Part shown: piece by piece, positions 1 to 64,000 of the stretch
How positions within the stretch are numbered: the stretch's first letter is position 1
Layout: each line of letters starts with the position of its first letter
NCBI GenBank assembly: GCA_017399145.1
Contig: JAFQEG010000030.1
Span: 17,529 to 81,528, forward strand
Origin: Clostridia bacterium
Lineage (GTDB): Bacteria; Bacillota; Clostridia; Oscillospirales; CAG-272
Length of the DNA: 64,000 bases
Direction: 5' to 3'
The notes under the pieces: generated by a model
Database searches by the model: none
What the model was told of the DNA's origin: nothing
What the model saw: the letters and a program-made list of their open reading frames with translations, nothing else
Made by a program: the position numbers and the translations under genes

Positions 1-48
1 GGTCTTTTTAACATTTTTTCTGTTTTGCACAAAATTTTATTAAATTAC

Positions 49-77
49 TTGCAATATTTATTTACTTATGCTATACT
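49..77 (+). promoter_or_regulatory. sigma-A-type promoter for the DUF4234 gene
   Basis: TTGCAA (49-54), 17-nt spacer, TATACT (72-77), about 45 nt upstream of the ATG at 122. Confidence 0.45.
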
Positions 78-121
78 ATCCTTAACGGGATTTTCCCACT
101 TGTATATTTAAGGAGTTTTTT

Positions 122-835
122 ATGGCTGAACAAACAATTAAGAAAACAAGCTTGTTTAAGCATCTTATGCTTTTAATCTTTACCTTTGGTATTTACAGAC
201 TTATTTGGATTGCTCGCACAACTAGATTTTTGAATAAAGGCACTCTTAAAAAGCGTGACCCTATTATTTGTGCCGGTCTTACAATTTTTATTCCATTTTA
301 TAGTCTTTACTGGGCATACAGAACCGGTCTTGCAGTTGATAGCTTAGGCGAAAAGAGAGATGGGCTTATTTCTCTTGCAGGTCTTGCTACTATTCTTTGC
401 GTTGCTTGTCCTTTTGCATCTGACGTATATCTTCAGGGCAAAATCAATGAGCTTGATGCAGAAACAGACTTCTCACAATTCTATGCAGCTGACCTAAGAG
501 AATCTAAGGTTGGTATTGTTAAGTACGTTGTTCTTTCTGTTCTTACACTTGGTATTTACAGATTTATAAGAATTTACAAGCTTACAAATGCACTTAATAC
601 ATCTAACTATGCTGAGCCAAGAAAGGCTGGTAAGTGCGTTGCACTTTCGATATTTGTGCCATTCTACTCTGCTTATTGGGTTTATAAGAGTGCTTTGATC
701 GTTGACTCAATCCTTGCTAACAACAGAATCACAAATACAACTGTTGTGCTTACCTCCCTTGGTGGTATGGTGTTTGCTGAATTGCTACTTCAAGACAGAG
801 TTAACTACATAGCTGACGCACAAAACGATTATTAA
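122..835 (+). CDS. membrane protein with two tandem DUF4234-like modules
   Basis: 237-aa ORF with an internal duplication: FTFGIYRLIWIARTTRFLN...FIPFYSLYWAYRTG versus LTLGIYRFIRIYKLTNALN...FVPFYSAYWVYKSA. AGGAG sits 6 nt upstream of the ATG and a hairpin terminator follows. Confidence 0.7.
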   Translation: MAEQTIKKTSLFKHLMLLIFTFGIYRLIWIARTTRFLNKGTLKKRDPIICAGLTIFIPFYSLYWAYRTGLAVDSLGEKRDGLISLAGLATILCVACPFASDVYLQGKINELDAETDFSQFYAADLRESKVGIVKYVVLSVLTLGIYRFIRIYKLTNALNTSNYAEPRKAGKCVALSIFVPFYSAYWVYKSALIVDSILANNRITNTTVVLTSLGGMVFAELLLQDRVNYIADAQNDY

Positions 836-843
836 TAAAATTA

Positions 844-870
844 AGCCCTCGATTTTTTCGGGGGTTTTTA
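844..870 (+). terminator. rho-independent terminator
   Basis: CCCTCG-attttttt-CGGGGG stem-loop followed by a T-run. Confidence 0.6.
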
Positions 871-886
871 CATATGAGGTGTTATT

Positions 887-1024
887 ATGGACGAAAATAA
901 AAAACAAGAATTAGAAAAAACTGTACTTGAGTACGTTGAAATGACTGATGATGAAAAGATTGATTTTGTAGCTTGGGAAATTTTGACTCGCTACAAGGAA
1001 GGCTTTGAGGATTTGGCGAAATGA
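887..1024 (+). CDS. putative antitoxin partner of Doc (45 aa, acidic)
   Basis: Not in the ORF track because it is under 60 aa. Translation from the ATG at 887 is MDENKKQELEKTVLEYVEMTDDEKIDFVAWEILTRYKEGFEDLAK. Its TGA overlaps the Doc ATG (ATGA at 1021-1024), a classic type II TA arrangement. I recognise no family for it. Confidence 0.45.
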   Translation: MDENKKQELEKTVLEYVEMTDDEKIDFVAWEILTRYKEGFEDLAK

Positions 1025-1398
1025 TTAGGTTATCTTTAGACAAGGTTATGAAATTGCACGAAATGATAAGTGCACAAACAGGTGGTGACCCTAATATTCG
1101 TGATTATGGTCTTTTAGAAAGTGCCCTTGAGGGTCCCTTTCAAACCTTTGGCGATGTTGAGTTATACCCTTCTCTTTTAGAAAAGGGTGTTCGTCTTGGC
1201 TTTACTCTTATTTCTAATCATCCCTTTGTTGATGGCAACAAGCGAATCGGTATGCTTGTTATGCTTGTATTTTTAGAGGTAAATGGTATCTTTATTAAAA
1301 TGACTAATGAAGAGTTTATCAAGGTTGGATTAGGTGTTGCCTCAGGCACGATGAAATACGACGAGTTGCTTGAATTTATGAAAAAGCACGTTTGTTAA
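1021..1398 (+). CDS. doc: Doc (death-on-curing) / Fic-fold toxin
   Basis: 125 aa with the Doc-type Fic motif HPFVDGNKRIG. Its size and 4-nt overlap with the upstream small ORF fit a TA pair. Confidence 0.85.
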   Translation: MIRLSLDKVMKLHEMISAQTGGDPNIRDYGLLESALEGPFQTFGDVELYPSLLEKGVRLGFTLISNHPFVDGNKRIGMLVMLVFLEVNGIFIKMTNEEFIKVGLGVASGTMKYDELLEFMKKHVC

Positions 1399-1491
1399 AA
1401 GTATATTTTACTTTTTTGACTAACTCTCCACCACCAAAGGCGGACCAGGAGAGGAAAGCAGGCTTACTCTATTGTTTGTTAATATGCAGTT

Positions 1492-1644
1492 GTGGAAATA
1501 TGGAAAACAAGGTTTCCCACATTACCACGGGAAGGCTATCTAGTTTAGTTTTTCTTTGTGTGGAAATATGGAAAACTCTTTGAGTTTCCCACATTACCAC
1601 ACGTATTTTACCCTCCAACAAGGAAAACTCAATGAGTTTACCAC
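1492..1644. repeat. three copies of a 17-bp-stem hairpin (GTGGAAATATGGAAAAC / GTTTCCCACATTACCAC)
   Basis: Copy 1 is 1492-1528, copy 2 is 1560-1600, and a degenerate copy 3 is 1622-1644. The two A-C mismatches per stem become G-U wobbles if read from the minus strand. Loops differ (aag versus tctttga). Confidence 0.7.
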
Positions 1645-1732
1645 GTTGAAGGCTAAAGCCTACTGCTATCCGACTCGAAAGGAATTGGATAAAAAAGAAT
1701 ATTATGCAATTTTGGGAGTTATATTGATATGT

Positions 1733-1763
1733 AAAAAAGTCCTTGATTTTTCAAGGGCTTTTT
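1733..1763 (+). terminator. bidirectional-looking rho-independent terminator closing the 1.4-1.76 kb non-coding region
   Basis: AAAAAAGTCCTTGA-ttttt-CAAGGGCTTTTT, with an A-run before and a T-run after. Confidence 0.55.
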
Positions 1764-1813
1764 GTGTGTCTGTTTTAAGGGGGGTATGCACCTTTTAATA
1801 GTATTTAATATGT

Positions 1814-1846
1814 AAAAAAGACCTTGGGTTTTCCAAGGTCTTTTGG
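1814..1846 (-). terminator. terminator of icd
   Basis: GACCTTGG-gtttt-CCAAGGTC (1820-1840), with an A-run on the plus strand (a T-run on the minus strand) directly after the icd stop. Confidence 0.7.
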
Positions 1847-1848
1847 TT

Positions 1849-3066
1849 TTATGCTAGCTTTTTCTCTAGGCGGGAGCGGATTTCCTTGATGAAGGTTAGG
1901 GTGTTTACGGCTGTTGCCTTAGTGCCCTCGGAAACGAGTCCTACTAGGTCCTTAGTCATTATGCCGTCGTTTAGAGTGTCGATGCAGGATTCCTCTAGCT
2001 TGTTTGCGAAGTCAACAAGGCTAGGCAGATTATCAAGCTCGCCTCTTTTACGAAGGGCGCCACTCCATGCGTAGATTGTCGCCATTGGGTTGGTTGAGGT
2101 TTCCTCGCCCTTTAGGTAACGGTAGTAGTGTCTTGTTACTGTGCCGTGAGCAGCCTCGTATTCAAAGTTGCCCTCTGGGGAAACGAGCACGGAGGTCATC
2201 ATTGCAAGAGAGCCGAAGGCAGTTGATACCATATCGGACATAACGTCGCCGTCGTAGTTTTTACAAGCCCAAATATAGCCACCCTCTGAGCGAATTACTC
2301 TTGCTACTGCGTCGTCAATTAGTGTGTAGAAGTAGGTAATGCCTAGCTCCTCAAATTTTGCCTTATAATCGTTTTCGTAAATCTCTTGGAAGATTAGCTT
2401 AAAGGTTTGGTCGTATTGCTTTGAGATTGTATCCTTGGTTGAGAACCACAAGTCCTGCTTTGTTGAGATTGCGTAGTTAAAGCAAGAGTGTGCAAAGGAA
2501 CGGATTGAGGTATCCTTATTATACTGACCCTGTAAAACACCTGGGCACTCAAAGTCGTAGATTGTTTGACGGAATTTTTCGTTGCCGTCTTTGTCGGTGA
2601 ATACAAGCTCTGCCTTGCCCTGCTCCTCGGGGCGATATTCTGTTGATTTATAAACGTCGCCATATGCGTGACGGGCAATTGTAATTGGCTTTTTCCAATT
2701 GCGTACTGCCGGCTTAATTGAGTCAATCAAAATTGGCGCTCTAAATACTGTACCGTCAAGAATTGCACGAATTGTACCATTTGGGCTTTTCCACATTTGT
2801 GTAAGGTTATATTCCTCAACTCTTTGCTTATTTGGGGTAATGGTTGCGCACTTTACGCTAACACCATACTTTTTGTTTGCGTATGCAGAATCAAAGGTAA
2901 CCTTGTCCTTTGTTTTTTCTCTTTCGGGCAAGCCTAGGTCGTAATACTCTGTTTTAAGGTCAACGAAGGGATAAAGCAATTCATCCTTAATCATTTTCCA
3001 AATTACTCTTGTCATTTCGTCCCCGTCCATTTCAACTAGAGGGGTTGTCATTTTGATTTTTTCCAT
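1849..3066 (-). CDS. icd: NADP-dependent isocitrate dehydrogenase (about 405 aa, eukaryote-like homodimeric type)
   Basis: N-terminus [23 protein letters not shown] plus the length and overall sequence are typical of type II NADP-IDH. Confidence 0.9.
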
Positions 3067-3133
3067 TTTGTCGCTCCTGTGTCTAAAATTTATACAACTA
3101 TTTTAATCTATTATAGCTAATATTTCAAGTACC

Positions 3134-4447
3134 TTATTGATTTTTTTCGTAAGCGCTCTTACAAAATTCAAAAAAGGCTGTATTGTCTATTCTACCCTTT
3201 AATCTGTTTGCACCTGCACCTACTACAAAAAATGGTACGTCAACGTTTGTGTGGTCCTTTGTTGTAAAGGTATAGTAGGTTTGGCTTTCGTTCGAGATAA
3301 TGCCACCTGTTTCGTGGTCGGCAGTTACAACTAGGGCAACCTCCGGGTGCATTAGTGCGAATTGAGATGCGTAAGTAATTGCGTCATTAAAGCGAATAAC
3401 GCAGTTTATTGTCCTACGCAAATTCCTATCATTTGACGCCTTATCAATGTATGCCTCCTCAATCATTAAAAAGAAGCCGTTTTCATTGTTTAACTGATAT
3501 AGTGCTTCCCTTGTATGATTTGTTAGGTCGTTTCCTACCTCGCCCTGTAAATAGTCAATCTCGCCTTGGCTTACGAGTATGTCGATTTGTGCTTGTAGAA
3601 GGTCCGAATCCTTTCTTGCATCGTGGTGGCAAAGATAGGCACAGGGGGTAGCACCTGTTATTACGTCAGTTGTTATAATTCCTGTTTTTGCGCCACTTAG
3701 GTGGGCTAATTCTCTTATATTCACAAGCGTATTCTTGTCCTTGTCAACTCCTAGGTAGCCATTTAGAGTTTTTGTGCCCGTTGCCATAGCGGTTGCAGAG
3801 GCAGCGCTATCGGTAAATTCAGCCTCGCCGTCAATTACAGATTGGGACTGAGTTATTACTGTGCCGATTGAGGTAAAATCCTTTGCTATAAATCTGTCAA
3901 GAGAGTCCCATTCTGCCATATTTATATGGTTTTGACCCATTCCGTCGCCTATCATAAAGATGACGCTTTTATAGTCATTTTTATAGTAAAAGCTACGGGG
4001 AGTGTCGGTAGTTGGCATATTTTTAAGGTATATTTTTTCTTCCTTAATTTCTAGGTGGTCGTTTAAAAACGCACCACAGCCACCACCTACAAATATACTA
4101 TTTCCTTGAATTACTATTTTGTCATTCCTTATAAATAGCTGATACTGCTTTTCTCTTGGGGTTTTGCTTGTTTGGGATTCCTCTCTATTTGTTTTGCCTA
4201 TTAGGATTTCCTTTTGCAAAGGAGTGTCAGCATCGGTTGTAAGGGGTAGGTCTAGCTTATATTTTTCCTTTATTGTTAGTATGAAATTGTCGGCACAATA
4301 TTTAGTTATAGTGTCTGCATTTTCGGGAATTACTACACGATATTCCTCTAGACTTATTTCCTCACTGCGGGTTACCTCGTTACAGGAAAACAGACACAGG
4401 ATAGCTAAAATTATTGTTAAGACAACTAAAAAGATTTTCTTTTTCAT
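3134..4447 (-). CDS. alkaline phosphatase family lipoprotein
   Basis: Motifs GDGMG, DSAASATAMATG (active-site Ser) and ADHETGG. I chose the ATG at 4447, giving the lipoprotein signal MKKKIFLVVLTIILAILCLFSC. The longer track ORF starts with a GTG inside a hairpin. An extra N-terminal region of about 150 aa is uncharacterised. Confidence 0.85.
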   Translation of the reverse strand: MKKKIFLVVLTIILAILCLFSCNEVTRSEEISLEEYRVVIPENADTITKYCADNFILTIKEKYKLDLPLTTDADTPLQKEILIGKTNREESQTSKTPREKQYQLFIRNDKIVIQGNSIFVGGGCGAFLNDHLEIKEEKIYLKNMPTTDTPRSFYYKNDYKSVIFMIGDGMGQNHINMAEWDSLDRFIAKDFTSIGTVITQSQSVIDGEAEFTDSAASATAMATGTKTLNGYLGVDKDKNTLVNIRELAHLSGAKTGIITTDVITGATPCAYLCHHDARKDSDLLQAQIDILVSQGEIDYLQGEVGNDLTNHTREALYQLNNENGFFLMIEEAYIDKASNDRNLRRTINCVIRFNDAITYASQFALMHPEVALVVTADHETGGIISNESQTYYTFTTKDHTNVDVPFFVVGAGANRLKGRIDNTAFFEFCKSAYEKNQ

Positions 4448-4489
4448 ATTATTACAAGTTGCCCGTGTGACTCTCACACGGGCATTCCT

Positions 4490-4660
4490 TTATTTCTTAT
4501 CTTGCTTATTTGCTCTTTTATTTGCTACGATTTCAAGGATAGTATTTAGTAATAAAACAACTAGAATTATAATTCCTGTTACTATAAATATTCCTATCAT
4601 TCCCGTGGCTAGGATTTGCACGGCTTGACCTAGGGATTCCGGCACGAATTTTAGTACCAT
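4490..4660 (-). CDS. possible small membrane protein, OadG-like (56 aa)
   Basis: Not in the track (under 60 aa). Translation is MVLKFVPESLGQAVQILATGMIGIFIVTGIIILVVLLLNTILEIVANKRANKQDKK, with one TM helix and a basic tail that resemble decarboxylase gamma subunits. The RBS spacing is poor. Confidence 0.35.
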   Translation of the reverse strand: MVLKFVPESLGQAVQILATGMIGIFIVTGIIILVVLLLNTILEIVANKRANKQDKK

Positions 4661-4672
4661 TTCCTTAAATTG

Positions 4673-5836
4673 TTAACGTCTTGCAAGTCTTTTTATAGCC
4701 TCGGAAAGTCCCTTGAGGAATAGGTCCGCCTCGTCTATTGTGTTTTGTGGGCATAGGGAAATTCTTATCGAGCTGTCTATTTGATATGGCTTTAAGCCAA
4801 AGGACGTAAGTGCCCTACTATGTCCTTTGTTTGCATTTGATGAGCAAGCGCTTCCACTTGACACATAGATATTTTTTGAGGATAGGTAATGAAGCGTTGT
4901 TTCACTTCTTATTCCCTTAACCTCTATATTTAAAATATGGGGAGCTGGGCTTTGTGGTAGGTTTAAGGAAACACCATTCATTTGTGAAAGCTTTTCTACT
5001 AGGTATTCTCTTACCCCTGCCATTTTTTCAAGCTCGTCCTTTAGGCACTCGCAGTGCTCACGCACAGCCTCGCCAAAGGCAGAAATGCCATAAACGTTTT
5101 CTGTGCCCGAACGGAAATTGCTTTCCTGTCCACCACCTAGGGTAACTGCTACTAGCTTTTTTGCCTTTATGATTTCCGGTTTTACGTAAAGTGCACCTAC
5201 ACCCTTTGCGCCATTTACCTTGTGTCCACTTATGGTTAGTAGGTCGGCGCCTATGGATTTTACACTTAGGTTGGTTTTGAGATAGGATTGTACGCAGTCT
5301 GCATGGCATACTACATTTGGGGAATTTTCCCTTACTATATCAAAGGCGGTTTTTAGGTCGTAGGTTGCGCCTGTTTCGTTATTTACGTGCATAAAGGTGC
5401 ACAAAATAACGTCCTTTGCGTTTTCCTTAATAAAGTCAATGTCAAGCCTGCCACCCTCGGTTGGCACACGGACTATGCGATAGCCTAGACCCTCTAGATA
5501 GGTAAGAGGCTCCTCAACGGATGCGTGCTCGCCTCTTGTGGTAAGGATTTTTTCGCCACCCTGTCTTTTTTTAGCAAAGACTGTGCCGAAGATTGCAAGG
5601 TTATTAGCCTCGGTGCCACTTGAGGTAAAGATTAGCTCGTTTTTGTTGCCTCGCATAATTCCTAGGGAATTAAGAATTATGTCTCTTGCTTCCTTTATGA
5701 TATGCTCACTATCAAGTCCCTTTTTGTGAAGTGACGAGGGATTACCATAGCTTTCGTTTATGACGGAAAGCATTTTGTCCCTTGCCCTTGCTGACATTTT
5801 GGTAGTGGCGCTATTGTCGAAATAAACCTCACTCAT
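4673..5836 (-). CDS. nifS: cysteine desulfurase (class V aminotransferase, NifS/IscS family)
   Basis: PLP-lysine context SGHKVNGAKGVGALY, C-terminal catalytic loop SSGSACSS, 387 aa. Confidence 0.9.
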   Translation of the reverse strand: MSEVYFDNSATTKMSARARDKMLSVINESYGNPSSLHKKGLDSEHIIKEARDIILNSLGIMRGNKNELIFTSSGTEANNLAIFGTVFAKKRQGGEKILTTRGEHASVEEPLTYLEGLGYRIVRVPTEGGRLDIDFIKENAKDVILCTFMHVNNETGATYDLKTAFDIVRENSPNVVCHADCVQSYLKTNLSVKSIGADLLTISGHKVNGAKGVGALYVKPEIIKAKKLVAVTLGGGQESNFRSGTENVYGISAFGEAVREHCECLKDELEKMAGVREYLVEKLSQMNGVSLNLPQSPAPHILNIEVKGIRSETTLHYLSSKNIYVSSGSACSSNANKGHSRALTSFGLKPYQIDSSIRISLCPQNTIDEADLFLKGLSEAIKRLARR

Positions 5837-6462
5837 CCTAGCTTAAACACCTTCAAAATTTGTTCAATATTGGACTCGTGGTTAGTGTAGGATTTGAAGC
5901 CTACGTCCTCGATTTTGTCGTAATTTGTGCCATAGTTATCCTGTGGGAATGTAAAGGTGATTACATAGAAAACTCCACCATGAAGCACAACTGTTGTCTG
6001 ATATTTATAGTAGTTTCCACCTATTTTTGCAGTATAAACATAGTCACGTCCATTGTAGGGGCTTGTCATATTGCCCTCTGTGTCTGCTACTGCATAGGAC
6101 TCGCCTACCTTACTTTTTGTGCCGTTTACCTTGAATTGCACGTCGGTAAATACCTGCTCTAGCTGGGACTTATACTCTATTAGGAATGCGTCGTGGTCCT
6201 TACAGGTATCGCTTATCTGCCAATACATAACGGACACGTTTGCAATATCGGTATCGCTTGCCTGTGCTCTTACAACGGCAGGGGTTGATTCGTTAATCTG
6301 CCATCCCTCGGGTACAAAAAGCTTGTACAATTCTGAACATGAGGCAAGCTTCATTCCCTTTGGAACCTCGGTATCATTATTACAGCCACAGCCGAAAAGG
6401 CAAGCGGTTAGAATAACGAGGACTAGGGCTATTGGTAAAATTCTTTTTAACATTCTTTTCAT
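5833..6462 (-). CDS. lipoprotein of unknown function
   Basis: Signal plus lipobox MKRMLKRILPIALVLVILTACLFGCGC. The stop overlaps the nifS start (ATGA). Confidence 0.6.
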   Translation of the reverse strand: MKRMLKRILPIALVLVILTACLFGCGCNNDTEVPKGMKLASCSELYKLFVPEGWQINESTPAVVRAQASDTDIANVSVMYWQISDTCKDHDAFLIEYKSQLEQVFTDVQFKVNGTKSKVGESYAVADTEGNMTSPYNGRDYVYTAKIGGNYYKYQTTVVLHGGVFYVITFTFPQDNYGTNYDKIEDVGFKSYTNHESNIEQILKVFKLG

Positions 6463-6471
6463 TTTAACTCC

Positions 6472-7446
6472 TTATAGGTTGTTTGCAAGTGAGACTGTTA
6501 GCTTAACTGCCTCTTTTACGTCAACCATATCTATCATTTCAACCGAGGAATGAATATATGCGCTTGGAATTGAGATAGCGCCTGCTAGGCATCCCCCTGC
6601 AGTTACTTGAATACCTGCGGTATCAGTACCACCATAAGGAAGGACCTCGTTTTGATACTTTATGCCGTTTTCCTTGGCAATTCTTTGCATATCCTTGACA
6701 AGTGACGGCGCGCAAATAACGCTTGAATCCTTTAATTTAATAGCACAGCCCTTGCCTAATTCAATAGCTAAGGGGGTTGCGCCTGGCTTGTCGCCTGTGC
6801 CTGTTACGTCAAGGGCAATACCGATGTCCGGTCTTACTGTGTAGGTAACCGGCTTTGCGCCTCTGCCACCTACCTCCTCCTGTATGGAAAATACAAAGTA
6901 AAGGTCGTTGTCGGTTTTTACTTCCTTTAGTGCTTCAATTAGGATTGCACAGCCTACTCTGTCGTCAAAGGGTCTGCCTACGTATCTTTGATTCATTAGC
7001 TTTTTTATGCTTGGCTTTACAACGAAGAAGTCGCCTAGGCTAACCTTTGACTCTGCTTGCTTTTTGGTCCTTGCGCCGATGTCGATATACATTGACTCTG
7101 CCTTTAGTGTATCCTCTGATTTTTCCGGTACGATTACACCATCAACTCCGTTTTCAGAAATAACCTCGGTAAATGAGGCAGAGGTTAGGTTTACACCACC
7201 TACCGGGCTAATTTTGATAAAGCCCTTATCTGTAATATAGGTAACGAAAAAGCCGATTTCGTCCATATGGGCGCAAAACATTATTTTTTTGCCATTGCCC
7301 TTTTTGTGTGCGATTAGGTTACCTACTGGGTCGGTGATTACCTCGTCAACGTAAGGGGACACCTGGCTTTTGATAACCTCTCTTATTTTATCCTCTCTTC
7401 CTGAAACGGAAGGGGTAAGCATTAGCTTTTTTAGTAAATCTATCAT
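6472..7446 (-). CDS. M42 family metallopeptidase (glutamyl aminopeptidase / FrvX-like)
   Basis: HMDEIGF motif, DDRVGCA, EEVGGRGA, 324 aa. Confidence 0.85.
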   Translation of the reverse strand: MIDLLKKLMLTPSVSGREDKIREVIKSQVSPYVDEVITDPVGNLIAHKKGNGKKIMFCAHMDEIGFFVTYITDKGFIKISPVGGVNLTSASFTEVISENGVDGVIVPEKSEDTLKAESMYIDIGARTKKQAESKVSLGDFFVVKPSIKKLMNQRYVGRPFDDRVGCAILIEALKEVKTDNDLYFVFSIQEEVGGRGAKPVTYTVRPDIGIALDVTGTGDKPGATPLAIELGKGCAIKLKDSSVICAPSLVKDMQRIAKENGIKYQNEVLPYGGTDTAGIQVTAGGCLAGAISIPSAYIHSSVEMIDMVDVKEAVKLTVSLANNL

Positions 7447-7458
7447 TTTTCCCTCTCC

Positions 7459-8511
7459 TTATTTTAGTGGGTTTTTATCGGTTAGGACTGATAAAACCGT
7501 TTTGTAAATGCTTTCTATATCGGTTTTGTGAATTACGTTTGATGAGGAATGAATATATCTTGATGCTGAGGAAATTACACTTACCTTAGCACCACCTGCG
7601 CTACGTTGAATATTGGCAGAATCGTTACCGCCTGATACGTATTGGTTTACCTGATATTTAATTCCGTTATTTTCGCAAAGTGCCATAATATGCTTAATTA
7701 AGTCACGGTCAAAGATTGTGCCACAGTCGGCAAAGGAAATTACTCCACCATTACCTAGCTTTGCAACCTGTCTTTCCTCGCTTACTCCGTAAAGGTCGGA
7801 CACTGCCTTAGATTCTATTATTATTGCGTAGTCTGGCTTTATTCTTTCGCTAGCACCGAAGCAAGAGGAATAGCCTAGCTCCTCACGGCAGGTGAAGGCA
7901 AAATATAGGTCGTAGGGTATGTCTATTTTTTGGTCCTTTATGTCCATTATTAGCTTAACCATAATGGCACAGCCTAGACGGTCGTCAAGTGCCTTTGAGC
8001 AAATTAAGCCCTCGCCAAATTCAACATAGGGCAAATCAAAGGTGAAGTAGTCACCGATTGATACTAGCTTTTCTGCCTCCTCCTTGCTTTCTGCACCGAT
8101 GTCGATTACTAAATCCTCTACCTCGATTGGCTTTTTCCTTGCCTTGCGAGAAATAAGGTGGATTGGCTTAGATAGAATAACGCCCCTTAGTCCGTTTTCG
8201 CAAATTACCTTTTTTGAGGGTAGGATTATAGTGTCAAAGCCACCTACTGTGCCAAAGGAAAGGGTACCGTCGCCTTGGATTGAGGTAACCATAAAGCCAA
8301 CCTCGTCCATGTGGGCATTTATCATTAGTCTTGGTGCGTTTTCCTTAGGTATGTGGTAGTAAAGATTGCCTACCTTGTCAAAAAATAGCTCTGCATTGTC
8401 TAGCTTATAGGGGGTTATTAGCTCCTTGATTCTTTCGCTAATTAGGTCCTCGTTGCCACTTGGTCCAAAGAGGGTGCAAAGGTCCTTGTTTAATTTTAAA
8501 AGCTCCTTCAT
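7459..8511 (-). CDS. M42 family metallopeptidase, paralog 2
   Basis: HMDEVGF, DDRLGCA, 350 aa. Confidence 0.85.
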   Translation of the reverse strand: MKELLKLNKDLCTLFGPSGNEDLISERIKELITPYKLDNAELFFDKVGNLYYHIPKENAPRLMINAHMDEVGFMVTSIQGDGTLSFGTVGGFDTIILPSKKVICENGLRGVILSKPIHLISRKARKKPIEVEDLVIDIGAESKEEAEKLVSIGDYFTFDLPYVEFGEGLICSKALDDRLGCAIMVKLIMDIKDQKIDIPYDLYFAFTCREELGYSSCFGASERIKPDYAIIIESKAVSDLYGVSEERQVAKLGNGGVISFADCGTIFDRDLIKHIMALCENNGIKYQVNQYVSGGNDSANIQRSAGGAKVSVISSASRYIHSSSNVIHKTDIESIYKTVLSVLTDKNPLK

Positions 8512-9551
8512 AGTGCCTCCTTTGACGTAGCGATAAGTGTAAATGCCCTAGATAGTGTTTTTATGTCGTCAAGCTTTACAACCTCGCTAGGTGTGTGCAT
8601 TGCCTTTAGTGGTAGGCTTAATACTGCTGTCCTTATTCCCTGTCCACTAATTGATACTGCGTCGTTGTTTGTGCCTGTTCTTCCCGGCTCACAAATAATT
8701 TGGAAGTCAAGGTCGTTGTCCTTGAATAGCTTGATTAGGTTTTTAGTTAGCTTTCTGTTGCAAAGTGATGAAATATCAACGCTTGGTCCCTTGCCACATT
8801 CGATTGACTCGTCGTCTGCTACACCCTTTTGCTTTGCAAAGTTTACGTCTGTTATGATTGCTACGTCTGGGTCTAGGTCAAAGGCAACACGGGCAGGACC
8901 CCATTTTCCTGTTTCCTCTTGGGCTGACAAAACACCATATACGTTGTATTCAAGGTCTTTTTTGTCAACGCTTGTTATAAAGTCAAGGATTGCACAAGCG
9001 CATGATTTGTCGTCAAGTCCTGTTGCGCTAACATAGTTATTTAAAAGTGGTGTGTACATTGGTGAAAAGGAAATGGTATCACCTATGGAAACGATTTCTT
9101 CAAGCTTTTCCTTAGAATAGCCTGTGTCAACCATTAAATCCTCAACGTCGGGCACTGATGACTCACCCTTGCGAAGGTGGGGCGGGGTTGAGGTGATAAC
9201 GCCGAAGATTCTTTCCTTACCATTTATATAAACGTGGGTTGCAGGTAAAACTCTTGTGTCGATTCCACCTACTGAAGCAACTTTTAAAAAGCCTCCGTCG
9301 CAAACGTCGGTAACCATAAAGCCGATTACGTCAAGGTGGGCATCTAGCATAAGGGTAGGTGCGTTTTCCTTGATTGATTTTTTAACTAGGATTAGGTTGC
9401 CAAAGCTATCGTTTTTTATTTCGTCAAGGCTATTTTTTTCTTCCTCTGTTAAGGTATTTAGTATTTGGTCAAAATACAGGGACTCGTGTCCTGAAACAGT
9501 AGGAATTTTGCAAAGTGCTTCTAGCCTTTGTTTAATTTTTTCCATATCCAT
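8508..9551 (-). CDS. M42 family metallopeptidase, paralog 3 (more divergent)
   Basis: HLDVIGF, DDKSCACA, QEETGKWG. The stop overlaps the start of paralog 2. Confidence 0.8.
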   Translation of the reverse strand: MDMEKIKQRLEALCKIPTVSGHESLYFDQILNTLTEEEKNSLDEIKNDSFGNLILVKKSIKENAPTLMLDAHLDVIGFMVTDVCDGGFLKVASVGGIDTRVLPATHVYINGKERIFGVITSTPPHLRKGESSVPDVEDLMVDTGYSKEKLEEIVSIGDTISFSPMYTPLLNNYVSATGLDDKSCACAILDFITSVDKKDLEYNVYGVLSAQEETGKWGPARVAFDLDPDVAIITDVNFAKQKGVADDESIECGKGPSVDISSLCNRKLTKNLIKLFKDNDLDFQIICEPGRTGTNNDAVSISGQGIRTAVLSLPLKAMHTPSEVVKLDDIKTLSRAFTLIATSKEAL

Positions 9552-9559
9552 ATCCTTTC

Positions 9560-10828
9560 TTATTTTAGGGTATTTATTGCTTTTCTGTATGCTTTTGATT
9601 TCTCATAGTAGTTTTCAAACATATCAAAGCTAGCCGAGGCAGGGGACAAAATTACTGTGCCTCTTGGTTTTGCTAGACTGTGGGCAACATTTGTTGCCTC
9701 CTCTAGGGTGGTTGTAAAAATTGGGTTTTTGCAATTTATTGAATTATAGATTTTTTCACTATTTTCGCCACACAAGACTATTCCCTTAGCTTGTGATAGT
9801 GTTTTTTCTAAGATCGTGTAGTCAAGATTTTTGTCGTAGCCACCTAGGATTACGACTGTGCTTTCTAAGTCAAGGGCGCTAAGGGTTGCGTTGGTGCGTG
9901 AGGGGGTTGAGTCAATTGATGAATCAATAAAGGTAACGTCCTTTATTTTGTCAACTACCTCCATACGGTGGGCAACGCCAGAAAAGGTACGTGCCACCTC
10001 TCTTATTTTGTCAAGGGGCACAAGTGGGTAGGTGGTGGCAATGGCGCATAGGTAGTTAAGTAGGTTAAATTTGCCTCTTAGCTTTATTTCGCTTGCCTCA
10101 AGAAGGGGATTTCCGTTGAATACGATTTTTCCGTTTTCCACGTATATGTAGCTTGAATTTGGCTTAAAACAGCTTGGCTTATGGCTAGAAAAATAGATAA
10201 TTTCCTTGTTTGTGAATCTGCGATTTTCGTACATATCAAGGCTAAGGACTAGCCTTTTGGAATTTACTAGAATATTTTCCTTTGCGCTTATGTATTCCCT
10301 CATATTCTTGTGCCAATCAAGGTGGTTTTGAGTAATGCCTGTTATTATGGCTGTATCAAGTGGGGGTCTTATGTCGAATAGCTGAAAGCTAGATAGCTCG
10401 CACACGCAAAGGTGGTCACTTTGCATTTTATCAAGGTAGCTAATAAGGGGCGTGCCGATATTTCCACCTAGGTAGACTTGGGTTTCGCCCTTAAGTATTT
10501 CGTAAATTATGGTCGAGGTGGTGGTTTTACCATCGGAGCCTGTAATTCCTATTTTGTATGCGGGTGTTTTTTCTAAAAGGTAGCCAATTTCTGTGTAGAT
10601 TTTGCCCTTTGCTTTGATTTTATCGGGGCGGACTACGGGGGAGCGAAAGATTATGTCCTCGCTAGTGTGTAGGTAGTCCTTGCCTATTATTGCTTTTGCA
10701 TCATTTGGAAGATTAATATTGCTTGGGACACGAATAACCGGATCAATGCCCTTGCTTTTTAGGTAAGCATATACTGCTTGGTTTGATTTACCGAAGCCTA
10801 TTAAGGCAACTGATTGATTGCTTTCCAT
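9560..10828 (-). CDS. murD: UDP-N-acetylmuramoyl-L-alanine--D-glutamate ligase
   Basis: Mur ligase P-loop GITGSDGKTTT, 422 aa, adjacent to ddl. Confidence 0.9.
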   Translation of the reverse strand: MESNQSVALIGFGKSNQAVYAYLKSKGIDPVIRVPSNINLPNDAKAIIGKDYLHTSEDIIFRSPVVRPDKIKAKGKIYTEIGYLLEKTPAYKIGITGSDGKTTTSTIIYEILKGETQVYLGGNIGTPLISYLDKMQSDHLCVCELSSFQLFDIRPPLDTAIITGITQNHLDWHKNMREYISAKENILVNSKRLVLSLDMYENRRFTNKEIIYFSSHKPSCFKPNSSYIYVENGKIVFNGNPLLEASEIKLRGKFNLLNYLCAIATTYPLVPLDKIREVARTFSGVAHRMEVVDKIKDVTFIDSSIDSTPSRTNATLSALDLESTVVILGGYDKNLDYTILEKTLSQAKGIVLCGENSEKIYNSINCKNPIFTTTLEEATNVAHSLAKPRGTVILSPASASFDMFENYYEKSKAYRKAINTLK

Positions 10829-10888
10829 AAATAGCCTTTCATATTATTATATAACAATAAATTATTTATTTCAATAATTATTATAAAA

Positions 10889-11920
10889 TTAGTTAGGTTT
10901 TTCTAATAAAATATCAAGCATTTTTGCAAAGGGAATTCCCTTGCTATTAAGTAGCATTGGGTACATGCTAATATCGGTCATGCCTGGTAAGGTATTTACC
11001 TCGTTGAATATTATTTTATTTTCCCTGGTTATGAAAAAGTCTAGTCGTGACAAATCCTTAAGACCTAGGGCAAAAAATAGCTTTTTGCTACACTCCTTCA
11101 AGGATTTTTCTGTTTTTTCGTCAATTTTTGAGGGAATTTGATACTTGGTATTTTGGTTTTTGTATTTTTCCTCGTAAGTATAAAAGCTTTCCTTGTAGCT
11201 TAGCTGACCTGACTCAATTGCTATTATTTGGTGGTCCTTTTCTAAAATTGCAACCTCGGTTTCCACCCCGTTTATGTATTCCTCAACAAGGGCACTCTTA
11301 GAATAGCTAAGTGCCTTTTCTAATGCGTTTTCTAGGTCTTCTCTTTTTTCTACTCTTGTAACACCTACTGATGAGCCTTGACAAGTGGGCTTTACAAACA
11401 CAGGGTAGGATATTTTTTCAATTTCGTTTTGAATTTCCTTTGATTGATAGTTATCGCATGTTACCAAAACGTCCCTTGCCACCCTTATGTCGAGTGCTTT
11501 TGCAAATTGCTTTGTTAGGTGCTTATTCATACAAACTCCACTAGCTTGTGGGTCTGGTCCTACGTAGTCGATTTTGGCAAGGTCAAGACAGGACTGTATT
11601 CGTCCGTCCTCGGCGTTTTCTCCGTGCATTACGATTAATGTGTTGTAGGGCTTTATTTTTCTTTTGTCGCTTGAAATAAATACACCAGAATTAAAATCAA
11701 TTGTTATTTCCTGCAGGGGGGAATCGTGCCAAGTGTCCTTTAGGATTTTTTCATTATCGCCCTCGTATAAATACCACTTACCCTTTTTTGTTATGCCTAT
11801 TTTTACAATTTGATATTTGTCCTTATCTAGTGCGTTTAAAACACTATAAGCTGACCTTAATGATACCTGATACTCACTGCTTTCGCCACCGAAAATTACG
11901 CAAATTAGTCTTTTATCCAT
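10889..11920 (-). CDS. ddl: D-alanine--D-alanine ligase
   Basis: N-terminus VIFGGESSEYQVSLRSA, ATP-grasp C-terminus EVNTLPGMT, 343 aa. Confidence 0.9.
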   Translation of the reverse strand: MDKRLICVIFGGESSEYQVSLRSAYSVLNALDKDKYQIVKIGITKKGKWYLYEGDNEKILKDTWHDSPLQEITIDFNSGVFISSDKRKIKPYNTLIVMHGENAEDGRIQSCLDLAKIDYVGPDPQASGVCMNKHLTKQFAKALDIRVARDVLVTCDNYQSKEIQNEIEKISYPVFVKPTCQGSSVGVTRVEKREDLENALEKALSYSKSALVEEYINGVETEVAILEKDHQIIAIESGQLSYKESFYTYEEKYKNQNTKYQIPSKIDEKTEKSLKECSKKLFFALGLKDLSRLDFFITRENKIIFNEVNTLPGMTDISMYPMLLNSKGIPFAKMLDILLEKPN

Positions 11921-12052
11921 TATGTACCTGCCTTTCTTCTAATATTATATGCAAGGCTGTTTGTTGGGTCAAAGACAGTTAAATTTCACAAATAACGGTA
12001 GATAAACAAAAAAGGACAGGAGCAAGTCATGTCTTTCGCTTATGGCGCAACA

Positions 12053-12292
12053 CTTATCACAGTGATATTCTGCGAAACAAGTTAAAATCAACGGTTTACC
12101 GTTGTATATCATCAATTTGAAAATTTGTATATCACCAATTTTGAAAAAATTGCATATCATCAAGTCGCGGGAAAAATACACGCTGGTGCGTGATGAGATA
12201 CGCCAAGGCGATGATATGCAACCTGCGGTTGATGATATACCAAGTCTGCGACTTGGATAAAAAGAAAACCTAATCCAAGTTCGGATTAGGTT
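12053..12292. repeat. mini-hairpin/linker array A (linker GATGATATAC family), compound palindrome
   Basis: Minus-sense linkers are GTATATCATCA 12104-12114, GTATATCACCA 12127-12137 and GCATATCATCA 12152-12162. Plus-sense linkers are GATGAGATAC 12192-12201, GATGATATGC 12210-12219 and GATGATATAC 12231-12240. Short hairpins lie between them: AACGGtttaCCGTT, ACGCtggtGCGT, GCCaaGGC, AACCtgcGGTT, CAAGTctgcgACTTG and AAACCTAATCCaagttcGGATTAGGTTT. Confidence 0.8.
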
Positions 12293-12355
12293 TCTTTTGG
12301 CGCACCTGATTTGCAACAGGTTGCAAAGACATTTCGAATTCACGACGGGCGATAT

Positions 12356-12392
12356 ACAAAAAAAGACAGGTTTTTACCTGTCTTTTTTTGTA
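12356..12392 (-). terminator. terminator of tRNA-Arg
   Basis: AAAAAAAGACAGG-ttttta-CCTGTCTTTTTTT immediately 3' of the tRNA on the minus strand. Confidence 0.8.
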
Positions 12393-12394
12393 TA

Positions 12395-12470
12395 TGGCGC
12401 GCCCGGCAGGATTCGAACCTGCGACCTACCGGTTCGTAGCCGGGCACTCTATCCGCTGAGCTACGGGCGC
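12395..12470 (-). tRNA. tRNA-Arg (anticodon ACG), CCA encoded
   Basis: The reverse complement GCGCCCGTAGCTCAGCGGATAGAGTGCCCGGCTACGAACCGGTAGGTCGCAGGTTCGAATCCTGCCGGGCGCGCCA folds as a 76-nt cloverleaf. Acceptor is GCGCCCG/CGGGCGC, anticodon loop CTACGAA, T-loop TTCGAAT. Confidence 0.9.
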
Positions 12471-12491
12471 ATACCATTTGAGTGCTTAAAT

Positions 12492-12520
12492 ATATTAACA
12501 CACATTTATTGAAATGTCAA
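12492..12520 (-). promoter_or_regulatory. promoter of tRNA-Arg
   Basis: On the minus strand: TTGACA (12520-12515), 17-nt spacer, TAATAT (12497-12492), about 20 nt upstream of the tRNA 5' end. Confidence 0.7.
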
Positions 12521-12555
12521 TAGCTTTAAGAAAAAAACTTTTTTCTTATATAATA

Positions 12556-12589
12556 ATAAAAAGTAGCCAATTGCTTGGCTACTTTTTTG
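12556..12589 (-). terminator. terminator after the 1185-aa lipoprotein gene (bidirectional shape)
   Basis: AGTAGCCAA-ttgc-TTGGCTACT (12562-12583) flanked by an A-run and a T-run. Confidence 0.7.
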
Positions 12590-12591
12590 TT

Positions 12592-15500
12592 TTATTCAGT
12601 TATGCCGTTGATTACGATTTCGCCACCGTCCGGAATTGCGTCGATGCAGAGGTACTTATTATACGTGCCTGCTTCCTCGTCAATCAATTCGTTGATGATT
12701 GTACAGGTTACAACTGTCATGTCGTCCTTGTACGCCTCGTTTGTTACAAGTGGGATTTCCTTACCATTTTGGGTAGCTGTAACTGATGTCCAGCTATCTG
12801 GAATGTCAACCTTGATTGTTAGTGCTTGGTTGAAGATAAAGTCGTCCATTTCGTCTGTTAGGCTAAGCTTAATTTGACTATCTGTCATCTCGGTTACGTT
12901 AACGCTTGAGGATAGATATTCCTTACCGTAAAGTGTTACCTGATGGAATGAGCCAACCCAGAAGCCTGCCTTCTTTAGATGCTCGAACTTAGAAATTGTT
13001 GCTGGGTAAGTAACGGAAATTGTTGGTCCCTCGATTTCGTGGAGACATTCAATCGTCCAAGAGCCGTTTTCTACAAGATAGTTGATGTACTTCTCGTAGG
13101 AGCCAAGAGTAACATGAAGTAGCTTGTAGCCTGAATCGTCGCCCTCGGTGTAAACAAGAGTACCACCCTGGTCAACATAGGAGCCGACGGTCTTCCATTC
13201 GAACTTATAGTTAGCCTCGTCGTAGTAGTATGTGCCTACCTCTTCGGAAAGCTCCATCATATTTGTTGCTGGATTGAATACGTAGTTTTGAACAACAAGA
13301 TCATCCAAAACAGACTTTTGGTAAATCTTTACGCCTGTAAGTGTCTTGATTACAATATGATTATTGTCGTAAACTCTGTTTTCGCCATTGTCGGCAGTTA
13401 CGCCCTCTTCAACGAGAATTTCAAAGCCACCGTTTGATAGTACGTTTGCACCCTCAATCCACTCAGTCCACTCTGAGCTGTAAACAGGGTTACCCTTATC
13501 GTTTACGCCTGTTTGTACCTTACCAAATGAGCCACTTGTGTTGATTGCGCCTGCGTATTTTACATCGCTTAAGATTTTACCATCCTTAACGAATACGTAG
13601 AAGCCCTCTGTTTGGTCGGACTTAGAAACGTAGGTGTTTAGGTCTCCCCAATGCTTACGCTCGGTTAGGTTATCCATTATGTTATCGTATACCTGAGCAT
13701 CACCGTGTCGGCCTGCTGCCATAATGCCTGCAAAGAACTTTGCGCAAGGCTCAGAGGTTGTACCACCTGGAGTTGCAAAGGTCATTACCATTTGACCCTT
13801 GAAGTTGTTCATAAACCAGTAGTTTGCTCCGTTAACCTCATTAAGTAGCTGATTTTCGTTTGCTGCGCCTGAGTAAATGTAGGTGTGGTTATATGAGTGT
13901 GAGCCAAGGTCGAATGCGCCACTTGCGAAGTAGCCCTTCCATTCCTCAACAAGTCCTGACATATAACAAATTGAAAGAACTGCTGTTGCCTTATACTTGT
14001 ATTCCAAAAGCTTTGGCACTGCCCATTCGTAGGTACCAAGGTAGTTACCATCGTCGAAGGTCATAGCCCAAGCAGAGACTGCATTGTGGTAGTATGGTGT
14101 TACTACTGGATTTTCTAGTGTTTCGTGATAGTTAAAGGTTTTCTTTGTACCACAGATACAAGAGGTTTCCTTAACTCCTAGTGTTGTTTCTGTTGCTGCG
14201 GTTACTACGGTAGGAACGCTCCAGTTATGATTCAAAACGTCTGTTGCATCGGTTTTGATTGTCATTTTACATCTTGTGCATTCCATTAGTGTGTAGCCAA
14301 CCTCGGTACAGGTAGCTGCTACTGCGTCCTTTTCGTTAGCCTTGCCATCGCCATTTCTGTCAACTATTCTGTAATTGTGCTTACAGCCTGTAAATGGCTC
14401 CATTGCAGATGCCTTTGCCTGCTCAACTATGGTAAGTGGAAGAATTTCACATACCTTATAGTCTGCCCAGCTAAGTGCTGCGCCCTTAACCTCGTATTCT
14501 ACAAGCTTGATTTTGCTTGTGGTTACGTTTGTTTCTACAAGGAAGGTACAAATTCTACCAGCCTTGCCGTCCTGTGAGTAGATACCACCCTCAGTACAGG
14601 TGCTTGAGCCAACGTAGAAGTCAAGTTCATCTTTTGTCTTCCATTGCTCGTCTTCCCAGTAGTAAAGTCTGTATTTTTTGCTATCTTGGTTTGCAGTTAC
14701 TGTGAATTGTACTGCTGCAAGATACTTGTTTTCAGAGAAGTCAAGACAAATATATACCTCGTGACCGTCTGATGCGTGCTTTGTATCGGTAAACCAGTGT
14801 GTGCTGTTTGAGCCGTCAATAGCATCAGATGGTGGGTTGCCCCATGAGTTATATACACCAGATGCAGTTACAAGTGAAGAGCCAACTAGTGATACAGGTA
14901 CTCTTTCATTCTTTGGTGCTTCAGCAAGCACTTGAAGCTCGTAAATTGCAGCTGGGCAATATCTTGTTGAGTGAGTTACAACAAGCTTAATTTCCTTTGT
15001 TGTAACAGGTGTTGGTAGTGTAACTAAAACGTTACCGTGTACACCTGATTGTGTAGCAGTCTTATCGCTAAGCTCTCCAACCTTTTGCCATTCGGTGCCA
15101 ATAAGTGCCATAATATCATAGGAAACGTAGCAGTCCTCGCCAACCTCCCATGAGGTGTAGAATGGTACAACTGCACTAATAGCACCAACTACAAATTCCT
15201 GTGCGAAGGAAATTTGCAAGTAGTTGCCTGTCATTTTAGCACCGTCAACTAGTGTGTCGGCACTCCAGTAGGTGGAAACGTTGCCGTCGATTGCAAGCTT
15301 TGGCTCACAAACTGAGTAGAAATTTGTAGCATAAGCACCACCAAATTGAGTGATATTTACAAATGGTGCATTTACATAGTCGCCACCTGTATATTTAAAG
15401 TTGCCTATTTCTAGGTCGTCAAAGCAATCAGGCTCGTCGTTGTAGGTTGCACGAATTACTTCCTCATAAACACCATTACAAACCTGACAGGTACGCTTTT

Positions 15501-16149
15501 CTAGACCTGCTGTGTACTTTGTTGCAGGAGTAACCGTTTCGTACTTGCTCCATTTGTGATCGCCCGTGGCGTTAACCTCGTTTTTTCTATCCTCGTAGGT
15601 ACAGCCCTCACGCTTACAATATTCTCTTGTGTAGCCCTTGTCTCCACAGGTTGGCTGTATAATCTCCTCGGCAAGGTCATGACCTAGCTTTGGCTTAAGC
15701 TCGTAGGTCTCACCTGTACATTTTGTGCAGATATAGTAAATCTTACCGCTATTTTCACAGTCGGGGTAGGTGTTATTTTTTCTTGCGTCCTCAACGTATT
15801 CGTGCTCACATCTAGGAGCACCACCTGTGCCAGTGTCAGCTATCCACCAAGCTGTAAGTGTAACGTCCTTAGTTACTACGTCGTTATCGAAATCCCACTT
15901 CGTATCCTTGGTTCTACCTGAATACCAGCCAGAAACCTTATAGCCATCCTTTGTGGCTGTAGGCATTGGGATTTTTTGTCCTTCCACTACTTGAATTGTG
16001 CTTTCGCTTACCATCGTACCACCATTGCCTGGGTTAAAGGTAACTGTGTACTTTGGTCCACTTGGTCCACCACAGGACGCAAGTGCAACTATGCCACAAA
16101 GGCACAATGCGCAAAGAAGAAGGCAAAGAATTTTATTTCTTAATTTCAT
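12592..16149 (-). CDS. large multidomain surface lipoprotein: Flg_new repeat, Cys-rich modules, two discoidin (F5/8 type C)-like domains, CE4/NodB polysaccharide deacetylase-like domain, C-terminal region of unknown function
   Basis: Lipobox LCGIVALASCGG. Listeria-Bacteroides repeat YTVTFNPGNGG...GYKVSGWY...DVTLTAWW (aa 34-102). Cys modules aa 113-225 and 588-670. AIDGNVSTYWSA (aa 286) and AIDGSNSTHWFT (aa 443). NodB motifs TFDDG (aa 697) and HSYNH (aa 751). Confidence 0.8.
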   Translation of the reverse strand: MKLRNKILCLLLCALCLCGIVALASCGGPSGPKYTVTFNPGNGGTMVSESTIQVVEGQKIPMPTATKDGYKVSGWYSGRTKDTKWDFDNDVVTKDVTLTAWWIADTGTGGAPRCEHEYVEDARKNNTYPDCENSGKIYYICTKCTGETYELKPKLGHDLAEEIIQPTCGDKGYTREYCKREGCTYEDRKNEVNATGDHKWSKYETVTPATKYTAGLEKRTCQVCNGVYEEVIRATYNDEPDCFDDLEIGNFKYTGGDYVNAPFVNITQFGGAYATNFYSVCEPKLAIDGNVSTYWSADTLVDGAKMTGNYLQISFAQEFVVGAISAVVPFYTSWEVGEDCYVSYDIMALIGTEWQKVGELSDKTATQSGVHGNVLVTLPTPVTTKEIKLVVTHSTRYCPAAIYELQVLAEAPKNERVPVSLVGSSLVTASGVYNSWGNPPSDAIDGSNSTHWFTDTKHASDGHEVYICLDFSENKYLAAVQFTVTANQDSKKYRLYYWEDEQWKTKDELDFYVGSSTCTEGGIYSQDGKAGRICTFLVETNVTTSKIKLVEYEVKGAALSWADYKVCEILPLTIVEQAKASAMEPFTGCKHNYRIVDRNGDGKANEKDAVAATCTEVGYTLMECTRCKMTIKTDATDVLNHNWSVPTVVTAATETTLGVKETSCICGTKKTFNYHETLENPVVTPYYHNAVSAWAMTFDDGNYLGTYEWAVPKLLEYKYKATAVLSICYMSGLVEEWKGYFASGAFDLGSHSYNHTYIYSGAANENQLLNEVNGANYWFMNNFKGQMVMTFATPGGTTSEPCAKFFAGIMAAGRHGDAQVYDNIMDNLTERKHWGDLNTYVSKSDQTEGFYVFVKDGKILSDVKYAGAINTSGSFGKVQTGVNDKGNPVYSSEWTEWIEGANVLSNGGFEILVEEGVTADNGENRVYDNNHIVIKTLTGVKIYQKSVLDDLVVQNYVFNPATNMMELSEEVGTYYYDEANYKFEWKTVGSYVDQGGTLVYTEGDDSGYKLLHVTLGSYEKYINYLVENGSWTIECLHEIEGPTISVTYPATISKFEHLKKAGFWVGSFHQVTLYGKEYLSSSVNVTEMTDSQIKLSLTDEMDDFIFNQALTIKVDIPDSWTSVTATQNGKEIPLVTNEAYKDDMTVVTCTIINELIDEEAGTYNKYLCIDAIPDGGEIVINGITE

Positions 16150-16171
16150 TTTGTTCTCCTTACTAAATCAA

Positions 16172-16210
16172 TTATTGAAAATAACCCTCGGGAGATATTT
16201 TTCCCGAGGG
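16172..16210 (-). terminator. intergenic stem-loop / partial terminator between the two lipoprotein genes
   Basis: CCCTCGGG-agatattttt-CCCGAGGG (16185-16210), T-rich on the minus strand afterwards. The RBS AAGGAG of the 1185-aa gene follows. Confidence 0.55.
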
Positions 16211-16229
16211 CTACCGTCAAAATCTAATA

Positions 16230-17453
16230 TTACTCTTCAGGATATTGTGCTAGACGAACCTCTGACCAGTAGCATGTACCATAAGAGGTTGTTTCCATGT
16301 AAATTACAACCTTTGCGATATCAGCACCAACCTCGAATTGGTTAACGTTTGTGCCAGCCTCAACAGAACCGAAGCCACCTCTACCGAAGCCAACCTCTTC
16401 ACCGTCGTAGTCGTACCATGTTACAACGTATGAGGATGAGCCCATACCTGCTACGTAGATAAGGTCAACATATGTAGCCTCTTCAAATACAAGTGTACAT
16501 GTAACAGGCTTTTGGTTACCTGCGATTGCCTTACTTGTCCAGTTGTTGTCGATAAGTGTTGCACCTTGGTCCATACCCCAACCTGCTGCGGAGTCCATTT
16601 GAGGATTGTTCTTACCAAGAGCCTTAAGTGTTACGTCTGTAAACTTTTCAGAAACCTTTTCTGAGCAAACCTTACATACACCAGTTCTTTCCATTGGTGT
16701 GTCTGTGTTCCAAGTGAAGCTATGTCCAAGTGCTGGTGATGTTTCAGTTGTTTCTGTAATACCACAGCCTGGTACACCACATGTACGCTCACGAACCTCA
16801 GGAGTTGTACAAGAAGCCTCAGTCTTAATCTTATAACCACCAGTTGAAGCCCAGTCGTGGTTTTCTGTACCGTCGATACAGTAGTTAATCTTATCCCACT
16901 TTGCTGTTAGCTTAATATCAGCATTGATAATAGATGTTTGTGTGTATTGTACACCCTTGTCGTTGTACCAGCCCTTAAATCTAAAGCCGTCAAGCTCAGC
17001 CTCTGGTGTTTTACCAAGTCTGTCGCCTGCCTCAAGCTCGATTACTGTGGCTGGCTCGTTGCCATCCTCGTCAAGCTTAAGTGATTCGCCTGGGTTAAGG
17101 ATAAGCTCAACTGTAACAAGAGCGCCCTCGCCCTCGTTTCTTTGCCATTGAGCGATAAGGTCCATATCGTACTCAACCTCGAAGGAACGTGTGATCTTTT
17201 CCTCAAGTGTTGTGTCGTCAACGTCGTACCAGCCTAGGAAGGTGTAACCCTTTCTAATAGGTGTTGGAAGCTTACCAATTTTTTCTTCCTCGCCACGATA
17301 GAATTCTGTCTCAACGTCATCATTGAGTGTACCACCATTTGGGTCAAGAGTAACTAGGTATTGTGGACCCTTATTACATGCAACCACCATTGGAAGTAGA
17401 AGTACACATACAAGTACTACGCTAAGAAGCTTAATAAGTGTGTTCTTTTTCAT
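16230..17453 (-). CDS. surface lipoprotein, smaller paralog-type (two Flg_new repeats, Cys-rich module, discoidin-like C-terminus)
   Basis: I chose the ATG at 17453, giving MKKNTLIKLLSVVLVCVLLLPMVVACNKG. Repeats GYTFLGWYD and GFRFKGWYN. Cys module CGVPGCGI...GHSFTW...CKVCSEKV. Confidence 0.75.
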   Translation of the reverse strand: MKKNTLIKLLSVVLVCVLLLPMVVACNKGPQYLVTLDPNGGTLNDDVETEFYRGEEEKIGKLPTPIRKGYTFLGWYDVDDTTLEEKITRSFEVEYDMDLIAQWQRNEGEGALVTVELILNPGESLKLDEDGNEPATVIELEAGDRLGKTPEAELDGFRFKGWYNDKGVQYTQTSIINADIKLTAKWDKINYCIDGTENHDWASTGGYKIKTEASCTTPEVRERTCGVPGCGITETTETSPALGHSFTWNTDTPMERTGVCKVCSEKVSEKFTDVTLKALGKNNPQMDSAAGWGMDQGATLIDNNWTSKAIAGNQKPVTCTLVFEEATYVDLIYVAGMGSSSYVVTWYDYDGEEVGFGRGGFGSVEAGTNVNQFEVGADIAKVVIYMETTSYGTCYWSEVRLAQYPEE

Positions 17454-17522
17454 TTTTGTATTCCTTTCAAATATATTACAAAATATTACAGAGGGGGAGA
17501 ACACCCCCTAACTTGCTCTTTT

Positions 17523-17551
17523 ATTATAGCACTTCTGTTTTTTAAAGTCAA
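17523..17551 (-). promoter_or_regulatory. promoter of the 424-aa lipoprotein gene
   Basis: On the minus strand: TTGACT (17551-17546), 17-nt spacer, TATAAT (17528-17523). Confidence 0.6.
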
Positions 17552-17680
17552 TTAAAGTTAGGATTTTTAACCATTTTCGACCTTTTGCACAAATATTTAA
17601 CACAATTTCAAATTTTGCACTTTTGAATTTTGTGCATTTTGTCTACATTTTAAATTTGTAAGGCTATAATATATATAAAG

Positions 17681-18403
17681 TTAACCTAGTGTTGCTTTTT
17701 TTGCAACCTTGCGTAGCTTCTTAATTATCTCCTCGCTCGTGTCCTTTGGTGCATAGGTTACGTCCTCGGGATTTTTGCCTGTAAAATAAGCGTACATTAC
17801 AAGCCCTGCAAGGTATCTTCCGTAGTCAAGGGACAAATGGAAGCCGTCACGATTGATATTAAGAGGTCCACCTTGAGAAAACTCCGGTAGCTGTCTTGCC
17901 ATTTCAACCGCTACTCCGTTTGGAATTACGTCAAAGCCATATTTTTCTGCTATTTTATTTGTTGTCTCAACTATTGCCTTGTACATTTTCTCTCGTGAAT
18001 TTTCGTAGAAGGCAAAGCCGAAGTGGGTGCTTTGGTCGTCGTACGCCCACGTTTGGTGGAAAACTATTTTTGCCTTTGGGCAATTTTCTTTCAAGAATTC
18101 TACTATATTGCCAAGAAACGGCTCGTAGCTTTCTATAAGTCCTGATTGCTGACTAACCTGCTGTACTGTTACGTAGTCCCATTTTCTCTTGGTTAGCGCG
18201 TCGTTTATTGAGGTCATTTTTAGCAATCTACCATTCTTTTGGTACTCATAATCCGGGCTTGCGGTTTTTATATTATTCCAGTGTGTCTCAAGTGAGCAAC
18301 CACCGATATATAGGTTTCTTACAAAGATTTCGTCGTCTGAAATTTGGTGCAGATATCTTGTTGCATCCTCTGAAAAGCTATTGCCTATGCATAAAACGTT
18401 CAT
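17681..18403 (-). CDS. DUF4886 / SGNH-hydrolase-like protein
   Basis: N-terminus VLCIGNSFSEDATRYL and C-terminal NRDGFHLS, as in the DUF4886 family. The RBS AAAGGAG lies in the end of the upstream gene. Confidence 0.7.
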   Translation of the reverse strand: MNVLCIGNSFSEDATRYLHQISDDEIFVRNLYIGGCSLETHWNNIKTASPDYEYQKNGRLLKMTSINDALTKRKWDYVTVQQVSQQSGLIESYEPFLGNIVEFLKENCPKAKIVFHQTWAYDDQSTHFGFAFYENSREKMYKAIVETTNKIAEKYGFDVIPNGVAVEMARQLPEFSQGGPLNINRDGFHLSLDYGRYLAGLVMYAYFTGKNPEDVTYAPKDTSEEIIKKLRKVAKKATLG

Positions 18404-18405
18404 TT

Positions 18406-19371
18406 TTATTCTCCTTTAGGGTTGTAATATATTCCTTGGTAGGTGCTTCGTTTGTAAAGCTCCTTATCAATATCATTTAAGATTGTGACCTTTTTCTTAC
18501 TCCACAGAGGGGCTAAAAGCTCACTTGCTATTCCGTCGCCCGTTAGTCTTTCAAGAACTGTATCAGGTGGTAAAAGCTCAATTTGGTCGCATACTATTTT
18601 GATATAATCCTCTCTTGTGAGTGGAGTGTACTTGCCCATTTTGTACATTTTTGCAAGAGGGGTGCCCTCTAGCACGTGTAGAAGGTGGATTTTTACTATA
18701 TCAGGGTGTAAAATTGCGACACTCTGTGCGGTTTTTTTCATATTTTTCTCGGTTTCTGTTGGTAAGCCGTTGATTATATGAATACAGATTTTTACCCTTG
18801 GCGCAAGTCTTCTTATTCGATAAAAGCAATCGACAAATTCCTCGTAGGTGTGGCATCTGTTAATTAGACTTGCGGTTTTATCGTTACTTGTTTGGAGTCC
18901 TAGCTCAACTGTTACTGGGATTTTTTGTGACAGGGTGTTTAATATTTCAAGCTTTTCGTTTTCAAGACAGTCGGCACGGGTGGCTATTGATACCATCACT
19001 GCACCCTCAAAATTAGACACTTCCTCAAGGATTTTTGCAAAATTCTCTGCCGAGGTATAGGAATTTGTGTAAGCCTGTAAATATGGAATGAAGCTATCTA
19101 TATCCCATTTTCGCTTCATTATTTCAATGCCCTCTTGGTACTGTAATTTGGCTGATTTTAGACTATCAACATTTCTTGCAAAGCTACCACCTGAGCAATA
19201 AATACAGCCACCTGTACCCTTAGACCCGTCTATATTTGGACAGGTAAAGCCTAGGTCAAGGGTGATTTTTGCACATTTTTTACCAAAGGTGCTTTTTAGG
19301 AAATAATCGTAGGTATAGTATCGCTTATTCGTATTAGAATACTTGTATGGATTCTTCTCTGTCTGTGACAA
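18406..19371 (-). CDS. TIGR01212-family radical SAM protein
   Basis: CPNIDGSKGTGGCIYCS cluster typical of the TIGR01212/YtqA family. TTG start with a GGGGTGG RBS. 321 aa. Confidence 0.8.
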   Translation of the reverse strand: MSQTEKNPYKYSNTNKRYYTYDYFLKSTFGKKCAKITLDLGFTCPNIDGSKGTGGCIYCSGGSFARNVDSLKSAKLQYQEGIEIMKRKWDIDSFIPYLQAYTNSYTSAENFAKILEEVSNFEGAVMVSIATRADCLENEKLEILNTLSQKIPVTVELGLQTSNDKTASLINRCHTYEEFVDCFYRIRRLAPRVKICIHIINGLPTETEKNMKKTAQSVAILHPDIVKIHLLHVLEGTPLAKMYKMGKYTPLTREDYIKIVCDQIELLPPDTVLERLTGDGIASELLAPLWSKKKVTILNDIDKELYKRSTYQGIYYNPKGE

Positions 19372-19458
19372 GTAACCACCCCTTTCTTAGAATTTTAACA
19401 CTATTATTCTACTATATTTTTTCTCTTATTTCAACTACTATTTAAATTTAAAAAGGTC

Positions 19459-19487
19459 TTGACAAACTCCTTTTCATAGTGTATAAT
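19459..19487 (+). promoter_or_regulatory. promoter of tRNA-Thr
   Basis: TTGACA (19459-19464), 17-nt spacer, TATAAT (19482-19487), 11 nt before the tRNA 5' end. Confidence 0.75.
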
Positions 19488-19498
19488 AGTTTCGCTAT

Positions 19499-19574
19499 GC
19501 TACTATGGCTCAGTTGGTAGAGCACATCCTTGGTAAGGATGAGGTCGCCAGTTCGATTCTGGCTAGTAGCTCCA
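19499..19574 (+). tRNA. tRNA-Thr (anticodon GGT), CCA encoded
   Basis: GCTACTATGGCTCAGTTGGTAGAGCACATCCTTGGTAAGGATGAGGTCGCCAGTTCGATTCTGGCTAGTAGCTCCA. Acceptor is GCTACTA/TAGTAGC, anticodon loop TTGGTAA, T-loop TTCGATT. Confidence 0.9.
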
Positions 19575-19575
19575 G

Positions 19576-19605
19576 AAAAACGACAGGTTAAGCCTGTCGT
19601 TTTTC
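19576..19605 (+). terminator. terminator of tRNA-Thr
   Basis: AAACGACAGG-ttaag-CCTGTCGTTT followed by TT. Confidence 0.75.
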
Positions 19606-19606
19606 A

Positions 19607-19868
19607 ATTAAATCCGTCGCAACGGGTTAAATCCCACTGACGTGGGATGAAATCACTACGTGATGAAGTCCGCCTTCGTCGGGTTGTAGATAGACGGATT
19701 TGATTTCATCTGAGTTGCAAACGAAGATTTCATCCAAGTGTGCTTGGATTTCATCGTGCTTTTGCACGATTTCATTCTACTATATATCATCAACCGAGGG
19801 TTGTATCCTCTCTCGCTGTGATGATAGACAATTTCTGCGAAATTGGTGATATACAAGGCTTTGCCTTG
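19607..19868. repeat. mini-hairpin/linker array B (GATGAAATC-type, then GATGATATAC-type linkers), compound palindrome
   Basis: Plus-sense linkers are TTAAATC 19608, GTTAAAT 19626, ATGAAATC 19647 and ATGAAGTC 19663. Minus-sense linkers are GATTTCATC 19702, GATTTCATC 19726, ATTTCATC 19748 and ATTTCAT 19769. These are followed by ATATCATCA 19783, GATGATAGAC 19820 and GGTGATATAC 19845. Hairpins between them are CCGTcgcaACGG, CCCACtgacGTGGG, CACtacGTG, CCAAGtgtgCTTGG, CGTGCttttGCACG, AATTTCtgcGAAATT and AAGGCtttGCCTT. Confidence 0.8.
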
Positions 19869-19879
19869 ATTTTTTAATT

Positions 19880-19912
19880 AAAAAAGTGCTTGGAAAATCC
19901 AAGCACTTTTTT
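19880..19912 (-). terminator. terminator of the LRR gene
   Basis: AGTGCTTGG-aaaat-CCAAGCACT (19885-19907) flanked by A and T runs, 2 nt after the stop. Confidence 0.75.
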
Positions 19913-19913
19913 G

Positions 19914-22900
19914 TTATTCTTCCACTCGGTAGTTGAATATCCTTTCTGCCCTATAAAGCTCATCCTCGGCACAGTTTACATCGACTATCCATTGTTTCTC
20001 TGTGCCTGCATAATACATCTTTTCTACGCCTGAATCTAGGAATGCGTATGGGTGAATTGTCTCGAGGCCTATTCCAAAATAGACTGTTTTCAGGTTTGTA
20101 CAGTTTCTAAACGCTGATGGGCCTATACTTGAAACTGAGTTACCTATTACTACCACTTGTAGCTTTTCATTACCACGGAAAGCATCACCAGCTATGGTTT
20201 TAACTGTTGATGGGATTACGTATTTACTGTCAAGCTTTGCTGGCGGGTATGCTATAAGCGTAGTCATATCCTTTTTAAATACTACTCCATCAATGCTACA
20301 TAGATACGGGTGATCCTGTGCTACAAAAAATTCCGATAATCCAAAGCAACCTGCTAGTGACCAATTGGAAACTCCTGTAAGCGTTGCAGGGATTGTCATA
20401 GCGCTTATATTGTAGCATCCCCAAAATGCATCGTTACCAAGGACACGGGTTGTGCTTGGGAAATCAATTCCTCTTAATTCTGTACAAAACCAAAAGGCAC
20501 CCATGTCAATCCATTCAAGTCCCTCATTGAGATTAATGGTTAGTAGATTGCTACAATTTGAAAAGGCATAGTTCTCGATTGAGAAAACAGTATCAGGCAA
20601 AGTTACATACAGAATGCTTTTGTTGTCCGCAAAGGAATATGGCCCAACTATCTCAGTACCACTTGGCACTATGTAGGTGCTACCTTCCTTCTTTGGTGGG
20701 TATCTTACTAGCCTACCTTCACTATCAAATAAAACGCCATCTATACTATAAAAGGCTTCACTTGTTTCGTCAACCGATATACTTTCTAGGTTTGATTGAG
20801 AAAACGCCTCATAGTTAATTGTAGTTGTTGTGCTTGGAATTGTAACAGTTTTAAAGCCTACCTTACTAAACGCATATTCTTGAATTGTCTTAAGGCTTTC
20901 ACCTAGGTTTACATTTTCTAAGCCTGTACAATTGCTAAAGGCGTACTCGCTAATAAAGGCTGTACCATCTAGGGTTACGTTTTTAATATTGATACAATTC
21001 TCGAAATATCTAGTTGGCACGCTTGAGGCACCATATACCACGGTTGTTAGCTTATCTGGAATATAGAAGCCATAGTACATAGGATTGTACTTGCTGTCAT
21101 CATAGCATTGAAGGGTTTTTGTTGAACCATCAAATTTCTCCTCTCCGAATAGATATCCAAAGTATCTAGTTTTAAGAATATCCTCATCGCCTTCATAGTA
21201 AGTGTTAATTTTTTCTAAGTTGTAGCATCCCGACAGAATTGCCTCGCCTAGTGAGGTTATATCCTTAGACACTGTATATTCCTTTACAGCGGTACAGCCC
21301 TTAAAGGCATAATTTCCAATAGTCATAACTCCCTGTATGTCTAGGTTTTCCATTGAAGTGCAATTCAAAAATGCGTAATCCTTAATTTCGTAGACGCTAT
21401 TTGCCACTAGGGTGGTTAAAGAATTACAATTTGCAAAGGCATAGCTACCTATACTATCAATTGTTTCCACTATTGAAAATTCCTTTAGCTTAATACAGCC
21501 TGAGAATGAATTATTATGGATTACGATATCCTTGTAAGGTATGTAGCCATTTGCGCTTACCTTTACAAGCGAGGTGCAGTTTTCAAAGGCATTTGCACCA
21601 AATTCAGCCACTGCTCCGGCTATTTCTACATTTTCTAGTGCTTTACACTCTGCAAATGCATAGCTACCGATAGTTGTATCTTTGACTGGTAAGGATATAC
21701 CCTTTAGGCTAGTACAGTTATAGAATGCGTAGTCCTTAAATACCTCTACGCCCTTAGGTGTTGATAGCTGTACAAGGCTAGTACAGTTTTCAAAGGCACT
21801 CTTGCCTATACTATTTACCATTGTGCTAAAGGATACGCTTTCAAGTCCTGTACAATTACGGAAGGCACCCTCGCCAACCTCGCTAAGATATTGTGGTAGA
21901 CTTACGGTCTTTATTCCTACTATGCCCTCAAAGGCATATTTGTGAATGCTTGTACAAGTGCTACCCTCTTCAAAGGTAAGGCTTGTTAGCTTAGGTGCGT
22001 TTTCATTTTGCTGATATTCAGGTCTAAACAGATAGTTAGGTATTTCTTTTGCCGCTGTACCTATTATCAATGACGTGCCCTCTGTGTCAGCACCTGCACG
22101 ATAGAATATTTTGTTGCTTTCCTCCAAGCTATCATTTACTATGGTATGCACAATATTATAGTTGATTTTTGATAGCTTGGTTGTACCATAAAAGGCTTCA
22201 TAGTCTATGTGTACACTTTTTCCACCAAGGGTCAATTCCTCAATTGAAGCACAATTCTTGAAGGCTTTCTCGCCAATTGATGAAATATCATTGTCTAATG
22301 TAACCCTCTTCAAATAGATGTTATTCTCGAAGGCGTGATTGCTTATTAATGTTATGCCCTGTGGAAGGGTAAAGTCCTCATTTTTTCTGTCCTGTGGGTA
22401 GCAAATTAGGATTTCGCCTTTTATTAATGCGCCGTTATCTACCCTAAGTACTGAGTTTTCTTCGTCAACTATTATTTCCTCTAGCAAGCTACAACCATTA
22501 AAGCTAGTTGGAGATACCACAGTAAGTGAAGATGGCAATTTAATTGTGGAAATAGCGGTGCCTGTAAAGGCATACTCGTCTATTTCATTAAGTCCCTCGT
22601 TTAGGCTTATAGAGTTAAAGCCACAATTATAAAATGCATAGCCATAGATTTTAACTGTGCTTGGTGATAAATTCACCTCGGTCAATGCTGTACAATTATA
22701 AAAGGCTTTCTCTTTTACCGCTTGGACTTCGTTTGGTATTTGAATTTTCTTTAGTCCTGTACAGTTTTTAAACACACCTGCACCAAGTACTCTAACTCCC
22801 GTTGGAATTGTTATTTTTTCAATTCCAACACAGTCTGCAAAGGCTTCATCACCGATAGACGTAATATCACTAGGAAGAATTATTTCCGTTAGGCTACCAC

Positions 22901-25565
22901 AGCCGGAAAATGCGCCCTGTAATATATTTCCACCTGTTACGGTTACAGATTTTAGGTTGCTTGGTAGGTAATATTCGCTAGTTACTATCTTTCCGTTTTT
23001 TTTGTAGGTTTGCACAGCTAGTATTGCGTTGTTTAGCCCAGCTAAGTCAAAGATAAAGCCGAAGGGGTATTGAGTAGAACTATCCTCCTCACTTCGAGAA
23101 TTGCCTATGAACGGAATAGTTATTTTTTCAAGACTTGGACAGCTTGAAAAGGCACCTGCGCCGATTTTTTCAACTGAGTCTGGTACAATAATTTCACTAA
23201 TTCCCATGCAATAGGAAAAGGTGCTTGCACCGATTGTCTTAAGGTTGCTTGGTAGCTGTATTTTTGTAAGGCCCTCACAGTATAAAAATGCCCTGTCACC
23301 AATTGTTGTAACTGTTTCGGGTATGGTTATCTCCTCAAGCTCCGTGCAACGACCGAATGCCCATTCGTCGATTATGACTGTACCTGTTGGTATTTCTATG
23401 GTTTTGATTTTTTTACACTTGAAAAACGCGTTTTCGCCAATTTGTGTAATGGTTTGAGGTAAAATAACCTCTTCAAGATTGCCACAATTTGCAAAGGCAC
23501 CACCTAGGATATCGCCACCTGTAATGGTTATCCTAGTTAGTCCATTTGGTATATAGGCATGGTATTCGGTTTCTTTGCCATATTGGTCTACGTAGGGTTG
23601 CTTAGTTAGGCTTGTGCCCTCACACTCCTCATTTCCAAATATATAGCCTAGAGGGTATTGGGCTTTGTCGGTTGGCGATTTTATCTCATCACCTATAAAT
23701 GGAAGGGTTATTTCCTTAATTGCAATGCAATTTGCAAAGGCACCCTTTCCTATTTTGGTAACTGTGCTTGGGACTGTTATTTTCTCAATTTTTGAGCAAT
23801 TTTGTAGCGCGTTGATTCCAATTTGGTCAAGGCTAGGTGGAAATTCTATTCCCGTTAATTCAACGCAATTTGCAAAGGCACTCTCGTCTATTTTTGTAAT
23901 TGTTTTAGGAAGGATGATTTCCTTAAGGCTAACACAATCCTTAAATGCATTTTTTGGTATTTCTTCGCCACTATTTATTAGGACATTTTCCACACAGGTA
24001 AGGGTAAATTTATCCAGGTGATTAACTGGTGTGGTTAGTCTTTTAAGATTGGTTGCTTGTCTAAATGTGCACATTTCTATTTGACTAAGCTGAGGTGGAA
24101 TTATGATTTCCTCAATGCCTCTACATGCTGAAAATGGGTCATTTAAGACTTGTATGCTACTAGGTAGGTCTAATTTTGTAATAGAGGTACATGCAAAAAA
24201 TGCAAGTCTTCCAATGGTTTCAAGTCCATTTGGTAGAGTTACGTCTGTAAGTGCCTCGCACCAGCGAAATGCCTCCTCTTGAATTTCAACAAGTCCTTGT
24301 CCTAGAATAGCTGTTTTAAGAGATTTACAATTATGGAATAGTCTTTTTGGTATTATTCTTAGACTACTTAGGTCTGCCTCTGTAATTAATTCACAATATT
24401 CAAATGCACTCTGTCCTATTTCGGTTACATTTGCAAGAGAAGGTATATTGACAAGCTTTTTACAGTCATAAAACGATCTTTCGCCTATTTTTTCAACTGT
24501 TGCTTCTACTGTTGTCAATTCGCTACAATTTATAAACGCCTCGTCCTCTATGGTTGTGATTGTTTTAGGCAAGGTTATACTCTCTAAAAACCTACATTCA
24601 CGGAATACAAATGGGTTGATTTTAGACACAGGGTAGGACTTTTCCTCAATTTCAATGCTTTCAGGAATGGCAAAGGTCTTAGCCTCGCTTACATAGCCTA
24701 CCACTTCTGCCTCTTGTCCATTTACATAATATTGAAGGTTATCAATTATTATCGTGTTGCTAGGGGTTATACCAAATACCACGGGGCAATTGGCTGAATT
24801 CCAATTTTCGTGAAGGGTGATTTGGCTTTGGTCCTGCGCTTCAAAATAAATTGTTGTACCACTACAATAAGAAAATGCGTCCGTTACTATTTCTGTAATA
24901 GTTTTAGGTATAATCATTTTCTTTATGCCTGTATTATTTATCAAGGCTTGATTGATTACCGTAACACTGCTTGGAATGGTGAGTGAACAAAGGGCTTCAC
25001 AGCCTGCAAAGGCATAGCTTCCTATTTCTGTCACGTTATTGTGTATTATAACCTCTGTTACACTCTTACAGTCACCAAAGGCATACTCACCAATTGACGT
25101 TACGTGACTTGGAATTTCTATTTTAGTTATGCCGTTGCACCCTGAAAAACAGCCATTTGGAATTGTGGTAATAGCCTTAGGTATGTTATATTCCTCAAGC
25201 AAGGTGCATCCACGAAATGCGTAACCGCCTATGCTTGTTACGCTTTCTGGTATTTGTATTTTCTTTAAGCTCTCACAGTCAGAAAAGGCTATTTCACCAA
25301 TAGACACAAGCGTACTTGGAAGAGTAATTTCTTCCATTTTTGACCAAGAAAATGCGCCTCGTCCTATATGGGTAACATCCTCGGGGACTACTAGAATTTT
25401 TTTGTCCGTATTTTTTAGCCCTGTTATTGTAATAGTGCCGTTTTCCTCAATATATTCAAAATCGGAAAGGTCTTCCCTTTCCTCATTTTCTGGTGCTTGG
25501 TTACATCCTACAAGGGTTAAGACTAAGATGAGCGCAAGGACAATGCCTACTATCCATTTTCTCAT
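19914..25565 (-). CDS. giant BspA-type leucine-rich-repeat (LRR_5) surface lipoprotein, 1883 aa
   Basis: Lipobox LTLVGCNQ. Nearly the whole length consists of repeats of about 23-25 aa such as IPxSVTxIGxxAFxxCxxL. RBS is AAAGGAG. Confidence 0.85.
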   Translation of the reverse strand: MRKWIVGIVLALILVLTLVGCNQAPENEEREDLSDFEYIEENGTITITGLKNTDKKILVVPEDVTHIGRGAFSWSKMEEITLPSTLVSIGEIAFSDCESLKKIQIPESVTSIGGYAFRGCTLLEEYNIPKAITTIPNGCFSGCNGITKIEIPSHVTSIGEYAFGDCKSVTEVIIHNNVTEIGSYAFAGCEALCSLTIPSSVTVINQALINNTGIKKMIIPKTITEIVTDAFSYCSGTTIYFEAQDQSQITLHENWNSANCPVVFGITPSNTIIIDNLQYYVNGQEAEVVGYVSEAKTFAIPESIEIEEKSYPVSKINPFVFRECRFLESITLPKTITTIEDEAFINCSELTTVEATVEKIGERSFYDCKKLVNIPSLANVTEIGQSAFEYCELITEADLSSLRIIPKRLFHNCKSLKTAILGQGLVEIQEEAFRWCEALTDVTLPNGLETIGRLAFFACTSITKLDLPSSIQVLNDPFSACRGIEEIIIPPQLSQIEMCTFRQATNLKRLTTPVNHLDKFTLTCVENVLINSGEEIPKNAFKDCVSLKEIILPKTITKIDESAFANCVELTGIEFPPSLDQIGINALQNCSKIEKITVPSTVTKIGKGAFANCIAIKEITLPFIGDEIKSPTDKAQYPLGYIFGNEECEGTSLTKQPYVDQYGKETEYHAYIPNGLTRITITGGDILGGAFANCGNLEEVILPQTITQIGENAFFKCKKIKTIEIPTGTVIIDEWAFGRCTELEEITIPETVTTIGDRAFLYCEGLTKIQLPSNLKTIGASTFSYCMGISEIIVPDSVEKIGAGAFSSCPSLEKITIPFIGNSRSEEDSSTQYPFGFIFDLAGLNNAILAVQTYKKNGKIVTSEYYLPSNLKSVTVTGGNILQGAFSGCGSLTEIILPSDITSIGDEAFADCVGIEKITIPTGVRVLGAGVFKNCTGLKKIQIPNEVQAVKEKAFYNCTALTEVNLSPSTVKIYGYAFYNCGFNSISLNEGLNEIDEYAFTGTAISTIKLPSSLTVVSPTSFNGCSLLEEIIVDEENSVLRVDNGALIKGEILICYPQDRKNEDFTLPQGITLISNHAFENNIYLKRVTLDNDISSIGEKAFKNCASIEELTLGGKSVHIDYEAFYGTTKLSKINYNIVHTIVNDSLEESNKIFYRAGADTEGTSLIIGTAAKEIPNYLFRPEYQQNENAPKLTSLTFEEGSTCTSIHKYAFEGIVGIKTVSLPQYLSEVGEGAFRNCTGLESVSFSTMVNSIGKSAFENCTSLVQLSTPKGVEVFKDYAFYNCTSLKGISLPVKDTTIGSYAFAECKALENVEIAGAVAEFGANAFENCTSLVKVSANGYIPYKDIVIHNNSFSGCIKLKEFSIVETIDSIGSYAFANCNSLTTLVANSVYEIKDYAFLNCTSMENLDIQGVMTIGNYAFKGCTAVKEYTVSKDITSLGEAILSGCYNLEKINTYYEGDEDILKTRYFGYLFGEEKFDGSTKTLQCYDDSKYNPMYYGFYIPDKLTTVVYGASSVPTRYFENCINIKNVTLDGTAFISEYAFSNCTGLENVNLGESLKTIQEYAFSKVGFKTVTIPSTTTTINYEAFSQSNLESISVDETSEAFYSIDGVLFDSEGRLVRYPPKKEGSTYIVPSGTEIVGPYSFADNKSILYVTLPDTVFSIENYAFSNCSNLLTINLNEGLEWIDMGAFWFCTELRGIDFPSTTRVLGNDAFWGCYNISAMTIPATLTGVSNWSLAGCFGLSEFFVAQDHPYLCSIDGVVFKKDMTTLIAYPPAKLDSKYVIPSTVKTIAGDAFRGNEKLQVVVIGNSVSSIGPSAFRNCTNLKTVYFGIGLETIHPYAFLDSGVEKMYYAGTEKQWIVDVNCAEDELYRAERIFNYRVEE

Positions 25566-25588
25566 AATGATTTCTCCTTTTTGACAAT

Positions 25589-25615
25589 AAAAGGCTCGTT
25601 TTCAACGAGCCTTTA
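25589..25615 (-). terminator. stem-loop after the MGS-like gene
   Basis: AAGGCTCGTT-ttc-AACGAGCCTT (25591-25613). Confidence 0.55.
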
Positions 25616-25649
25616 TTATTATTTATTTGCCCTTTATTAGGCTCTTTTT

Positions 25650-26114
25650 CTAATATCTGTTTTCTCTTTTCTTGCGTAGGTTGTACTCGGAGCGAGGGTT
25701 GATAATTTCACGATAATCAAGGTCGCCACGCTCGAGGGCAGTAACTATTGTTTCAGCTGTTGCGATATTAGTAGCTAGTAAAACGTTGTGCACGTCGCAA
25801 AGCCTTAGTAGATTTTGCTCAACCATATAATGCTTATTTGACACAAGGTCGTTTTGTGGTGTTGTAGGACGGAAGTAGAAAAGAATATCTATTTCGTCAA
25901 AGGAAATTCTTGAGGCAATTTGCTGTTCTCCACCAAGCTCACCTGAAAGAAGCTTCTCTATCTTTAAGCCTGTTGCCTCTGAAATATAAGAGCCTGTTGT
26001 GCTTGTGGCACAAATTGAGTGCTTGCTCAAAATACCACAGTATGCAATACAAAACTGTGTTATTAGCTCCTTTTTGGTATCATCTGCAATAATTGCAATT
26101 TCCAAGGGTAACAC
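25650..26114 (-). CDS. methylglyoxal synthase-like (MGS-like domain) protein, catalytic residues apparently substituted
   Basis: Colinear with MgsA: ATSTTGSYISEATGL, LSGELGGEQQIAS, LLRLCDVHNVLLATN. It has AIIADDTKK where MgsA has AHDxxK, GGEQQ where MgsA has GGDQQ, and no PHxPD segment. Confidence 0.7.
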   Translation of the reverse strand: MLPLEIAIIADDTKKELITQFCIAYCGILSKHSICATSTTGSYISEATGLKIEKLLSGELGGEQQIASRISFDEIDILFYFRPTTPQNDLVSNKHYMVEQNLLRLCDVHNVLLATNIATAETIVTALERGDLDYREIINPRSEYNLRKKRENRY

Positions 26115-26145
26115 CTCCTTAGTGTAGTAACTACTCTTCCTTATT

Positions 26146-26175
26146 ATAATACCACACTTGAATGCATTTTGTCAA
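26146..26175 (-). promoter_or_regulatory. candidate promoter of the MGS-like gene
   Basis: On the minus strand: TTGACA (26175-26170), 18-nt spacer, TATTAT (26151-26146). Confidence 0.45.
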
Positions 26176-26308
26176 TGTTTTGAATATCAATTTTTAATAT
26201 TTTTGCACAAAAAATTTTGTTTTATTCCCTCTTTTCAAGGGTCTATTTGTTAAGTTGCACAAAAATCTGTGAATTTTTTTAGTAATAAGTTACTAACACA
26301 TTTCAGGT

Positions 26309-26746
26309 TTATTTGCCTATAAACAGCCTTCCGTTTACAAAAAGTCCCTTTTTTTCGTCTCCGTTCGGTCTTATGTAAGTGCCCATTCCGTTTGGCATAT
26401 CGTTTTTAAACGAACCGTTGTAGCTACCTCCGTTTGAGTAAATCATTACGCCCTCTCCACATCTTACATTGTTTTTGAATTGTCCTATGTAGAGGTCGCC
26501 ATTTGCATAATTCATTCTGCCCTCTCCGTGTCTGTTTCCGTTTTTCCAGTCACCCTCGTAGCTTTCTCCACCTAGGTTACAAAGCTTGCCATAGCCGTTA
26601 TATTGTCCGTTTTTCCATTCGCCCTCGTAAATTAATCTGCCCTCTTTGTCAAAAAGACTGCCTATACCGTCGGGTAAGCTCTTTTTAGACTCCCCTATGT
26701 AATAATTTCCATTTCCCATTTCAATTTTACTGTTAAAATCTCTCAT
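26309..26746 (-). CDS. MORN-repeat protein (145 aa)
   Basis: Repeats of about 23 aa such as YEGEWKNGQYNGYGK, YEGDWKNGNRHGEGR, YIGQFKNNVRCGEGV. No signal peptide. Confidence 0.8.
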   Translation of the reverse strand: MRDFNSKIEMGNGNYYIGESKKSLPDGIGSLFDKEGRLIYEGEWKNGQYNGYGKLCNLGGESYEGDWKNGNRHGEGRMNYANGDLYIGQFKNNVRCGEGVMIYSNGGSYNGSFKNDMPNGMGTYIRPNGDEKKGLFVNGRLFIGK

Positions 26747-26757
26747 TTTACTCTCCT

Positions 26758-28005
26758 CTAATCAGTCCCCGATTTTTTAAGATTGCCCTTTTCCCAGTAG
26801 CCCTCAAGGACTGTGCCGTCTTTTCTTGTATATTTGCCGTAGCCGTGGTATTGTCCGTTTAGAAATTCACCCTCGTAGGTATCGCCATTGAATAGTAGCT
26901 GAAAGCCCTTGCCATGACGTATGCCATTTTCATAAAAGCCCTCGTAATAGGTGCCGTTTGGATAGGTGTATTTGCCAAAGCCATGTTTTCTTGCGTTTTT
27001 AACCTGTCCCTCGTAGACTGAGCCGTCGGAGTAGGTAAATTTGCCTGTGCCGTTTGGTATGTTATCTACAATATCGCCCTCGAACACAATGTTACCCTTA
27101 TACTCACGTCTGCCCTTGCTACTGCACTTACCGTTTAGGAATATACCTGTTAGACTTCCACCGTCGCTATATGTAAAAGTGCCCGGTCCTGTTCTTTCAC
27201 CCTTTAGGTAGTAGCCCTCATATTTCGCACCTGAGGGTAGGTTGTCGGTGCCGAAGCCGTGTCTTTTTCCGTCCACGTAGGTACCCTCAAAATAGCCACC
27301 TTTTGAATAGGTGTATTTTCCATATCCGTGTCTTTGGTCTGCTCTAAAGTAGCCCTCGAAGGAGTCGCCATTTAAAAACATTTCCTTGCCGTAGCCGTTT
27401 CTTTTATCATTTTTATACTCACCCTCGAAGCTTTCGCCCTCCTCGGTGGTTATTGTACATTTACCATGCTTTTTGTCGTTGAAGAAGTAGCCTTGACAAA
27501 TTCTACCGCCACCCTCGTCAAGCCTACCGTAGCCGTTTGCCATACCACCACGAACCTCGCCCTCGTAAATTTTGCCGTTTTCGTAAAGTATGGTGCTTTT
27601 GTTTACCGGTCCACCGATTATTTGACCATTAGGAAAAAGCAAGTCTCCGTCGGGGGTGGGCACTCCGTTTTCAAAATCCCCACGATATATAACTCCGTTT
27701 GGATAGATCATTTCCCCATAGCCGTGGAATATTCCGTTTCTGTATAGTCCTTTGTGAATTATACCATCAGAGCTTTTTAGTATCCCCTTGCCGTTTGGTA
27801 GTCCGTCAAGAAATTCTCCTCTATAATACGAACCGTCAGCCCCGCGAAAGAAAGCCACACCATCTATTGTGTCATTTCGAAATCTTCCTCTTATGCGTGA
27901 GCCGTCAGGATAGGTTATTTTGCCGAGACCGTGCATTTCTCCATCTACTAATTCTCCCTCGTAAACGCTACCATCGGGGAAATATTTTTTTCCTTTTTCA
28001 ATCAT
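26758..28005 (-). CDS. MORN-repeat protein (415 aa, about 17 repeats)
   Basis: I chose the ATG at 28005 (MIEKGKKYFPDGSVYEGE), preceded by AGGAGGG. The repeat Y.G.......G.G recurs throughout. Confidence 0.8.
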   Translation of the reverse strand: MIEKGKKYFPDGSVYEGELVDGEMHGLGKITYPDGSRIRGRFRNDTIDGVAFFRGADGSYYRGEFLDGLPNGKGILKSSDGIIHKGLYRNGIFHGYGEMIYPNGVIYRGDFENGVPTPDGDLLFPNGQIIGGPVNKSTILYENGKIYEGEVRGGMANGYGRLDEGGGRICQGYFFNDKKHGKCTITTEEGESFEGEYKNDKRNGYGKEMFLNGDSFEGYFRADQRHGYGKYTYSKGGYFEGTYVDGKRHGFGTDNLPSGAKYEGYYLKGERTGPGTFTYSDGGSLTGIFLNGKCSSKGRREYKGNIVFEGDIVDNIPNGTGKFTYSDGSVYEGQVKNARKHGFGKYTYPNGTYYEGFYENGIRHGKGFQLLFNGDTYEGEFLNGQYHGYGKYTRKDGTVLEGYWEKGNLKKSGTD

Positions 28006-28111
28006 ATATATTTCCCTCCTTTTCTTGGGCTGTAACCTTATTTTATCACAACCCTTCATTAATGTCAATGCGCACGTACGCATATTATTAGTAAAAAAAT
28101 TGAAAATTGTA

Positions 28112-28140
28112 TTGACAAATTGCTTTTGTTTTGCTATAAT
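28112..28140 (+). promoter_or_regulatory. promoter of the pyr operon
   Basis: TTGACA (28112-28117), 17-nt spacer, TATAAT (28135-28140). Confidence 0.75.
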
Positions 28141-28147
28141 ATTTACG

Positions 28148-28256
28148 ATCTTTAAGGTCGATACAGAGATATCGACAAGATTTGTGTTAAATATTGTTCC
28201 CCTTTTTGTGCTTTGGGGATATTATGCGAATCTTGTCGTGGGACAAGATTTTTTTA
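28148..28256 (+). promoter_or_regulatory. pyr transcription attenuator (PyrR-binding-like anti-antiterminator, antiterminator, terminator)
   Basis: The hairpin ATCTTTAAGGTCGATACAGAGATATCGACAAGATT (28148-28182) resembles the PyrR-site pattern UCUUUAA..GUC.AGAGA..GAC.AAGA. GACAAGATT (28174-28182) can alternatively pair with AATCTTGTC (28229-28237). The terminator is ATCTTGTC-gtgg-GACAAGAT plus T7 (28230-28256). Confidence 0.6.
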
Positions 28257-28282
28257 TTGCAGTTTCTAAAGGAGATACGAGA

Positions 28283-29473
28283 GTGAAACAGTTTACAAGA
28301 TTTACAGTTGATGATAAGCTTGTTAGTGCTATCCTTGAGGGCACTTCTTTTTCAACCTCCTCTCTTTGTCTTGATGATATAGTTATTCTTCCCGGATTTT
28401 GTGATGTGCACGTTCACTTCAGAGAGCCGGGTTTTTCTTATAAAGAGACTATTAAGACAGGGTCTGAGGCTGGCGCTTGGGGTGGCTACACCGACGTTTG
28501 CACAATGCCTAATTTAAATCCTGTGCCTGACTCGGTTGAAAATCTACAAAAGCAAATTGATATAATTAAAAGGGACGGAAAAATTGGTATCTACCCTTAC
28601 GGCTCAATTACAGTTGGGCAAAGGGGCGAGTCCTTAGCCGACCTTGAGGGCATGAGGGACTTGTGCATTGCCTACTCTGACGACGGAAGAGGAGTACAAA
28701 GTGACGACCTTATGGCTAAGGCTATGGAAAGGGCTAAAGCCCTTGATAAAATTATAGTTGCCCATTGTGAAATTAATGACCTATTAAGGGGTGGCTACAT
28801 TCACGACGGCGAATTTGCAAGAATACATGGAATGAAGGGTATTTGTAGCGAAAGCGAATGGGGACAAATTAAAAGAGATATAGAGCTTGTAAAGAGGATT
28901 GGCTGTAAGTATCACGTTTGTCACATTTCGACTAAGGAAAGCGTTGAGCTGATAAGACAGGCTAAGCGCGATGGTGTTGACATTACCTGTGAAACGGGTC
29001 CTCACTACCTTGTATTTAACGATATGGACCTTTTGGACGAGGGTCGCTTTAAGATGAATCCACCTATAAGAAGCGAGGCAGACAGGCTTGCGCTTATAGA
29101 GGGCATAAAGGACGGTACTATTGATATGATAGCGACCGACCACGCGCCACACAGCGCCGAGGAAAAATCCAAAGGGCTTAAGGATAGCAGCATGGGTGTT
29201 GTAGGACTTGAAACTGCCTTTTCTGTAATGTACACACACTTTGTAAAAACAGGTGTAATTACTATGGAAAAGCTTTTGGACTTAATGTGCTACAATCCAC
29301 GTGCAAGGTTTGGAATTGAGCTTGGTAATTCCTTTACAGTATTTGACCTAGGTCAAAAATATGTGGTTGACCCAAGTGAGTTTAAGTCAATGGGTAAGGC
29401 TACTCCCTTTGAGGACTGTGAACTTTACGGCAGGTGCTTAGGCACAGTAAGAAACGGGCAAATAATTAAGTAA
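28283..29473 (+). CDS. pyrC: dihydroorotase
   Basis: DVHVHFREPG metal motif. I chose the GTG at 28283, after the RBS AAAGGAG. The track ORF from 28025 runs through the promoter and attenuator. Confidence 0.85.
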   Translation: MKQFTRFTVDDKLVSAILEGTSFSTSSLCLDDIVILPGFCDVHVHFREPGFSYKETIKTGSEAGAWGGYTDVCTMPNLNPVPDSVENLQKQIDIIKRDGKIGIYPYGSITVGQRGESLADLEGMRDLCIAYSDDGRGVQSDDLMAKAMERAKALDKIIVAHCEINDLLRGGYIHDGEFARIHGMKGICSESEWGQIKRDIELVKRIGCKYHVCHISTKESVELIRQAKRDGVDITCETGPHYLVFNDMDLLDEGRFKMNPPIRSEADRLALIEGIKDGTIDMIATDHAPHSAEEKSKGLKDSSMGVVGLETAFSVMYTHFVKTGVITMEKLLDLMCYNPRARFGIELGNSFTVFDLGQKYVVDPSEFKSMGKATPFEDCELYGRCLGTVRNGQIIK

Positions 29474-29508
29474 AAAAATAAAGAGATAGATTAAGGAGAA
29501 ATGGAAAA

Positions 29509-32500
29509 ATGGCAAAAAGAACAGACATTAAAAGAGTTATGATTATCGGCTCAGGCCCTATTGTTATCGGTCAGGCTGCCGAGTTCGACTACGCAGGCAC
29601 GCAGGCTTGTCTTGCGCTAAAGGAGGAGGGCTACGAGGTTATTCTTGTAAACTCTAACCCTGCTACAATTATGACTGATACAGTTATCGCTGATAAGGTT
29701 TATATGGAGCCACTTACCCTTGAATACGTGGCTAAGATTATAAGACACGAGCGCCCAGATGCAATTGTTCCAGGCATTGGTGGACAAACAGGTCTTAACC
29801 TTGCTATGCAACTTGAAAAGAAGGGTATCCTAAAGGAAAGTGGAGTTCAATTGCTTGGTACAAGCAGTCGCTCAATTGAAAGAGCTGAGGACAGAGAGCT
29901 ATTTAAGGAGCTTTGCGAGTCTATTGGTGAGCCTGTAATTCCTTCTGAGATTGCTAACAATATGGATGAGGCTATGAGGGCTATTGAAAAGATTGGCTTC
30001 CCTGTTGTTTTGCGTCCTGCATTTACCCTTGGTGGCACAGGCGGTGGCTTTGCTTACAACATGGATGAGTTTGTTGATCTTGCACAGGGTGCTCTTGATG
30101 CATCACCTGTACATCAGGTGCTTGTTGAAAAGAGTGTGCGTGGCTTTAAGGAAATTGAGTTTGAGGTTATGCGTGACGGTGAGGACAACGCAATCACAAT
30201 CTGTGGTATGGAAAATATCGACCCTGTTGGTGTTCATACCGGTGACTCAATAGTTGTTGCGCCTATTATGACTCTTAACGACCACGACCTAAAGATGCTT
30301 AACGATTCTGCTATCAAGCTTATTCGTGAGCTAAAGATTGAGGGTGGCTGTAACGTTCAATTTGCTCTTAATCCAACTACTAGTGAATATTACCTAATCG
30401 AGGTTAACCCAAGAGTTTCTCGTTCCTCTGCCCTTGCATCTAAGGCAAGTGGTTATCCAATTGCAAGAGTTACTGCTAAGGTTGCTCTTGGTATGACTCT
30501 TGACGAGATTGAGGTTGCCGGCACTAAGGCTTCCTTTGAGCCTAGACTTGACTATGTGGTTGCTAAATTCCCACGCTTCCCATTTGATAAGTTTACAACT
30601 GTTCCTAACAAGCTAAACACTCAAATGAAGGCAACTGGTGAGTGTATGGGTATCGGCTCAAATCTTGAGGAGTGCTTGCTTAAGTCTGTTCGCTCACTTG
30701 AGATTGGTGTTTGCCACCTTTATATGCCTAAGTTTGATACAATGAAGGACGGGGATATTCTTGAGTATCTAAAGGAATTCCACGACGACAATATCTTTGC
30801 AATTGCACAGCTATTACGTCATGGCGAAACGGTTGAAAAGCTTCACGAGATTACACAAATCACCTCTTACTTCCTTGAGTCTGTTAAGAAGATTGTTGAA
30901 ATGGAAAAGAAGCTTTCAGCAAACGTAAACGACGTAGCTACTCTTCAAGAGTCTAAGAAGATGGGCTTTAGCGACAAGTACATTGCTAAGCTTTGGGGTG
31001 TTAAGGAGCTTGACGTTTACAATCTAAGACATAAGAATAATATCATTCCTGCATTTAGAATGGTTGATACAGCACACGTTGATGCTTATATTCCTTACTT
31101 CTACTCCTCACACGAGGGTAAGAATCAATCAATCTTGACAAACAAGAAGAAGGTTATCGTTTTAGGTGCCGGTCCTATTCGTATAGGTCAGGGTGTTGAG
31201 TTTGACTACTCTACTGTACATGCAGTTAAGACAATTAAGGAATGTGGCTACGAGGCTATCATTATTAACAACAACCCAGAAACAGTTTCAACTGACTATA
31301 CAACCGCGGACAAGCTTTACTTCGAGCCTCTTACCGTTGAGGACGTTATGGAGGAAATTGAATACGAAAAGCCAGACGGCGTTATTGCTTCCCTTGGCGG
31401 ACAGACAGCTATTAACCTAGCGGCTCCACTTTTCGAGCGTGGTGTTAAGCTTATCGGTACAGACAGTCAAGCTATTGACAGGGCTGAAAACCGTGATACC
31501 TTTGAAAAAATTCTTGAGGAATTACAAATTCCACAGCCTAAGGGTCAGGCTGTAACTAACATTGAGGATGGCGTAAGAGTTGCCTCACTTGTTGGTTACC
31601 CTGTTTTGGTACGTCCTTCATTCGTGCTTGGTGGACGTGCAATGCAGCTTGTTTCAAACGAGGAGCAACTAAGACATTATCTTAGAACTGCGGTTGAAAT
31701 TGACGTTGATAAGCCTGTGCTTGTTGACCACTATATTAGAGGTAAAGAGGTAGAGGTTGACGCAATTTGCGACGGACGTGACGTATTTGTTGCAGGTATT
31801 ATGGAGCTTGTTGAAAGAACCGGCGTTCACTCCGGCGACTCTATTTCCGTATATCCATCCTTCTCAATCTCCGACAAGGTTAAGGGTAAGATTTTGACCT
31901 ACTCTAAGAAGCTTGGTCTTGGAATCGGCATTGTTGGTCTTTTCAATATTCAGTTTATCGTTGACTCAAATGATGACGTATATATCATTGAGGTTAACCC
32001 ACGTTCATCAAGAACTGTTCCATTCCTTTCCAAGTCAACCGGCTACTCTCTTGCTGATATTGCAACTGAGGTTATTCTTGGAAAGAGCTTGAAGGAGCTT
32101 GGTATATTCGACCTATATCCACAGGAGAAAAAGCGTTGGTACTGTAAGGTTCCTGTATTCTCATATAAGAAGATTAGTGGAATTGATGCTTACCTATCCC
32201 CTGAAATGAAGTCAACCGGTGAGGCTATCGGTTATGACGACACTCTAAACCGTGCATTCTACAAGGCTCTTCAGGCATCTGGTATGCAGGTACAAAACTA
32301 CGGAACAATTCTAGCAACAATTGCAGATAACGACAAGGAAGAGGCGCTTCCATTGATTAGACGCTTCTACAACCTTGGCTTTAACATTGAGGCTACTGAG
32401 GGTACTGCTAAGTTCCTAAAGGAGCATGGCATTAGAACAAGAGTTAAGCATAAGATTGGCGACGGCTCTAAGGATATTCCTGAGGCTATGAAGCAGGGTC

Positions 32501-32691
32501 ATATTGCTTACGTTATTAACACAAGTGACGGACAAGACGATGCATCTAACCAAAATCAAAAGGACGGCTACGAAATTCGTCATCTTGCTATTGAAAATAA
32601 CATTTCTCTATTTACCTCACTTGACACAGTAAGAATCTTACTTGACGTCCTTGAGGAAATTACAATTACTATTTCTACAATTGATTCATAA
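29509..32691 (+). CDS. carB: carbamoyl-phosphate synthase large subunit
   Basis: 1060 aa with duplicated ATP-grasp halves (GSGPIVIGQAAEFDYAGTQA and GAGPIRIGQGVEFDYSTVHA) and a C-terminal MGS-like domain. Confidence 0.95.
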   Translation: MAKRTDIKRVMIIGSGPIVIGQAAEFDYAGTQACLALKEEGYEVILVNSNPATIMTDTVIADKVYMEPLTLEYVAKIIRHERPDAIVPGIGGQTGLNLAMQLEKKGILKESGVQLLGTSSRSIERAEDRELFKELCESIGEPVIPSEIANNMDEAMRAIEKIGFPVVLRPAFTLGGTGGGFAYNMDEFVDLAQGALDASPVHQVLVEKSVRGFKEIEFEVMRDGEDNAITICGMENIDPVGVHTGDSIVVAPIMTLNDHDLKMLNDSAIKLIRELKIEGGCNVQFALNPTTSEYYLIEVNPRVSRSSALASKASGYPIARVTAKVALGMTLDEIEVAGTKASFEPRLDYVVAKFPRFPFDKFTTVPNKLNTQMKATGECMGIGSNLEECLLKSVRSLEIGVCHLYMPKFDTMKDGDILEYLKEFHDDNIFAIAQLLRHGETVEKLHEITQITSYFLESVKKIVEMEKKLSANVNDVATLQESKKMGFSDKYIAKLWGVKELDVYNLRHKNNIIPAFRMVDTAHVDAYIPYFYSSHEGKNQSILTNKKKVIVLGAGPIRIGQGVEFDYSTVHAVKTIKECGYEAIIINNNPETVSTDYTTADKLYFEPLTVEDVMEEIEYEKPDGVIASLGGQTAINLAAPLFERGVKLIGTDSQAIDRAENRDTFEKILEELQIPQPKGQAVTNIEDGVRVASLVGYPVLVRPSFVLGGRAMQLVSNEEQLRHYLRTAVEIDVDKPVLVDHYIRGKEVEVDAICDGRDVFVAGIMELVERTGVHSGDSISVYPSFSISDKVKGKILTYSKKLGLGIGIVGLFNIQFIVDSNDDVYIIEVNPRSSRTVPFLSKSTGYSLADIATEVILGKSLKELGIFDLYPQEKKRWYCKVPVFSYKKISGIDAYLSPEMKSTGEAIGYDDTLNRAFYKALQASGMQVQNYGTILATIADNDKEEALPLIRRFYNLGFNIEATEGTAKFLKEHGIRTRVKHKIGDGSKDIPEAMKQGHIAYVINTSDGQDDASNQNQKDGYEIRHLAIENNISLFTSLDTVRILLDVLEEITITISTIDS

Positions 32692-32697
32692 TAAAAA

Positions 32698-32720
32698 GGG
32701 GGAAGGGCTTCCCTTCCCCT
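32698..32720 (+). other. GC-rich intra-operon stem-loop between carB and pyrK
   Basis: GGGGGAAGGG-ctt-CCCTTCCCC with no convincing T-run. It resembles the GGGGAAGG hairpin module of the repeat family at 48.8 and 57.3 kb. Confidence 0.5.
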
Positions 32721-32740
32721 ATGCTTTAAAAGGATTTTAA

Positions 32741-33469
32741 ATGAAGGATTTAATTTTTACAATTACTAGTAATAAAAAAATCGCAAAAAACACCTACGAA
32801 ATGGTGCTTTCTGGCGATTGTACTGATATTAAATGCGGTCAGTTTGTAAATATTAAGCTCGATGGCTTTTACCTACGCAGACCTATTTCTGTATGTGATG
32901 TTGAGGGCAATTTACTAACACTTATATACAAGGTTGTAGGCGGTGGCACAGAGGCTATGGCGCAGATGGGTGCTAACACAGAGCTTTTAGTTTTGACAGG
33001 TCTTGGAAATGGCTATGATACAAGCAAGAGTGGGGACAAGCCACTTTTGGTTGGTGGTGGCGCAGGAGTTCCCCCTATGTACAAGCTTTGTCGTGACCTT
33101 GTAGCACAAGGCAAGGTGCCAAGTGTAATTCTAGGCTTTAACACAAAGGAAGAGGTTTTCTACGAAGACGAGTTTAAAAGGCTTGGTGCTTCCGTTATTG
33201 TGGCAACGGCTGACGGTAGCTATGGTGTTAAGGGCTTTGTAACTGATGCATTTGATTTAGTTGATTATACATATTTTTACACCTGTGGACCTGAGCCTAT
33301 GCTTAAGGCAGTTTACAACAAGAGCGTAACAAGCGGTCAATTCTCCTTTGAGGAAAGAATGGGCTGTGGCTTTGGTGCTTGTATGGGTTGCTCATGCAAG
33401 ACTAAATACGGCAATAAGAGAATCTGCAAGGACGGACCTGTGCTAGAAAAGGAGGAAATTATATGGTAA
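32741..33469 (+). CDS. pyrK: dihydroorotate dehydrogenase electron-transfer subunit
   Basis: FAD/NAD-binding fold plus a C-terminal 2Fe-2S motif CGFGACMGCSC...C. Confidence 0.9.
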   Translation: MKDLIFTITSNKKIAKNTYEMVLSGDCTDIKCGQFVNIKLDGFYLRRPISVCDVEGNLLTLIYKVVGGGTEAMAQMGANTELLVLTGLGNGYDTSKSGDKPLLVGGGAGVPPMYKLCRDLVAQGKVPSVILGFNTKEEVFYEDEFKRLGASVIVATADGSYGVKGFVTDAFDLVDYTYFYTCGPEPMLKAVYNKSVTSGQFSFEERMGCGFGACMGCSCKTKYGNKRICKDGPVLEKEEIIW

Positions 33470-34374
33470 GCTTAAAGACAGAGCTTTGTGGAATTGAGCT
33501 TGACAATCCTCTTATTCCTGCAAGTGGTACCTTTGGCTTCGGCTATGAGTTTGCAGAGATTTATGATATAAATATGCTTGGTAGCTTCTCATTTAAGGGC
33601 ACTACTAAGGACCCTCGCTTTGGTAATCCTACTCCTAGAATTGCCGAGTGCGACCGTGGTATGATTAACTCCGTTGGACTTCAAAATCCCGGTGTTGAGA
33701 AGGTTATTGAAAACGAGCTTCCTAAGCTAAAGAGGTGCTTTTCTAAGCCTGTTATGGCTAACGTAAGTGGCTTCTCTGTTGAGGAATACGTCTACACAGT
33801 TGAAAGGCTTGATAAGGAAGAGCAAATTGGTTGGTTTGAGGTTAATGTAAGCTGTCCTAACGTACACGGTGGTGGAATGAGCTTTGGTACCTCACCTGAG
33901 GCTGCGTCTAGCGTTGTAAGGGCTGTTAAGGCTGTTACAAAAAAGCCTGTTATCGTTAAGCTTTCTCCTAACGTTACTGACATTGTAGCAATAGCTAAGG
34001 CTTGCGAGGAGGCAGGGGCTGACGGAATTAGCCTTATCAATACTCTTTTGGGTATGAAGATTGACCTAAAGTCAAAGAAGCCTGTTGTTGCTAACAAGAT
34101 GGGTGGCTTCTCCGGTCCTGCAATTAAGCCTGTGGCTATTAGAATGGTTTATCAGGTTTACGAGGCAGTTAAAATTCCAATCGTTGGTGGTGGCGGTATT
34201 TCCTCTGCCGAGGACGTAATCGAAATGATGCTTGCCGGTGCAAGTGCAGTTGAGATTGGTGCTGCTAACCTAGTTGACCCTATGGCTTGTCCTAAGATTA
34301 TTGAGGATTTACCAAGGGTTATGGAAAAGTATGGTATTAAAAATTTAAAGGATATAATAGGAGGTGCCCACTAA
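33463..34374 (+). CDS. pyrD: dihydroorotate dehydrogenase (class 1B) catalytic subunit
   Basis: ASGTFGFG and NVSCPN motifs. Overlaps the end of pyrK. Confidence 0.9.
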
Positions 34375-35072
34375 TGGGAAAGGACGTAATTATCGCTTGT
34401 GATTTTGCAAGCAAGGAGCAGGTTTTTAGCTTTCTTGATTTATTCAAGGAGGAAAAGCCATTTGTTAAGATTGGTATGGAGCTTTTTAATGCTGAAGGTC
34501 CAGACATCGTTCGTGAGATTAAGAGAAGAGGTCATAAGATTTTCCTAGACCTTAAGCTTCACGATATTCCTAACACAGTTAAAAAGGCTATGGCGGTTTT
34601 GTCAAGGCTTGACGTTGATATGACAAACGTACACGCAAGTGGTACTATTGCTATGATGGAGGCAGCACTTGAGGGCCTTACCCGTGAGGACGGCACTTGC
34701 CCACTTCTTATTGCAGTTACTCAGCTTACCTCTACAAGTGAGGAAAGAATGAGAGATGACCTACTTATTAACGAGCCTATGGACAAGGTTGTTATGCACT
34801 ACGCGCAAAATGCTAAGAAGGCAGGTCTTGCAGGCATCGTTTGCTCACCACTTGAGGCTGAAAAGGTTCACAACGTATGCGGTAAGGACTTTGTTACTGT
34901 TACTCCAGGTGTTCGCTTTGCCGATGGCGACAAGGGTGACCAGGTAAGAGTTATGACCCCTGCCGAAGCTAAGAAGATTGGTAGTGACTATATTGTAGTT
35001 GGAAGACCAATTACTGCAGCTGCTGACCCTGTGGCAGCTTACAGAAGATGCGTTGCTGAGTTTGTTGGGTAA
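34374..35072 (+). CDS. pyrF: orotidine 5'-phosphate decarboxylase
   Basis: [10 protein letters not shown] motif, 232 aa. Confidence 0.9.
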
Positions 35073-35170
35073 CAAACTCACAATGAAATCCTGCTAACGC
35101 AGGGTTAAATCTTTACAGATGAAATCACAGTGAACCACTGTGATGAAGTCCAAGCAAGGCTTGGGTTGAA
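35058..35170. repeat. mini-hairpin/linker array C (pyrF-pyrE spacer)
   Basis: GAGTTTGTT-gggt-AACAAACTC (35058-35079) spans the pyrF stop. Next come AATGAAATC, then CCTGCtaacGCAGG (35090-35103), then GTTAAATC, then GATGAAATC (35118-35126). These are followed by CACAGTGaacCACTGTG (35126-35142), ATGAAGTC (35143-35150) and CCAAGCaagGCTTGG (35150-35164). Confidence 0.8.
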
Positions 35171-35262
35171 AAGAATAAATAAAACAAGGGGTTTAGATGG
35201 TGAGGAAAATTGCGATTTTCGTTTTTACCAACCTGTAAATCCCCGTATTAAAGGAGTCTATA

Positions 35263-35913
35263 ATGGAAGCTTACAAAAGAGAATTTATACAATTTTTACA
35301 AAGTGCTGGTGTTTTGAAGTTTGGTGATTTTACTGCTAAGAGTGGTAGAAAGATTCCTTACTTTATAAATGCTGGTGAAATTAAAACTGGTGAGCATATT
35401 GCAAAGCTTGGTCAATTCTATGCAAAGGCTTATATTGATAAGCTTGGCAAGAAGCAAGCTGCCCTTTATGGTCCTGCTTACAAGGGTATTTCAATTGCAG
35501 TTGCTACCTCAATTGCACTTAGCGAAAACGGATTAAATCTTCCCTTCTTCTTCAACAGAAAAGAGGCTAAGGACCACGGCGAGGGTGGCGTTTTCGTAGG
35601 CTACAAGCCAAAGAGTGGCGAGGAGGTTGTAATCGTTGAGGACGTTATTACAGCCGGTACTGCTATTCGTGAAACTATGGAAATAATGAAGGGTGTTGAG
35701 GGCGTTAAGGTTGCTGCTACCTTCGTTATGGTTGATAGAAAGGAAAAGGGTCAAGGTCAAAAGGGCGCTATGGTTGAGATTGAGGAGGAGTTTGGCTTCC
35801 CTGTTTACTCCGTAGTTGACGTTTATGATATTATTGAGTATCTTTCCGAGGACGAGTCCAACAAGGAAAACGTAGATAGAATTAAGAAATACCTTGAGGT
35901 ATATGGCGCGTAA
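35263..35913 (+). CDS. pyrE: orotate phosphoribosyltransferase
   Basis: PRPP-binding loop VVIVEDVITAGTA, 216 aa. Confidence 0.9.
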   Translation: MEAYKREFIQFLQSAGVLKFGDFTAKSGRKIPYFINAGEIKTGEHIAKLGQFYAKAYIDKLGKKQAALYGPAYKGISIAVATSIALSENGLNLPFFFNRKEAKDHGEGGVFVGYKPKSGEEVVIVEDVITAGTAIRETMEIMKGVEGVKVAATFVMVDRKEKGQGQKGAMVEIEEEFGFPVYSVVDVYDIIEYLSEDESNKENVDRIKKYLEVYGA

Positions 35914-35914
35914 A

Positions 35915-36000
35915 GCAAATCGTTGCCTTGCAGTTATGATTACACTTTCGTGTAAGTTATGAGCTTTGCTTTCGCAAAACGTTATGAGTGACTACGTCAC
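35915..36000. repeat. mini-hairpin/linker array F (linker GTTATGAG/GTTATGAT; pyrE-pyrB spacer)
   Basis: GCAAatcgTTGC (35915-35926), GTTATGAT (35933-35940), TACACtttcGTGTA (35941-35954), AGTTATGAG (35955-35963), TTTGCtttcGCAAA (35965-35978), GTTATGAG (35981-35988), GTGACtacGTCAC (35988-36000). Confidence 0.75.
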
Positions 36001-36060
36001 GCTTGAAATTACAAGAGCTTTAGAGGGTTAAAACCTTTAAGGCTCGCAAAAGGAGAAACT

Positions 36061-36975
36061 ATGAGAAGTCTTATAGACATTAAGGAATTGTCCTTAGAGG
36101 AGCTTGATAGTCTTATTGATACGGCTCTTGATATTATTGCAAATCCTTTAAAATATAGCGAGAAGTGTCGTGGAAAGAAGCTTGCTACTCTTTTCTTTGA
36201 GCCTTCAACAAGAACTCGCTTGTCCTTTGAGGCGGCTATGTATGAGCTTGGTGGAAACGTGCTTGGATTTTCCGAGGCTTCCTCCTCATCTAGCGCTAAG
36301 GGCGAGAGTGTTGCTGATACTGCAAAGATGATTTCTTGCTATGCAGATATTATTGCTATGCGTCATCCTAAGGAGGGTGCGCCTCTTGTTGCATCTATGA
36401 ATGCATCTATTCCTGTTGTAAATGCAGGTGATGGTGGACACAATCACCCAACACAGACTCTTGCTGACCTTCTTACAATTAAGAGAAAGAAGGGTCGCTT
36501 TAACAACCTAACCGTTGGTCTTTGTGGGGATTTGAAGTTTGGAAGAACCGTTCACTCTCTTATCTCTGCACTTTCAAGATATGAGGGCATTAAGTTTGTG
36601 CTTATTTCCCCTGTTGAATTAAGAATTCCAGACTACGTAAAGACGGAAACTCTTAACAAAAAGGGTATTGAGTACGTTGAAACTACTGACCTTGTAGGTG
36701 CTATGCCTGAGCTTGATATTCTATATATGACAAGAGTACAAAAGGAGCGCTTCTTTAACGAGGAGGATTACCTACGTTTGAAGGATAGCTATATTTTGGA
36801 CCTTGCTAAGCTTGAAAATGCAAAGCGTGACCTTTGCATAATGCATCCACTTCCACGTGTAAATGAAATTAGTGTTAAGGTAGATAATGACCCACGTGCT
36901 TGTTATTTTGAGCAAGCCTTGAATGGTAAATATATGCGTATGGCTCTAATTTTAATGCTTTTGGGAATTGATTAA
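36061..36975 (+). CDS. pyrB: aspartate carbamoyltransferase catalytic subunit
   Basis: STRTR and HPTQ motifs, 304 aa. Confidence 0.9.
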
Positions 36976-36987
36976 GGGGGTTAGGCT

Positions 36988-37404
36988 ATGAATATTGATT
37001 CAATTAAAAATGGTATAGTTATCGACCACATTACCGCAGGTCGTGGCATGGAGCTTTATTCTCTTTTGAAGCTTGACACTCTTGATTGCTCTGTTGTTAT
37101 CGGCAAAAATGTTGGTAGCGAAAAGATGGGCAAAAAGGATATTATTAAGATTGATGCAGACATTGAATTGGATACTACTATTTTGGGCTATATCGACCCT
37201 GAGGTTACAATTAACATTATTAAAAATGGCAAGATTGTTGACAAGAAGGGCGTTACTCTTCCCGAAAGGCTTGTAAACGTTATTTCCTGTAAGAATCCTC
37301 GTTGCATAACATCCTGTGAGCAGGAGCTTGACCAGGTGTTTACCTTGACGGATAAGGAAAATAGAGTTTATCGTTGCCTATATTGCGAAACAAAGGCGAA
37401 GTAG
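36988..37404 (+). CDS. pyrI: aspartate carbamoyltransferase regulatory subunit
   Basis: 138 aa with a C-terminal zinc site CKNPRC...CLYC. Confidence 0.9.
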   Translation: MNIDSIKNGIVIDHITAGRGMELYSLLKLDTLDCSVVIGKNVGSEKMGKKDIIKIDADIELDTTILGYIDPEVTINIIKNGKIVDKKGVTLPERLVNVISCKNPRCITSCEQELDQVFTLTDKENRVYRCLYCETKAK

Positions 37405-37485
37405 AGTCGTGATAGCACAATGAGAACGGAAAAGCGATTTACAATTCATTTTCGTTTAATCACTATTTAACAATTATTCAAGGTT

Positions 37486-37520
37486 GAGATTTTCACGCTT
37501 GTGAAAATCTCTTCTTTTTT
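37486..37520 (+). terminator. terminator of the pyr operon
   Basis: GAGATTTTCAC-gctt-GTGAAAATCTC followed by TTCTTTTTT. Confidence 0.8.
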
Positions 37521-37521
37521 A

Positions 37522-37636
37522 TGCTTTTCCTAAGTGCGACCTCTTCTCTGTCGTACAAAGTACGCCGACGAGTACGAGTTCACACTTTCTCACAGCACTC
37601 TAACGCCTCTAGGGTTAGTTTGTGCGTGGCAGTCAG
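37522..37636. repeat. hairpin-mosaic repeat, copy A
   Basis: TGCTTTTCCTAAGTGCGACC...GTACaaaGTAC...CTAACgcctctagGGTTAG...TTTGTGCGTGGCAGTCA, colinear with 37771-37930. Confidence 0.75.
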
Positions 37637-37770
37637 ATATAAGCATAGAACGAAAAGCAGGGTATTCACCTTGCTTTTTTTCTTCCATTAATAACTCGTC
37701 TATAAGGTAGGATTTTTCTATTTTTATTCACTTGTTTCCAAGGCTTTACTTTAGAAAAATCCCTTTTATC

Positions 37771-37930
37771 TGCTTTTCTAAAGGCGACCGCTACTCTGCA
37801 GTACACAGTACGGCGACGGAAACCCCCAAAGCTCATTCTTCACTTTGGAGAACCCCTGGCGACGTGTACGCGTTCACCTTTTCTCTACCTCTCCTGATGC
37901 CCCTAGGTGAAGTTTGTGCGTGTGGCAGTC
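37771..37930. repeat. hairpin-mosaic repeat, copy B, with an extra internal hairpin
   Basis: Colinear with copy A, with many substitutions that keep the stems (GTACacaGTAC). It has 46 extra nt: a 39-nt hairpin-containing insert (37819-37857) bracketed by GGCGACG at 37812-37818 and 37858-37864. Confidence 0.75.
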
Positions 37931-37935
37931 AAAAG

Positions 37936-37990
37936 CCGACTAACAGTCGGCAATGAAATTACCTTGTGATGAGGACCTTGCAAAGCAAGG
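37936..37990. repeat. short mini-hairpin/linker array D
   Basis: CCGACtaacaGTCGG (37936-37950), CAATGAAATT, GTGATGAGGAC (37966-37976), CCTTGCaaaGCAAGG (37976-37990). Confidence 0.65.
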
Positions 37991-38001
37991 ATTTGAATAA
38001 T

Positions 38002-38031
38002 AAAAACCGAGTTCAAAGAACTCGGTTTTTG
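38002..38031. terminator. bidirectional terminator (nitroreductase operon on the minus strand)
   Basis: AAAAA-CCGAGTTC-aaa-GAACTCGG-TTTTT. Confidence 0.75.
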
Positions 38032-38052
38032 TTTTCAAGATGCAGGCTCTTG

Positions 38053-38580
38053 CTATTTTATTGTTAGAATTTGGTCTAATGAATTTCGTTGTGGGGCGTC
38101 TGGGCTTATGTCGGCTTTGCCGAGGGCGATTACTACGACTACGTCCTCGCTATCTGGGATTTGGAAAAGGGTCTTTATTTTTTCTGGCTTATAAAGTCCC
38201 ATTATAAGGGTGCCGTAGCCTAATTCGGTAGCGGTGAGTAGTAGATTTTGCACACTTAAGCCGTTATCGAAGCACTCGAATCCGTTTCCTAGGTGGGTGG
38301 GCTCGCCGTTTACGTAGCCACTTATTCCCTTTTTTACTGTGGTTACGATAAATGCGCCTACGTTTTCGGTCCTTTCCTTATTAAAGCTTGCAAGACAATC
38401 TCTCATTTCCTCTATTGCCTTTTCTGTGTGGGCAACGTAAAATCTTGCAGTTTGAGAGTTTTTCCAAGAGGGTGCCATTTGGGCACTCCTTACCATTTTT
38501 TCAATATGGTCAAGGGGGATTTGTACCTTTGCATACTTTCTTATGCTACGTCTTTCATAAATTGCGTTTAAAAGCTCCAT
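38053..38580 (-). CDS. nitroreductase family protein
   Basis: I chose the ATG at 38580 (MELLNAIYERRSIRKY, the canonical nitroreductase N-terminus), preceded by AAAGGAG. Confidence 0.8.
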   Translation of the reverse strand: MELLNAIYERRSIRKYAKVQIPLDHIEKMVRSAQMAPSWKNSQTARFYVAHTEKAIEEMRDCLASFNKERTENVGAFIVTTVKKGISGYVNGEPTHLGNGFECFDNGLSVQNLLLTATELGYGTLIMGLYKPEKIKTLFQIPDSEDVVVVIALGKADISPDAPQRNSLDQILTIK

Positions 38581-38591
38581 TTTATTCTCCT

Positions 38592-39545
38592 TTATAAGTA
38601 GCAAAGACAGCCACCGAAGCAACCGAAGGTTTTGTTTTTGTAGCAGTCCTTACATTTTTGTTGTGGGTAGTTATTTATTATTCTACAATCTACTTCCTTA
38701 AAGAAGTAATTTTTTAGGTCGTTTAAGGTCTTAAAGTCTGTTATGCTTACTCGTGCCTTATCGTACATACCAAAGCATCTTGTTGCGGTTTTATCGGGGT
38801 AGATATCAACAACGGGTGAGCAAACGGACCTTTTTCCTGTGAAAATTTCCCTCTCAAATTGGTTTTCGTAGGGGAGAGTGTCTAAAAACGCTCTTTCCTC
38901 ATCTGTGAAAACGCACTCGGGAATTGCGTTACAATCATAGCCTAGGTATATACCCATTTCCTTTGCTTTTTTGTACAGGGACAAAAGAGTTTTCTTCATT
39001 CTGTAAAAGTAAGGTATGCCACCCTCTTTTTTGTCCTTAGGAATTACAAGGCTTACTCTTAGTCTTTTTAGCTTATATTTTTCAAGCAAATAAATTAGGC
39101 TTGAAAAATCTTGATTTTCCTCATATACGTTTATGCCTAGGTCTATGTTTTCTCTAGGTAGATATTTGAGGGCTTCTTCAATGCCACGCTCTAGCATTGA
39201 AAAAGCTTTTTCGCCTATATCCCTTTGTGAATTTACGTTTATTAATAGGTGGAATTTTGGGTGGTTTAAGCTACTTGCAACCTCCTTTAGTAAAAGTCCA
39301 TTTGTAAAAATGGTAACCTTATGATACCAAATGCTTTGCTTTAGTATTTCAAGAATTGTATCTATTTGCTTATGTAAAAGTGGCTCCCCGCCGATTAAGC
39401 CTATTGTACCCTCGCTTGCGCAAAAGTCCAAAATCTCCATAAGAGTATCTATTTTTATGTCGTCCCTCTCCTTTCCTACGTAGCTATCTGCAAAGCAATA
39501 GGGACAACGAAGATTGCATCTATTTAAAAGTGCTATATTTGCCAT
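38592..39545 (-). CDS. radical SAM protein with a C-terminal SPASM/twitch-like Cys cluster
   Basis: I chose the ATG at 39545 (MANIALLNRCNLRCPYCFA, the CxxxCxxC motif). The C-terminus is CKDCYKNKTFGCFGGCLCY. RBS is GGGGGTG. Confidence 0.8.
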   Translation of the reverse strand: MANIALLNRCNLRCPYCFADSYVGKERDDIKIDTLMEILDFCASEGTIGLIGGEPLLHKQIDTILEILKQSIWYHKVTIFTNGLLLKEVASSLNHPKFHLLINVNSQRDIGEKAFSMLERGIEEALKYLPRENIDLGINVYEENQDFSSLIYLLEKYKLKRLRVSLVIPKDKKEGGIPYFYRMKKTLLSLYKKAKEMGIYLGYDCNAIPECVFTDEERAFLDTLPYENQFEREIFTGKRSVCSPVVDIYPDKTATRCFGMYDKARVSITDFKTLNDLKNYFFKEVDCRIINNYPQQKCKDCYKNKTFGCFGGCLCYL

Positions 39546-39656
39546 TTTAACACCCCCTTTTGTTATTGTAGCATAAGTTATAAGATTTTTCAACATATTG
39601 ATTTTTAAAAAATTATATGCTAAAATAGAATAAGAATAACAAAGCGAGGTATTTTT

Positions 39657-40532
39657 ATGCTACATACTATTTCCAATGAATTTTTATCTGTTACAGTAAA
39701 CTCCTTGGGTGCTGAGATCTTTTCAATTTTGTCAAGTGACGGGGTTGAATATCTTTGGCAAGGGGATAAAAAATATTGGGGTGGTCGTGCACCTATTATG
39801 TTTCCTATTTGTGGAAGATTATTTGGTGGCAGGTACACCTATTTAGGTAAGGAATATTCTATGCCTAACCATGGTATTGCAAGGGCTAGTGAGTTTGAAT
39901 TAAGCGCACTTTCTCCCTCTTGTCTTGTGCTAGAATTGAAGTCTAACGAAAAAACTAAGGAATCTTACCCCTTTGATTTTGTTTTTCAAGCCTCATTTAC
40001 TCTTAAGGAAAAAGCACTTGAGGTAAAATATATTGTTAAAAATACCGATTCCCGTGACCTTATTTTTGGTCTTGGCGGACACCCTGCATTTAATGTACCA
40101 CTTGAAAAGGATCTTTCCTTTGAGGACTACTGCGTTGAGTTTCCACGTGAGTGCGAGGCTATAAGAGTTGACTTCTCCCCTGCCTGCTATTGCACACATA
40201 AGGACAAGATTTATACAGGTAAATCAATTAAAAAAATCGACCTTTCCCACTCACTTTTTGATGATGATGCAATCTTTCTTTATAACGTGCCTAAGTCGGC
40301 TAAGCTATATAGCGAAAAATCAAAAAGAAGTGTTACTATCTCTTACGAAAATATGAAGTATTTAGGTCTTTGGCACGCACCAAAAACCGATGCGCCATAT
40401 ATTTGCCTTGAGCCTTGGTCCTCAATACCTGCCGACGAGGGTGCTATTGACGACCTACTTACTAAAAAGGAAATGTATCACCTGCCATCTGGCTACACCT
40501 ATCGTGGTGGGTACACAATTACGATTGAATAA
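39657..40532 (+). CDS. aldose 1-epimerase family protein (LacX-like)
   Basis: The N-terminal region LGAEIFSI...YLWQGDKKYWGGRAPIMFPICGRL is typical of the family. 291 aa. Confidence 0.75.
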   Translation: MLHTISNEFLSVTVNSLGAEIFSILSSDGVEYLWQGDKKYWGGRAPIMFPICGRLFGGRYTYLGKEYSMPNHGIARASEFELSALSPSCLVLELKSNEKTKESYPFDFVFQASFTLKEKALEVKYIVKNTDSRDLIFGLGGHPAFNVPLEKDLSFEDYCVEFPRECEAIRVDFSPACYCTHKDKIYTGKSIKKIDLSHSLFDDDAIFLYNVPKSAKLYSEKSKRSVTISYENMKYLGLWHAPKTDAPYICLEPWSSIPADEGAIDDLLTKKEMYHLPSGYTYRGGYTITIE

Positions 40533-40533
40533 G

Positions 40534-40564
40534 AAAAAAGCTATGCGTTTGCATAGCTTTTTTG
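40534..40564. terminator. bidirectional terminator between convergent genes
   Basis: AAGCTATGC-gttt-GCATAGCTT (40538-40559) flanked by A6 and T6. Confidence 0.8.
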
Positions 40565-40566
40565 TT

Positions 40567-42396
40567 TTATCTTCCTGCACGAATTGCAATTGTAACTGCA
40601 ATTAGCATCGTGCCCACGTCGCCAAGGACTGCTACCCAGATTGGGAAGGCTGGGAAGATTAGGCTAAGGGCTAGTAGGATTGCTTTGATTGTGATTGAAA
40701 ATACTATGTTGAATATAGCGATTTTCTTTGTTTTCTTAGCTATCAAAATTGCCTTTGGTAGCTTTTCAAGGTCGTCGTCCATAATGATTATATCGCTCTT
40801 TTCAACGGCAACGTCTGAGCCGATAGCACCCATTGAAATGCCTACGTCGGCACGGGAAAGACATGGTAGGTCGTTTATACCGTCACCACAATAGCCCATT
40901 CTTGCGCCCTCGTGCTCCTTGATTATGTCCTCTAGGGCATTTAGCTTTGTTTCAGGCTGTAATTGAGAGTATGCACCGTCTGCGTAAAGTGCACTTGCTA
41001 CTGCGTCAACCTTTGACTTTTTGTCGCCACTTAAAATAAACAATTTCTCAATACCAAGGGCTCTTAGCTCGTCGAAGGCTCTTTTACTATTTGGCTTCAG
41101 GTCGTCGCCTACACCAACGTAGCCTACGTAAACGTTATTTACCGATACGAAAATCGTGCCTACGTTTGAGCCTGTGTATGCGCCAACGAATGCTTTATTA
41201 CCTGCCTTAATGTGACCATATTCCGAGTCACATTCAACACCGAAGCCTGCCTTTTCTACGTAATTTTCACCCTTTGAAACGTTGATTTTAAAGCGCTTAG
41301 CCTCGTTTCTTACAGCTACTGCAAGTGGGTGGCTTGAGGTTGCCTCAACTATGCAAGCAAGCTCAAGAAGCTTGATTTTTGTATAGTCTCCGTAAGCCTC
41401 GATTTTAGTTACGTGTAGGTCGGATTTTGTAAGGGTGCCTGTTTTGTCAAAGGATATCATATTTAGTGCATCAAGCTTTTCAAGAGTCAATGAATCCTTT
41501 ATTAGTATGCCTCTTTTAGATGCGTGACCGATTGCGCAATAATATGCAAGTGGAATTGAGATTACAAGTGCGCAGGGGCAAGAGATTGCAAGCATTGAAA
41601 ATGCCCTGTTGAACCACTCAAACATATCAAGTCCAAAAATCGTTGGTATAACTGCTACTAAAAACGCAACGCCACAAACGATTGGTGTGTAAATCCTTGC
41701 AAATTTAGTAATAAAGCGCTCGCCCTTTGTCTTTTTCTCAAGAGATTTTTCTGCTAGGTCTATTATCCTTTGTGCAGCACTTTGTGTGCTTTTTCTAGTT
41801 ACCTTAACTGTGATTACTGAGTCTAGGTTAATACAGCCGGCTAGGACCTCCCCCCCTTGTCTTACCTCACGGGGGTCACTTTCGCCTGTGATAATTGAGG
41901 TGTCAACCGAGGCAACACCCTCGTAAACTACACCGTCAAGTGGGATTCTTTCTCCCGGATAGATTTCAACAAGCTGGTCTATTTCAACCTCGCCTACGCA
42001 AACGTGCTCACCCGTTAGCTTTAGACGTGCCTTTTCCGGACGAATTGAAAGTAGCTTTTCAACTGAATTGCGTGAGCCCTTTTTAGCTCCTCTTTCAACA
42101 AGCACACCGATTTCGTAAAGTATTATAATCAATGAAGCCTCAAATAGCTCACCGATTATAATTGCACCCAAGGAGGCAATTGTCATCAAAAGCCTTTCCC
42201 CAACCTCTGCATCCTTGAATAGCTTTACTATTCCCTTATATATTGTCTTATAGGCAATTAGGATATAAGCTACAATATAAATAATGAAGGATATTTGCTC
42301 GTTAAAATTACTTACTATTGCTCCTGTTATTACTAATAATAAGCTTATTAGTAGCTTTATTAGGATTACCTTATTCTCCTTTAGAAATGCTTTCAT
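40567..42396 (-). CDS. heavy-metal (Cd/Zn/Co-type) P1B-type ATPase without an N-terminal HMA domain
   Basis: CPC in SCPCALVIS, phosphorylation site DKTGTLT, hinge GDGINDLP, 609 aa. The protein begins directly with TM helices. Confidence 0.9.
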   Translation of the reverse strand: MKAFLKENKVILIKLLISLLLVITGAIVSNFNEQISFIIYIVAYILIAYKTIYKGIVKLFKDAEVGERLLMTIASLGAIIIGELFEASLIIILYEIGVLVERGAKKGSRNSVEKLLSIRPEKARLKLTGEHVCVGEVEIDQLVEIYPGERIPLDGVVYEGVASVDTSIITGESDPREVRQGGEVLAGCINLDSVITVKVTRKSTQSAAQRIIDLAEKSLEKKTKGERFITKFARIYTPIVCGVAFLVAVIPTIFGLDMFEWFNRAFSMLAISCPCALVISIPLAYYCAIGHASKRGILIKDSLTLEKLDALNMISFDKTGTLTKSDLHVTKIEAYGDYTKIKLLELACIVEATSSHPLAVAVRNEAKRFKINVSKGENYVEKAGFGVECDSEYGHIKAGNKAFVGAYTGSNVGTIFVSVNNVYVGYVGVGDDLKPNSKRAFDELRALGIEKLFILSGDKKSKVDAVASALYADGAYSQLQPETKLNALEDIIKEHEGARMGYCGDGINDLPCLSRADVGISMGAIGSDVAVEKSDIIIMDDDLEKLPKAILIAKKTKKIAIFNIVFSITIKAILLALSLIFPAFPIWVAVLGDVGTMLIAVTIAIRAGR

Positions 42397-42400
42397 CGCC

Positions 42401-42721
42401 TTACTCCGTTACGTGCTCCATACCACAATCTATAATTGTCTTTACGTGGTCGTCTGTTAGTGAATAGTAAATGTTTTTGCCAACTCTGCGTGTTTTAACA
42501 AGGTTGCTTGTTTTTAAAATTCTAAGCTGATGTGAAACCGCAGATTGTGTGATTGAAAGAAATTCCGAAATTTCGCTTACGCACATATCGCTTTGTGTAA
42601 GCGCTACTAGAATTTTTAGTCTTGAGCTATCTCCAAAAATCTTGAAAAGGTCTGCTACCTCCTCAAATAGCTCGCTATTACGGGTGATTGCACCCTGAAT
42701 CTTTGAAATTGCGTTATCCAT
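42401..42721 (-). CDS. ArsR/SmtB-family metalloregulator
   Basis: I chose the ATG at 42721 after GGGAGGAAG. The wHTH region is CVSEISEFLSITQSAVSHQLRILK. It lies 4 nt upstream of the ATPase. Confidence 0.85.
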   Translation of the reverse strand: MDNAISKIQGAITRNSELFEEVADLFKIFGDSSRLKILVALTQSDMCVSEISEFLSITQSAVSHQLRILKTSNLVKTRRVGKNIYYSLTDDHVKTIIDCGMEHVTE

Positions 42722-42733
42722 GCTCTTCCTCCC

Positions 42734-42757
42734 ATATATGAGCAATTGTTCATATAT
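42734..42757. promoter_or_regulatory. candidate ArsR/SmtB operator (inverted repeat)
   Basis: ATATATGA-gcaattgt-TCATATAT, a perfect 8-bp inverted repeat 13 nt upstream of the regulator start codon. Confidence 0.55.
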
Positions 42758-42883
42758 TCATTATAGCAACTGTTTATTCTGTTGTCAATAGGTTTTGGAA
42801 TATTTATTTAGCTTTTTCTATTGATTTTTATACTAAATATAGTATAATTGAAGTAGATTTTATTCTTCGAAGGGAGTTTTTTT

Positions 42884-45016
42884 ATGCTAAACAACTCAAA
42901 ATGGATATCCTACCCTGAAATGCAAGGGACCTCTTGTCCTGTTTTCAAAAGGGTTATAAATAAGAAAGAGGGCTTAGTCCGTGCAACCCTTAAGCTTTCA
43001 GCCCTTGGCTGTTATTATGCAACGATTGACGGTATAAGAGTTGGAGATTTTATTCTTGCCCCCGGCTTTACCTCAAGGCACCGTGCGCAGGTACAGGAAT
43101 ACGACATTACCTCTATGCTAAAGGAAAAAAGTGAGCTTTTAATTACTCTTTCTCAGGGCTGGTTTAAGGGTAGACTTAACTGGCGAGTAAACGCAGAAAT
43201 GAAGGACGTTTACCCATCTATTATTGGCGAGGTTATGCTTCGCTATGCAAACGGGTCAGTGGAGTACATTTACACAAACGGGGAGTGGCAATGCTCAAAA
43301 TCTAAGATTACTATGGCTGACATTTACGACGGTGAGCATTATGATAGCACCCTTGAGGAAAGCTTTGGTCCTGTTAGGGTAAACGACTATTCTCACTCTC
43401 GCTTATGTAAGCAACAGGGTCCCTTCGTTTGTGAGATGGAAAGAATTTTGCCACACAGAATTTTTAAAACGCCTAAGGGTGAGGTTGTAATTGACTTTAA
43501 CCAAAATCTAACCGGTTATTTTGAAATTAAGCTAAACGCAAAACGGGGTGACAGGGTTTCTCTTTCCTTTGCCGAGGTTTTGGATAAGGACGGAAATTTC
43601 TATACTGAAAATTATCGCTCTGCAAAAAGCGAATTTGTTTATACCTGTGATGAGGGCTATCAGGAATATAAGCCTAAGCTTACCTTCTATGGCTTTAGAT
43701 ACATAAGAGTAAATGAGTTCCCCTGTGATATTGAGCCTGAAAACATTACGGCTATCGTTGTACACTCAGACATTAAGCGTACAGGATATTTAAATAGCTC
43801 CTCTCCGCTTCTCAACAAGCTATTTTCAAATATTATTTGGGGACAAAAGGGTAACTTCCTAGACATTCCCACCGACTGTCCTCAAAGAGATGAGAGAATG
43901 GGCTGGACAGGTGATGCACAGGTATTTGTTAGAACCGCATCCTACAACTTTGACGTTGAAAAATTCTTTGAAAAGTGGCTAACAGACCTTCGAATTGACC
44001 AAGGTAAGGACGGGTACGTGCCCTTTGTTATACCTCAGGCTTGGGGTGACGATTGGAGTGGCTGTGGCTGGGGCGATGCCTCGGTTATTTGCCCTTGGCA
44101 AATTTACTTAACCTACGGAAACGTAGATATTTTGAAAAAGCAATACAGGTCAATGTGTAGCTACCTTAAATATATTGCTACTCATTCTAAAGACAAATAT
44201 TTATGGACGGGCTGTGAGCATTTTGGCGACTGGCTTGGACTTGACGCACCTGCCGGGTCTTATAAGGGGTCATCAAACGAGGATTTTCTCGCCTCTGCCT
44301 TTTACTATTATTCTACCGGTATTGTTTGCAAGGCGGGAAAAATCATTGGCAAGGACGTTGCAAAATACGAAAAGCTAAGGGAAAATATTCTAAGCGCAAT
44401 AAGAAAGAGATTTCCTAGCTACAACACGCAAACAGAGTGTGTAATTGCTTTGCATTTTGGAATTGCAGAAAACAAGGTATCAGTTGCCAAAAGGCTAGCT
44501 ACAATGATAAAGGAAAATGGCACAAGGCTAAAAACCGGATTTTTAGGCACACCATATTTATTACACGCCCTTAGCGATAATGGATATAGTGACCTTGCTT
44601 ATTCCTTGCTTTTGCAAGAGGAATTTCCATCCTGGCTATATTCTGTTAAGCAGGGCGCTACCACTATTTGGGAGCATTGGGACGGAATAAACGATAAGGG
44701 AGATTTTTGGTCTAAGGATATGAATTCCTTTAACCATTATGCCTATGGTAGTGTGGCTGACTGGGTTTTTGGTGTTGGCTGTGGCATAAAAACAGTTGAG
44801 GATAAGCCCGGCTTTGAGGAAATTGTAATTGCGCCTGTGCCAACCAAAAAATTAAAGCACCTAAGTGCAAAAATTGAAACAAGAAGGGGTCTAGTTTCCT
44901 CTGCCTGGTATTTAGAGGGCAATTCCTTTAGATATGAAATTACCACACCAACAAAAGCTACTATCATAATTGACGGTGTGACCTATCAGGTTGAAAAGGG
45001 AAGCTACGTATTTTAA
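42884..45016 (+). CDS. alpha-L-rhamnosidase (GH78)
   Basis: DCPQRDERMGWTGDAQVF signature, 710 aa, no signal peptide. Confidence 0.85.
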   Translation: MLNNSKWISYPEMQGTSCPVFKRVINKKEGLVRATLKLSALGCYYATIDGIRVGDFILAPGFTSRHRAQVQEYDITSMLKEKSELLITLSQGWFKGRLNWRVNAEMKDVYPSIIGEVMLRYANGSVEYIYTNGEWQCSKSKITMADIYDGEHYDSTLEESFGPVRVNDYSHSRLCKQQGPFVCEMERILPHRIFKTPKGEVVIDFNQNLTGYFEIKLNAKRGDRVSLSFAEVLDKDGNFYTENYRSAKSEFVYTCDEGYQEYKPKLTFYGFRYIRVNEFPCDIEPENITAIVVHSDIKRTGYLNSSSPLLNKLFSNIIWGQKGNFLDIPTDCPQRDERMGWTGDAQVFVRTASYNFDVEKFFEKWLTDLRIDQGKDGYVPFVIPQAWGDDWSGCGWGDASVICPWQIYLTYGNVDILKKQYRSMCSYLKYIATHSKDKYLWTGCEHFGDWLGLDAPAGSYKGSSNEDFLASAFYYYSTGIVCKAGKIIGKDVAKYEKLRENILSAIRKRFPSYNTQTECVIALHFGIAENKVSVAKRLATMIKENGTRLKTGFLGTPYLLHALSDNGYSDLAYSLLLQEEFPSWLYSVKQGATTIWEHWDGINDKGDFWSKDMNSFNHYAYGSVADWVFGVGCGIKTVEDKPGFEEIVIAPVPTKKLKHLSAKIETRRGLVSSAWYLEGNSFRYEITTPTKATIIIDGVTYQVEKGSYVF

Positions 45017-45017
45017 T

Positions 45018-46091
45018 TTGGAATTAAAAAAGGTTTTAGTGGCAATGAGTGGTGGCGTTGATAGCTGTGCTACTGCTGTCATTGTGAAAAATATGGGCTA
45101 CGATTGTCTTGGTGCTACAATGAAGCTTCACACACCTTCGGGGGGACAGGGTTGCGTTACCGACAAGGACATTGACGATGCCCGTCTAGCCTGTGATATT
45201 TTAAAAATCCCCCACCACGTGGTTGATTTTTCACAGGATTTTGACAAATTTGTAATCGGAGATTTTATCTCATCTTATGAAAACGGTGCTACTCCTAATC
45301 CTTGTATTGAGTGTAATTTTAAGCTAAAATTTGACAAGCTATTTGATTATGCTAAAAGTCAAGGCTGTGATTTCGTTGCAACGGGTCACTATGCAAGGGT
45401 TGAGTATTCAGACAAGTATCAAAGAAAGGTTTTAAAAAAGGCACTTGATTTGTCCAAGGACCAAAGCTACGTGCTTTATCGCATATCTGGGGAAAATTTA
45501 AATTCCCTTATCTTCCCTCTTGGCAATGTTTTGTCAAAGAGTGAGTCAAGAGATTTGGTTGATAAGGCAGGTATTCCTCTAGGGGCTAAAAAGGATAGTC
45601 AAGATATTTGCTTTGTGCCCGATGGTGACTATGCTAAATTCATTGAGGAATATACAGGCAAGTCCTACCCTGTTGGTGATTTTGTTACTACCGATGGTAG
45701 ATTTTTAGGTAAGCACAAGGGTATAATTAGATATACAATAGGGCAAAGAAAGGGTCTTGGTCTTGCCCTTGACCATTCTATGTACGTTGTTGAAAAGGAT
45801 TTAGACACAAACAAGGTTGTAATAGGGGACACCCCCGACCTTATGTCAAGGGAGCTATACGCAAACGAGGTAAACCTATCGGCTATTGATAAAATAGACA
45901 CTCCCCTACGTGTTTTTGCAAAAATTCGCTACAAGCAACAGGAAAGCCCTGCAACGGTAACCTTAGAAAATGGTCTTTTACACGTTGTATTTGACGAGCC
46001 ACAAAGAGCTATTTGCAAGGGTCAAAGCGTTGTAATTTATGACGGTGATATTGTGCTTGGTGGCGGAAAAATTTCACAGGTAATTAAATAA
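45018..46091 (+). CDS. mnmA: tRNA 2-thiouridine(34) synthase
   Basis: PP-loop VAMSGGVDS. The start is uncertain: TTG 44991 (track), TTG 45018 (chosen, giving MELKKVLVAMSGG) or ATG 45045. Confidence 0.85.
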   Translation: MELKKVLVAMSGGVDSCATAVIVKNMGYDCLGATMKLHTPSGGQGCVTDKDIDDARLACDILKIPHHVVDFSQDFDKFVIGDFISSYENGATPNPCIECNFKLKFDKLFDYAKSQGCDFVATGHYARVEYSDKYQRKVLKKALDLSKDQSYVLYRISGENLNSLIFPLGNVLSKSESRDLVDKAGIPLGAKKDSQDICFVPDGDYAKFIEEYTGKSYPVGDFVTTDGRFLGKHKGIIRYTIGQRKGLGLALDHSMYVVEKDLDTNKVVIGDTPDLMSRELYANEVNLSAIDKIDTPLRVFAKIRYKQQESPATVTLENGLLHVVFDEPQRAICKGQSVVIYDGDIVLGGGKISQVIK

Positions 46092-46102
46092 GAGGTATTA
46101 AG

Positions 46103-46303
46103 ATGACACAGGAAAAGATTGATAGAATTAACTTTCTTGCAAAAAAGAAAAAGGCTGAGGGACTAACCCCCGAGGAATTGGCTGAGCAACAGGCACTATA
46201 TAAGGAATACATTGATGGTTATCGCAAGAATTTACAAGCATCTCTTGGTGGAATTACTGTTCAAAATCCCGACGGAAGCAAGACAAAGCTAAAGAAAAAA
46301 TAA
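46103..46303 (+). CDS. DUF896 (YnzC-like) small protein
   Basis: IDRINFLAKKKKAEGLTPEELAEQQALYKEYIDGYRKNL matches the family pattern. Confidence 0.7.
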   Translation: MTQEKIDRINFLAKKKKAEGLTPEELAEQQALYKEYIDGYRKNLQASLGGITVQNPDGSKTKLKKK

Positions 46304-46307
46304 TATT

Positions 46308-46341
46308 TTGCCCCTTGATTTTTTGTCAAGGGGTCTTTTTT
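46308..46341 (+). terminator. rho-independent terminator
   Basis: CCCCTTGA-ttttttg-TCAAGGGG followed by a T-run. Confidence 0.8.
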
Positions 46342-46372
46342 CACAGAATAGCACAGCTTTACAAAAAGGGGA

Positions 46373-46401
46373 TTGACTTTTTATTTACAATGGTATATAC
46401 T
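46373..46401 (+). promoter_or_regulatory. orphan promoter
   Basis: TTGACT (46373-46378), 17-nt spacer, TATACT (46396-46401). No ORF follows. Confidence 0.5.
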
Positions 46402-46407
46402 TATATC

Positions 46408-46468
46408 AACCAGAGAAGAAAATTATTTCTTTCAGCCACGGGAAGTACCACGTGGTGTTTTCTTTTTT
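46408..46468 (+). ncRNA. candidate small RNA or leader of unknown class
   Basis: It lies between the orphan promoter and the terminator. It has the hairpin GAAGAAA-auua-UUUCUUU, then CCACG-ggaaguacca-CGUGG followed by UGUUUUCUUUUUU. A second terminator (CTATGTA-gctaa-TACATAG plus T-run) sits at 46474-46502. Confidence 0.25.
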
Positions 46469-46563
46469 ATAGTCTATGTAGCTAATACATAGGCTCTTTT
46501 TTATATTCTGTATTCTGTTGTAGGATTAGATTAGCCTTAAATATAATAATTATTATTTTTATA

Positions 46564-46592
46564 TTGAAATATTTTTACTTGTGTGGTAGAAT
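46564..46592 (+). promoter_or_regulatory. promoter of topB (extended -10)
   Basis: TTGAAA (46564-46569), 17-nt spacer ending in TGG, TAGAAT (46587-46592). Confidence 0.6.
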
Positions 46593-46625
46593 GGTTTTGT
46601 ATCGACTTAAGAAAGGAGAGAGAAA

Positions 46626-48731
46626 ATGCAACTGATTATTGCGGAAAAGCCTTCCCTTGCAAGGAATATTATTCAAGGAATTGCAAGGCTACAAAAGGAC
46701 GAAATGAAGAAAAAGAATGGCTATTACGAGGGTGGCAATTACGTTGTTACTTGGGTTTTCGGTCACCTTTTCTCTCTTGCTGATATTGAGGAATATTCCC
46801 CATCTAAGTCGGGTAAATGGGAAATGGATAATCTTCCTTGCTTTCCTGAAAGATTTAAGTTTAATTTAAAGACCGGACCTGACAAAAAGGTTGATTCCGG
46901 TGTGCAAAAGCAATTTGGTGTTATTAAGTATCTTTGCAACAGACGTGACATTGACACTATTGTAAATGCAGGTGACTCGGACCGTGAGGGTGAAATTATT
47001 GTAAGAATTTGCGTTGAAAATGCTCTTGAGTCACAAAAAAACCTTGTGCGTCTTTGGTTGCCCGACCAAACGCCTGAAACCGTTTCAGCAGGGCTTCAGG
47101 ATTTAAAGAATGAGGTTGAATACGATAATCTTGCAAACGAGGGCTTTGCACGTACCTATATTGACTGGCTTTACGGTGTTAACCTAACTCGCTTTGCTAC
47201 ACTTAAAACGGGTAAGCTACTTCGTGTTGGTCGTGTTATTGTGCCTATTGTTAAGGCTATTTACGACAGAGACCTAGCTATAAGAAACTTTGTGCCTGAG
47301 AAGTATTATGTAATTACCTCACACGAAAAGACAAACGATGAGTTCGTTGATTTGACCTCGAAGAATAAGTTTACTAAGGACGAGTATCAAAAGGCCCTTG
47401 ATGCCTGTAAAAAATACAACGAGGTTGATGCAATTGTAACCTCAGTTAAGACAAAAAAGGATACCCTTTCCCCACCTAAATTGTTCTCTCTTTCTAAATT
47501 GCAAAGCTATTTAGGTAAGAAGTTTAAGATGTCAATGGACGACTCCTTGTCTACTGTGCAAAAGCTATACGAGGACGGATACGTTACTTACCCTCGTACA
47601 AACTCTGAGTATTTAGCAACTGCGGAGCAGGGAAAGATTAAGACTATCATTGCAAACGTTGCAAAGCTTGGCTACCCTGTTAAGTTTAAATTTGCTAAGT
47701 CTATATTTGACGATTCTAAGATTGAGTCCCACTCTGCCCTAACACCTACCTATAAAATTCCTGACCCTAAGACGCTTAATGAAAGAGAAAAACAGGTTTA
47801 CTCTACTATTTTAAGGCGATTTGTGGCAGTATTTTGCGCTGACGATTGCTTGATTGAAAGGTCGGAGATTAAGATAAACGTAGGGGACCTAGAGGAATTT
47901 GTTTTAAAGGGTACTGTTATTACTCAAGCAGGCTGGACTAAGTTTGACGACTACACCCCTAAGGACAAGATTTTGCCTAAGCTTTCTAAGGGGGATAAGG
48001 TAAATACCTGCTTTAAGCCTGTGGAAAAGGAAACTACTCCACCTAAGCATTACACCATTGAAACACTTAATAACTACCTTAAAAATCCTTTTAAGGAGGA
48101 TAAGGCAAACGCAGACGAAAGTGACGACGAGGATTACAAGGCTATCTTTGAGGGTCTTGAATTAGGCACAGAGGCGACTCGTACGGGAATTATTGAAAAT
48201 GCCTGTAAGAGTGCTTACATTATGCTTAAAAAGGACTCTTATTATATCTTGCCTGACGGTGAGTACTTGATTGAGGCACTTTCTCAGCTAGGTATTATTA
48301 TGGATAAGTATAAGACCTCGCAAATGGGTCAAGCGCTTAAGAGAGTTTTCCGTGGGGAGTGTACGATTTTCGATAGCGTTGGTCTTGCGCAAAAGGAAAT
48401 TAGAGAGATTTTTGATAAGTCTCTTGACGTAAATCCTGAGCTTGATATTAACATTGGCTTGTTTGGTGAGATAGTTGGAAAATGTCCTCTTTGCGACCAC
48501 GACGTGGTAAGGACAAAATTCGGCTACGGCTGTACAGGCTACAAGGAAGAAAACGGCTGTAAGTTTTCCATTAACAAAACTATTTGCTCACGCACAATTT
48601 CAATTTCAAACGTAAAAATGCTACTAGCCACCGGTAAAACTAGCAAGATTAAGGGCTTTATTTCTAAAAACAAAAAGTCCTTTGATGCAGTTCTAAAATT
48701 ACAAGATGGCAAGGTTGTGTTTGATTTTTAA
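46626..48731 (+). CDS. topB: DNA topoisomerase III (type IA)
   Basis: TOPRIM N-terminus MQLIIAEKPSLARNI, active-site region YVTYPRTNS, C-terminal zinc ribbons CPLCDHDV...GCTGYKEENGCKF, 701 aa. Confidence 0.9.
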   Translation: MQLIIAEKPSLARNIIQGIARLQKDEMKKKNGYYEGGNYVVTWVFGHLFSLADIEEYSPSKSGKWEMDNLPCFPERFKFNLKTGPDKKVDSGVQKQFGVIKYLCNRRDIDTIVNAGDSDREGEIIVRICVENALESQKNLVRLWLPDQTPETVSAGLQDLKNEVEYDNLANEGFARTYIDWLYGVNLTRFATLKTGKLLRVGRVIVPIVKAIYDRDLAIRNFVPEKYYVITSHEKTNDEFVDLTSKNKFTKDEYQKALDACKKYNEVDAIVTSVKTKKDTLSPPKLFSLSKLQSYLGKKFKMSMDDSLSTVQKLYEDGYVTYPRTNSEYLATAEQGKIKTIIANVAKLGYPVKFKFAKSIFDDSKIESHSALTPTYKIPDPKTLNEREKQVYSTILRRFVAVFCADDCLIERSEIKINVGDLEEFVLKGTVITQAGWTKFDDYTPKDKILPKLSKGDKVNTCFKPVEKETTPPKHYTIETLNNYLKNPFKEDKANADESDDEDYKAIFEGLELGTEATRTGIIENACKSAYIMLKKDSYYILPDGEYLIEALSQLGIIMDKYKTSQMGQALKRVFRGECTIFDSVGLAQKEIREIFDKSLDVNPELDINIGLFGEIVGKCPLCDHDVVRTKFGYGCTGYKEENGCKFSINKTICSRTISISNVKMLLATGKTSKIKGFISKNKKSFDAVLKLQDGKVVFDF

Positions 48732-49012
48732 CAAAGGCACGCTTCGTTGAAGCTACACCTCATCCGTCTGCTATGCAGACACCTTCTGCACAAGGCACGC
48801 CCTGAAGGGTGCCCTCAAGGGGAAGGCTCAATTTTGATGCAGTTCTAAAATTACAGGACGGCAAGGTTGTGTTTGATTTTTAACAAAGGCACGCTTCGTT
48901 GAAGCTACACCTCATCCGTCTGCTTTGCAGACACCTTCTGCACAAGGCACGTTTCTTCAGGGTGTCCTCAAGGGGAAGGCTTATAGACGGCGGGGTGTGT
49001 TTGATTTTTGAT
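48681..49012. repeat. 152-bp tandem repeat, about 2.2 copies (topB 3' end plus hairpin-mosaic element)
   Basis: Copy 1 is 48681-48832, copy 2 is 48833-48984, and a partial copy 3 is 48985-49012. Each unit holds the last 16 codons plus the stop of topB and the element GCTACACCTCATCCGTCTGCtatGCAGACACCTTC...CAAGGGGAAGGC. Confidence 0.85.
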
Positions 49013-49050
49013 TATATTCCTTGGCGAAATAAATATATTGGAGAAATAAA

Positions 49051-49539
49051 ATGGAAAGAGTTTCTAAGCACAATTATTATTTAGATATTGCACAGACAGT
49101 ATCAGAAAGAAGCACCTGTATAAGACGCAGATTTGGTGCTATTATTGTAAAAAATGACGTTATTGTATCTACCGGCTACAATGGTGCCCCTCGTGGTAGA
49201 AGAAATTGTAACGAGATCGGTAGCTGTACTCGTGATGACCTTGGTATTCCTAAGGGCGAAAGATACGAGCTTTGCAGAAGCGTACACGCAGAGGCTAATG
49301 CTATTATTTCCGCCTCCCGTGAGCAAATGCTTGGGGCTACACTTTATATGTGCTGTACTGACCCTAAGACTGAGGAAATTATCGGTGGTATGAATAGCTG
49401 TATGATGTGCAAGCGCCAAATTATTAACGCAGGTATTGAAAGAGTTATTATTAGAAATACAAAGCTTGAATTTACAATCGTTGACGTAGCTGATTGGATT
49501 TCTAACGACGATAGCCTATCCGGTAAGTTTGGATACTAA
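49051..49539 (+). CDS. dCMP deaminase (ComEB-like)
   Basis: Zinc motifs HAEANAI and CMMCKRQII, 162 aa. Confidence 0.85.
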   Translation: MERVSKHNYYLDIAQTVSERSTCIRRRFGAIIVKNDVIVSTGYNGAPRGRRNCNEIGSCTRDDLGIPKGERYELCRSVHAEANAIISASREQMLGATLYMCCTDPKTEEIIGGMNSCMMCKRQIINAGIERVIIRNTKLEFTIVDVADWISNDDSLSGKFGY

Positions 49540-49987
49540 TATGGACCTTATAATTGAGCCTCTTACACCCGAATTTGTGGACCAAGTGGCTGAAATTGAG
49601 AAGGAATGCTTCTCTGTCCCCTTTACTAAGAATGATATTTTGTCCTATCTAGAAAAGGACTATTGGCATTTTCTTATAGCAAGGGACTCTTCAGAGGTTT
49701 TGGGCTACATTAGCTTTACTCTAATCGTTGACGAGTGTAATATCTGCAACGTGGCAACAAAAGGCAAGTATCGTGGTCTTGGTGTTGGGTCTTGTCTTGT
49801 GAACAGCGCTATTTCCTTTGTTTTGAAAAATGGTGGTGACAAGCTATTTTTAGAGGTGCGAGAAAGCAACAAGGTTGCTATTCGTTTATATGAAAAATTT
49901 GGCTTTTTAGTGGCAGGAGTGTCTAAAAATCACTACTCCAAGCCTCTTGAAAATGCGGTGCTTATGAATTTATTTTTAAAAAACTAG
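49529..49987 (+). CDS. rimI: ribosomal-protein-alanine N-acetyltransferase (GNAT)
   Basis: GNAT motif YRGLGVGSCLV, directly upstream of tsaD. The start could instead be the ATG at 49541. Confidence 0.75.
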   Translation: MDTNMDLIIEPLTPEFVDQVAEIEKECFSVPFTKNDILSYLEKDYWHFLIARDSSEVLGYISFTLIVDECNICNVATKGKYRGLGVGSCLVNSAISFVLKNGGDKLFLEVRESNKVAIRLYEKFGFLVAGVSKNHYSKPLENAVLMNLFLKN

Positions 49988-50007
49988 GAAAGTGAGGTAA
50001 TTCCACC

Positions 50008-51009
50008 GTGTATATCCTATCCTTTGAGTCCTCTTGCGACGAAACTGCTTGTGCAGTTGTGGAAATGAGTGAGGGCACAAGAGAAATAAAATCGAATATT
50101 ATTGCATCACAGGTGGATATTCACGCACTTTATGGTGGGGTTGTGCCTGAGATTGCAAGTCGCGCCCATATTGAGGCTATTTCAAAGATTACCTACGAGG
50201 CACTTGATGTCGCTGGGCTTAAAATTAGTGATATTGATATGATTGCAGTAACTCAAGGTCCTGGTCTTATTGGCGCACTTTTGGTGGCAGTTAGCTTTGC
50301 TAAGGCTCTTGCATTTGCTAACAATATACCTCTTGTGCCTGTTGATCATATTAAGGGTCACGTGGCAGCGAATTATTTAACCCATAAGGATTTAAAGCCC
50401 CCATTTCTTGCCCTTGTTATGTCGGGGGGACACACCTCGTTCTTTGATGTAAAATCATATACGGATTTTGAGGAAATTGCCTCAACTCAGGACGACGCAG
50501 CAGGGGAATGCTTTGACAAGATTGGTCGTGTAATGGGTCTTCCTTACCCTGGTGGTAGCGCCCTTGATAGACTTGCTACAATGGGTAATAAGCAATCAAT
50601 TCAGTTTCCCTCTCCTGCAATTTCTAAGGACACACTAAACTTTTCATTTAGTGGACTTAAAACTGCAGTTATTAACTACATTAATACTAAAAGGCAAAAG
50701 GGCGAGGAATTATGCCGTGAGGATATTTGCGCAAGTGTTACTCACTCAATCGTTGAGGCTGTTGTGTCAAAGGTTGATATTGCCCTTAAGAAAACCGGCT
50801 ATGACAAGATTGTGCTTGCCGGTGGTGTTAGCGCAAACTCACACATTCGCGCAGGAATTGAAGAGGTATGCAAAAAATCCGGTGCTACCTTTTATGCGCC
50901 TTCCCTTAGTCTTTGTGGTGACAATGGTGCTATGATTGGCGCACAGGGCTACTATGAATATTTAAATGGTGTGCGTGGTAGCGAGAATCTAAACGCATAT
51001 CCTAGCTGA
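50008..51009 (+). CDS. tsaD: tRNA N6-adenosine threonylcarbamoyltransferase
   Basis: ILSFESSCDETACAV N-terminus, VDHIKGH, GVSAN motifs, GTG start. Confidence 0.9.
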   Translation: MYILSFESSCDETACAVVEMSEGTREIKSNIIASQVDIHALYGGVVPEIASRAHIEAISKITYEALDVAGLKISDIDMIAVTQGPGLIGALLVAVSFAKALAFANNIPLVPVDHIKGHVAANYLTHKDLKPPFLALVMSGGHTSFFDVKSYTDFEEIASTQDDAAGECFDKIGRVMGLPYPGGSALDRLATMGNKQSIQFPSPAISKDTLNFSFSGLKTAVINYINTKRQKGEELCREDICASVTHSIVEAVVSKVDIALKKTGYDKIVLAGGVSANSHIRAGIEEVCKKSGATFYAPSLSLCGDNGAMIGAQGYYEYLNGVRGSENLNAYPS

Positions 51010-51030
51010 CCTTAAATTGGAGAATTAGAA

Positions 51031-51981
51031 GTGAAAATTGAGATAAAATATTCAGGAAGTATTTTAAATCTTCCTGCTAGTGTAACGGACTTTGTAAAGG
51101 ATGCAAGCGAGTCCGACTTAAAGGTTATTCTTGGAATTTTTGGATACCTTGGGTCCCTTTCCTCCTTTGAAAAATGTATTCCCTTGCTTGCCGATAATTT
51201 AGGGCTTACTATTGAAGAAATTGAAAACTCTCTTGGATTTTGGCACAATGCAGGTGTTATTTCTGTTGAGGGGTTAAGCACTGATATATCAAAATCCGTT
51301 GAGATTGAAAGTGCCGAGAAAAACTCAGTGCCTACCTACACAGGAAAGCAAATTGCTTCCTTTATTGAAAATAATAAGGATATTGAAACCTTGTTTATTT
51401 CCTGTCAAGGTGTGCTTGGCAAAAGCTTTACAACTCACGATTACAATGCGGTTTTGTTTTTGAAAAGCTACTACAAGCTAAGTGACGAATATATTCTTTT
51501 GTTGCTTGCTCATTGTGTTGAGTGCGACAAGGCAGGCTGGGCTTACATAAGAAAGACTGCTCGCTTGCTTTACGACGAGGGTATTGATACCTACGAGAAG
51601 CTTGAAAATCACTTCTCTGCTCGTAAAAACAAGCGTAGCCTTGAATATAAGATAAGAAAGCTTTTTGAAATTGGCGAAAGAGAGCTTTCCCATAAGGAAA
51701 GAGAGCTTTTTGAGCGTCTTGAGGGCTTTAAGGTTAAGTTTGATATTATCAAGCTTGCCTATGACGTAACCGTTGACAACACTAAAAGCGCATCCCTTAC
51801 CTACATGGTTAAGGTAATTGACAACTGGCTTGCTAGTGGTGTAAAGACCGTTGAGGATGCGCAAAAGCAAATTGAAAGCCGTAAGGCAGGTAAGCTTCAG
51901 CTTTCATCCTTTGATGCAGATGATTTCTTTGCTCATGCTGTACAAAGGTCTAAGGAAAAAATGGCGAAGAATAAAAAGTAA
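51031..51981 (+). CDS. DnaD-domain replication initiation/membrane attachment protein (B. subtilis DnaB-like)
   Basis: 316 aa, GTG start after GGAG. The DnaD-like C-terminal domain has the YMVKVIDNWLASGVKT pattern. It lies immediately upstream of dnaI, as in the dnaB-dnaI operons of Firmicutes. Confidence 0.7.
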   Translation: MKIEIKYSGSILNLPASVTDFVKDASESDLKVILGIFGYLGSLSSFEKCIPLLADNLGLTIEEIENSLGFWHNAGVISVEGLSTDISKSVEIESAEKNSVPTYTGKQIASFIENNKDIETLFISCQGVLGKSFTTHDYNAVLFLKSYYKLSDEYILLLLAHCVECDKAGWAYIRKTARLLYDEGIDTYEKLENHFSARKNKRSLEYKIRKLFEIGERELSHKERELFERLEGFKVKFDIIKLAYDVTVDNTKSASLTYMVKVIDNWLASGVKTVEDAQKQIESRKAGKLQLSSFDADDFFAHAVQRSKEKMAKNKK

Positions 51982-51998
51982 TTTGAAGGGGATTTAAT

Positions 51999-52946
51999 AT
52001 GAGCTTTTCAAAAAAGGTTATTGCCTCTGTCCGTTTGGAATATGACGAAAGACTTGCAAGAAAAAAAGAGGAATACGAGGCTAGAATTAACTATGTGCAT
52101 AGCAAAATTCCTCAGCTTATTAAGATAGATAATGAGCTTTCTAAAACTGGTGTGAAGATTTTTTCTGCGTCCTTTGGAGATAAGGAAACTCTTTCACAAA
52201 GGATTGAGTCGCTTAAAAAGGAAAATTTTGAGCTTCAAGCAAAAAGGGCCTCTCTTTTGGAAAAGGCAGGCTTTCCTCTAGATTATACTAATTTCAAGTA
52301 TGATTGCGAGGTTTGTAGAGATACGGGCTACACCCACGACGGAATTTGCCCCTGTTACAGAAACGCCCTTGTAAGAAAGCAAATTGAGCAAAGTGGCTTT
52401 GCATCTGTAATTGATAAATGTAGCTTTGAGAATTTTAGTCTTGACTATTACCCCAATAAGGATAGTATGAAGGAGGTTTTGGACCACCTAAGAGATTATG
52501 CGAATAATTTTTCTCGCTCATCCTCTAGTCTTTTGCTAGTTGGCGCAACTGGTCTTGGTAAGACTCACCTGTCTGCCTCGGTGGCAAGGGTGCTTATTGA
52601 AAATGGTCACGACGTGGTATGCGAGTCAGCACAAAATATCTTTTCTAATTTTAATAAGGAAAGATTTGCACAAAGTGAAAGCGATTTAGTTTGCGATAAG
52701 TATCTTGAGGCAGAATTGCTTATTATTGATGATTTGGGCGCTGAGGCGGTTACTCAATTCTCTGTTTCTTGCCTTTACAATCTTATCAATACAAGGCTTA
52801 ACAATGGCTTGCCCACTATTGCAAGCACTAACCTTTCCTCCGGCGAGATTAAAAAGATGTATAATGATAGAATTACTAGCCGTCTTTTTGGCGAGTATGA
52901 TATTCTAGTTTTTCAAGGAAACGACATTAGAAAATTAAAAAAATAA
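51999..52946 (+). CDS. dnaI: primosomal helicase loader DnaI/DnaC-family ATPase
   Basis: N-terminal zinc motif CEVCRDTGY...CPC, Walker A GATGLGKTHL, Walker B LLIIDDLG. Confidence 0.8.
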   Translation: MSFSKKVIASVRLEYDERLARKKEEYEARINYVHSKIPQLIKIDNELSKTGVKIFSASFGDKETLSQRIESLKKENFELQAKRASLLEKAGFPLDYTNFKYDCEVCRDTGYTHDGICPCYRNALVRKQIEQSGFASVIDKCSFENFSLDYYPNKDSMKEVLDHLRDYANNFSRSSSSLLLVGATGLGKTHLSASVARVLIENGHDVVCESAQNIFSNFNKERFAQSESDLVCDKYLEAELLIIDDLGAEAVTQFSVSCLYNLINTRLNNGLPTIASTNLSSGEIKKMYNDRITSRLFGEYDILVFQGNDIRKLKK

Positions 52947-52962
52947 ATTTTTCAAAAAACTA

Positions 52963-52991
52963 TTGACAAGCTAGGTGTTTCGTGTTATAAT
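52963..52991 (+). promoter_or_regulatory. promoter of the rplJL operon
   Basis: TTGACA (52963-52968), 17-nt spacer, TATAAT (52986-52991). Confidence 0.75.
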
Positions 52992-52997
52992 ACCTAC

Positions 52998-53130
52998 GCT
53001 AATCCAAAGACAGCAGGTTACGGTAATTGCATTTAGTATGCTTCCTGCCGAGGAAAGAGTTAATATTTTTAATAATTAAATCTTTTTTCGGTATGCATAT
53101 TTTATGTTTATCGTGAAAAGATTTTTTCTT
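52998..53130 (+). promoter_or_regulatory. ribosomal protein L10 leader (autoregulatory attenuator)
   Basis: Its position upstream of rplJ fits. AAAGACAGCAGG...CTTCCTGCCGAGG helices are as I recall for the L10 leader. An attenuator hairpin ATCTTTTT..GAAAAGAT plus T-run follows (about 53080-53132). Confidence 0.55.
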
Positions 53131-53170
53131 TTATATGGCTGTTACGGAAATAACTAAGGAGGTTGTTTTT

Positions 53171-53683
53171 ATGCCAAGCAATTCAGTTCTTGAACAAAAG
53201 AAGGCCGTTGTTGCTGACCTCGTTGAAAAAATGAAGAGAGCGCAATCAGGCGTTGTTGTTCAATACCAGGGTATCACTGTTGACAATGATACAAAGATGC
53301 GTGCCGCTTTCAGAAAAGCAGGCGTTGACTACATGGTTGTAAAGAATACACTTATTGGTCGTGCTTGTGATGAGGTTGGTTACGGTGAAATGAAGGAAAG
53401 TCTTAACGGTATGAGCGCTATCGCTTTCGGTTATGATGATCCAATTGCTCCTGCAAAGATTGCTAAAGAATACGCAGATAAGGTTCAAACCTTTGAAATT
53501 AAGTGCGGATTCCTTGACAATGCTGTTGTAAGCGCTGACACAGTAAAGGCTCTTGCTGATATCCCATCAAGAGAGGTTCTTCTTGCAAGATTCTTGGGAA
53601 GCATTCAAGGTCCTATCTCAGGCTTTGCTCGTGCTATTCAAGCTGTTATCGACAGCAAGGGTGGCGAGGCTGCTGCTGAATAA
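53171..53683 (+). CDS. rplJ: 50S ribosomal protein L10
   Basis: I chose the ATG at 53171 after AAGGAGG. The sequence is typical of L10. Confidence 0.9.
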   Translation: MPSNSVLEQKKAVVADLVEKMKRAQSGVVVQYQGITVDNDTKMRAAFRKAGVDYMVVKNTLIGRACDEVGYGEMKESLNGMSAIAFGYDDPIAPAKIAKEYADKVQTFEIKCGFLDNAVVSADTVKALADIPSREVLLARFLGSIQGPISGFARAIQAVIDSKGGEAAAE

Positions 53684-53772
53684 GGCTTAACATATTGCCT
53701 TGCATTTCTTTGCAAAAATATGTACATTAAATTAAATTAAAAATTATTTAAATTTACGGAGGATTATTTATC

Positions 53773-54144
53773 ATGGCTAACGAAAAGATTACAAATATCG
53801 TTGAAGAAATCAAAACTCTTACTATTCTTGAGCTTGCTGACCTTGTAAAGGCAGTTGAGGAAGAATTTGGCGTATCTGCTGCTCCTGTTGCAGTTGCAGG
53901 TGCTGCTGTTGCTGCTGCTCCTGTTGAGGAGAAGACAGAATTTGACGTTGTTCTTGTTGATGCAGGTGCATCCAAGCTTAACGTTATTAAGGTTGTTCGT
54001 GAGATCACAGGTCTTGGTCTTAAGGAAGCTAAGGAGCTTGTTGAGTCTGCTCCAAAGACACTTAAGGAAGCAGTTTCTAAGGAAACAGCTGAAGGCATCG
54101 CTAAGCAACTTACAGAAGCTGGCGCTAAGGCGGAGGTTAAGTAA
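53773..54144 (+). CDS. rplL: 50S ribosomal protein L7/L12
   Basis: Ala-rich hinge [18 protein letters not shown] and C-terminal domain [24 protein letters not shown]. Confidence 0.95.
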
Positions 54145-54162
54145 TTTAAAAAACAATTTCCT

Positions 54163-54197
54163 AAAAAAAGGACTACCGTTTGGTAGTCCCTTTTTTA
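54163..54197 (+). terminator. terminator of rplJL
   Basis: GGACTACC-gttt-GGTAGTCC followed by T6. Confidence 0.85.
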
Positions 54198-54323
54198 TCT
54201 TAATCTTTTGTAATGTGCTTCAAAAAATTGATCTTTATAAATTTACCGAGCTTGCTTCTCAAGACCTTATCAGTATCATAAGAAAATTTTTTCATTAAGC
54301 TATTAAGACTATCTTTTAAAAAA

Positions 54324-54358
54324 TTAGCGTGTTTTCGTTGAGCAAAACACGCTAATTT
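54324..54358 (-). terminator. terminator of the HAD gene
   Basis: TTAGCGTGTTTT-cgttgagc-AAAACACGCTAA, with a T-run on the minus strand. Confidence 0.75.
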
Positions 54359-54359
54359 C

Positions 54360-55274
54360 TCACTTCTTTTTATTCCTTTTGGCTACAATAGGGGTTACTG
54401 TGCTTTTATGTTTTTTTAGTGGAGATTCTAATTTCTCTTGCTTTGGTTCTTCCACCTTGGGTTCCTCTGCCTTTGGTTCCTCTGGCGTGGGCTCCTCTGC
54501 CTGTGGTGCTTCAGGCTGTGGGTCTTTATTTGGAAGCTTGTTTTCGTATTTAGATAGGTCGGTTTTCATTTTGATTTGGATTTTTGTCTTTTTTCTCTTG
54601 GGGTCCTTTTCGTCAAGGACCTTATCTATTACACGAATTAAGCCCTCGGTGTCGCTAACTATGTAGTCGGCGCCTGCCTCTCTTAAAACCTGCTCGGTGC
54701 GATAGCCCCATGTAACGGCTATTGAAAGCATACCTGCATTATGGGCAGTTTTAACGTCAACGTCGGAGTCACCAACAAAAATACAATTTTCAGGCTTGGC
54801 ACCTAGTGCCTTAGCCACTAAAAGCGCACCCTCGGGGTTTGGCTTTTTAGGTAGGTCGTCTCTGTTGCCTAGAGTACATTTGAAAAGCTTTTTACCAAAT
54901 AGCTTTTCTGTAAGAGCACGAACGAATTTATCCTGCTTATTTGATAAAACGCCTAGTCTTATTTTTCTTTCCTTAAGTCCACCTAACGCCTCGGGAATAC
55001 CGTCAAAGGGATAGGTATCGTTTGCATAGCATTTTGAATACTCGTCCTCGTAGGTTGCAAGGGCGCTATCTACCACAAGGTCTATATCTTGAAGCTCCTC
55101 GGGAAGTGATTGACGAACAAAATTCCTAGCACCATTGTTGATAAAGCGAATAAGCTCACCCTTTGTGCGCGTATCATAGCCTAGCTTTTTAAGCATATTA
55201 TTCATAGCGGTGCCTAGATCGTCCATTGTGTCAGCTAGAGTGCCGTCTAAATCAAAGATTACTGCGAATACCAT
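54360..55274 (-). CDS. HAD-superfamily phosphatase (phosphoglycolate phosphatase-like) with a Pro/Glu/Lys-rich C-terminal tail
   Basis: Motif I is FDLDGTLADT and motif IV is VGDSDVD. The last 90 aa or so are low complexity (PQPEAPQAEEPTPEEPKAEEPKVEEPKQEK...KRNKKK). Confidence 0.8.
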   Translation of the reverse strand: MVFAVIFDLDGTLADTMDDLGTAMNNMLKKLGYDTRTKGELIRFINNGARNFVRQSLPEELQDIDLVVDSALATYEDEYSKCYANDTYPFDGIPEALGGLKERKIRLGVLSNKQDKFVRALTEKLFGKKLFKCTLGNRDDLPKKPNPEGALLVAKALGAKPENCIFVGDSDVDVKTAHNAGMLSIAVTWGYRTEQVLREAGADYIVSDTEGLIRVIDKVLDEKDPKRKKTKIQIKMKTDLSKYENKLPNKDPQPEAPQAEEPTPEEPKAEEPKVEEPKQEKLESPLKKHKSTVTPIVAKRNKKK

Positions 55275-55414
55275 ATTTACCTCCTTTGTAGTCTTTACTT
55301 TAATATTGTAGCATACATTTTGAGAAATTTAAAGTCCTTTATTATATATTAATGTTGCTTTTTTTAATTTGCTATGTTAAAATTATTTTGTAATATGGGT
55401 AAATAGGAGCTTTT

Positions 55415-56344
55415 ATGAAAATTTATAATTCTGCAATTGACCTAATTGGAAATACACCCTTAGTTGAGCTTGGAAATATTGAAAGGGAGCTTTCTCTTAC
55501 AAGCAAAATTTTTGCTAAGGTTGAATATTTTAACCCCTGTGGCTCGGTTAAGGACAGGGCTAGTCTTTATATGATAAACGAGGCTGAGAAAAAGGGGCTT
55601 TTGAAAAAGGGATCAACTATCATTGAGCCTACCTCGGGCAATACTGGTATTGGGATGGCTATGATTGGTGCACTACGTGGCTATTCTGTTATTATTGTTA
55701 TGCCTGATAATATGTCAAGGGAAAGAATTTTATCAATTGAAGCATATGGCGCAAGGGTTGAATTGACTCCTGCTAGTCTTGGTATGAGTGGGGCAATTGA
55801 GAAGGCTAAGGAATTATCATTGCAAATTGAGGGTAGCTATATTCCTTCACAATTTGATAATTTTGATAATTCTCTTGCCCATTATGAAACGACGGGTCCT
55901 GAGATTTATAGCTCGCTTGAGGGCAAGATAGACTATTTTGTTTGCGCCTTTGGTACAGGTGGGACAATTAGTGGTGTTGCAAGGTATCTTAAGGAGAAAA
56001 ATCCTAATATAAAAGTAGTTGGCGTTGAGCCTCTTTCCTCACCATTTATTTCTAAGGGTGCTAGTGGCACGCACAAGATTCAAGGCATTGGTGCCGGCTT
56101 TAAGCCTGAGATTTTAGACCTTGATTTGATTGACGAGATTATTTGTGTAAGTGACGAGGACGCATACAAATTTGGTGCTATGCTAGCAAAAAAGGAGGGA
56201 CTCTGTGTAGGAATTTCCTCAGGTAGCGCTCTTTGTGCAAGTGTTGAGATTGCAAAAAGACATAAGGGTGCAAGCATAGCTACACTCTTTGCCGATAGCG
56301 GACTTAGGTATTTATCCGTTGACGGATATTTTAAAGGAGAATGA
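55415..56344 (+). CDS. cysK: cysteine synthase A (O-acetylserine sulfhydrylase)
   Basis: PLP-lysine motif NPCGSVKDRA, TSGNTGIG loop, 309 aa. Confidence 0.9.
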   Translation: MKIYNSAIDLIGNTPLVELGNIERELSLTSKIFAKVEYFNPCGSVKDRASLYMINEAEKKGLLKKGSTIIEPTSGNTGIGMAMIGALRGYSVIIVMPDNMSRERILSIEAYGARVELTPASLGMSGAIEKAKELSLQIEGSYIPSQFDNFDNSLAHYETTGPEIYSSLEGKIDYFVCAFGTGGTISGVARYLKEKNPNIKVVGVEPLSSPFISKGASGTHKIQGIGAGFKPEILDLDLIDEIICVSDEDAYKFGAMLAKKEGLCVGISSGSALCASVEIAKRHKGASIATLFADSGLRYLSVDGYFKGE

Positions 56345-57276
56345 AAATGAGTGAGAATAAAAAAGCGACTACACCCTTTTTCAAAAGACTAACTGACCCA
56401 AATTACGAGCCAAATTCTATTGGCGAACGAGTAATGCGTGGCTTTTGGTCTTACATAGTTATAACTGTCGGTACTCTTTTAATTGCTTGTGGAGTTTACT
56501 TCTTTAAGTTTCCTAACCACTTTACAGTTGGTGGCGTAAGCTCGCTTTCAGTTGTGCTTACTCACTATTTTCCACAGATTAACGAGTCCATATTTATGGG
56601 TATTGCAAACGTGCTTTTGCTAATTGTGGCATTGATTATTTTCGGTAAGGACTTTGCTATTAAAACAGTATATTCAAGCCTTTTGCTTTCTGCCTCAACT
56701 ATTGCTATGGAATATATTTATCCTATTGAGGAATCACTAACAGGGGATAAATTTCTTGACCTTTTGTTTACAATTGGTGGTATTGCAATTGGTAGTGCTA
56801 TTTTGTTTAGTCAAGAGGCAAGCTCCGGTGGTACTGATATTATTGCTATGATTCTTAAAAAGTTTACTAGTGTAAATATCGGCACTGCTCTTTTGATAAC
56901 TGACGTTATTTTGGTTGTTTTGGGTACTATTGCCTTTGGCATTGAGATAGGTCTTTATTCTCTTTGTGGTCTTGTAATTAAGTCCTTTATTGTTGATAAC
57001 GTAATTGACGGCTTTAACTTAAATAAATGCTTTATTATAGTTACTGACAGAGACGTTGAGCTTTGTGAGTTTATTAACAATCAGCTACACAGGGGTGCTA
57101 CGGTTTCAATGTGTACGGGCTCCTTTACTCACGATAATAAGAGAATGATTATTACTGTTTTGAATCGTCAACAGGCTTCACAGCTAAAGAAGTTTATTAA
57201 GAAAACTGACCCACAGGCGTTTAGTATAATTACCAACTCAACGGATATACTTGGAAAAGGATTTAGAATAGTTTGA
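56341..57276 (+). CDS. YitT-family membrane protein (C-terminal DUF2179)
   Basis: Multi-TM N-terminal part with GGTDI, and a C-terminal soluble domain of the YitT type. Overlaps the cysK stop. Confidence 0.75.
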   Translation: MKMSENKKATTPFFKRLTDPNYEPNSIGERVMRGFWSYIVITVGTLLIACGVYFFKFPNHFTVGGVSSLSVVLTHYFPQINESIFMGIANVLLLIVALIIFGKDFAIKTVYSSLLLSASTIAMEYIYPIEESLTGDKFLDLLFTIGGIAIGSAILFSQEASSGGTDIIAMILKKFTSVNIGTALLITDVILVVLGTIAFGIEIGLYSLCGLVIKSFIVDNVIDGFNLNKCFIIVTDRDVELCEFINNQLHRGATVSMCTGSFTHDNKRMIITVLNRQQASQLKKFIKKTDPQAFSIITNSTDILGKGFRIV

Positions 57277-57396
57277 TTTACACGCCTCTCTGTGCGAGGC
57301 TACACCTCATCCGTCAGCTTTACTGACACCTTCCCCTCAAGGGGAAGGCTTTAAAACTCAACGGATATTTTAGGAAAAGGATTTAGAATAGTATAG
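57235..57396. repeat. 120-bp-offset direct duplication of the yitT 3' end flanking a hairpin-mosaic element
   Basis: AACTCAACGGATATACTTGGAAAAGGATTTAGAATAGTTTGA (57235-57276) is repeated as AACTCAACGGATATTTTAGGAAAAGGATTTAGAATAGTATAGA (57355-57397). Between the two copies lies GCTACACCTCATCCGTCAGctttaCTGACACCTTCCCCTcaaGGGGAAGGC. Confidence 0.85.
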
Positions 57397-57500
57397 ACAA
57401 GGTGTACTACACCTTGTCCAACGAAATCCTCTTACGAGGATGAAATCAACTGTGTTGATGAAGTCACTTCGTGATGAAGTCCTCGCTACGCAAGGGTTAA
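57396..57500. repeat. mini-hairpin/linker array E
   Basis: GACAAGGTGTactacACCTTGTC (57396-57418), CCTCttacGAGG (57428-57439), ATGAAATC (57440-57447), CAACtgtGTTG (57447-57457), ATGAAGTC (57458-57465), CACttcGTG (57465-57473), ATGAAGTC (57474-57481), CCTCGCtacGCAAGG (57481-57495). Confidence 0.75.
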
Positions 57501-57640
57501 TACTACCCATCCGTCTTTTGCTACGCAAAATCCACCTCACCTCACAAGGGTAGGCAAGTATTTTAATTTGCTTCAGCAACATCATTTGACCACAGGTCAA
57601 CATTATTTGTATCAACGATACAACTAACAAAGGGGTTTTT

Positions 57641-58954
57641 ATGGATAATAAAATTAAAGAAAAAAAGAGTGGGAAGTTTCTTGCTACTCTTATAATATTT
57701 AGCTTAATAGGTCAGGTTGCCTGGGTTGTAGAAAATATGTATTTCAACGTATTTATCTACAATATGTTTTCGGCAAGTGAGACTCAAATTTCATTGATGG
57801 TTGGTGCCTCATCTGTGGCAGCGACACTGACTACTCTTTTAGTAGGGGCACTTAGTGACAAGGTTGGTAAGAGAAAAATCTTTATTTGTCTTGGCTATAT
57901 CCTTTGGGGAGTGTCTATTTTAGCCTTTGCTTTGGTAAGAGCAGATATAATTGGTGGGCTATTCCCTACGGTTGCATCTGTTAGTGCTGTATGTATTACA
58001 ATTACTATTATTCTTGACTGCATAATGACATTTTTTGGGTCAAGTGCAAACGATGCCTGCTTTAATGCTTGGCTAACTGACTCAACAACTGAGAAAAACA
58101 GAGGTATGGCAGAGGGTATCAATGCTATGATGCCTCTTATGGCTATTCTAGTTGTATTTGGTGGGGCTATGCTAATTCCTATCAAGAATACAGAGATTAG
58201 CTACTGGACTATTGTCTTTTGTGTAATTGGCACACTTGTAATTTTGATTGGTGCTTTAGGCTTCTTTATTATAAAGGACCCTAAAATTGAGACACAGGGT
58301 AACCAAAATTACTTTGGTAATATTATTTACGGCTTTAAGCCTTCGGTTATAAAATCTAATCCCTTGCTTTATATTTACCTTTTGCTATTTACTGTTTTTG
58401 GTATTTCCATTCAAGTATTTATGCCTTACCTAATTATCTATTACGAGCGTGGCTTACAGATGGCAGACTACGTATTTATTATGGCACCCGCTATTGTGCT
58501 AGCTGCTGTATTTACTGCTATTTGGGGTAGGATATACGACAAGTGGAAATTTAACAAAACTATTATCGTAAGCGTTGCACTTTTGATAATTGGCTACGTT
58601 ATTTTGTTCTTTACAAGTGGTAAGGTGCCTGTATTTATTGGGTCACTTCTTATGATGTGTGGCTTTCTCTCTGGTAATGCGGTATTCGGTGCAGTTATAA
58701 GAGATAACACACCTGAGAATAAGTCGGGTATGTTTCAAGGCCTTAGAATTGTTGGTCAGGTTTTAATTCCTGGTATTGTTGGCCCTGCAATTGGCGCATT
58801 TGTTTTGCGTGATGCTGAAAAGGTGCTAATTGACGGTGTTTCCACCTTTATTCCTAATGCAAGTATATTTATGGGCGCTTTAGTGGTTGCACTTGTGCTT
58901 TGTTTACTTCTTGTGGGCGCTTATTTCCTAATTCGTCGTTTGAAAAAAGGGTGA
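57641..58954 (+). CDS. MFS transporter
   Basis: 437 aa, about 12 predicted TM helices, the loop motif DKVGKRK after TM2. Adjacent to the GH2 gene. Confidence 0.8.
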   Translation: MDNKIKEKKSGKFLATLIIFSLIGQVAWVVENMYFNVFIYNMFSASETQISLMVGASSVAATLTTLLVGALSDKVGKRKIFICLGYILWGVSILAFALVRADIIGGLFPTVASVSAVCITITIILDCIMTFFGSSANDACFNAWLTDSTTEKNRGMAEGINAMMPLMAILVVFGGAMLIPIKNTEISYWTIVFCVIGTLVILIGALGFFIIKDPKIETQGNQNYFGNIIYGFKPSVIKSNPLLYIYLLLFTVFGISIQVFMPYLIIYYERGLQMADYVFIMAPAIVLAAVFTAIWGRIYDKWKFNKTIIVSVALLIIGYVILFFTSGKVPVFIGSLLMMCGFLSGNAVFGAVIRDNTPENKSGMFQGLRIVGQVLIPGIVGPAIGAFVLRDAEKVLIDGVSTFIPNASIFMGALVVALVLCLLLVGAYFLIRRLKKG

Positions 58955-58958
58955 TTAA

Positions 58959-60644
58959 ATGAAGATAAAGCATTTATTAACTAAAGAGGGCAAGGAATTA
59001 AAGGGAAATGAATATGACCTTTATCCTAGACCTCAATTAAGACGTGAGTCCTTTTTCTCCCTTAATGGTGAGTGGGATTTTACATTTGGAGAGGATAAAA
59101 CAAAAATTATTGTGCCTTATCCCCCTCAATCGATTCTTTCCGGAGTTGGCAAGGAATTTAAGGACAACGACCTTTTAATTTACAGTCGCACCTTTACTCT
59201 GCCCTCTGATTTTTTGAAGGAAAGAGTTATTCTAAATATTGGTGCAATTGACCAAAAATACTCTATTTTTATTAACTCTCAATACGTTGACACTCTTGTT
59301 AGCGGTTATATTGCTAATTCAATTGATATAACCGATTATTTAGAGGAAGAAAACAAAATTGAAATAAGAGTAACGGACAATTTGAAAAAGCATATTTACC
59401 CCTACGGAAAGCAAAAGCACAAGCGAGGGGGTATGTGGTACACCCCTGTGTCGGGAATTTGGCAAAGCATTTGGCTTGAATCGGTGCCATATAACCATAT
59501 TAAGTCCTTAAGGATTACTCCCGACAAGGACACGGTTGAGATTTTAGCCTTTGGCGTTGATAAGGCTACTCTGTCCCTTGACCTAGGTGAAAAAACTCTT
59601 GACTTCCCTATGGAAAAGGTGTTTTGTGATGTTTGTGGGGTAAAGATAAAAGTAGTGGACCCTGTATTTTGGTCCCCCGAGTGTCCACATTTATACAATT
59701 TTAAGGTTAAGACTGACAAGGATTTGGTTTCCTCCTATTTTGCACTTCGCACAATTGACGTGCGTGAGGTTGACGGGGTAAAGCGACTTTGTCTTAACGG
59801 CAAGCCCTACTTCTTCCATGGACTTTTGGACCAAGGCTATTTTAGCGATGGTATTTATACTCCTGCAAGTCCTGATTTGTACAGACAAGACGTACAGAAA
59901 ATGAAGGACCTAGGCTTTAATACTCTAAGAAAGCATATTAAAATTGAGCCTGAGTGGTTTTATTATGAGTGCGACAAGCAGGGTATGGTTGTTTTTCAAG
60001 ACATGGTAAACAATGGAAGGTATAGCTTTTTCCTTGATACTGCCTTGCCTACTATTGGCTTAAAGAATTTGCCCGAGAGAAAACGCACTAAGAAGGAAAG
60101 AGATGCCTTTGTTTCCTGTATGAAGAGTACGGTTACACAGCTATATAACCACCCCTGTATCTGTTATTGGACTATTTTTAACGAGGGCTGGGGTCAATTC
60201 TCAAGTGATGAAATGTATGATTTGCTATCCTCTCTTGACAAGACAAGAATTATTGATACTAACTCTGGTTGGTTTGGTAAGCACAAAAGTGACGTTTTGT
60301 CCTTGCACGTTTACTTTAAGCCTGTAAAGCCTATAAAGAGCGACTTGCCTATTGTGTTAAGTGAGTTTGGTGGCTATTCCTACAAGGTTGAGGGTCACGT
60401 GGCAAACGAAAAAAACACCTACGGCTATAAGCTTTTCAACGACCAAAAGGATTTTGAAAATGGACTTATCGACCTTTACGAAAGGGAGATTGTCCCCTTT
60501 GTAAAGACTGGTCTTTGTGCCTCGATTCTTACACAGGTAACTGACGTTGAGGACGAAACAAATGGTCTTTTGACCTACGACCGAGTGGTATGCAAGGTTG
60601 ACAAGGACAAAATGGTTGCACTTGCAAAAGAATTAAAAATATGA
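58959..60644 (+). CDS. glycoside hydrolase family 2 protein
   Basis: YPRPQLRRESFFSLNGEWDF N-terminus, and the TIM-barrel acid/base region WTIFNEGWGQF with the nucleophile region VLSEFGG. Confidence 0.75.
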   Translation: MKIKHLLTKEGKELKGNEYDLYPRPQLRRESFFSLNGEWDFTFGEDKTKIIVPYPPQSILSGVGKEFKDNDLLIYSRTFTLPSDFLKERVILNIGAIDQKYSIFINSQYVDTLVSGYIANSIDITDYLEEENKIEIRVTDNLKKHIYPYGKQKHKRGGMWYTPVSGIWQSIWLESVPYNHIKSLRITPDKDTVEILAFGVDKATLSLDLGEKTLDFPMEKVFCDVCGVKIKVVDPVFWSPECPHLYNFKVKTDKDLVSSYFALRTIDVREVDGVKRLCLNGKPYFFHGLLDQGYFSDGIYTPASPDLYRQDVQKMKDLGFNTLRKHIKIEPEWFYYECDKQGMVVFQDMVNNGRYSFFLDTALPTIGLKNLPERKRTKKERDAFVSCMKSTVTQLYNHPCICYWTIFNEGWGQFSSDEMYDLLSSLDKTRIIDTNSGWFGKHKSDVLSLHVYFKPVKPIKSDLPIVLSEFGGYSYKVEGHVANEKNTYGYKLFNDQKDFENGLIDLYEREIVPFVKTGLCASILTQVTDVEDETNGLLTYDRVVCKVDKDKMVALAKELKI

Positions 60645-60672
60645 AAAAAGAGGTTGTATTACAACCTCTTTT
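60645..60672. terminator. bidirectional terminator
   Basis: AGAGGTTGT-att-ACAACCTCT flanked by A6 and a T-run. Confidence 0.8.
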
Positions 60673-61000
60673 ATTTCTTTAATGATTTTGGGTCGATGCC
60701 TGCGCTTTTTAGGTCGGCATTTACGTGGTTGAGTCTTGACACCATTTTCATAAGTGAGATAAATACGAAAAGGGACAAAAGCCCGATAGCTACCATTAAG
60801 CCGATATACAATGCGATATGCACCTCGCCATAGAGGACAAGGGCAACTATTGCGCCGATATCAAGCAAGCCCCACAAGACAGCTGGAATTACGCCTGCCT
60901 TTATAATTGTTTTTTTAGAGCGAGAAACCTGCTCCTTTAATTCTTCCTTAGACATTCTTTTAATGGAAGCATTTAAAATCTTTTTGCTTCTAGATTTCAT
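60671..61000 (-). CDS. small membrane protein of unknown function
   Basis: 109 aa with a basic N-terminus, then two hydrophobic helices (VIPAVLWGLLDIGAIVALVLYG and LYIGLMVAIGLLSLFVFISL). Confidence 0.5.
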   Translation of the reverse strand: MKSRSKKILNASIKRMSKEELKEQVSRSKKTIIKAGVIPAVLWGLLDIGAIVALVLYGEVHIALYIGLMVAIGLLSLFVFISLMKMVSRLNHVNADLKSAGIDPKSLKK

Positions 61001-61053
61001 AGCAACACCTCATTTCCAAAATATTGTATCATACTTTATTATTTTTTGCAAGT

Positions 61054-62226
61054 CTAAAAGAGTCTTAAAAGGCACATAAATCCAATTAAGATTAAAAGGA
61101 AGCTAAAGTTGAATATTGAAAACTTAACTATGTAGCCCTTTACGCCCTGTGGGTTATGACTTGCGTACTCTCGAAGAGTTATTAGACTAGCTAGCGAGGA
61201 AATAAGCGTGCCTACTCCACCGATATTAACGCCTAGCAAAAGTCCCTTATAGTCGGTTGTGAATTGGGACAATAAAATCGCGCTTGGTACGTTACTTATA
61301 AACTGACAAGAGATTGCCGAGGCTATCATTGTATCAAGCTGTAAAAAGCCCTCAAGTAGTATTCTTACCTCCTCTATTCTTGCCATATTTCCTGAGAAAA
61401 TAAAGAAGAAAGCAAAGGTTAAAAGTAAGGGGTAATCTACCTGTAAAAGTGCACGTCTATCCATAAATAAAAGGACAATTGGTATAATTACTAGTCCTAT
61501 TGGGTAAGGCACACCTCGGAAAACCACCACAATTGAAAGGGCAAAAAGCAAAAGGTAGATTATTGTTTTGAGGGGTGGCAGGGCAACCTTGTCGCCCTCG
61601 ATTTTTATTTCTTCCTTTTTGACAAAGACTAGTGTGCAAAGGGTGATTAGCGCAACGGACAAAATAAATGGGGGTGCCATTATTCCCATAAACTCAAGGT
61701 TGTCAATGGCGAATTTTGAATACAGGTATAGGTTTTGTGGGTTGCCGAAGGGGGTAAGCATACCACCTAGGTTGGCAGAAATGTTTTGCATAATAAAGGT
61801 GTATGCCATATATTTTTCCTTGCCTGTTTCCTTTAAAACAAGGTAGCCAAGAGGCAAAAAGGTCAAAAGCGCCATATCGTTGGCAATTAGCATTGAACCT
61901 ATAAAGGTGATATATAAAAGTGCAAGGACGCACATTCTTGTATTCTTGAAAATCTCTACTATTTTTCTTGCAATGGTAAAGAAAAAGCGAATGTTTTTAA
62001 GGGCGCATACCACGGCTAAAACAAGGAATAGACAGGAAAGGGTTTTTAGGTCAAAATATTCAAGGTATTTTGCATCTGGTGGCACGATAAAGCAGGTTAC
62101 AGTGGCACAAAGACAAGCTATTAGCATAACTATATTCTTTTTGGAAAATGCAAGGACTAGGTCCCTTGCGTGGACTAGCACTTTTATGAAATTGAAGTTA
62201 TGATTCTTGTGTCCTACTGCCCTCAT
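61054..62226 (-). CDS. anion permease of the ArsB/NhaD (CitMHS/SLC13-like) superfamily
   Basis: Polytopic protein of about 390 aa with an NPQN-like motif (TPFGNPQNLY). The start is uncertain because several in-frame Met codons follow. Confidence 0.7.
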   Translation of the reverse strand: MRAVGHKNHNFNFIKVLVHARDLVLAFSKKNIVMLIACLCATVTCFIVPPDAKYLEYFDLKTLSCLFLVLAVVCALKNIRFFFTIARKIVEIFKNTRMCVLALLYITFIGSMLIANDMALLTFLPLGYLVLKETGKEKYMAYTFIMQNISANLGGMLTPFGNPQNLYLYSKFAIDNLEFMGIMAPPFILSVALITLCTLVFVKKEEIKIEGDKVALPPLKTIIYLLLFALSIVVVFRGVPYPIGLVIIPIVLLFMDRRALLQVDYPLLLTFAFFFIFSGNMARIEEVRILLEGFLQLDTMIASAISCQFISNVPSAILLSQFTTDYKGLLLGVNIGGVGTLISSLASLITLREYASHNPQGVKGYIVKFSIFNFSFLLILIGFMCLLRLF

Positions 62227-62365
62227 TTTGACTAGCTCCCTTCCCTCTTTTAAAAATAATCCTTGGAAAGTATACTATTAAATTTAATTTTTGTCAAGTA
62301 TTACTTGAAGTATTTTTAATTATAATATATAATTAACTTGTAAGAATTTTTTGGAAGGTGCTTTT

Positions 62366-63238
62366 ATGAAAAAAGTTTTTGTTGTTGGTAGCTTAAATAC
62401 GGACCTTGTAATAAACTCACCCTATATGCCTCTTGGTGGTGAAACTATTCGTGGAAATGGCTTTATGACTAACTGTGGTGGCAAGGGTGCCAATCAAGCC
62501 TATGCCTGTGGTAAGCTAGGTGGCAAGGTTTACATGTGTGGCTGTGTGGGTGACGACGACTTTGGAAAAATGGCAGTTAGCAATCTACAAAACGTCAACG
62601 TAAACACAGATTTTATATATGAAATTGAAAAAACACCCACAGGAGTGGCTGTAATTGTGGTTACTGAGGGTGAAAACCGAATTATAATTGATAGTGGCGC
62701 AAACGGATTTTTGACAAAAAATCACATTGATTCCGCCTTGTCGGTTGCACAGTCTGGAGATATTTATTTGACTCAGCTTGAAAATCCTATTGATATAATC
62801 GGCTATGGCCTAAAGGTGGCTAAGGAAAAGGGGCTTATAACTGTATTAAACCCTGCCCCTGCATCCCTTGATATTGTAAAATATCTTGAATTTGTTGATA
62901 TTATAACGCCTAATGAAACTGAGCTTTCTATTTTAGGTGGCAAGGAGGTGCTTTTTGATAAGGGCATTGAGACGGTTATTACTACTCTTGGTGGTAGTGG
63001 CTATGAAATAGCAACTAAGGACAAATCTAAAATTTACCCTTGTATTAAGGTTGACGTCCTTGACACAACGGCGGCGGGTGATACTGCCTCCGGTGGACTT
63101 TGCTTAGGTCTTGCACAGGACTGGAGTATTGAAAAATCTATTGAGTTTGGCTCGGTTTGTGCATCTCTTGCTTGTACTAAGCGAGGCGCACAGCAAAGCG
63201 TGCCCTTCCTTGACGAGGCACTTAAATATTTGAAATAG
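62366..63238 (+). CDS. rbsK: ribokinase
   Basis: I chose the ATG at 62366 after GGAAGGTG. Motifs VVGSLNTDLV, GGKGANQA and DTTAAGDT. Confidence 0.85.
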   Translation: MKKVFVVGSLNTDLVINSPYMPLGGETIRGNGFMTNCGGKGANQAYACGKLGGKVYMCGCVGDDDFGKMAVSNLQNVNVNTDFIYEIEKTPTGVAVIVVTEGENRIIIDSGANGFLTKNHIDSALSVAQSGDIYLTQLENPIDIIGYGLKVAKEKGLITVLNPAPASLDIVKYLEFVDIITPNETELSILGGKEVLFDKGIETVITTLGGSGYEIATKDKSKIYPCIKVDVLDTTAAGDTASGGLCLGLAQDWSIEKSIEFGSVCASLACTKRGAQQSVPFLDEALKYLK

Positions 63239-63247
63239 GAGACTTTT

Positions 63248-64000
63248 ATGGTATTGGGAAATAATCCTGTTTTGACAGGCTTTCACCCTGACCCTTGTAT
63301 TTTAAGGGTGGGTAATGATTATTATATTGCGACCTCAACGTTTCAATGGTTCCCCGGGGTGGAAATTTATCACTCAACGGACCTTATAAATTGGGAGGTA
63401 TTGCCCTCGCCTCTTAGCCGTGTATCTCAACTAGATATGCGTGGCAATCCTAACTCGGGGGGAGTGTGGGCGCCTTGCCTTTCCTACTGTGATGGTACGT
63501 ATTATTTGATATATACTAACGTTAAAAACTTCCATGGAATTTTTAAGGACACTCATAACTATTTAGTTACTGCAACAAATATAAATGGTCCTTGGAGTGA
63601 GCCTATTTATCTTAATTCAAGTGGCTTTGACCCCTCACTTTTCCATGATGATGACGGACGAAAATATCTTGTCAATATGCGTTGGGACCACAGAATGGAA
63701 AAGAATGACTTTTCCGGTATTCTTCTTCAAGAGTATAGCGAAAAGGAAAAAAGACTAGTTGGTCCTGTCTATGAAATTTTTAAGGGTACGGAAGTTGGTG
63801 CAACCGAGGCACCTCATATTTACAAGAAAAATGGCTATTATTACCTAATGGTTGCCGAGGGTGGCACTATGTATAATCATGGTGTTTTGCTTGCTAGGTC
63901 TAAAAATCTTTTAGGTCCTTATGAGGCAGATACTCCTCTTTTGACTGTAAGAGACGATAAGGAAAGCTATCTTCAAAGGACGGGACACGGCTCCCTTGTG
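63248..64000 (+). CDS. GH43 beta-xylosidase/alpha-L-arabinofuranosidase (partial, runs off the window)
   Basis: Absent from the track because it is truncated. The frame is open from the ATG at 63248 to the window end. Translation begins [50 protein letters not shown], the classic GH43 N-terminus. Confidence 0.8.

Follow-up and report, generated by a model that had tools for sequence, protein, structure and literature searches.

Hairpin arrays at gene ends of a Clostridia bacterium include divergent Gut-1 RNA members and may be fast-changing relatives of REP/BIME repeats

Introduction

The Gut-1 RNA motif (Rfam RF01706) is a described class of unknown function (PMC2864571). Repeats of the REP/BIME/REPIN and BOX kinds are placed where transcription units have their 3′ ends, often in the form of two inverted halves, and in REP/BIME and BOX the palindromes are conserved. 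Template switching, for its part, is a documented one-event source of stems and of multi-base compensatory changes (PMC8794818). Here we analyse hairpin arrays in a 64-kb stretch of DNA from a gut Clostridia bacterium (the window; Table 1). Their placement is like that of the repeats named above; here, however, the linkers alone are conserved and the palindromes vary.

Results

The original prediction described chains in which a short linker alternates with small hairpins, and every site that it listed is present as described. Requiring at least three copies of one 8-mer (up to one mismatch) spaced by 13-36 nt, with a hairpin of at least 4 bp within every linker-to-linker interval, we found 7 chains in the window, where 60 dinucleotide-shuffled controls gave 0.52 on average and 3 at most, which bears out the predicted enrichment; all 7 are intergenic and 6 fall at the sites already claimed. 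With up to one mismatch, the linker GATGAAATC has 31 matches in the window versus 14.05 ± 4.0 expected, 15 of them array-internal and clustered at 19.6-19.78, 35.08-35.15 and 57.44-57.48 kb, and GATGATATAC has 12 where 2.56 are expected, with 9 falling at 12.10-12.24 and 19.78-19.85 kb. The linker GTTATGAG, two copies of which lie at 35.95 kb, 25 nt apart, is by itself not enriched in the window (3 versus 2.1 expected). The original prediction placed all sites under one architecture; the elements at 48.7 and 57.3 kb (E4) are a different family from the GATGAAATC arrays; the 64 kb contain 5 Gut-1-type and 4 E4-type copies. The non-Gut-1 linker families recur in other MAGs: that of the 12.1-kb composite in locus L093, with an identical terminal hairpin CCAAGTCTGCGACTTGG, and the GTTATGA(G) family in locus L099, where a Gut-1 array comes directly after it.

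Table 1. Features of the window, by position
Position	Strand	Feature	Remarks
1489..1645	+	three related hairpins (GTGGAAATATGGAAAAC-loop-GTTTCCCACATTACCAC)	convergent intergenic region; separate family
12081..12263	.	two-halved composite, GTATATCATC / GATGATATAC linkers (3 + 3 units)	downstream of tRNA-Arg(ACG)
12395-12470	-	tRNA-Arg(ACG)	
19499-19574		tRNA-Thr(GGT)	directly upstream of hairpin 0
19576..19604	+	terminator-type hairpin (hairpin 0)	directly after tRNA-Thr(GGT); then CAATTAAATCC, start of composite
19605..19692	+	Gut-1-type four-hairpin array, tRNA-proximal half	RF01706 40.1 bits, E 2e-4; R1 72.8 bits (copy in R1 training set)
19670..19777	-	inverted Gut-1-like composite half	R1 23.0 bits, E 1e-4; Rfam Gut-1 19.6 bits
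19780..19875	.	GATGATATAC-type linker array	partly common to alternative allele in L131
35058..35079	+	hairpin GAGTTTG ttgggtaa CAAACTC	last 7 nt of pyrF and inverted copy; stop codon in loop
35081..35174	+	Gut-1-type four-hairpin array, pyrF-pyrE	R1 38.8 bits, E 3e-9; Rfam Gut-1 33.0 bits
35930..36000	+	GTTATGA(G)-linker array, 3 hairpins, pyrE-pyrB	
37519..37635	+	copy A of ~120-nt repeat, downstream of pyrI	without nested hairpin
37766..37931	+	copy B of ~120-nt repeat	46-nt nested hairpin 37812-37857, direct repeat GGCGACG on both sides
37927..37999	+	degenerate Gut-1-type array	R1 21.5 bits, E 2.8e-4
48732..48832	+	E4 copy A	starts at topB stop codon
48833..48883	+	51-nt duplicate of topB 3′ end	cf. 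48681-48731; exact copy in L143, L146
48884..48985	+	E4 copy B	
48986..49011	+	diverged 26-nt topB-end copy GACGGCGGGGTGTGTTTGATTTTTGA	downstream copy in all filled alleles of type
57277..57355	+	E4 element	starts at stop codon of yitT-like gene
57356..57397	+	42-nt duplicate of yitT-like gene end	cf. 57236-57276
57398..57505	+	hairpin 0 (CAAGGTGT act ACACCTTG) and Gut-1-type four-hairpin array	R1 53.6 bits, E 1.6e-13; Rfam Gut-1 31.0 bits
57503..57558	+	variant E4-like element (CTACCCATCCGTC-hairpin-...CCTCACAAGGGTAGGCAAG)	

The GATGAAATC/GATGAAGTC arrays are divergent members of the Gut-1 family. Three of them align with the Rfam model over its full length (19605-19674, 35081-35154 and 57419-57483), the best match, at 40.1 bits, lying below the gathering score of 50; relatives exceed that score, reaching at most 78.3 bits. 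A covariance model of our own, R1, recovers 5 window copies, and 155 copies from gut Clostridia MAGs (about 100 loci, 670 kb in all). In the R1 alignment 97.1% of cells are paired, a percentage inflated by fitting the alignment to R1 itself, and double changes occur at 17 of 20 pairs; none of 500 shuffles was as high, and slid controls were 31-49% paired. Stems are frequently closed by U.G (in 40 and 75 sequences at the two outer pairs), and in 36 of 40 composites the tRNA strand gives the more stable RNA fold. The original prediction knew of no described function or mechanism: a described family does exist for the GATGAAATC class, and its function is indeed unknown.

The linkers are not neutral spacers. 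Their ends (ATC...GAT/GGT) form the basal pairs of the hairpins on either side, so that the AUC...GAU part belongs to stems and about 3 bases (GAA) are left unpaired. The order of linker variants is identical in three window copies (AATTAAATC, GGTTAAATC, GATGAAATC, GATGAAGTC in the array after tRNA-Thr), the arrays are not open-ended, and position-specific linker variants, stem lengths and loops are conserved across about 100 MAG loci. Because the linker ends pair in stems and the linker order is constant, the linkers are conserved parts of a structured module and not target-site duplications.

The modules lie at the 3′ ends of transcription units and are co-oriented with them: they follow stop codons, separate cistrons or stand about 40 nt past tRNA or tmRNA genes. 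Downstream of and co-oriented with a tRNA or ORF are 53 of 59 classifiable strong matches (~90%), and 32 of 82 evaluable strong R1 matches (39%) have a tRNA or tmRNA on the same strand no more than 150 nt upstream of them (median 40 nt; 11 tRNA types and tmRNA), for a chance expectation of about 0.8%. No divergent promoter region of the window has an array. The form found after tRNA and tmRNA genes is a two-halved palindromic composite of ~170 nt, and the layout tRNA-CCA-GAAAAA-hairpin-TTTTTCAACTAAATCC recurs in about 40 MAG loci. At tRNA-Thr the inverted half, homologues of which are present in other loci, reads AATGAAATC-h-GATGAAATC-h-GATGAAATC-h-GATGAAATCAAATCC on the - strand, and its conserved internal loops are tandem G.A pairs on the + strand; the array beyond it has one inverted linker TATATCATC, then GATGATAGAC and GGTGATATAC units, and ends with GATTTTTT.

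Between strains of 98-99.9% identity the modules are polymorphic, and the predicted module-wise gain and loss was seen at the topB, yitT, tRNA-Thr and pyrI-downstream sites. The topB-cdd spacer measures 39, 141, 167, 193, 319, 380 or 474 nt, including an empty site with a single copy of the topB end (L141), and relatives of the variant E4-like element occupy the site in L144, L145 and L142. At gene stop codons E4 is inserted in 1-3 copies across strains with 27-50-nt gene-end duplications, and direct target repeats accompany some events: they are 27 and 50 nt long for the end of topB and 42 nt for that of yitT. L136, which reads gene end-E4-gene end-E4-gene end, wholly lacks the ~240-nt Gut-1 block that follows yitT. 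The tRNA-Thr block is swapped whole between near-identical flanks; a 26-nt direct repeat brackets the alternative composite in L131. At another site a nested hairpin has 7-nt direct repeats around it.

E4 copy A has constant parts (CTACACCTCATCC, ACC, GGCT and hairpin c, CCTTCCCC/GGGGAAGG), two variable hairpins, a and b, and an additional hairpin nested within it; copy B differs from it at a single loop base and in the orientation of one loop segment (CTTCAGGG versus CCCTGAAG). The gene-end duplications after topB and yitT and the compensatory stems GTCTGC/GCAGAC versus GTCAG/CTGAC had been correctly read, and the latter generalise: E4 is present at 70 metagenome loci from rumen and human gut, where it often forms inverted doublets, and 65 of 71 metagenomic copies retain a perfect hairpin, with 28 different arms. 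Flanking direct repeats of the target at E4 elsewhere are a minority (6 of 56 copies versus 1.8% in controls).

Smaller changes were also seen. E4 shows a loop inversion and a nested 25-nt hairpin between strains, and two otherwise near-identical composites differ in two compensated pairs and a nested hairpin. Downstream of pyrI there are a unit loss between two linkers, a paired stem indel and a replaced terminator hairpin: the degenerate array there (hairpin 0 GCCGACT/AGTCGGC, then AATGAAAT and GATGAGGAC) lacks one 20-nt unit of the canonical three-unit array in L005 and has the stem indel. The extra hairpin of copy B does have its 7-nt direct repeat, as claimed, and is an indel polymorphism, copy A of L005 having it too. 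The junction hairpin copied from the pyrF end exists in two versions, L005 having a different pyrF end, to which an inverted copy in that strain corresponds (GAATTTATCG actaaag CGATAAATTC). The pyrF-pyrE array differs from that of L005 at only a few positions (loops and one linker), both flanks being unalignable; this array and the pyrE-pyrB array are unchanged in 9 further assemblies of the same species.

Discussion

Our best explanation, which we hold with belief and doubt in equal parts, is that the arrays form families of structured repeats akin to REP/BIME, which template switching and slippage remodel; they behave as a new and fast-changing relative of those repeats and not as scars of serial insertion. 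This joint reading takes the window to hold at least five families of extragenic repeats, all small, structured and present in multiple copies, built alike from a hairpin 0 followed by units of constant linker and variable hairpin, each family being defined by its linker and stem-closing bases while the stems need only pair. The modules would be read as single strands on the gene-sense strand, which would be the 3′-UTR or trailer RNA and equally the lagging-strand template, and their rows of short stable hairpins may serve as 3′-end or intercistronic structure.

Turnover would be of two kinds. Whole modules may be gained, tandemly duplicated, lost or swapped at gene ends, and inside the hairpin-dense tracts replication template switching and slippage would act. 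Slippage would delete units between identical linkers; template switching could rewrite both stem arms at once, invert loops, nest new hairpins in old ones and build junction hairpins from the adjacent gene end.

It is possible that a dedicated mobilising enzyme drives the turnover, but we found no RAYT or other candidate gene, either in the window or in the neighbourhood of about 190 related loci, and the window indeed has no cas, transposase, RAYT or integrase gene, as first reported. Of the original interpretation, the gain, loss and swapping of whole modules, some with direct target repeats, is supported, but array linkers as target duplications of serial small insertions are not: the arrays are homologous multi-hairpin modules with strong covariation that match an existing covariance model (Rfam Gut-1), and strain differences in unit number consist of one linker-plus-hairpin unit lost between two linkers, a slippage-type loss, while we saw no case of a unit gained together with a fresh copy of the target.

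The best explanation meets difficulties of its own. If template switching acted alone, stems would not be expected to change ten times faster than linkers, and it does not explain the unalignable flanks around an unchanged array between strains. After tRNA genes the composite lies past an intrinsic terminator, and therefore little RNA may be made there. A specific recognition or strand that the model does not name is hinted at by the T-N-C loop bias and by the tandem G.A loops in the distal half. The T-N-C bias is common to unrelated families.

Results

Arrays of hairpins and constant linkers in the window

Reading the sequence directly, we found rows of short hairpins joined by a short constant string at the sites where the original prediction had placed them. 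With at most one mismatch, GATGAAATC occurs 31 times in the window against 14 expected, its array copies clustering at 19.6-19.78, 35.08-35.15 and 57.44-57.48 kb, and GATGATATAC-type strings occur 12 times against 2.6 expected, nine of them at 12.10-12.24 and 19.78-19.85 kb. For a chain test we required one 8-mer at least three times, a spacing of 13-36 nt and a hairpin of at least 4 bp in every interval, with 60 dinucleotide shuffles as the control. The window holds seven such chains, all of them intergenic, against a mean of 0.52 (maximum 3) in the shuffles, and six of the seven coincide with predicted sites; both the rows and their enrichment are thus confirmed.

The ends of each linker are themselves base-paired, closing the hairpin as AUC-stem-loop-stem-GAU or GGU, and the only unpaired remainder is GAA. 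Three arrays on the + strand carry the linker variants in a common order (xAAATC, G(G/A)T(T/G)AAATC, GATGAAATC/GATGAAGTC, GATGAAGTC, then GGTT), and are therefore copies of one four-hairpin module of about 90 nt rather than open-ended chains. The stems are different in every window copy. T-runs are found only at hairpin 0, the terminator-type hairpin after tRNA genes, and at operon-end hairpins; the array hairpins run instead into GAUGAAAUC-type linkers and, having no U-tracts, do not match the definition of an intrinsic terminator as a G+C-rich hairpin with a U-tract. In all, the 64-kb window contains five Gut-1-type copies and four copies of a second family, E4, all intergenic. The single arrays occupy the pyrF-pyrE spacer and the regions following pyrI and a yitT-like gene, always on the gene strand, and there is none in the divergent promoter regions of the window. 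The same grammar is also used with other linkers (see table), and the GATGATATAC, GTTATGAG and TATGGAAT families were each found again in other metagenome-assembled genomes (MAGs).

Table. Gut-1-type matches and arrays with other linkers (window coordinates; R1 is our covariance model of Gut-1-type arrays)
Feature	Position	Strand	Linker	Score or remark
R1 match	19605-19692			training copy
R1 match	19670-19777	-		23.0 bits
R1 match	35081-35174			38.8 bits, E 3e-9
R1 match	37927-37999			21.5 bits
R1 match	57419-57505			53.6 bits, E 1.6e-13
Rfam Gut-1	19605-19674			40.1 bits
Rfam Gut-1	35081-35154			33.0 bits
Rfam Gut-1	57419-57483			31.0 bits
Array	12081-12263 and 19780-19875		GATGATATAC	same grammar, other linker
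Array	35930-36000		GTTATGAG	same grammar, other linker
Array	alternative allele in L131		TATGGAAT	same grammar, other linker

Relationship to Gut-1

Gut-1 (Rfam RF01706) was described from 43 metagenome sequences, all from the human gut, without organism, context or function, and was graded as a likely RNA that is not cis-regulatory (Weinberg et al. 2010, Genome Biol 11:R31; PMC2864571). In an Rfam scan with an E-value threshold, three window copies aligned to the full model (positions 1-77) and a fourth match scored 19.6 bits. The three copies have the RF01706 architecture, with hairpins joined by G(U/A)UGAAAU, AU...GU closing pairs and alignment over the whole model. Since no window copy reaches the curated gathering score of 50 bits, they are divergent Gut-1 relatives rather than threshold members; copies in related MAGs score 52-78 bits (up to 78.3), and many relatives exceed the threshold. 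The window copies resemble the published motif in having at least three hairpins, AU...GU/AU closing pairs and GAA within G(U/A)UGAAAU, in the same order and spacing, and in their gut-associated, uncultured, Clostridia-type source, but have in addition a fourth hairpin and GAUGAAGUC variants, and their triloops are mostly U-N-C.

Scanning one genome per species for the pattern gave at least 120 loci, with hairpins between the linkers in 87 of the matches listed; nearly all matches listed are Clostridia, Eubacteriales, Oscillospiraceae and Acutalibacteraceae MAGs from ruminant, horse and human gut. R1, trained on 37 relatives, found 155 copies in 670 kb of MAG loci. In its alignment 97.1% of cells are paired, a percentage that leans high because the alignment was fitted to the model, and two-sided changes occur in 17 of 20 pairs (592 cells), the number of pair types being independent of the fitting. 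None of 500 shuffles was paired as highly, and slid controls reached 31-49%. New relative to published Gut-1 are the location behind tRNA genes, tmRNA genes and stop codons, a second half in inverted orientation, the multi-copy status, the strain polymorphism and the sister families with other linkers.

Placement and strand

A composite of 140-170 nt contains the module as its first half at about 40 loci. The composite starts with tRNA-CCA-GAAAAA, a terminator-type hairpin, TTTTTCAACTAAATCC, four hairpins and a short spacer, and its second half consists of three to four hairpins on the complementary linker GATTTCATC, closing with GATTTCATT. Exactly this layout follows tRNA-Thr at 19576-19777. 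A same-strand tRNA or tmRNA gene ends at most 150 nt upstream of 32 of the 82 evaluable strong matches (about 0.8% by chance), at a median distance of 40 nt and with 11 tRNA identities plus tmRNA represented, and 53 of 59 classifiable matches follow a tRNA or an ORF in the same orientation.

When composites were folded as RNA, the tRNA strand was the more stable in 36 of 40, and it was favoured for the proximal half in 37 of 40. U.G closing pairs are common in the R1 alignment, and the conserved internal loops of the distal half are tandem G.A on the tRNA strand and U.C/C.U on the other. These observations suggest that the whole composite may be read on one strand, as RNA or as lagging-strand template. 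Comparing G.U with A.C counts within strictly delimited stems did not discriminate between the strands, since these stems consist almost purely of Watson-Crick pairs. Triloops in Gut-1 halves from MAGs and in hairpin b of E4 from metagenomes are overwhelmingly T-N-C on the gene-sense strand, closed by C:G (TTC, TAC, TGC, TCC and TTT; the other strand reads G-N-A), and the bias is common to unrelated linker families.

The E4 family

The elements after topB (48.7 kb) and after the yitT-like gene (57.3 kb) belong to E4, a family separate from the Gut-1-type arrays and with no match in Rfam. E4 consists of a variable hairpin a, CTACACCTCATCC, a variable hairpin b, ACC, a constant hairpin c (CCTTCCCC/GGGGAAGG) and GGCT. 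An exact-pattern scan located it on 70 metagenome contigs from rumen and human gut, often in the form of an inverted doublet; 65 of 71 copies have a perfect hairpin b, and 28 different arms occur. E4 also has a hammerhead-like CUGAUGA string on its reverse strand and anti-Shine-Dalgarno-like CACCUC strings on its forward strand, but the remaining core elements are absent. At two loci (L156 and L188) E4 apparently lies in frame within a long repetitive Q/A-rich ORF (812 aa in L188), which may be likened to the palindromic elements inserted within genes in Rickettsia.

Variation between strains

Alleles of the same loci were fetched from other assemblies by exact-protein look-up, those of the yitT locus via the protein of the neighbouring gene. 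At pyrF-pyrE-pyrB both arrays are identical in nine assemblies. The 98% identical strain L005 keeps all four pyrF-pyrE hairpins with few point changes (two loops and one linker), although 12-24 nt on the gene side and the entire pyrE-side spacer cannot be aligned. Every strain has, directly behind the final 7-10 nt of pyrF, an inverted copy of that very sequence, and the stop codon occupies the loop. Directly after the pyrE stop codon (window 35914 region) there is a 10-nt length polymorphism among strains other than L005, GGCAAGGCAA being present or absent before AGCAAATCG (loci L001, L003-L006, L008 and L009); it looks like tandem-repeat slippage, unconnected with the hairpin units.

Larger changes were seen after tRNA-Thr, where two assemblies with flanks 99-99.9% identical to the window fill the roughly 250 nt from the tRNA CCA to the following terminator with a wholly different sequence. 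This alternative filling (L131) has its own terminator hairpin and a composite with other linkers, around which lies a 26-nt direct repeat. The topB-cdd spacer is 39, 141, 167, 193, 319, 380 or 474 nt long across strains. The site is empty in L141. In L139 and L147 a single short E4 has entered the stop codon behind its T, changing TGA to TAA, with a diverged 26-nt gene-end copy 3' of it. The E4 of L140 is long, its hairpin c enclosing a 25-nt hairpin within the stem, and the window, L143 and L146 have a second E4 plus a 51-nt gene-end copy (exact in L143); the two topB E4 copies show an inverted loop segment, CCCTGAAG versus CTTCAGGG. In L144 and L145 a different element uses the same left junction without duplication, and L142 carries nested combinations. 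At yitT, L136 reads gene end-E4-gene end-E4-gene end, and the 240-nt block holding Gut-1 is absent. Each alternative allele at tRNA-Thr and topB-cdd was present in at least two independent samples.

After pyrI, L005 has a canonical three-unit Gut-1 array, and the window is short of one 20-nt unit between two linkers. At the same site a paired indel separates the stem CCTGC/GCAGG of one strain from CCTTGC/GCAAGG of the other; the terminator hairpin differs between the window and L005; and a 46-nt hairpin with a 7-nt direct repeat is a presence/absence polymorphism. L049 contains two composites at a distance of 1.3 kb that are almost the same over 200 nt; the differences are two compensated pairs in the terminator stem and a nested hairpin within a loop. 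The 12.1-kb locus showed no variation among the four strains retrieved.

Neighbours and carriers

The 64-kb window has no transposase, RAYT, integrase or cas gene, in agreement with the original prediction, nor a reverse transcriptase gene, and none of these recurs near about 190 related loci. The sole enriched neighbour of Gut-1 is a gene for a PF05635 protein (23S rRNA intervening-sequence protein/DGR Avd-like four-helix bundle), found at 19 loci (among them L049 4028-4375 and L087 995-1351) 3' of the composite with its own TGTGATATAAT promoter; often a small variable gene comes next, such as one for a WapI-like immunity protein. At L049, L087 and L051 the PF05635 unit lies between two composites, with a cargo gene in the first two; no PF05635 gene is present in the window.

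BLAST searches with E4 against plasmids and with the composite against phages gave no match. A scan of viral contigs returned no E4 and 120 matches to the Gut-1 pattern, of which only two are real composites and the rest coding tandem repeats, indicating that the elements are not phage-borne. The elements are not on plasmids or phages. In a full-text literature search the linker sequences matched primers and shRNAs only, and nothing relevant was found on REP/RAYT in Clostridia. At L021 1150-2480, tandem GTCATTCCGAGCG...GAGGAATCTCATCC-type units lie beside Gut-1 arrays in the spacers of prepilin-like genes; the number of small hairpin repeat families in these genomes is much larger than the set studied here.

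Discussion

The explanation we favour, giving it about an even chance of being right, is that the arrays are REP/BIME-like families of structured repeats, Gut-1 among them, which are read on the gene-sense strand and evolve by module rearrangement and template switching. The regions are highly dynamic, modules being gained, duplicated, lost or swapped whole. Template switching and slippage would generate the loss of units between identical linkers, multi-base compensated changes and paired indels, as well as loop inversions, nested hairpins and junction hairpins copied from the adjacent gene end; template switching is documented to generate stems and to compensate several bases in a single event (Monttinen and Loytynoja 2022; PMC8794818).

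The original prediction had taken the linkers for targets duplicated by serial insertion of small hairpins. Linker order, number and closing pairs are, however, conserved across species and captured by one covariance model, so the linkers cannot be serial target-site duplications and are instead conserved, partly paired parts of a structured module. The prediction is supported in part, in that whole modules are gained, duplicated, lost and swapped, some with direct repeats of the target.

In placement, abundance, doublets and strain variability the arrays match REP/BIME/REPIN and BOX elements. Like REP sequences they are extragenic, lie at gene 3' ends or between cistrons, are co-oriented with the gene, abundant (five Gut-1-type and four E4-type copies in 64 kb) and hairpin-forming; BIMEs are likewise palindrome mosaics with constant linker motifs, and in REPINs too the apparent unit is an inverted doublet and is strain-variable. 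Their defining distinction is a fixed linker combined with a free palindrome, whereas in REP the palindrome sequence is conserved; in our elements both the window stems and the arms of E4 hairpin b vary. REP hosts are Proteobacteria and the mobilising enzyme is RAYT, a Y1 HUH transposase, whereas our hosts are Clostridia, a cognate RAYT is absent from the window and from the recurrent neighbours of about 190 loci, although a single-copy gene may lie elsewhere in the genome, and the units are much shorter (13-25 nt). BOX of Streptococcus pneumoniae (boxA-boxB(n)-boxC) also consists of modules, among them tandem internal units in variable number; it lies in many copies between the genes of a Firmicute and has a predicted structure and no known enzyme, but its modules are 45-59 nt long and conserved in sequence. 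To our knowledge, BOX has neither a grammar of short constant linkers and free hairpins nor an association with tRNA ends. Template-switch (quasipalindrome) mutation, reportedly the subject of work by Ripley and by Lovett, accounts for one-step multi-base compensation, stems taken from adjacent sequence and loop inversions, all three of which we found between strains or paralogues. It is, however, a mutation process and not an element, and leaves linker constancy and the arrival of modules at new sites unaccounted for.

Other known systems fit less well. Constant repeats alternate with variable inserts as in a CRISPR array, but they are 8-10 nt instead of about 23-50 nt long and partly paired with the "spacers", which are self-complementary rather than foreign and keep their positions across species; cas genes are absent from the window. 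Some modules are flanked by target duplications and the doublets have inverted halves, as in a MITE with terminal inverted repeats, but the copies are not near-identical, the duplications are 26-51 nt and variable in length rather than fixed and short, they are usually absent, and a parent IS was not found.

Gut-1, an orphan RNA motif since 2010, is now placed in Clostridia MAGs of the ruminant and human gut as one of several parallel families with constant linkers and free hairpins, tied to the ends of tRNA, tmRNA and protein genes, and near-identical strains differ by whole modules. This opens the hypotheses of a 3'-end RNA structure, of strand recognition in single-stranded DNA and of hairpin evolution driven by template switching, and provides a natural system for watching compensatory stem evolution at the population level. 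The repeats also yield spurious short "hypothetical proteins" and are places at which gut MAG assemblies frequently break and strains frequently differ in structure.

There is a low but real probability that Gut-1 and the composite are instead a dedicated non-coding or cis-acting RNA with one specific partner, the turnover at the DNA level being incidental. The repeated GAUGAAAUC/GAA motifs might, for example, titrate or position a multimeric RNA-binding protein, or GAUGAAAUC arrays in mRNAs might pair as antisense with GAUUUCAUC arrays in the composite. The strong covariation and position-specific hairpin geometry, the verdict of Weinberg et al. on Gut-1, the array kept in L005 between diverged flanks, the tandem G.A loops on the tRNA strand and the exact complementarity of the linkers in the two halves all agree with such a role. 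However, a single trans-acting RNA would not usually have about five copies per 64 kb and at least five parallel families that share its grammar on different linkers, strains differ in the presence of copies without visible cost, many lie behind terminators, and the only conserved candidate for a partner-protein gene nearby is the four-helix-bundle gene, at a minority of loci.

We consider it unlikely that an active element accounts for the arrays, with an enzyme that nicks at gene ends or in linkers and inserts hairpins or modules, fill-in duplicating the target, so that linkers and gene-end repeats would both be target-site duplications. E4 does lie between gene-end copies of 27, 50 and 42 nt with L141 as the empty site, and the left junction following GATTTTT within the topB stop codon is common to three different insertions. 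The repeats around the L131 composite and the nested hairpin (26 and 7 nt) and a 31-nt gene-end duplication at E4 in an unrelated metagenome locus (L205) point the same way, as do the direct repeats flanking 6 of 56 E4 copies (1.8% in mismatched controls). In addition, genes for DUF559-like (Vsr-type PD-(D/E)XK) endonucleases lie within about 300 nt of E4 at 4 of 70 loci (L169, L203, L221 and L212). They are divergent (29-33% mutual identity), none was found in Gut-1 or viral loci, and their significance is uncertain because the contigs are short. The conserved linkers nevertheless argue against this explanation, and the 50 E4 copies without flanking repeats suggest that the repeats mark either recent events only or tandem duplication. 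The L144-type element shares the junction without any duplication, duplications of variable length (26-51 nt) fit no known transposase, and L136 and part of the topB series are explained by tandem duplication or unequal exchange between gene-end copies. A candidate enzyme is absent from the window.

A more speculative proposal, which we regard as decidedly unlikely, is an undescribed enzymatic system in gut Oscillospirales-type Clostridia by which hairpin modules would be written and rewritten at the 3' ends of genes, tRNAs and tmRNA. The writer could for example be a nickase, an HUH-type enzyme or a snap-back polymerase recognizing the family linker on one DNA strand; it would use the end of the target itself to make junction hairpins and would swap composites whole, as cassettes, and the Avd-like four-helix-bundle gene or the DUF559 endonuclease could be among its components. 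Such a system, if real, would be a new class of mobile or diversifying non-coding element.

We find it improbable that the two-halved composites are recombination or cassette-boundary sites used on one folded strand, like integron attC or tRNA-island att. The 3' flanks of tRNA and tmRNA genes, where the composites lie, are classic sites of island integration, a small unit is enclosed by two composites at three MAG loci, the composite after tRNA-Thr was swapped as a block, and structure is conserved and sequence variable as in attC. Yet an integrase or recombinase was found near none of about 100 loci, most composites have no cassette, none in the window encloses a unit or has the four-helix-bundle gene, and single arrays inside the pyrF-pyrE operon and between pilin genes are places where cassette logic is inapplicable. 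At L021 the cassette model failed, as the arrays simply separate pilin-like genes, and readings of tRNA fragments (att-like) beside some composites failed on inspection.

Finally, that the arrays are nothing special (ordinary terminators, chance palindromes in AT-rich spacers or assembly artefacts) is almost certainly wrong: hairpin 0 and the operon-end hairpins are ordinary intrinsic terminators and the data are metagenome assemblies, with a scaffold gap inside the E4 tandem of L138, but the enrichment over shuffles, the covariance-model E-values down to 1e-13 in non-training copies and the hundreds of homologous copies in independent assemblies, with every alternative allele recurring between samples, refute it, and the array hairpins have no U-tracts.

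Other features of the window

A match to the PyrR binding site (RF00515) at 28145-28258 (+) scores 45.7 bits against a gathering score of 54 (E 0.0045); as it lies just upstream of the pyr operon, which extends to 37.4 kb, this pyrimidine attenuator is probably real. Around 26-30 kb, gene orientation switches from mostly - (1.8-28 kb) to mostly + (28-64 kb) and GC skew from -0.19 to +0.17, with the cumulative minimum at 28 kb, which may mark a replication origin or a strong divergent boundary. There is no dnaA in the window; DnaD/DnaB_2-like and DnaI-like genes are found at 51.0-52.9 kb. The two tRNA-linked composites are flanked by large surface-type proteins (19914-25565, 12592-16149 and 16230-17504, all -), one of 1883 aa with BspA-type leucine-rich repeats and two with Listeria-Bacteroides repeat domains. 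Three consecutive paralogous M42 glutamyl aminopeptidase genes occupy 6472-9551 (-).

Follow-up and report, generated by a model that had tools for sequence, protein, structure and literature searches.

A compound palindromic hairpin array downstream of a tRNA-Arg gene is a member of a modular repeat family of gut Clostridia related to Gut-1

REP/BIME elements of enterobacteria and pseudomonads, which occur with RAYT transposases, combine a conserved short motif with an imperfect palindrome and are clustered as alternating or inverted units. They are extragenic, lie near 3' ends and terminators, are present in many copies with a variable number of units, and are passively transcribed. BOX elements of Streptococcus pneumoniae have a varying number of internal modules between complementary ends, and are intergenic, non-coding and structured when single-stranded. 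Among small structural motifs, d(C-GNA-G) is an unusually stable DNA mini-hairpin. The Gut-1 motif was proposed as an RNA on the basis of covariation (Weinberg et al. 2010, PMC2864571). It entered Rfam in 2010 and has remained an orphan there, described as "found only in human gut metagenomes" and with neither a host nor a genomic context assigned. The passages of that paper that describe Gut-1 give no function and do not mention a tRNA or tmRNA link or a compound palindrome (PMC2864571), and within the literature searched this original description was the sole paper to mention Gut-1.

The window, the whole stretch of 64 kb of DNA that was analysed, contains, downstream of tRNA-Arg, an array of short hairpins (array A). 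This array represents one full copy of a repeat family that is modular and occurs in many copies in uncultured gut Clostridia. An nhmmer profile built from 19 other loci, with array A left out, matched it over its full length (E = 5.1e-32, model positions 1-185, window 12258-12087 on the minus strand, in tRNA sense). The family has well over 100 MAG loci in gut Clostridia, Oscillospiraceae and Christensenellaceae. Pattern searches found GATGAWAT three times in >120 loci and TATGGMATC three times in >119, compared with about 11 and 0.3 chance matches, respectively, estimated from the pattern and the database size. Nearly all of the pattern matches that are arrays belong to MAGs of gut Clostridia, where several arrays occur in one MAG; the host MAGs belong to Oscillospiraceae, Acutalibacteraceae and Christensenellaceae and come from several animal hosts, not from humans only. 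The window sequence was detected only in gut metagenome runs, and the evidence for the family is drawn entirely from MAGs or metagenomes.

The layout of the family is constant. A tRNA or tmRNA, with CCA, is followed by an A-tract terminator, a T-tract, ATCC and a terminal hairpin, and then by (ATATCATC+hairpin)n, a centre, (GATGATAT+hairpin)n and GATTT. Each unit consists of an 8-10-nt linker and a 4-7-bp mini-hairpin, the units form a block in one orientation and then an inverted block, and the ends of the element are truncated linkers (TTTATC... and ...GATTT). Paralogous and orthologous arrays share this inverted layout of two blocks, the unit counts of the two halves are often unequal, and several linker dialects coexist per genome.

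Rfam Gut-1 (RF01706) is a sister subfamily, which includes the second array of the window (array B), located after tRNA-Thr. Array A has the Gut-1 hallmark of at least three short hairpins parted by a G(A)UGAWAU-type linker (here GAUGAUAURC), and scores 18.2 bits against the RF01706 model at 12169-12243 (+), below the gathering score of 50; at gathering thresholds Rfam gave no match at array A. Array B scores 40.1 bits, and related sister arrays in the same MAGs score 50-77 bits, above the gathering score. The Rfam model spans only the tRNA-proximal half of the array, and at least one member of the Gut-1 seed alignment, BAAZ01025322, itself runs from the 3' end of a tRNA through a terminator and a GUGAUAU half to an inverted AUAUCAC half. 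Both the scores of the sister arrays and the organization of the seed member argue for the main alternative considered here, that the array is a genuine Gut-1-class structured ncRNA, made as a tRNA/tmRNA 3' trailer or from its own promoter, in which the linkers would be binding sites for protein or RNA (a sponge or scaffold) or would form the helices of a branched rod. Overall this alternative was judged rather unlikely.

A sequence-only reading of the window had described a compound palindrome at 12053-12355. The array after tRNA-Arg is real, with the minus strand in tRNA-Arg sense, and the six GATGATATAC-type 10-mers of that reading are in place, three per strand with mini-hairpins between them; the element proper is narrower, at 12086-12260 on the minus strand (Table 1). 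The array had been placed about 60 nt after the tRNA-Arg terminator, but a second terminator adjoins it directly instead, and a spacer of about 50 nt parts this terminator from that of the tRNA. A search of the whole window for linkers with at most one mismatch gave 12 matches versus 2.6 expected, a count reached in 0 of 100 shuffles of the window, and 9 of the 12 fall inside the two tRNA-flanking arrays. The two exact complementarities between the halves also hold, each over 12 nt (12104-12115 with 12229-12240, and 12150-12161 with 12210-12221). Both strands of array A fold far more stably than shuffled controls, with z-scores of -8.6 (minus) and -5.9 (plus) for 12053-12355 as RNA, and of -5.8/-5.3 as RNA and -6.7/-6.6 as DNA for 12086-12260; such folding of both strands, at z of about -5 to -6, is compatible with a structured ncRNA and speaks in its favour. 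In the minimum free energy folds of either strand the linkers form long-range helices and the hairpins protrude as branches. Long-range linker-linker pairing in array A, as had been suggested, is possible: the linkers of the halves are complementary and the folds use them, but the pairing found no independent support. The ORFs 11969-12343 (-) and 12297-12512 (+) were correctly taken as artefacts, being without a Pfam match or a called gene in the public contig, as is a third mechanical ORF that crosses the array at 12102-12260 (+).

Table 1 Features of the array A locus, in window coordinates and in tRNA sense from the tRNA onwards
Feature	Position	Strand	Basis or remark
tRNA-Arg(ACG), encoded CCA	12395-12470	-	ARAGORN; Rfam tRNA, 66 bits; gene carrying the array
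Terminator 1 of tRNA-Arg	12346-12401	-	Inverted repeat; A-tract, GACAGG..CCTGTC stem, T-tract; bidirectional shape
Spacer, resembles a decayed tRNA-Arg 3' half (TTCGAAAT ... CAGGTGCG-CCA)	12299-12345	-	Putative, from sequence and alignment
Small hairpin TTGCAACCTGTTGCAA	within 12299-12345	-	Sequence
Terminator 2 (AAAGAAACCTAATCC..GGATTAGGTTTTCTTTTT), CCA before it	12261-12298	-	Terminator scan, inverted repeat; adjoins array
TTTTTATCC, truncated linker	just before 12240-12256	-	Precedes terminal hairpin
Terminal hairpin CCAAGTC-GCA-GACTTGG	12240-12256	-	Three of its pairs with compensatory changes
Linker GATGATATAC (minus-strand reading GTATATCATC)	12231-12240	+	First unit in tRNA sense
Mini-hairpin AACC-GCA-GGTT	12220-12230	-	Sequence, fold
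Linker GATGATATGC	12210-12219	+	Motif search
Mini-hairpin GCCTTGGC	12202-12209	-	Sequence
Linker GATGAGATAC	12192-12201	+	ATCTCATC variant, frequent at that position in the family
Central hairpin CACGC-ACCA-GCGTG	12179-12192	-	ACGC..GCGTG hairpin conserved at that family position
Centre, A/T-rich stretch and GCGACTT	12162-12178	-	Complements AAGTCGC, the 5' arm and loop start of the terminal hairpin
Linker GATGATATGC	12152-12161	-	First unit of inverted block
Mini-hairpin AATTTT..AAAATT	12137-12151	-	Family AATTCC/GGAATT hairpin altered by compensatory substitutions
Linker GGTGATATAC	12127-12136	-	Motif search
A/T mini-hairpin AAATTTTCAAATT	12114-12126	-	Sequence, fold
Linker GATGATATAC	12104-12113	-	Motif search
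Last mini-hairpin AACGG-TAAA-CCGTT	12090-12103	-	Terminator scan, fold
Truncated terminal linker GATT(TT), right end of element	12086-12089	-	Profile match stops at 12087
Segment missing from L386/L387 (CCA, terminator 2, array, right flank)	12045-12300		Alignment
Degenerate GCGCCA and GACAGG-type terminator, paralogue of 12345-12400	11995-12048	-	Repeat search

At the orthologous site, a 73 % orthologue (L385) carries another linker dialect, and three compensatory double changes separate its pair GTATGGAATC/GATTCCATAC from GTATATCATC/GATGATATAC, but no covariation was found in 20 aligned family members, in which the linker-linker pairs are invariant and therefore carry none. The variable Y/R positions beside the linkers in these 20 members do not covary either, and the TATGGCATC/GATTCCATA dialect has a systematic mismatch between the two halves. 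A long-range complementarity that does covary had been missed in the sequence-only reading. The 5' arm and loop of the terminal hairpin are complementary to the centre, over 7 nt in array A (AAGTCGC/GCGACTT) and 9-12 nt in most members, and in 22 of 28 distinct cases the match includes 3 nt or more of the loop; a control with mismatched partners gave a mean of 1.8 and a maximum of 6. The hairpin stems of the 20 aligned members have many compensatory changes, as a structured ncRNA would. Their sequences vary between units and loci, and the conserved part of the array is the linkers only.

The hairpins have a polarity. Of 334 distinct unit hairpins, 71 % have a C-G closing pair and 55 % are triloops, the commonest being C-GAA-G, C-GCA-G and C-GTA-G, and the loops on the ATATCATC strand are G..A in 136 cases versus T..C in 3. 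Loop polarity is 54:4 sense in one half and 46:3 antisense in the other, and G.U pairs, overall rare (about 2-3 %), are richer on the same favoured strand of each unit (13 versus 3). Since both polarity and G.U tolerance follow the orientation of the unit, they are as predicted for the inverted duplication of an oriented DNA unit and not for a single RNA branched rod. Because they flip between the halves, no single transcript carries all units in the favoured form, which stands against the ncRNA alternative, as do the dominance of triloops and the rarity of G.U pairs.

Array A resembles a REP-like DNA element more closely than a dedicated RNA linked to the tRNA, and our tentative best explanation, to which we give slightly less than an even chance, is a REP/BIME-like ssDNA hairpin repeat that is anchored at the terminators of stable RNAs and passively transcribed. 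The units would be built to fold as ssDNA C-GNA-G mini-hairpins on the strand with the ATATCATC form, as we infer from the loop statistics and from the stability of d(C-GNA-G) mini-hairpins, and the two halves would therefore fold best on opposite strands. An exposed strand, either the lagging-strand template or the non-template strand near a heavily transcribed gene, would show one half as a row of hairpins with the linkers single-stranded. Recombination at the linkers, or an ssDNA enzyme acting in trans, could then produce gain and loss of units, swaps of hairpins, gain and loss of whole elements, and inversion of cassettes. Terminator read-through would bring the element into RNA, where it may secondarily be a direction-independent structured stopper or a nuclease-resistant end. 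Several observations count against this REP/BIME-like reading: the hairpins are variable and the linkers conserved, unlike in REPs, and Gut-1 was proposed from covariation and has an array that is covered by RNA.

That coverage comes from metatranscriptomes, the contigs of which are without strand information and in some cases may derive from paralogous arrays. Run X23 has RNA contigs over a Gut-1 array after a tmRNA (L076), at a depth of 11-46 for the array, 46 for the tmRNA body and zero for the flanks; one of these contigs crosses the tmRNA end, the terminator and the start of the array. In run X30, one RNA contig extends from the tmRNA 3' end to position 7168. A related array thus occurs in RNA contiguous with a tmRNA 3' end, and at tmRNA-like depth in X23, a point in favour of the ncRNA alternative. 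For an array of the same type as array A (type 1) after another tmRNA (L045) there was too little depth for such a comparison. The window was represented in metatranscriptomes by fragments in two runs only, which are unstranded and from other organisms, and for the window the ratio of array depth to flank depth differs little between RNA and DNA runs, a DNA-like behaviour that weighs against a dedicated RNA. Nor was a conserved promoter seen, and the element lies behind strong terminators. At about 5 loci only, TTGATT-17-TATAAT follows the element directly, and its counterpart in the window is weak; a general promoter role of the array was rejected on the same grounds. A role of the central hairpin as a terminator was rejected as well, since the terminator-like reading is not conserved across the family.

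The association with tRNA terminators noted for array A is real and general across the family. About 45 arrays start 54-90 nt beyond tRNA 3' ends, always downstream in tRNA sense; the tRNA-linked arrays follow >11 isotypes, other arrays follow tmRNA, and terminators adjoin the arrays directly in all family members. Array A likewise abuts the T-tract of an A/T-flanked terminator (terminator 2, then TTTTTATCC), with tRNA-Arg about 100 nt upstream and another terminator and a tRNA-like remnant between them. Both tRNAs of the window carry an array, and no array occurs anywhere else in it. None was found at 115 tRNA-Arg loci of other phyla, identified by a scan with the tRNA-Arg 3' half, or in 9 related loci without a tRNA, and relatives of Ddl in genome and metagenome contigs (peptide patterns, about 43 % identity and so too distant for comparison) have no tRNA or array nearby. 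The idea that the middle triplet of the linker relates to the anticodon was given up, since arrays with a single linker type occur behind many isotypes. That the arrays keep strictly to tRNA/tmRNA terminators, and that each subfamily has its halves in a fixed order, looks like function or targeting and not random spread, and this counts against the REP/BIME-like reading.

Comparison with related strains revealed absence of the whole element in one case and a different dialect, in L385, in another. The element is dispensable at the tRNA-Arg locus in a sibling strain: in contigs L386/L387, with a Ddl 98 % identical, the array is absent and 12 nt, TTTAAGGCGTGA, stand in place of 12045-12300, which is not a clean insertion. 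The missing segment begins with CCA and its own terminator. In L386 the stem of terminator 1 has been exchanged for an unrelated stem, and the spacer 12299-12345 is present, minus its CCA. The terminator copy at 11995-12048 occurs in L385 and L386 too and lies directly upstream of the ddl promoter (11944-11972). In the relative L384 and in DNA runs the tRNA cassette has the opposite orientation, with breakpoints outside the array; the order of hairpins is shuffled between loci L117 and L125; and tRNA 3' fragments adjoin arrays. Contigs with an identical Ddl have an identical intergenic region and are thus uninformative.

Dispensability in a sibling strain is a further point against the ncRNA alternative, and the presence or absence of the segment between siblings is what would be expected of a selfish MITE- or REPIN-like element that inserts in the T-tracts of A/T-flanked terminators behind stable-RNA genes, is mobilised by a remote transposase and has no host role. 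Such an element would also explain the imperfect terminal inverted repeats (ATCC-hairpin-ATATCATC versus GATGATAT-hairpin-GATT), the right flank usually beginning with T's, the many copies with several coexisting dialects per genome, and the absence of a linked gene. We regard it as improbable, since the L386 indel is unclean and the segment starts with CCA and a terminator, a target duplication is indistinguishable from the T-tract, with T-runs on both sides of the arrays, the copies are not near-identical from locus to locus but mosaics with their hairpins shuffled, and no transposase came to light. The selfish-element reading shares ground with the REP/BIME-like one, from which only its denial of a host role sets it apart. 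No RAYT/HUH or other enzyme gene was found in the 8-kb loci or in the 64-kb window, and when the ORFs near 64 arrays were clustered, no linked gene family emerged, only spurious ORFs that cross the arrays; a linked toxin, integrase or transposase was rejected on this basis. A phage or plasmid origin was also rejected: the array has no blastn match in phages or plasmids, and the 119 IMG/VR pattern matches are not array-like, 111 being without a hairpin-forming spacer and 7 having one, while the single match with two is a perfect tandem repeat.

The 3' ends of tRNA and tmRNA genes are classical integration sites, and the array could be read as a set of double-stranded protein sites with dyad symmetry beside tRNA genes, such as recombinase arm-type sites, iterons or a nucleoid or roadblock array. 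A conserved motif of 8-14 bp, TTGATGATATACAA, that recurs as direct and inverted copies next to the 3' ends of tRNA and tmRNA genes is consistent with this, as is the inverted tRNA cassette in relatives, although the inversion breakpoints lie outside the array. The linkers are spaced 16-31 bp apart with no 10.5-bp period or other helical phasing, and what lies between them is in every case a hairpin showing compensatory changes and loop polarity, which duplex sites would not need. Together with the lack of an integrase or other linked gene and a range of >11 isotypes, too many for one integrase, this leaves the explanation very unlikely. An integrase arm-type or att site in the strict sense was rejected, with no recurrent neighbour gene, with terminators that part the array from the tRNA, and with >11 isotypes and tmRNA.

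A more far-reaching reading, to which only a small probability is assigned, is that Gut-1 and its relatives are no RNA genes but belong to a DNA system shared across the clade. Arrays of C-GNA-G ssDNA mini-hairpins at tRNA/tmRNA ends would be written, swapped and inverted by a dedicated enzyme, perhaps one matched to each of the coexisting dialects. They would serve the cell at its most transcribed genes, where they might buffer supercoiling or conflicts between transcription and replication, or move tRNA cassettes. The analysis gives Gut-1 hosts, namely MAGs of Oscillospiraceae, Acutalibacteraceae and Christensenellaceae sampled from many animals, a strict position immediately beyond the terminators of tRNA and tmRNA genes, and a full two-block architecture. 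It also adds two or more subfamilies, among them the GATGATAT type found in the window and the TATGGMATC type. The DNA-like hairpins and the gain, loss and inversion at strain level make it directly testable whether the element is RNA or DNA. For annotation, the arrays produce spurious ORFs and break assemblies.

Type III toxin-antitoxin repeats and CRISPR were rejected as counterparts, given the inverted blocks with variable hairpins and the absence of a linked gene. The hairpins of the array resemble d(GCGAAGC) and d(C-GNA-G) mini-hairpins in that 71 % are C-G closed with GAA, GCA or GTA loops on one strand; these are a structural motif and not a genetic element, and the loop statistics suggest their relevance. 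With BOX and other modular MITE-like repeats the array shares a modular build, an intergenic, non-coding location and strong structure when single-stranded, but it has no sequence similarity to BOX, the modules of which are 45-59 nt, are not one hairpin per unit and are without specificity for tRNA terminators. With REP/BIME it shares units of a short motif and an imperfect palindrome, inverted clusters, an extragenic location near 3' ends, many copies and a variable number of units, but here the palindromes vary and the linker is conserved, the reverse of REP palindromes; there are two blocks rather than alternating units; and the arrays are specific to tRNA/tmRNA terminators and hosted by Clostridia. 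Gut-1 has the same variable short hairpins parted by a conserved purine-rich linker (GUGAAAU/GUGAUAU there, GAUGAUAU here) and the same gut metagenome origin. Array A differs from it in having GATGATATRC as its linker, in the reversed order of the halves relative to the tRNA, with the ATATCATC block first, and in a terminal hairpin of which the 5' arm and loop are repeated inverted at the centre.

Array A, a hairpin-and-linker element on the minus strand (12086-12260), occupies the spacer between ddl and tRNA-Arg. A motif scan returned its six linker 10-mers (the linker being a conserved 8-10-nt motif) at exactly the positions that a sequence-only reading had assigned to them. With at most one mismatch, the 10-mer was found 12 times in the window against 2.6 expected, a count reached in 0 of 100 shuffles; six matches lie in array A and three in the array behind tRNA-Thr (19499-19574, plus strand). 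The linker complementarities described in that reading were recovered by an inverted-repeat search as two perfect 12-nt pairs (12104-12115/12229-12240 and 12150-12161/12210-12221), and small hairpins are present between the linkers. In the comparison with shuffled sequences that the same reading had proposed, the array region folded clearly better on both strands (RNA fold of 12053-12355, z=-8.6 minus and -5.9 plus; array alone, 12086-12260, RNA z=-5.8/-5.3 and DNA z=-6.7/-6.6). The open reading frames over the region are mechanical only, as had been supposed, with no Pfam match and no gene annotated there in the public contig. Array-traversing frames in other genomes were the sole "conserved" neighbours found by ORF clustering, which found no recurrent protein family beside the arrays.

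Features of the two tRNA-associated array loci in the window
Feature	Position	Strand	Remarks
ddl	10889-11920	minus	Pfam Dala_Dala_lig domains
ddl/tRNA-Arg spacer	11921-12394		houses array A
tRNA-Arg(ACG)	12395-12470	minus	
Second array region	19575-19915	plus	behind tRNA-Thr terminator
Gut-1-type compound array	19605-19775	plus	TAAATCC and GATGAAATC linkers, then GGATTT and 4-5 GATTTCATC linkers
Short type-1 element (array A's subfamily)	19782-19871	plus	immediately past the Gut-1-type array; followed by the bidirectional terminator of a convergent gene

The array family is real and widespread, and its architecture is conserved. When genomes, one per species, were scanned for three copies of GATGAWAT at spacings of 7-24 nt, more than 120 loci emerged against about 11 estimated by chance, the large majority in gut MAGs of Clostridia, Eubacteriales, Acutalibacteraceae, Oscillospiraceae or Christensenellaceae. 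A single architecture is common to 38 elements; in the orientation of the gene upstream, it consists of the stable-RNA 3' end (...CCA), a terminator hairpin preceded by an A-tract and followed by a T-tract, ATCC with a terminal hairpin (CCATTGC-GAAA-GCAATGG or CCAAGYC-GCA-GRCTTGG), 2-5 units of ATATCATC plus hairpin, an ACGC..GCGTG hairpin followed by a short A/T-rich stretch, 3-4 units of GATGATATRC plus hairpin, and a GATT(T) end. TTTATC and GATTT at the two ends can be taken as truncated linkers, so that the whole element forms a single large imperfect palindrome. A profile based on 19 other loci, with the window excluded, matched 12258-12087 (minus) over its full length (E=5e-32) and the short copy at 19738-19871 (plus; E=3e-14). 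Arrays of the same architecture occur with a third linker dialect, TATGGMATC/GATKCCATA (L385 2650-2830; L388-L467), at more than 119 loci against about 0.3 estimated by chance; this dialect occurs widely among the same gut Clostridia and shares single MAGs with the GATGATAT and GATGAAAT types (RGIG4287, RGIG5333, RGIG8539, RGIG2028). A further array type, AATGATATC..GATGATATC three times followed by GAGGAATATT-type motifs, with hairpins that take ATC/GAT from the linkers, was seen at 560-700 of L021, a Phascolarctobacterium succinatutens MAG, with no adjoining tRNA, and also in L018, L029, L114 and L133; it extends beyond Oscillospirales.

About 45 arrays lie 54-90 nt past a tRNA 3' end, downstream in the tRNA sense every time, and involve tRNAs for His, Glu, Ser, Tyr, Leu, Gly, Pro, Arg, Gln, Thr, Trp and Lys; others lie behind tmRNA (L045, L076) or tRNA 3' fragments (L093). 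Both tRNA genes of the 64-kb window bear an array, and no array is present elsewhere in it. Arrays were absent from all nine related loci lacking a tRNA and from all 115 tRNA-Arg genes that share the identical 3' half in other phyla. An origin as a phage or plasmid element was considered and rejected, as arrays were not found in phages or plasmids. Three GATGAAAT/GATGAAGT motifs at 57439-57480 (plus), spaced 16-18 nt apart with no adjoining tRNA and about 4.5 kb downstream of an L10 leader (52986-53136), were put down to chance or to coding sequence. At the right end of some elements (including L032, L037, L112, L117 and L125) the last hairpin and GATTT yield TTGATT, with TATAAT exactly 17 nt on, so that the element provides the -35 box of the downstream gene's promoter; the window counterpart is weak (TTGATT, 17 nt, ATATCA).

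True relatives of the ddl locus were obtained via Ddl homologues. Two of them from two samples (L386 and L387, Ddl 98% identical) keep the tRNA-Arg-to-ddl order and have flanks about 97% identical, but carry 12 nt in place of window positions 12045-12300, which comprise the CCA, the terminator abutting array A, the entire array and its right flank. Their tRNA-Arg terminator stem-loop is unrelated to that of the window (GACAGGTAAAAACCTGTC at window 12353-12394 vs ACACACCACTCGTGGTGTGT at L386 32-70) within retained A- and T-tracts, a hairpin "cassette" swap resembling those between array units. L385 (Ddl 73%, synteny kept) shows the canonical tRNA-terminator-array order with a matching centre; its terminal hairpin, AAGCCGCAGGCTTGG, is related to that of the window with a compensatory C-G/T-A change, and its linkers are all of another dialect (TATGGCATC/TATGGAATC and GATTCCATAC), with three compensatory double changes separating GTATGGAATC/GATTCCATAC from GTATATCATC/GATGATATAC. 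The tRNA-Arg cassette and its promoter are inverted relative to ddl and a 1185-aa gene in L384 (Ddl 86%), and the inverted cassette recurs in contigs (~90% identical) of DNA runs X9, X12 and X13. Hairpin order is shuffled between the otherwise near-identical elements L117 and L125, and the L119 element contains partial tandem duplications. Strain-level absence, dialect change, inversion and shuffling together indicate that the array is dispensable at the ddl site and turns over rapidly. That the arrays are purely selfish MITEs is improbable. The inverted segment corresponds to about 11938-12553 of the window, and short A/T-rich inverted repeats lie at its breakpoints (11937-11950/12548-12561 and 12004-12025/12571-12592). 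Three copies of GCGCCA, the 3' end of tRNA-Arg, are present on the minus strand with terminator-like sequence behind each; the stretch at 11995-12048 is a degenerate paralogue of that at 12345-12400, the one at 12299-12345 resembles a tRNA 3' half in decay, and a similar tRNA-Ser fragment precedes the L093 array.

A conserved complementarity absent from the sequence-only reading links the terminal hairpin to the centre of the element. The segment directly 5' of the first GATGATAT complements the 5' arm and loop of the terminal hairpin, usually for 9-12 nt (mismatched partners: mean 1.8, maximum 6); in 22 of 28 distinct cases, 3 or more nucleotides of the loop are included. This pair covaries in at least five variants (ATTGCGAAAG/CTTTCGCAAT, AAGCCGCAGG/CCTGCGGCTT, AAGCCGACAG/CTGTCGGCTT, ATTACGGAG/CTCCGTAAT and AAGTCGCAG/CTGCGACTT), and reads AAGTCGC/GCGACTT in array A (12248-12254 vs 12162-12168). 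It could be an alternative single-strand pairing or a DNA-level inverted repeat that is kept identical.

Several results point to the unit (linker plus mini-hairpin) as a DNA-level module that was copied in inverted orientation. Among 334 distinct unit hairpins, the closing pair is C-G in 71%, and loops are of 3 nt in 55% and 4 nt in 33%, most frequently C-GAA-G, C-GCA-G, C-GTA-G and GCAA; on the ATATCATC strand G..A loops outnumber T..C loops by 136 to 3. Triloops are unusual in functional RNAs, and d(C-GNA-G) is a classic, very stable DNA mini-hairpin. G.U pairs are rare, at ~2-3% of pairs. In tRNA orientation, the sense strand gives the better fold for ATATCATC-type units (54:4) and the antisense strand for GATGATAT-type units (46:3), a rule that G.U pairs also obey (13 vs 3). 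No one transcript therefore has all units in their favoured form, which speaks against the main rival explanation, that the arrays are a true Gut-1-class RNA (Gut-1 being the orphan motif RF01706), a rival that was judged rather unlikely. The two halves are often unequal in unit number, and in a third subfamily they mismatch systematically (TATGGCATC vs GATTCCATA). RNAalifold on 20 members showed compensatory changes at 16 of 42 pairs, located in the terminal hairpin and the three distal ones. The branched fold with long-range linker pairing that had been proposed is physically plausible but gained no independent support: linker-linker helices of minimum-free-energy folds lack covariation because they are invariant in the 20-member alignment, and none was found at the variable Y/R positions beside them. 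Linkers are spaced 16-31 nt apart without helical phasing, which argues for units defined by their hairpins and against an array of duplex protein-binding sites, a reading judged very improbable.

No informative RNA data for the window's organism were found in the metatranscriptomes searched. At L076, a tmRNA followed by a Gut-1 array, depth in metatranscriptome X23 was zero upstream of the tmRNA and past the array, 46 for the tmRNA-body contig and 11-46 for the array contigs, these RNA contigs being unstranded and some possibly from paralogous arrays. A single error-free X23 contig covers the tmRNA end, terminator and array start, and a single X30 contig extends from the 3' end of the tmRNA to position 7168. 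This coverage indicates that arrays reach RNA, most simply by read-through; at L045, a type-1 array behind tmRNA, it was too thin to read. In the best supported of the readings, adopted tentatively, the arrays are regarded as a family of REP/BIME-like, single-strand-folding DNA repeats anchored at tRNA/tmRNA terminators, sister to Gut-1 and passively transcribed, and might be useful as a direction-independent structured end.

Gut-1 was the only meaningful Rfam match at relaxed thresholds. Against a gathering score of 50, it scored 40.1 bits at 19605-19674 (plus), directly behind the tRNA-Thr terminator, and 18.2 bits in array A. In the compound array behind tRNA-Thr (19605-19775), AAATCCGTC (19610-19618) is complementary to GACGGATTT (19688-19696). 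Sister MAG arrays with GATGAAAT linkers reach or exceed the threshold (50-77 bits), the match always being the gene-proximal half on the tRNA/tmRNA sense strand. In the published seed alignment with flanks, BAAZ01025322 contains a tRNA 3' end (...GGCGCGCCA) and a terminator, followed by two halves, the first with GUGAUAU linkers and the second with AUAUCAC linkers. In the accessible text of the original paper, Gut-1 is known from human gut sequences only and from no sequenced organism (PMC2864571); no further mention was found in the literature searched, where neither its genomic setting nor its complete architecture appears to have been described. Array A differs from Gut-1 in its linker, in having its two halves the other way round with respect to the tRNA, and in the terminal-hairpin/centre complementarity that is a feature of its subfamily, and on these grounds it represents a new subfamily of this orphan motif.

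Follow-up and report, generated by a model that had tools for sequence, protein, structure and literature searches.

23S rRNA intervening sequences (IVS), as in Leptospira and Coxiella, encode an S23p/IVP protein (PF05635). We take this protein and DGR Avd to belong to one family, PF05635/TIGR02436, and we know of no role for this family outside DGRs. The family (discussed in PMC3936711 and PMC10053308) is encountered in DGRs, at cas loci and in the intervening sequences of rRNA. Another orphan is the gut-specific Gut-1 RNA (RF01706), whose function has been unknown since it entered Rfam in 2010. Weinberg et al. (2010, Genome Biol 11:R31, PMC2864571) rated it 'Y', certainly RNA, on the basis of covariation and knew it solely from gut metagenomes, often just 3' of a terminator. 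At least one member of their alignment comprises a tRNA, a terminator, an array of GUGAUAUU linkers and inverted AAUAUCAC linkers (PMC2864571). In the literature that we searched, Gut-1 is named only in this original description. Here we connect these two families, both of which lacked an explanation: Gut-1 forms one end of a palindromic element of larger size, and this element is associated with PF05635/TIGR02436 genes.

The 64-kb stretch of DNA analysed here (the window) carries hairpin arrays behind both of its tRNA genes, array A behind tRNA-Arg and array B behind tRNA-Thr. Array B is real and non-random, far above chance, and starts right behind the terminator of tRNA-Thr, at 19606/19607 (19607 in the initial annotation of the window). 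Both strands fold far better than shuffled sequences (z = -4.9 and -5.6). The initial annotation had read array B as a single array that switches its linker family. We found instead two separate elements side by side, a complete composite of type I and a partial composite of type II, which are separated by a spacer of 5 nt (Table 1). We lean towards the view that they are two adjacent, gene-less ('orphan') copies of an element class of uncultured gut Clostridia (Oscillospirales-type), in which the composite is the cis partner of a cassette.

Table 1. Positions of the arrays, their parts and neighbouring features in the window.
Feature	Position	Strand	Remarks
Array A, complete type-II composite behind tRNA-Arg	12081-12258	-	
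tRNA-Arg (ACG)	12395-12470	-	followed by two terminator-like hairpins and array A on the same strand
tRNA-Thr promoter, sigma-70-type consensus	19459-19487	+	TTGACA-17-TATAAT, 12/12 matches
tRNA-Thr (GGT)	19499-19574	+	
tRNA-Thr intrinsic terminator	19575-19605		A-run, 13-bp stem, T-run; type-I composite abuts directly
Complete type-I composite	19606-19776	+	171 nt; colinear with 10 other loci (alignment A4)
Gut-1-like 5' module, hp1-hp3 and linkers	19605-19674	+	RF01706, 40.1 bits
Closing stem, 5' arm	19606-19618	+	overlaps 5' arm of hp1
Closing stem, 3' arm (GACGGATTTGATT)	19693-19705	+	
3' half of type-I composite	19702-19776	+	four GATTTCAT(C/T) linkers and hp5-hp7
Partial type-II composite, 3' two-thirds	19782-19876	+	aligns to 3' part of array A
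Bidirectional terminator of convergent BspA-type LRR gene	19879-19913		right border of strain-variable segment
BspA-type LRR gene, convergent	19914-25565	-	
Solo Gut-1-like module, pyrF-pyrE spacer	35081-35172	+	forward linkers only; RF01706, 33.0 bits (35081-35154)
Degenerate short module	37940-37995	+	AATGAAATT, hairpin, GATGAGGA, hairpin; ahead of terminator
Solo Gut-1-like module between two co-directional genes	57419-57500	+	RF01706, 31.0 bits (57419-57483)

The type-I composite begins with AATTAAATCC, hp1, TTAAATC, hp2, GATGAAATC, hp3, GATGAAGTC and hp4. A spacer and the closing segment follow, and then GATTTCATC, hp5 (19708-19728), GATTTCATC, hp6 (19732-19749), GATTTCATC, hp7 (19753-19770) and GATTTCATT. 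The four plus-sense linkers proposed for the 5' half comprise two exact copies of ATGAARTC (19647 and 19663), the other two being TTAAATC variants (19608 and 19627). The four minus-sense linkers are all exact copies of GATTTCAT (19702, 19726, 19747 and 19768, spaced by 24, 21 and 21 nt), and the 3'-half linkers are the reverse complements of those of the 5' half. ATGAARTC occurs 14 times in the window compared with 3.8 +/- 1.7 expected copies (0/100 shuffles), 12 of the 14 within arrays. The nested palindrome AAATCCGTC/GACGGATTT proposed earlier corresponds to the two arms of a closing stem of 13 nt (92% complementary). The junction of terminator and composite, TTTTTTC directly followed by A(A/G)TTAAATCC, recurs in loci L100, L170 and L139, and the terminator stem resembles the one at L170.

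Together with ten loci from Clostridia of the ruminant or human gut (Oscillospirales-type MAGs), the window copy forms a type-I family of eleven colinear elements. The arrangement of four plus and four minus linkers is the fixed architecture of this whole element family and not a local peculiarity. Short hairpins with freely varying stems are joined by linkers of 8-10 nt, whose sequence each family conserves; three or four forward linkers come first, and three or four in reverse-complement orientation come next. The elements are about 150-205 nt long, have a closing stem and a second half that is inverted, and end in imperfect inverted repeats, AAT(T/G)AAATC ... GATTTCATT. Copies in the same genome share their linkers but not their stems. 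The type-I copy in the window as well as array A on the minus strand contain the termini, four forward-linker hairpins, the closing segment and three to four reverse-linker hairpins that define a composite. Further linker families that we came across are GATGATATAC, TATGGAAT, GTTATGA and GUGAUAU.

Both the hairpins and the closing stem covary. Measured slot by slot and by counting structure pairs on alignment A4, the type-I hairpins were paired to 83%, compared with 32-39% when slid, a value that none of 500 shuffles reached, and 21 pairs had changed on both sides. For the closing stem of the eleven elements, 95% of the cells were paired versus 16-54% when slid (0/500 shuffles), with compensatory GC/AU and CG/UA exchanges at two pairs. 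The closing stem of type II covaries as well (CAATCCGAAG/CTTCGGATTG, CAAACCGAAG/CTTCGGTTTG, CAAACTGAAA/TTTCAGTTTG and CAAGTCGC/GCGACTTG). Both element types therefore share three co-varying segments, namely the 5' arm of hp1, its 3' arm and the central closing segment. The 5' end, consisting of AATTAAATCC and the first stem arm, has two alternative pairing partners, a local one and the central segment. Because the 5' arm of the closing stem overlaps that of hp1, the two structures are mutually exclusive. Half of the loops are triloops, and GNRA or UNCG tetraloops are not enriched among the loops.

The distal part of array B uses linkers of the GATGATATRC type, as noted before (15 window matches with at most one mismatch versus 5.1 expected; nine in arrays A and B). 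It is built up from TATATCATC, a hairpin, the centre, GATGATAGAC, a hairpin, GGTGATATAC, a hairpin (19854-19868) and GATTTTTT; the final hairpin with its T-run (19854-19876) is terminator-like. The proposed colinearity of array B with the reverse complement of array A held for this distal part (score of 53 versus 15.4 +/- 2.4 for shuffles, 0/500), while the remainder did not align. Both tRNA genes of the window do carry related arrays, oriented alike with respect to the tRNA, and only the second element of array B is paralogous to array A. The segment also aligned with the 3' part of the type-II copies at L298, L301, L307 and L071 (alignment A5).

Array A is colinear with four other type-II copies, five in all. 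Its 5' side contains ATCCAAGTCGCAGACTTGG (hp1) and three (G/T)(C/T)ATATCATC-type linkers, GCGACTTG in the centre closes on the 5' arm of hp1, and the 3' side contains three GATGATATRC-type linkers and ends with a hairpin and GATTTTAAC. The terminator-like hairpins between tRNA-Arg and array A are located at about 12362-12392 and 12268-12298. The alignments establish the boundaries and the homology of the window copies.

A comparison of 19605-19674 with RF01706 covered the full length of the model (E = 1e-6) and scored below the gathering score of 50 bits (Table 1); array A reached 18.2 bits. The homologous positions of L140, L100, L027, L139 and L094, in contrast, passed this cut-off with 50.6-53.6 bits. 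The window copies are therefore diverged relatives and not formal members of Gut-1, and the membership of the element is partial. Three consecutive hairpins with variable, covarying stems and (G)UGAAAU (UGAAAU-type) or GUGAUAU linkers are common to both, as judged by the full-length model alignment and the covariation in A4. The Rfam model, however, spans only ~77 nt, whereas the element extends beyond it, with its own 5' terminus, the closing stem and the inverted half. It also differs from the Gut-1 description in its several linker families, its multiple copies per genome and its tie to PF05635 genes. The initial annotation had overlooked the relationship to Gut-1 and the association with a four-helix-bundle gene.

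Arrays at tRNA 3' flanks, which the initial annotation had noted for both tRNA genes of the window, recur in ten independent loci of other organisms. Besides tRNA-Thr and tRNA-Arg of the window, the neighbours of composites are tRNA-Gln (L170), Gly (L140), Arg (L071), Met-Glu (L298), Gly-Arg-His (L301), Ala (L307), Met-Trp (L321) and Met (L046). The composite is co-directional with the adjoining gene or tRNA in 11/11 loci, and modules occur convergent, divergent (L071) and alone. This co-orientation, the 'Y' rating of Gut-1 on covariation (PMC2864571) and the plus-strand terminators that bracket the element (19575-19605 and 19854-19876) would suit a free-standing sRNA of the Gut-1 type. Such an RNA would originate from the tRNA promoter by read-through, be set free during tRNA processing and function in trans, independently of the four-helix-bundle gene; it might, for instance, serve as a sponge and sequester an RNA-binding protein specific for UGAAAU-type linkers. 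Further features in its favor are the alternation of U.A and U.G at the base of hp1 and of hp3 (5/11 each) and a tandem G.A motif in hp5 (YGA-stem-GAR), the sole conserved tandem G.A, which exists only on the plus strand. The loops of the 5' half are strongly polar (U first in 30/37, C last in 24/37). Those of the 3' half, however, show the opposite polarity, which agrees more with inverted DNA units than with a single designed RNA; the polarity identifies the units of the 3' half as inverted versions of the unit type in the 5' half. A promoter of its own was not found for 19606-19876, and in many loci an intrinsic terminator precedes the element. Sense and antisense folding energies favor neither strand, and counts of G.U versus A.C pairs showed no clear strand bias either; the MAFFT alignment misplaces some stems, and the A.C counts are unreliable. 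As the strict adjacency to PF05635 genes would also be left unaccounted for, we regard an sRNA of this kind as improbable.

The usual layout in relatives is a tRNA gene (or guaA), a terminator, the composite, a small four-helix-bundle gene of PF05635/TIGR02436 and another terminator. The gene directly 3' of the composite belongs to this family in L016, L140, L211 and L071. In a search that started from the protein, a composite was located directly upstream in 22/22 loci whose upstream sequence comprised 180 nt or more and, for a third subfamily inspected afterwards, in 5/5 loci; many of the protein-side loci are one locus resampled from several metagenomes, and together they represent an estimated ~12 independent contexts. 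A scan of genome contigs (GATGAAATC..GATGAAGTC) and a pattern scan of metagenome contigs yielded mostly chance or simple-repeat matches, with ~9 and ~7 real arrays, respectively, among the matches listed. For array loci found by the DNA pattern alone, the gene was present in 4/~16 among the matches listed. Thousands of PF05635/TIGR02436 proteins exist in gut metagenomes, their genes mostly on contigs of <2.5 kb. A tblastn search with four family members detected no PF05635 gene in the 64-kb window, so that both window composites are orphans. The remaining flanking genes are unrelated (competence protein, YgjP-like, DUF1622, TPP enzyme, HTH, LRR), and we rejected any other conserved gene context. 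PADLOC gave no defence-system match for four family members.

The linker family matches the protein subfamily. Subfamilies X and Z, which are ~60% identical to each other, are accompanied by GATGAARTC/GAYTTCATC linkers and subfamily Y (~40% identical) by TATGTAATC/GATTACATAC linkers. This match comprises only two clearly different linker families and could simply mean that two linked parts are inherited together. In subfamily X, the composite is part of the guaA-IVP intercistronic RNA, lacks a promoter and ends 1-8 nt before the ribosome-binding site. This arrangement, along with the three co-varying segments of both element types, is what one would expect of a cis-regulatory leader or attenuator of the four-helix-bundle gene, in which hp1 and the closing stem act as a switch and array B is a dead remnant. 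In L140 and L298, however, promoter-like sites are located at or after the 3' end of the composite (TTGAAA-17-TATAAT, 11/12, and TTGATT-17-TATACT, respectively), which would place the composite outside the mRNA. Orphan copies are well conserved across strains and a terminator/anti-terminator logic is not evident, and we consider a leader function very improbable.

The cassette resembles the 23S rRNA IVS in that the same protein family is encoded beside a strongly self-complementary element, in or beside a highly transcribed stable-RNA gene and with signs of horizontal or selfish behaviour. It differs in its position behind tRNA genes or guaA instead of inside the 23S rRNA, in having the structured element upstream of the ORF where the IVS has it on both sides, and in consisting of a series of small hairpins joined by repeated linkers as opposed to one long stem. 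DGR Avd belongs to the same four-helix-bundle superfamily as these proteins (PMC10053308). As with Avd and the template RNA, the protein would work with a structured nucleic acid encoded beside it; unlike in DGRs, a reverse transcriptase, a template/variable repeat pair and a target gene are absent from all loci examined.

Based on this neighbourhood we propose that the composite acts in cis as the nucleic-acid partner of the four-helix-bundle cassette. The repeated linkers, displayed between the hairpins, would be the sites at which the cognate protein recognises the element. The protein may plausibly be an oligomer that offers the same binding surface several times, because the closest solved structure, the crystallised relative 2RLD, has five chains in the entry. 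Binding might lead to autoregulation and/or to a nucleoprotein complex that assembles next to the 3' end of the tRNA gene. Linker binding by the protein is a prediction, as are the nucleic acid that is bound (RNA, ssDNA or dsDNA) and the purpose of the complex. The copies in the window may have lost the protein gene or never had it; they would be transcribed only by read-through of the tRNA terminator and may be maintained as spacers of very stable fold where transcription units converge. How orphans may arise is illustrated by L291, where a truncated remnant of the protein gene lies between one composite and the next. As the window holds no PF05635 gene, the presence of a cognate protein in this genome is an assumption. 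Composites and solo modules outnumber the protein genes, which may point to an independent function of the arrays. A plain dsDNA-operator model leaves the palindromic spacers unexplained. Since the composite is intercistronic without a promoter in subfamily X and upstream of a promoter in others, a single simple regulatory model does not fit all cases.

A more far-reaching possibility, which we put forward tentatively, is that composites, with Gut-1 as a fragment, are specific ligands of PF05635/TIGR02436 proteins, each subfamily reading its own linker of 8-10 nt. The linkers would be presented about 3+3 to 4+4 times between hairpins, and the two-part cassette would settle behind tRNA genes, behind guaA and, by extension, inside rRNA. 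If true, this would offer a first way into the function of an orphan RNA motif and likewise of a very large orphan protein family, and it would point to a simple, re-targetable code for protein-nucleic-acid recognition. As Gut-1 is embedded in a larger element, the gene neighbour is constant and the tRNA 3' flanks are shared, this proposal can be tested by ordinary binding and reporter assays.

Between strains, the array-B segment has been replaced: two unrelated alleles lie between near-identical flanks. In another strain, whose radical-SAM protein is identical, the corresponding tRNA-Thr end has a different terminator and a TATGGAAT/ATTCCATA composite, and in one array-B allele a ~30-nt direct repeat flanks the inserted composite. 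The array behind tRNA-Arg is identical across strains, and so is the pyrF-pyrE module in six strains except for one loop. We therefore rejected strain hypervariability as a general property; array A and the arrays at pyrF-pyrE and pyrE-pyrB are stable, and only array B has two alleles. Strain comparisons revealed no clean empty site. Our results account for one kind of intergenic sequence in rumen and gut MAGs that varies between strains and breaks assemblies.

Unrelated alleles, one with a direct repeat around the composite, would be expected of selfish DNA of the REP/BIME, BOX or MITE kind, i.e. non-autonomous mobile or recombinogenic repeats near terminators and tRNA 3' ends. These would be moved by an unidentified enzyme, with the four-helix-bundle gene as a passenger or as the element's own small gene, and RNA effects such as 3'-end protection or insulation between convergent genes would be incidental. 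Such repeats are also suggested by several copies and families within 64 kb, by stems that are nearly all perfect Watson-Crick, by the physically inverted 3'-half units and by protein genes on short contigs, as for multi-copy sequence. The termini are imperfect inverted repeats, and modules are found convergent, divergent and solo. No target-site duplication is seen at the 11 type-I copies, and the orientation of the composites is always co-directional with neighbouring genes. Copies in one genome have common linkers and not common stems, unlike recently transposed repeats; the arrays at pyrF-pyrE and tRNA-Arg do not differ across strains in the way that array B does, and a transposase or RAYT is absent from all loci scanned. 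We find this explanation doubtful and prefer the composite as cis partner of a cassette.

Like REP/BIME of enterobacteria and BOX of Streptococcus pneumoniae, the composites are extragenic, modular and palindromic, with units in alternating orientation and in varying number at gene ends or terminators, and like BOX A/C their ends can pair and close the whole element. In REP and BOX, however, the palindromes are conserved and the linkers vary, whereas the reverse applies here; the phylum is different, and the composites are specifically linked to one small protein family. Assignment to REP/BIME was rejected for the variable stems and conserved linkers, with no Y1 transposase (RAYT) among the flanking genes scanned. 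Integron attC sites are likewise imperfectly palindromic, with varying sequence and conserved structure and short terminal motifs, and tandem [site-small ORF] units as in cassette arrays exist at L291-L297. The order (A/G)TTAAATCC ... GGATTTAA(T/C), however, is the reverse of that of the GTTRRRY-like and RYYYAAC-like motifs of attC, all cassettes encode the same protein family and no integrase was seen beside the arrays, so we discarded this class.

Several other classes were rejected as well. A CRISPR array, with direct repeats of ~23 nt or more, unique non-palindromic spacers and cas genes, does not agree with repeats of 8-10 nt, 'spacers' that are palindromes of 7-17 nt and the inversion of half of the repeats. 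In an array of intrinsic terminators, G+C-rich hairpins would be followed by U-tracts, but here linkers follow the internal hairpins; besides 19575-19605 and 19879-19913, a true T-run occurs only at 19854-19876, and a weak terminator match at 19753-19770 arises because a TTTCATT linker follows the hairpin. A hammerhead-like core failed on its defining features. A phage or prophage origin was dismissed, as megablast found no match in 50,697 phage records and 0/29 pattern matches in IMG/VR were real arrays.

The motif GTGATGA, which the initial annotation had read as a box-C/K-turn half-site and, as speculation, connected with L7Ae-family proteins (YbxF/YlxQ), is indeed present at all six array junctions listed there. 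It results from a stem ending in GT that meets the linker GATGA, and five of the 11 copies on the plus strand of the window are in coding sequence. The 3-nt bulge and the complementary box-D-type partner strand with a flanking C-stem are absent. The tandem G.A of hp5, although conserved, lies within a continuous helix, and most homologous elements lack GTGATGA. We rejected the K-turn or box C/D-like site, which is scarcely credible as an explanation of the junctions.

On the minus strand there is indeed an ORF at 19656-19856 (66 aa, in which MKS recurs), which had been judged an artefact. We agree with this judgement, because homologous elements differ in length by non-multiples of three and lose the frame, and we rejected its coding potential. 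For annotators this implies that ORFs called across such arrays are artefacts.

Array B, the region behind the tRNA-Thr gene, is not one array, as the initial annotation had described it, but comprises two elements, a complete type-I composite and a truncated type-II composite. Composites are modular elements of short hairpins (hp1–hp7) and conserved linkers, with a forward set followed by a reverse-complement set; those without a protein gene are referred to as orphans. It is very probable that array B has this two-part structure, that Gut-1 is a fragment of the same class, that tRNA 3' flanks are enriched in this class, that PF05635 genes of related genomes consistently have a member of it directly upstream, and that the copies in the window are orphans.

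The linkers previously described for array B are present at counts above every shuffle, as are the complementary pair AAATCCGTC/GACGGATTT, the distal change to GATGATATAC-type linkers and GTGATGA at all six reported sites; the suggestion that the latter represents a K-turn does not hold. A formal alignment of distal array B with the reverse complement of array A, located behind tRNA-Arg, resulted in a score of 53 versus 15 ± 2.4 by chance. Both strands folded 5 SD better than shuffles. Since the distal element and array A are both type-II, the proposal of related elements behind both tRNAs, in the same orientation relative to the tRNA, is correct for the type-II elements.

Coordinates of the tRNA genes and composite elements in the window
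Feature	Position	Strand	Remark
tRNA-Arg	12395–12470	minus	
tRNA-Thr	19499–19574	plus	perfect consensus promoter
tRNA-Thr terminator	19575–19605		
Type-I composite	19606–19776		
Partial type-II composite	19782–19876		3' two-thirds
Complete type-II composite (array A)	12081–12258		read on the tRNA-Arg strand

Three further arrays resemble array B (35081–35172, 57419–57500 and 37940–37995). An Rfam scan at relaxed threshold yielded full-length matches to Gut-1 (RF01706, gathering score 50) at 19605–19674 (40.1 bits), 35081–35154 (33 bits) and 57419–57483 (31 bits). The Gut-1 consensus contains three hairpins with (G)UGAAAU between them; Weinberg et al. described it from human-gut metagenomes only and reported nothing more on the motif (PMC2864571). 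One member of their alignment is laid out like array B, with a tRNA 3' end, a terminator, GUGAUAUU-linker hairpins and then inverted AAUAUCAC linkers.

When GTDB genomes and JGI metagenomes were scanned by pattern, most hits were noise, but at least about 16 were real arrays. Among those listed, 11, including the window, share a fixed architecture of 134–205 nt (the 134-nt copy is incomplete in its 3' half). The 5' part reads 5'-A(A/G)TTAAATCC, hp1, (A/T)TAAATC, hp2, GATGAAATC, hp3, GATGAARTC, hp4 and a short spacer. It is followed by a segment complementary to the 5' terminus and the hp1 5' arm, GAYTTCATC, hp5 to hp7 and GATTTCATT-3'. The long-range closing stem formed by this segment is 95% paired in an alignment of the 11 composites (16–54% after sliding by 1–3 columns), with GC/AU and CG/UA exchanges; its score was reached by none of 500 shuffles. 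The local hairpins are 83% paired (versus 32–39%) with both-side changes in 21 pairs, again matched by 0 of 500 shuffles. Because the 5' modules of five type-I homologues are recognized as Gut-1 at Rfam's own threshold (50.6–53.6 bits), the window copy is a diverged relative of Gut-1, and Gut-1 itself is just the 5' part of a larger element.

In array A, ATCCAAG..CTTGG (hp1) and three forward linkers precede the centre, where GCGACTTG is paired to the 5' arm of hp1; three reverse linkers, the final hairpin and GATTTT complete the copy. Elements from four other loci (L298, L301, L307 and L071), whose linkers are TATGTAATC/GATTACATAC, are colinear with it. The closing stem covaries in type-II elements too, and RNAalifold paired the innermost forward linker with the first reverse linker. 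Behind tRNA-Thr, the 5' part of such an element is replaced by the type-I element.

Copies of array A, of the pyrF-pyrE module and of the GTTATGA array from other samples show full identity or no more than a changed loop base or a short indel in the flank. At the array B site, a second strain with the same radical-SAM protein sequence and 99–100% identical flanks differs over the whole interval from the tRNA CCA end to the LRR-gene terminator. Its allele has a different terminator and a composite whose linkers are TATGGMWTC/ATTCCATRC, with a direct repeat of roughly 30 nt on both sides. Both alleles share the block TATATCATCA(A)CCGAGGGTTGTA (19783–19805), and the following 74 nt of the window are missing from the other allele. 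The window terminator stem resembles that of L170, from a different organism and behind a different tRNA. Since the alleles differ between near-identical flanks, composites of different families replace or nest into one another at one tRNA flank, and the terminator travels along. The GTTATGA(G) array itself represents a third linker family, whose three small hairpins lie between pyrE and pyrB (35940–36000); its sole difference across strains is a 5–10-nt indel upstream.

A scan of genes flanking independently found arrays identified a PF05635/TIGR02436 gene directly downstream of the composite in L016, L140 and L211, and the type-II array of L071 precedes a 40%-identical homologue. Annotations name this family '23S rRNA intervening sequence protein' or four-helix-bundle protein; DGR Avd is a relative (PMC10053308), and occurrence of the family within cas loci has been described (PMC3936711). 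No PADLOC model matched these proteins, and among solved structures 2RLD, a five-chain entry for an uncharacterised protein, is closest. Each of three homologue searches found between about 1,900 and about 8,000 relatives, mostly on contigs below 2.5 kb. The composite was directly upstream of the gene in 22/22 loci first fetched (those with at least 180 nt of upstream sequence) and in 5/5 loci of the third subfamily inspected later; the loci include resampled ones, with an estimated ~12 independent contexts, and cover three subfamilies from one gut lineage. Subfamily X shows the order guaA, hairpin, composite, RBS, gene, in some cases in tandem. In Z the order is tRNA, terminator, composite, gene, and in Y it is the same behind one or more tRNAs. 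X and Z have GATGAARTC/GAYTTCATC linkers, Y has TATGTAATC/GATTACATAC. Promoter-like sites occur at the composite 3' end in L140 (11/12 matches) and L298.

The 64-kb window, which is the genome coverage for this organism, encodes no PF05635 family member. L291, where a truncated remnant of the gene lies between one composite and the next, illustrates how orphan composites can arise. L291–L297 contain tandem composite/four-helix-bundle gene repeats, with one gene reduced to ATGAGAGAAAATTAA... A cis-regulatory leader is very improbable. A selfish REP/BIME- or MITE-like repeat with the gene as passenger is unlikely.

Conservation of linker sequence within a family (pairing alone would allow drift), the forward and inverted sets and the differences between protein subfamilies suggest that the linkers may be recognized by a trans factor. 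The obvious candidate would be the adjacent oligomeric four-helix-bundle protein. We regard this mechanism as tentative; co-inheritance of two linked parts would also account for the linker/subfamily pattern.

Several features argue for a single-stranded form specific to one strand: in 11/11 loci the composite points the same way as the adjoining gene or tRNA, the base of hp1 and hp3 alternates between U.A and U.G, hp5 has a conserved YGA-stem-GAR motif on one strand only, and 5'-half loops begin with U (30/37) and end with C (24/37). The 3'-half loops show the complementary polarity (G first in 14/37, A last in 20/37), which points to physically inverted units. Together with folding energies that prefer no strand and the frequent position between terminator and promoter, this disfavours a single designed RNA. 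An independent Gut-1-type sRNA, liberated from tRNA read-through transcripts, is rather improbable.

One terminator-composite-gene cassette with an identical protein (L315/L319 1–700, L313/L318 300–520 and L321) has three different upstream neighbours: tRNA-Met and tRNA-Trp (L321), a gene for a large serine recombinase, with a terminus resembling a tRNA 3' end (..GTTCGAATTT..GTGTCCACCA), and a tRNA-like 3' end with a structured insert of ~130 nt. Because of these three contexts, the tRNA adjoining the cassette is itself an integration hot spot. Which genes follow the guaA cassettes depends on the locus, as in a variable island (GH39, endo/exonuclease-phosphatase or PRTase, for instance); in L288 a ToxN-type toxin gene (type III toxin-antitoxin, 1897–2385) lies 350 nt downstream of the cassette. 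In L046 (4042–4320) the spacer between two tRNA-Met genes is taken up by a two-hairpin ATGAAATC/ATGAAGTC module that begins immediately behind the CCA of one of them.

The window is bacterial chromosome (G+C ~40%) with an L10 leader and ribosomal genes, a pyr operon, ddl and murF-like genes and large surface proteins of the BspA-LRR and Listeria-Bacteroides-repeat types; comparison of the region with known phages gave no similarity. Identical sequences of its proteins were found only on contigs of ruminant gastro-intestinal metagenomes. MAGs with related elements are labelled Clostridia, Eubacteriales, Ruminococcus, Ruminococcaceae, Oscillospiraceae or Acutalibacteraceae. The L10 leader (52986–53136) scores above its threshold, and a PyrR-binding-site-like sequence ahead of the pyr genes (28145–28258, plus strand) below it (45.7 bits versus a gathering score of 54). 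Between the ddl upstream region and array A, directed toward the array, lies an 18-codon hydrophobic ORF (12030–12086, plus strand; MSFAYGATLITVIFCETS) with a Shine-Dalgarno-like sequence, possibly of chance origin.

Long tandem CCCATTAAATC/CCCATGAAATC-type 11-mers, picked up as hairpin arrays, were unrelated false positives of the search pattern; they come from one metagenome (sample Ga0126342; L127, L138, L145, L150, L155, L162, L230 and others). A second, unrelated dispersed repeat family without an Rfam match (core CTACACCTCATCCGTC, hairpin, GACACCTTC ... CAAGGGGAAGGC) is located at 48681–48981, 57296–57350, about 37520–37625 and 37780–37925. It includes a ~150-nt tandem duplication (94% identity) downstream of ORF 46626–48731.
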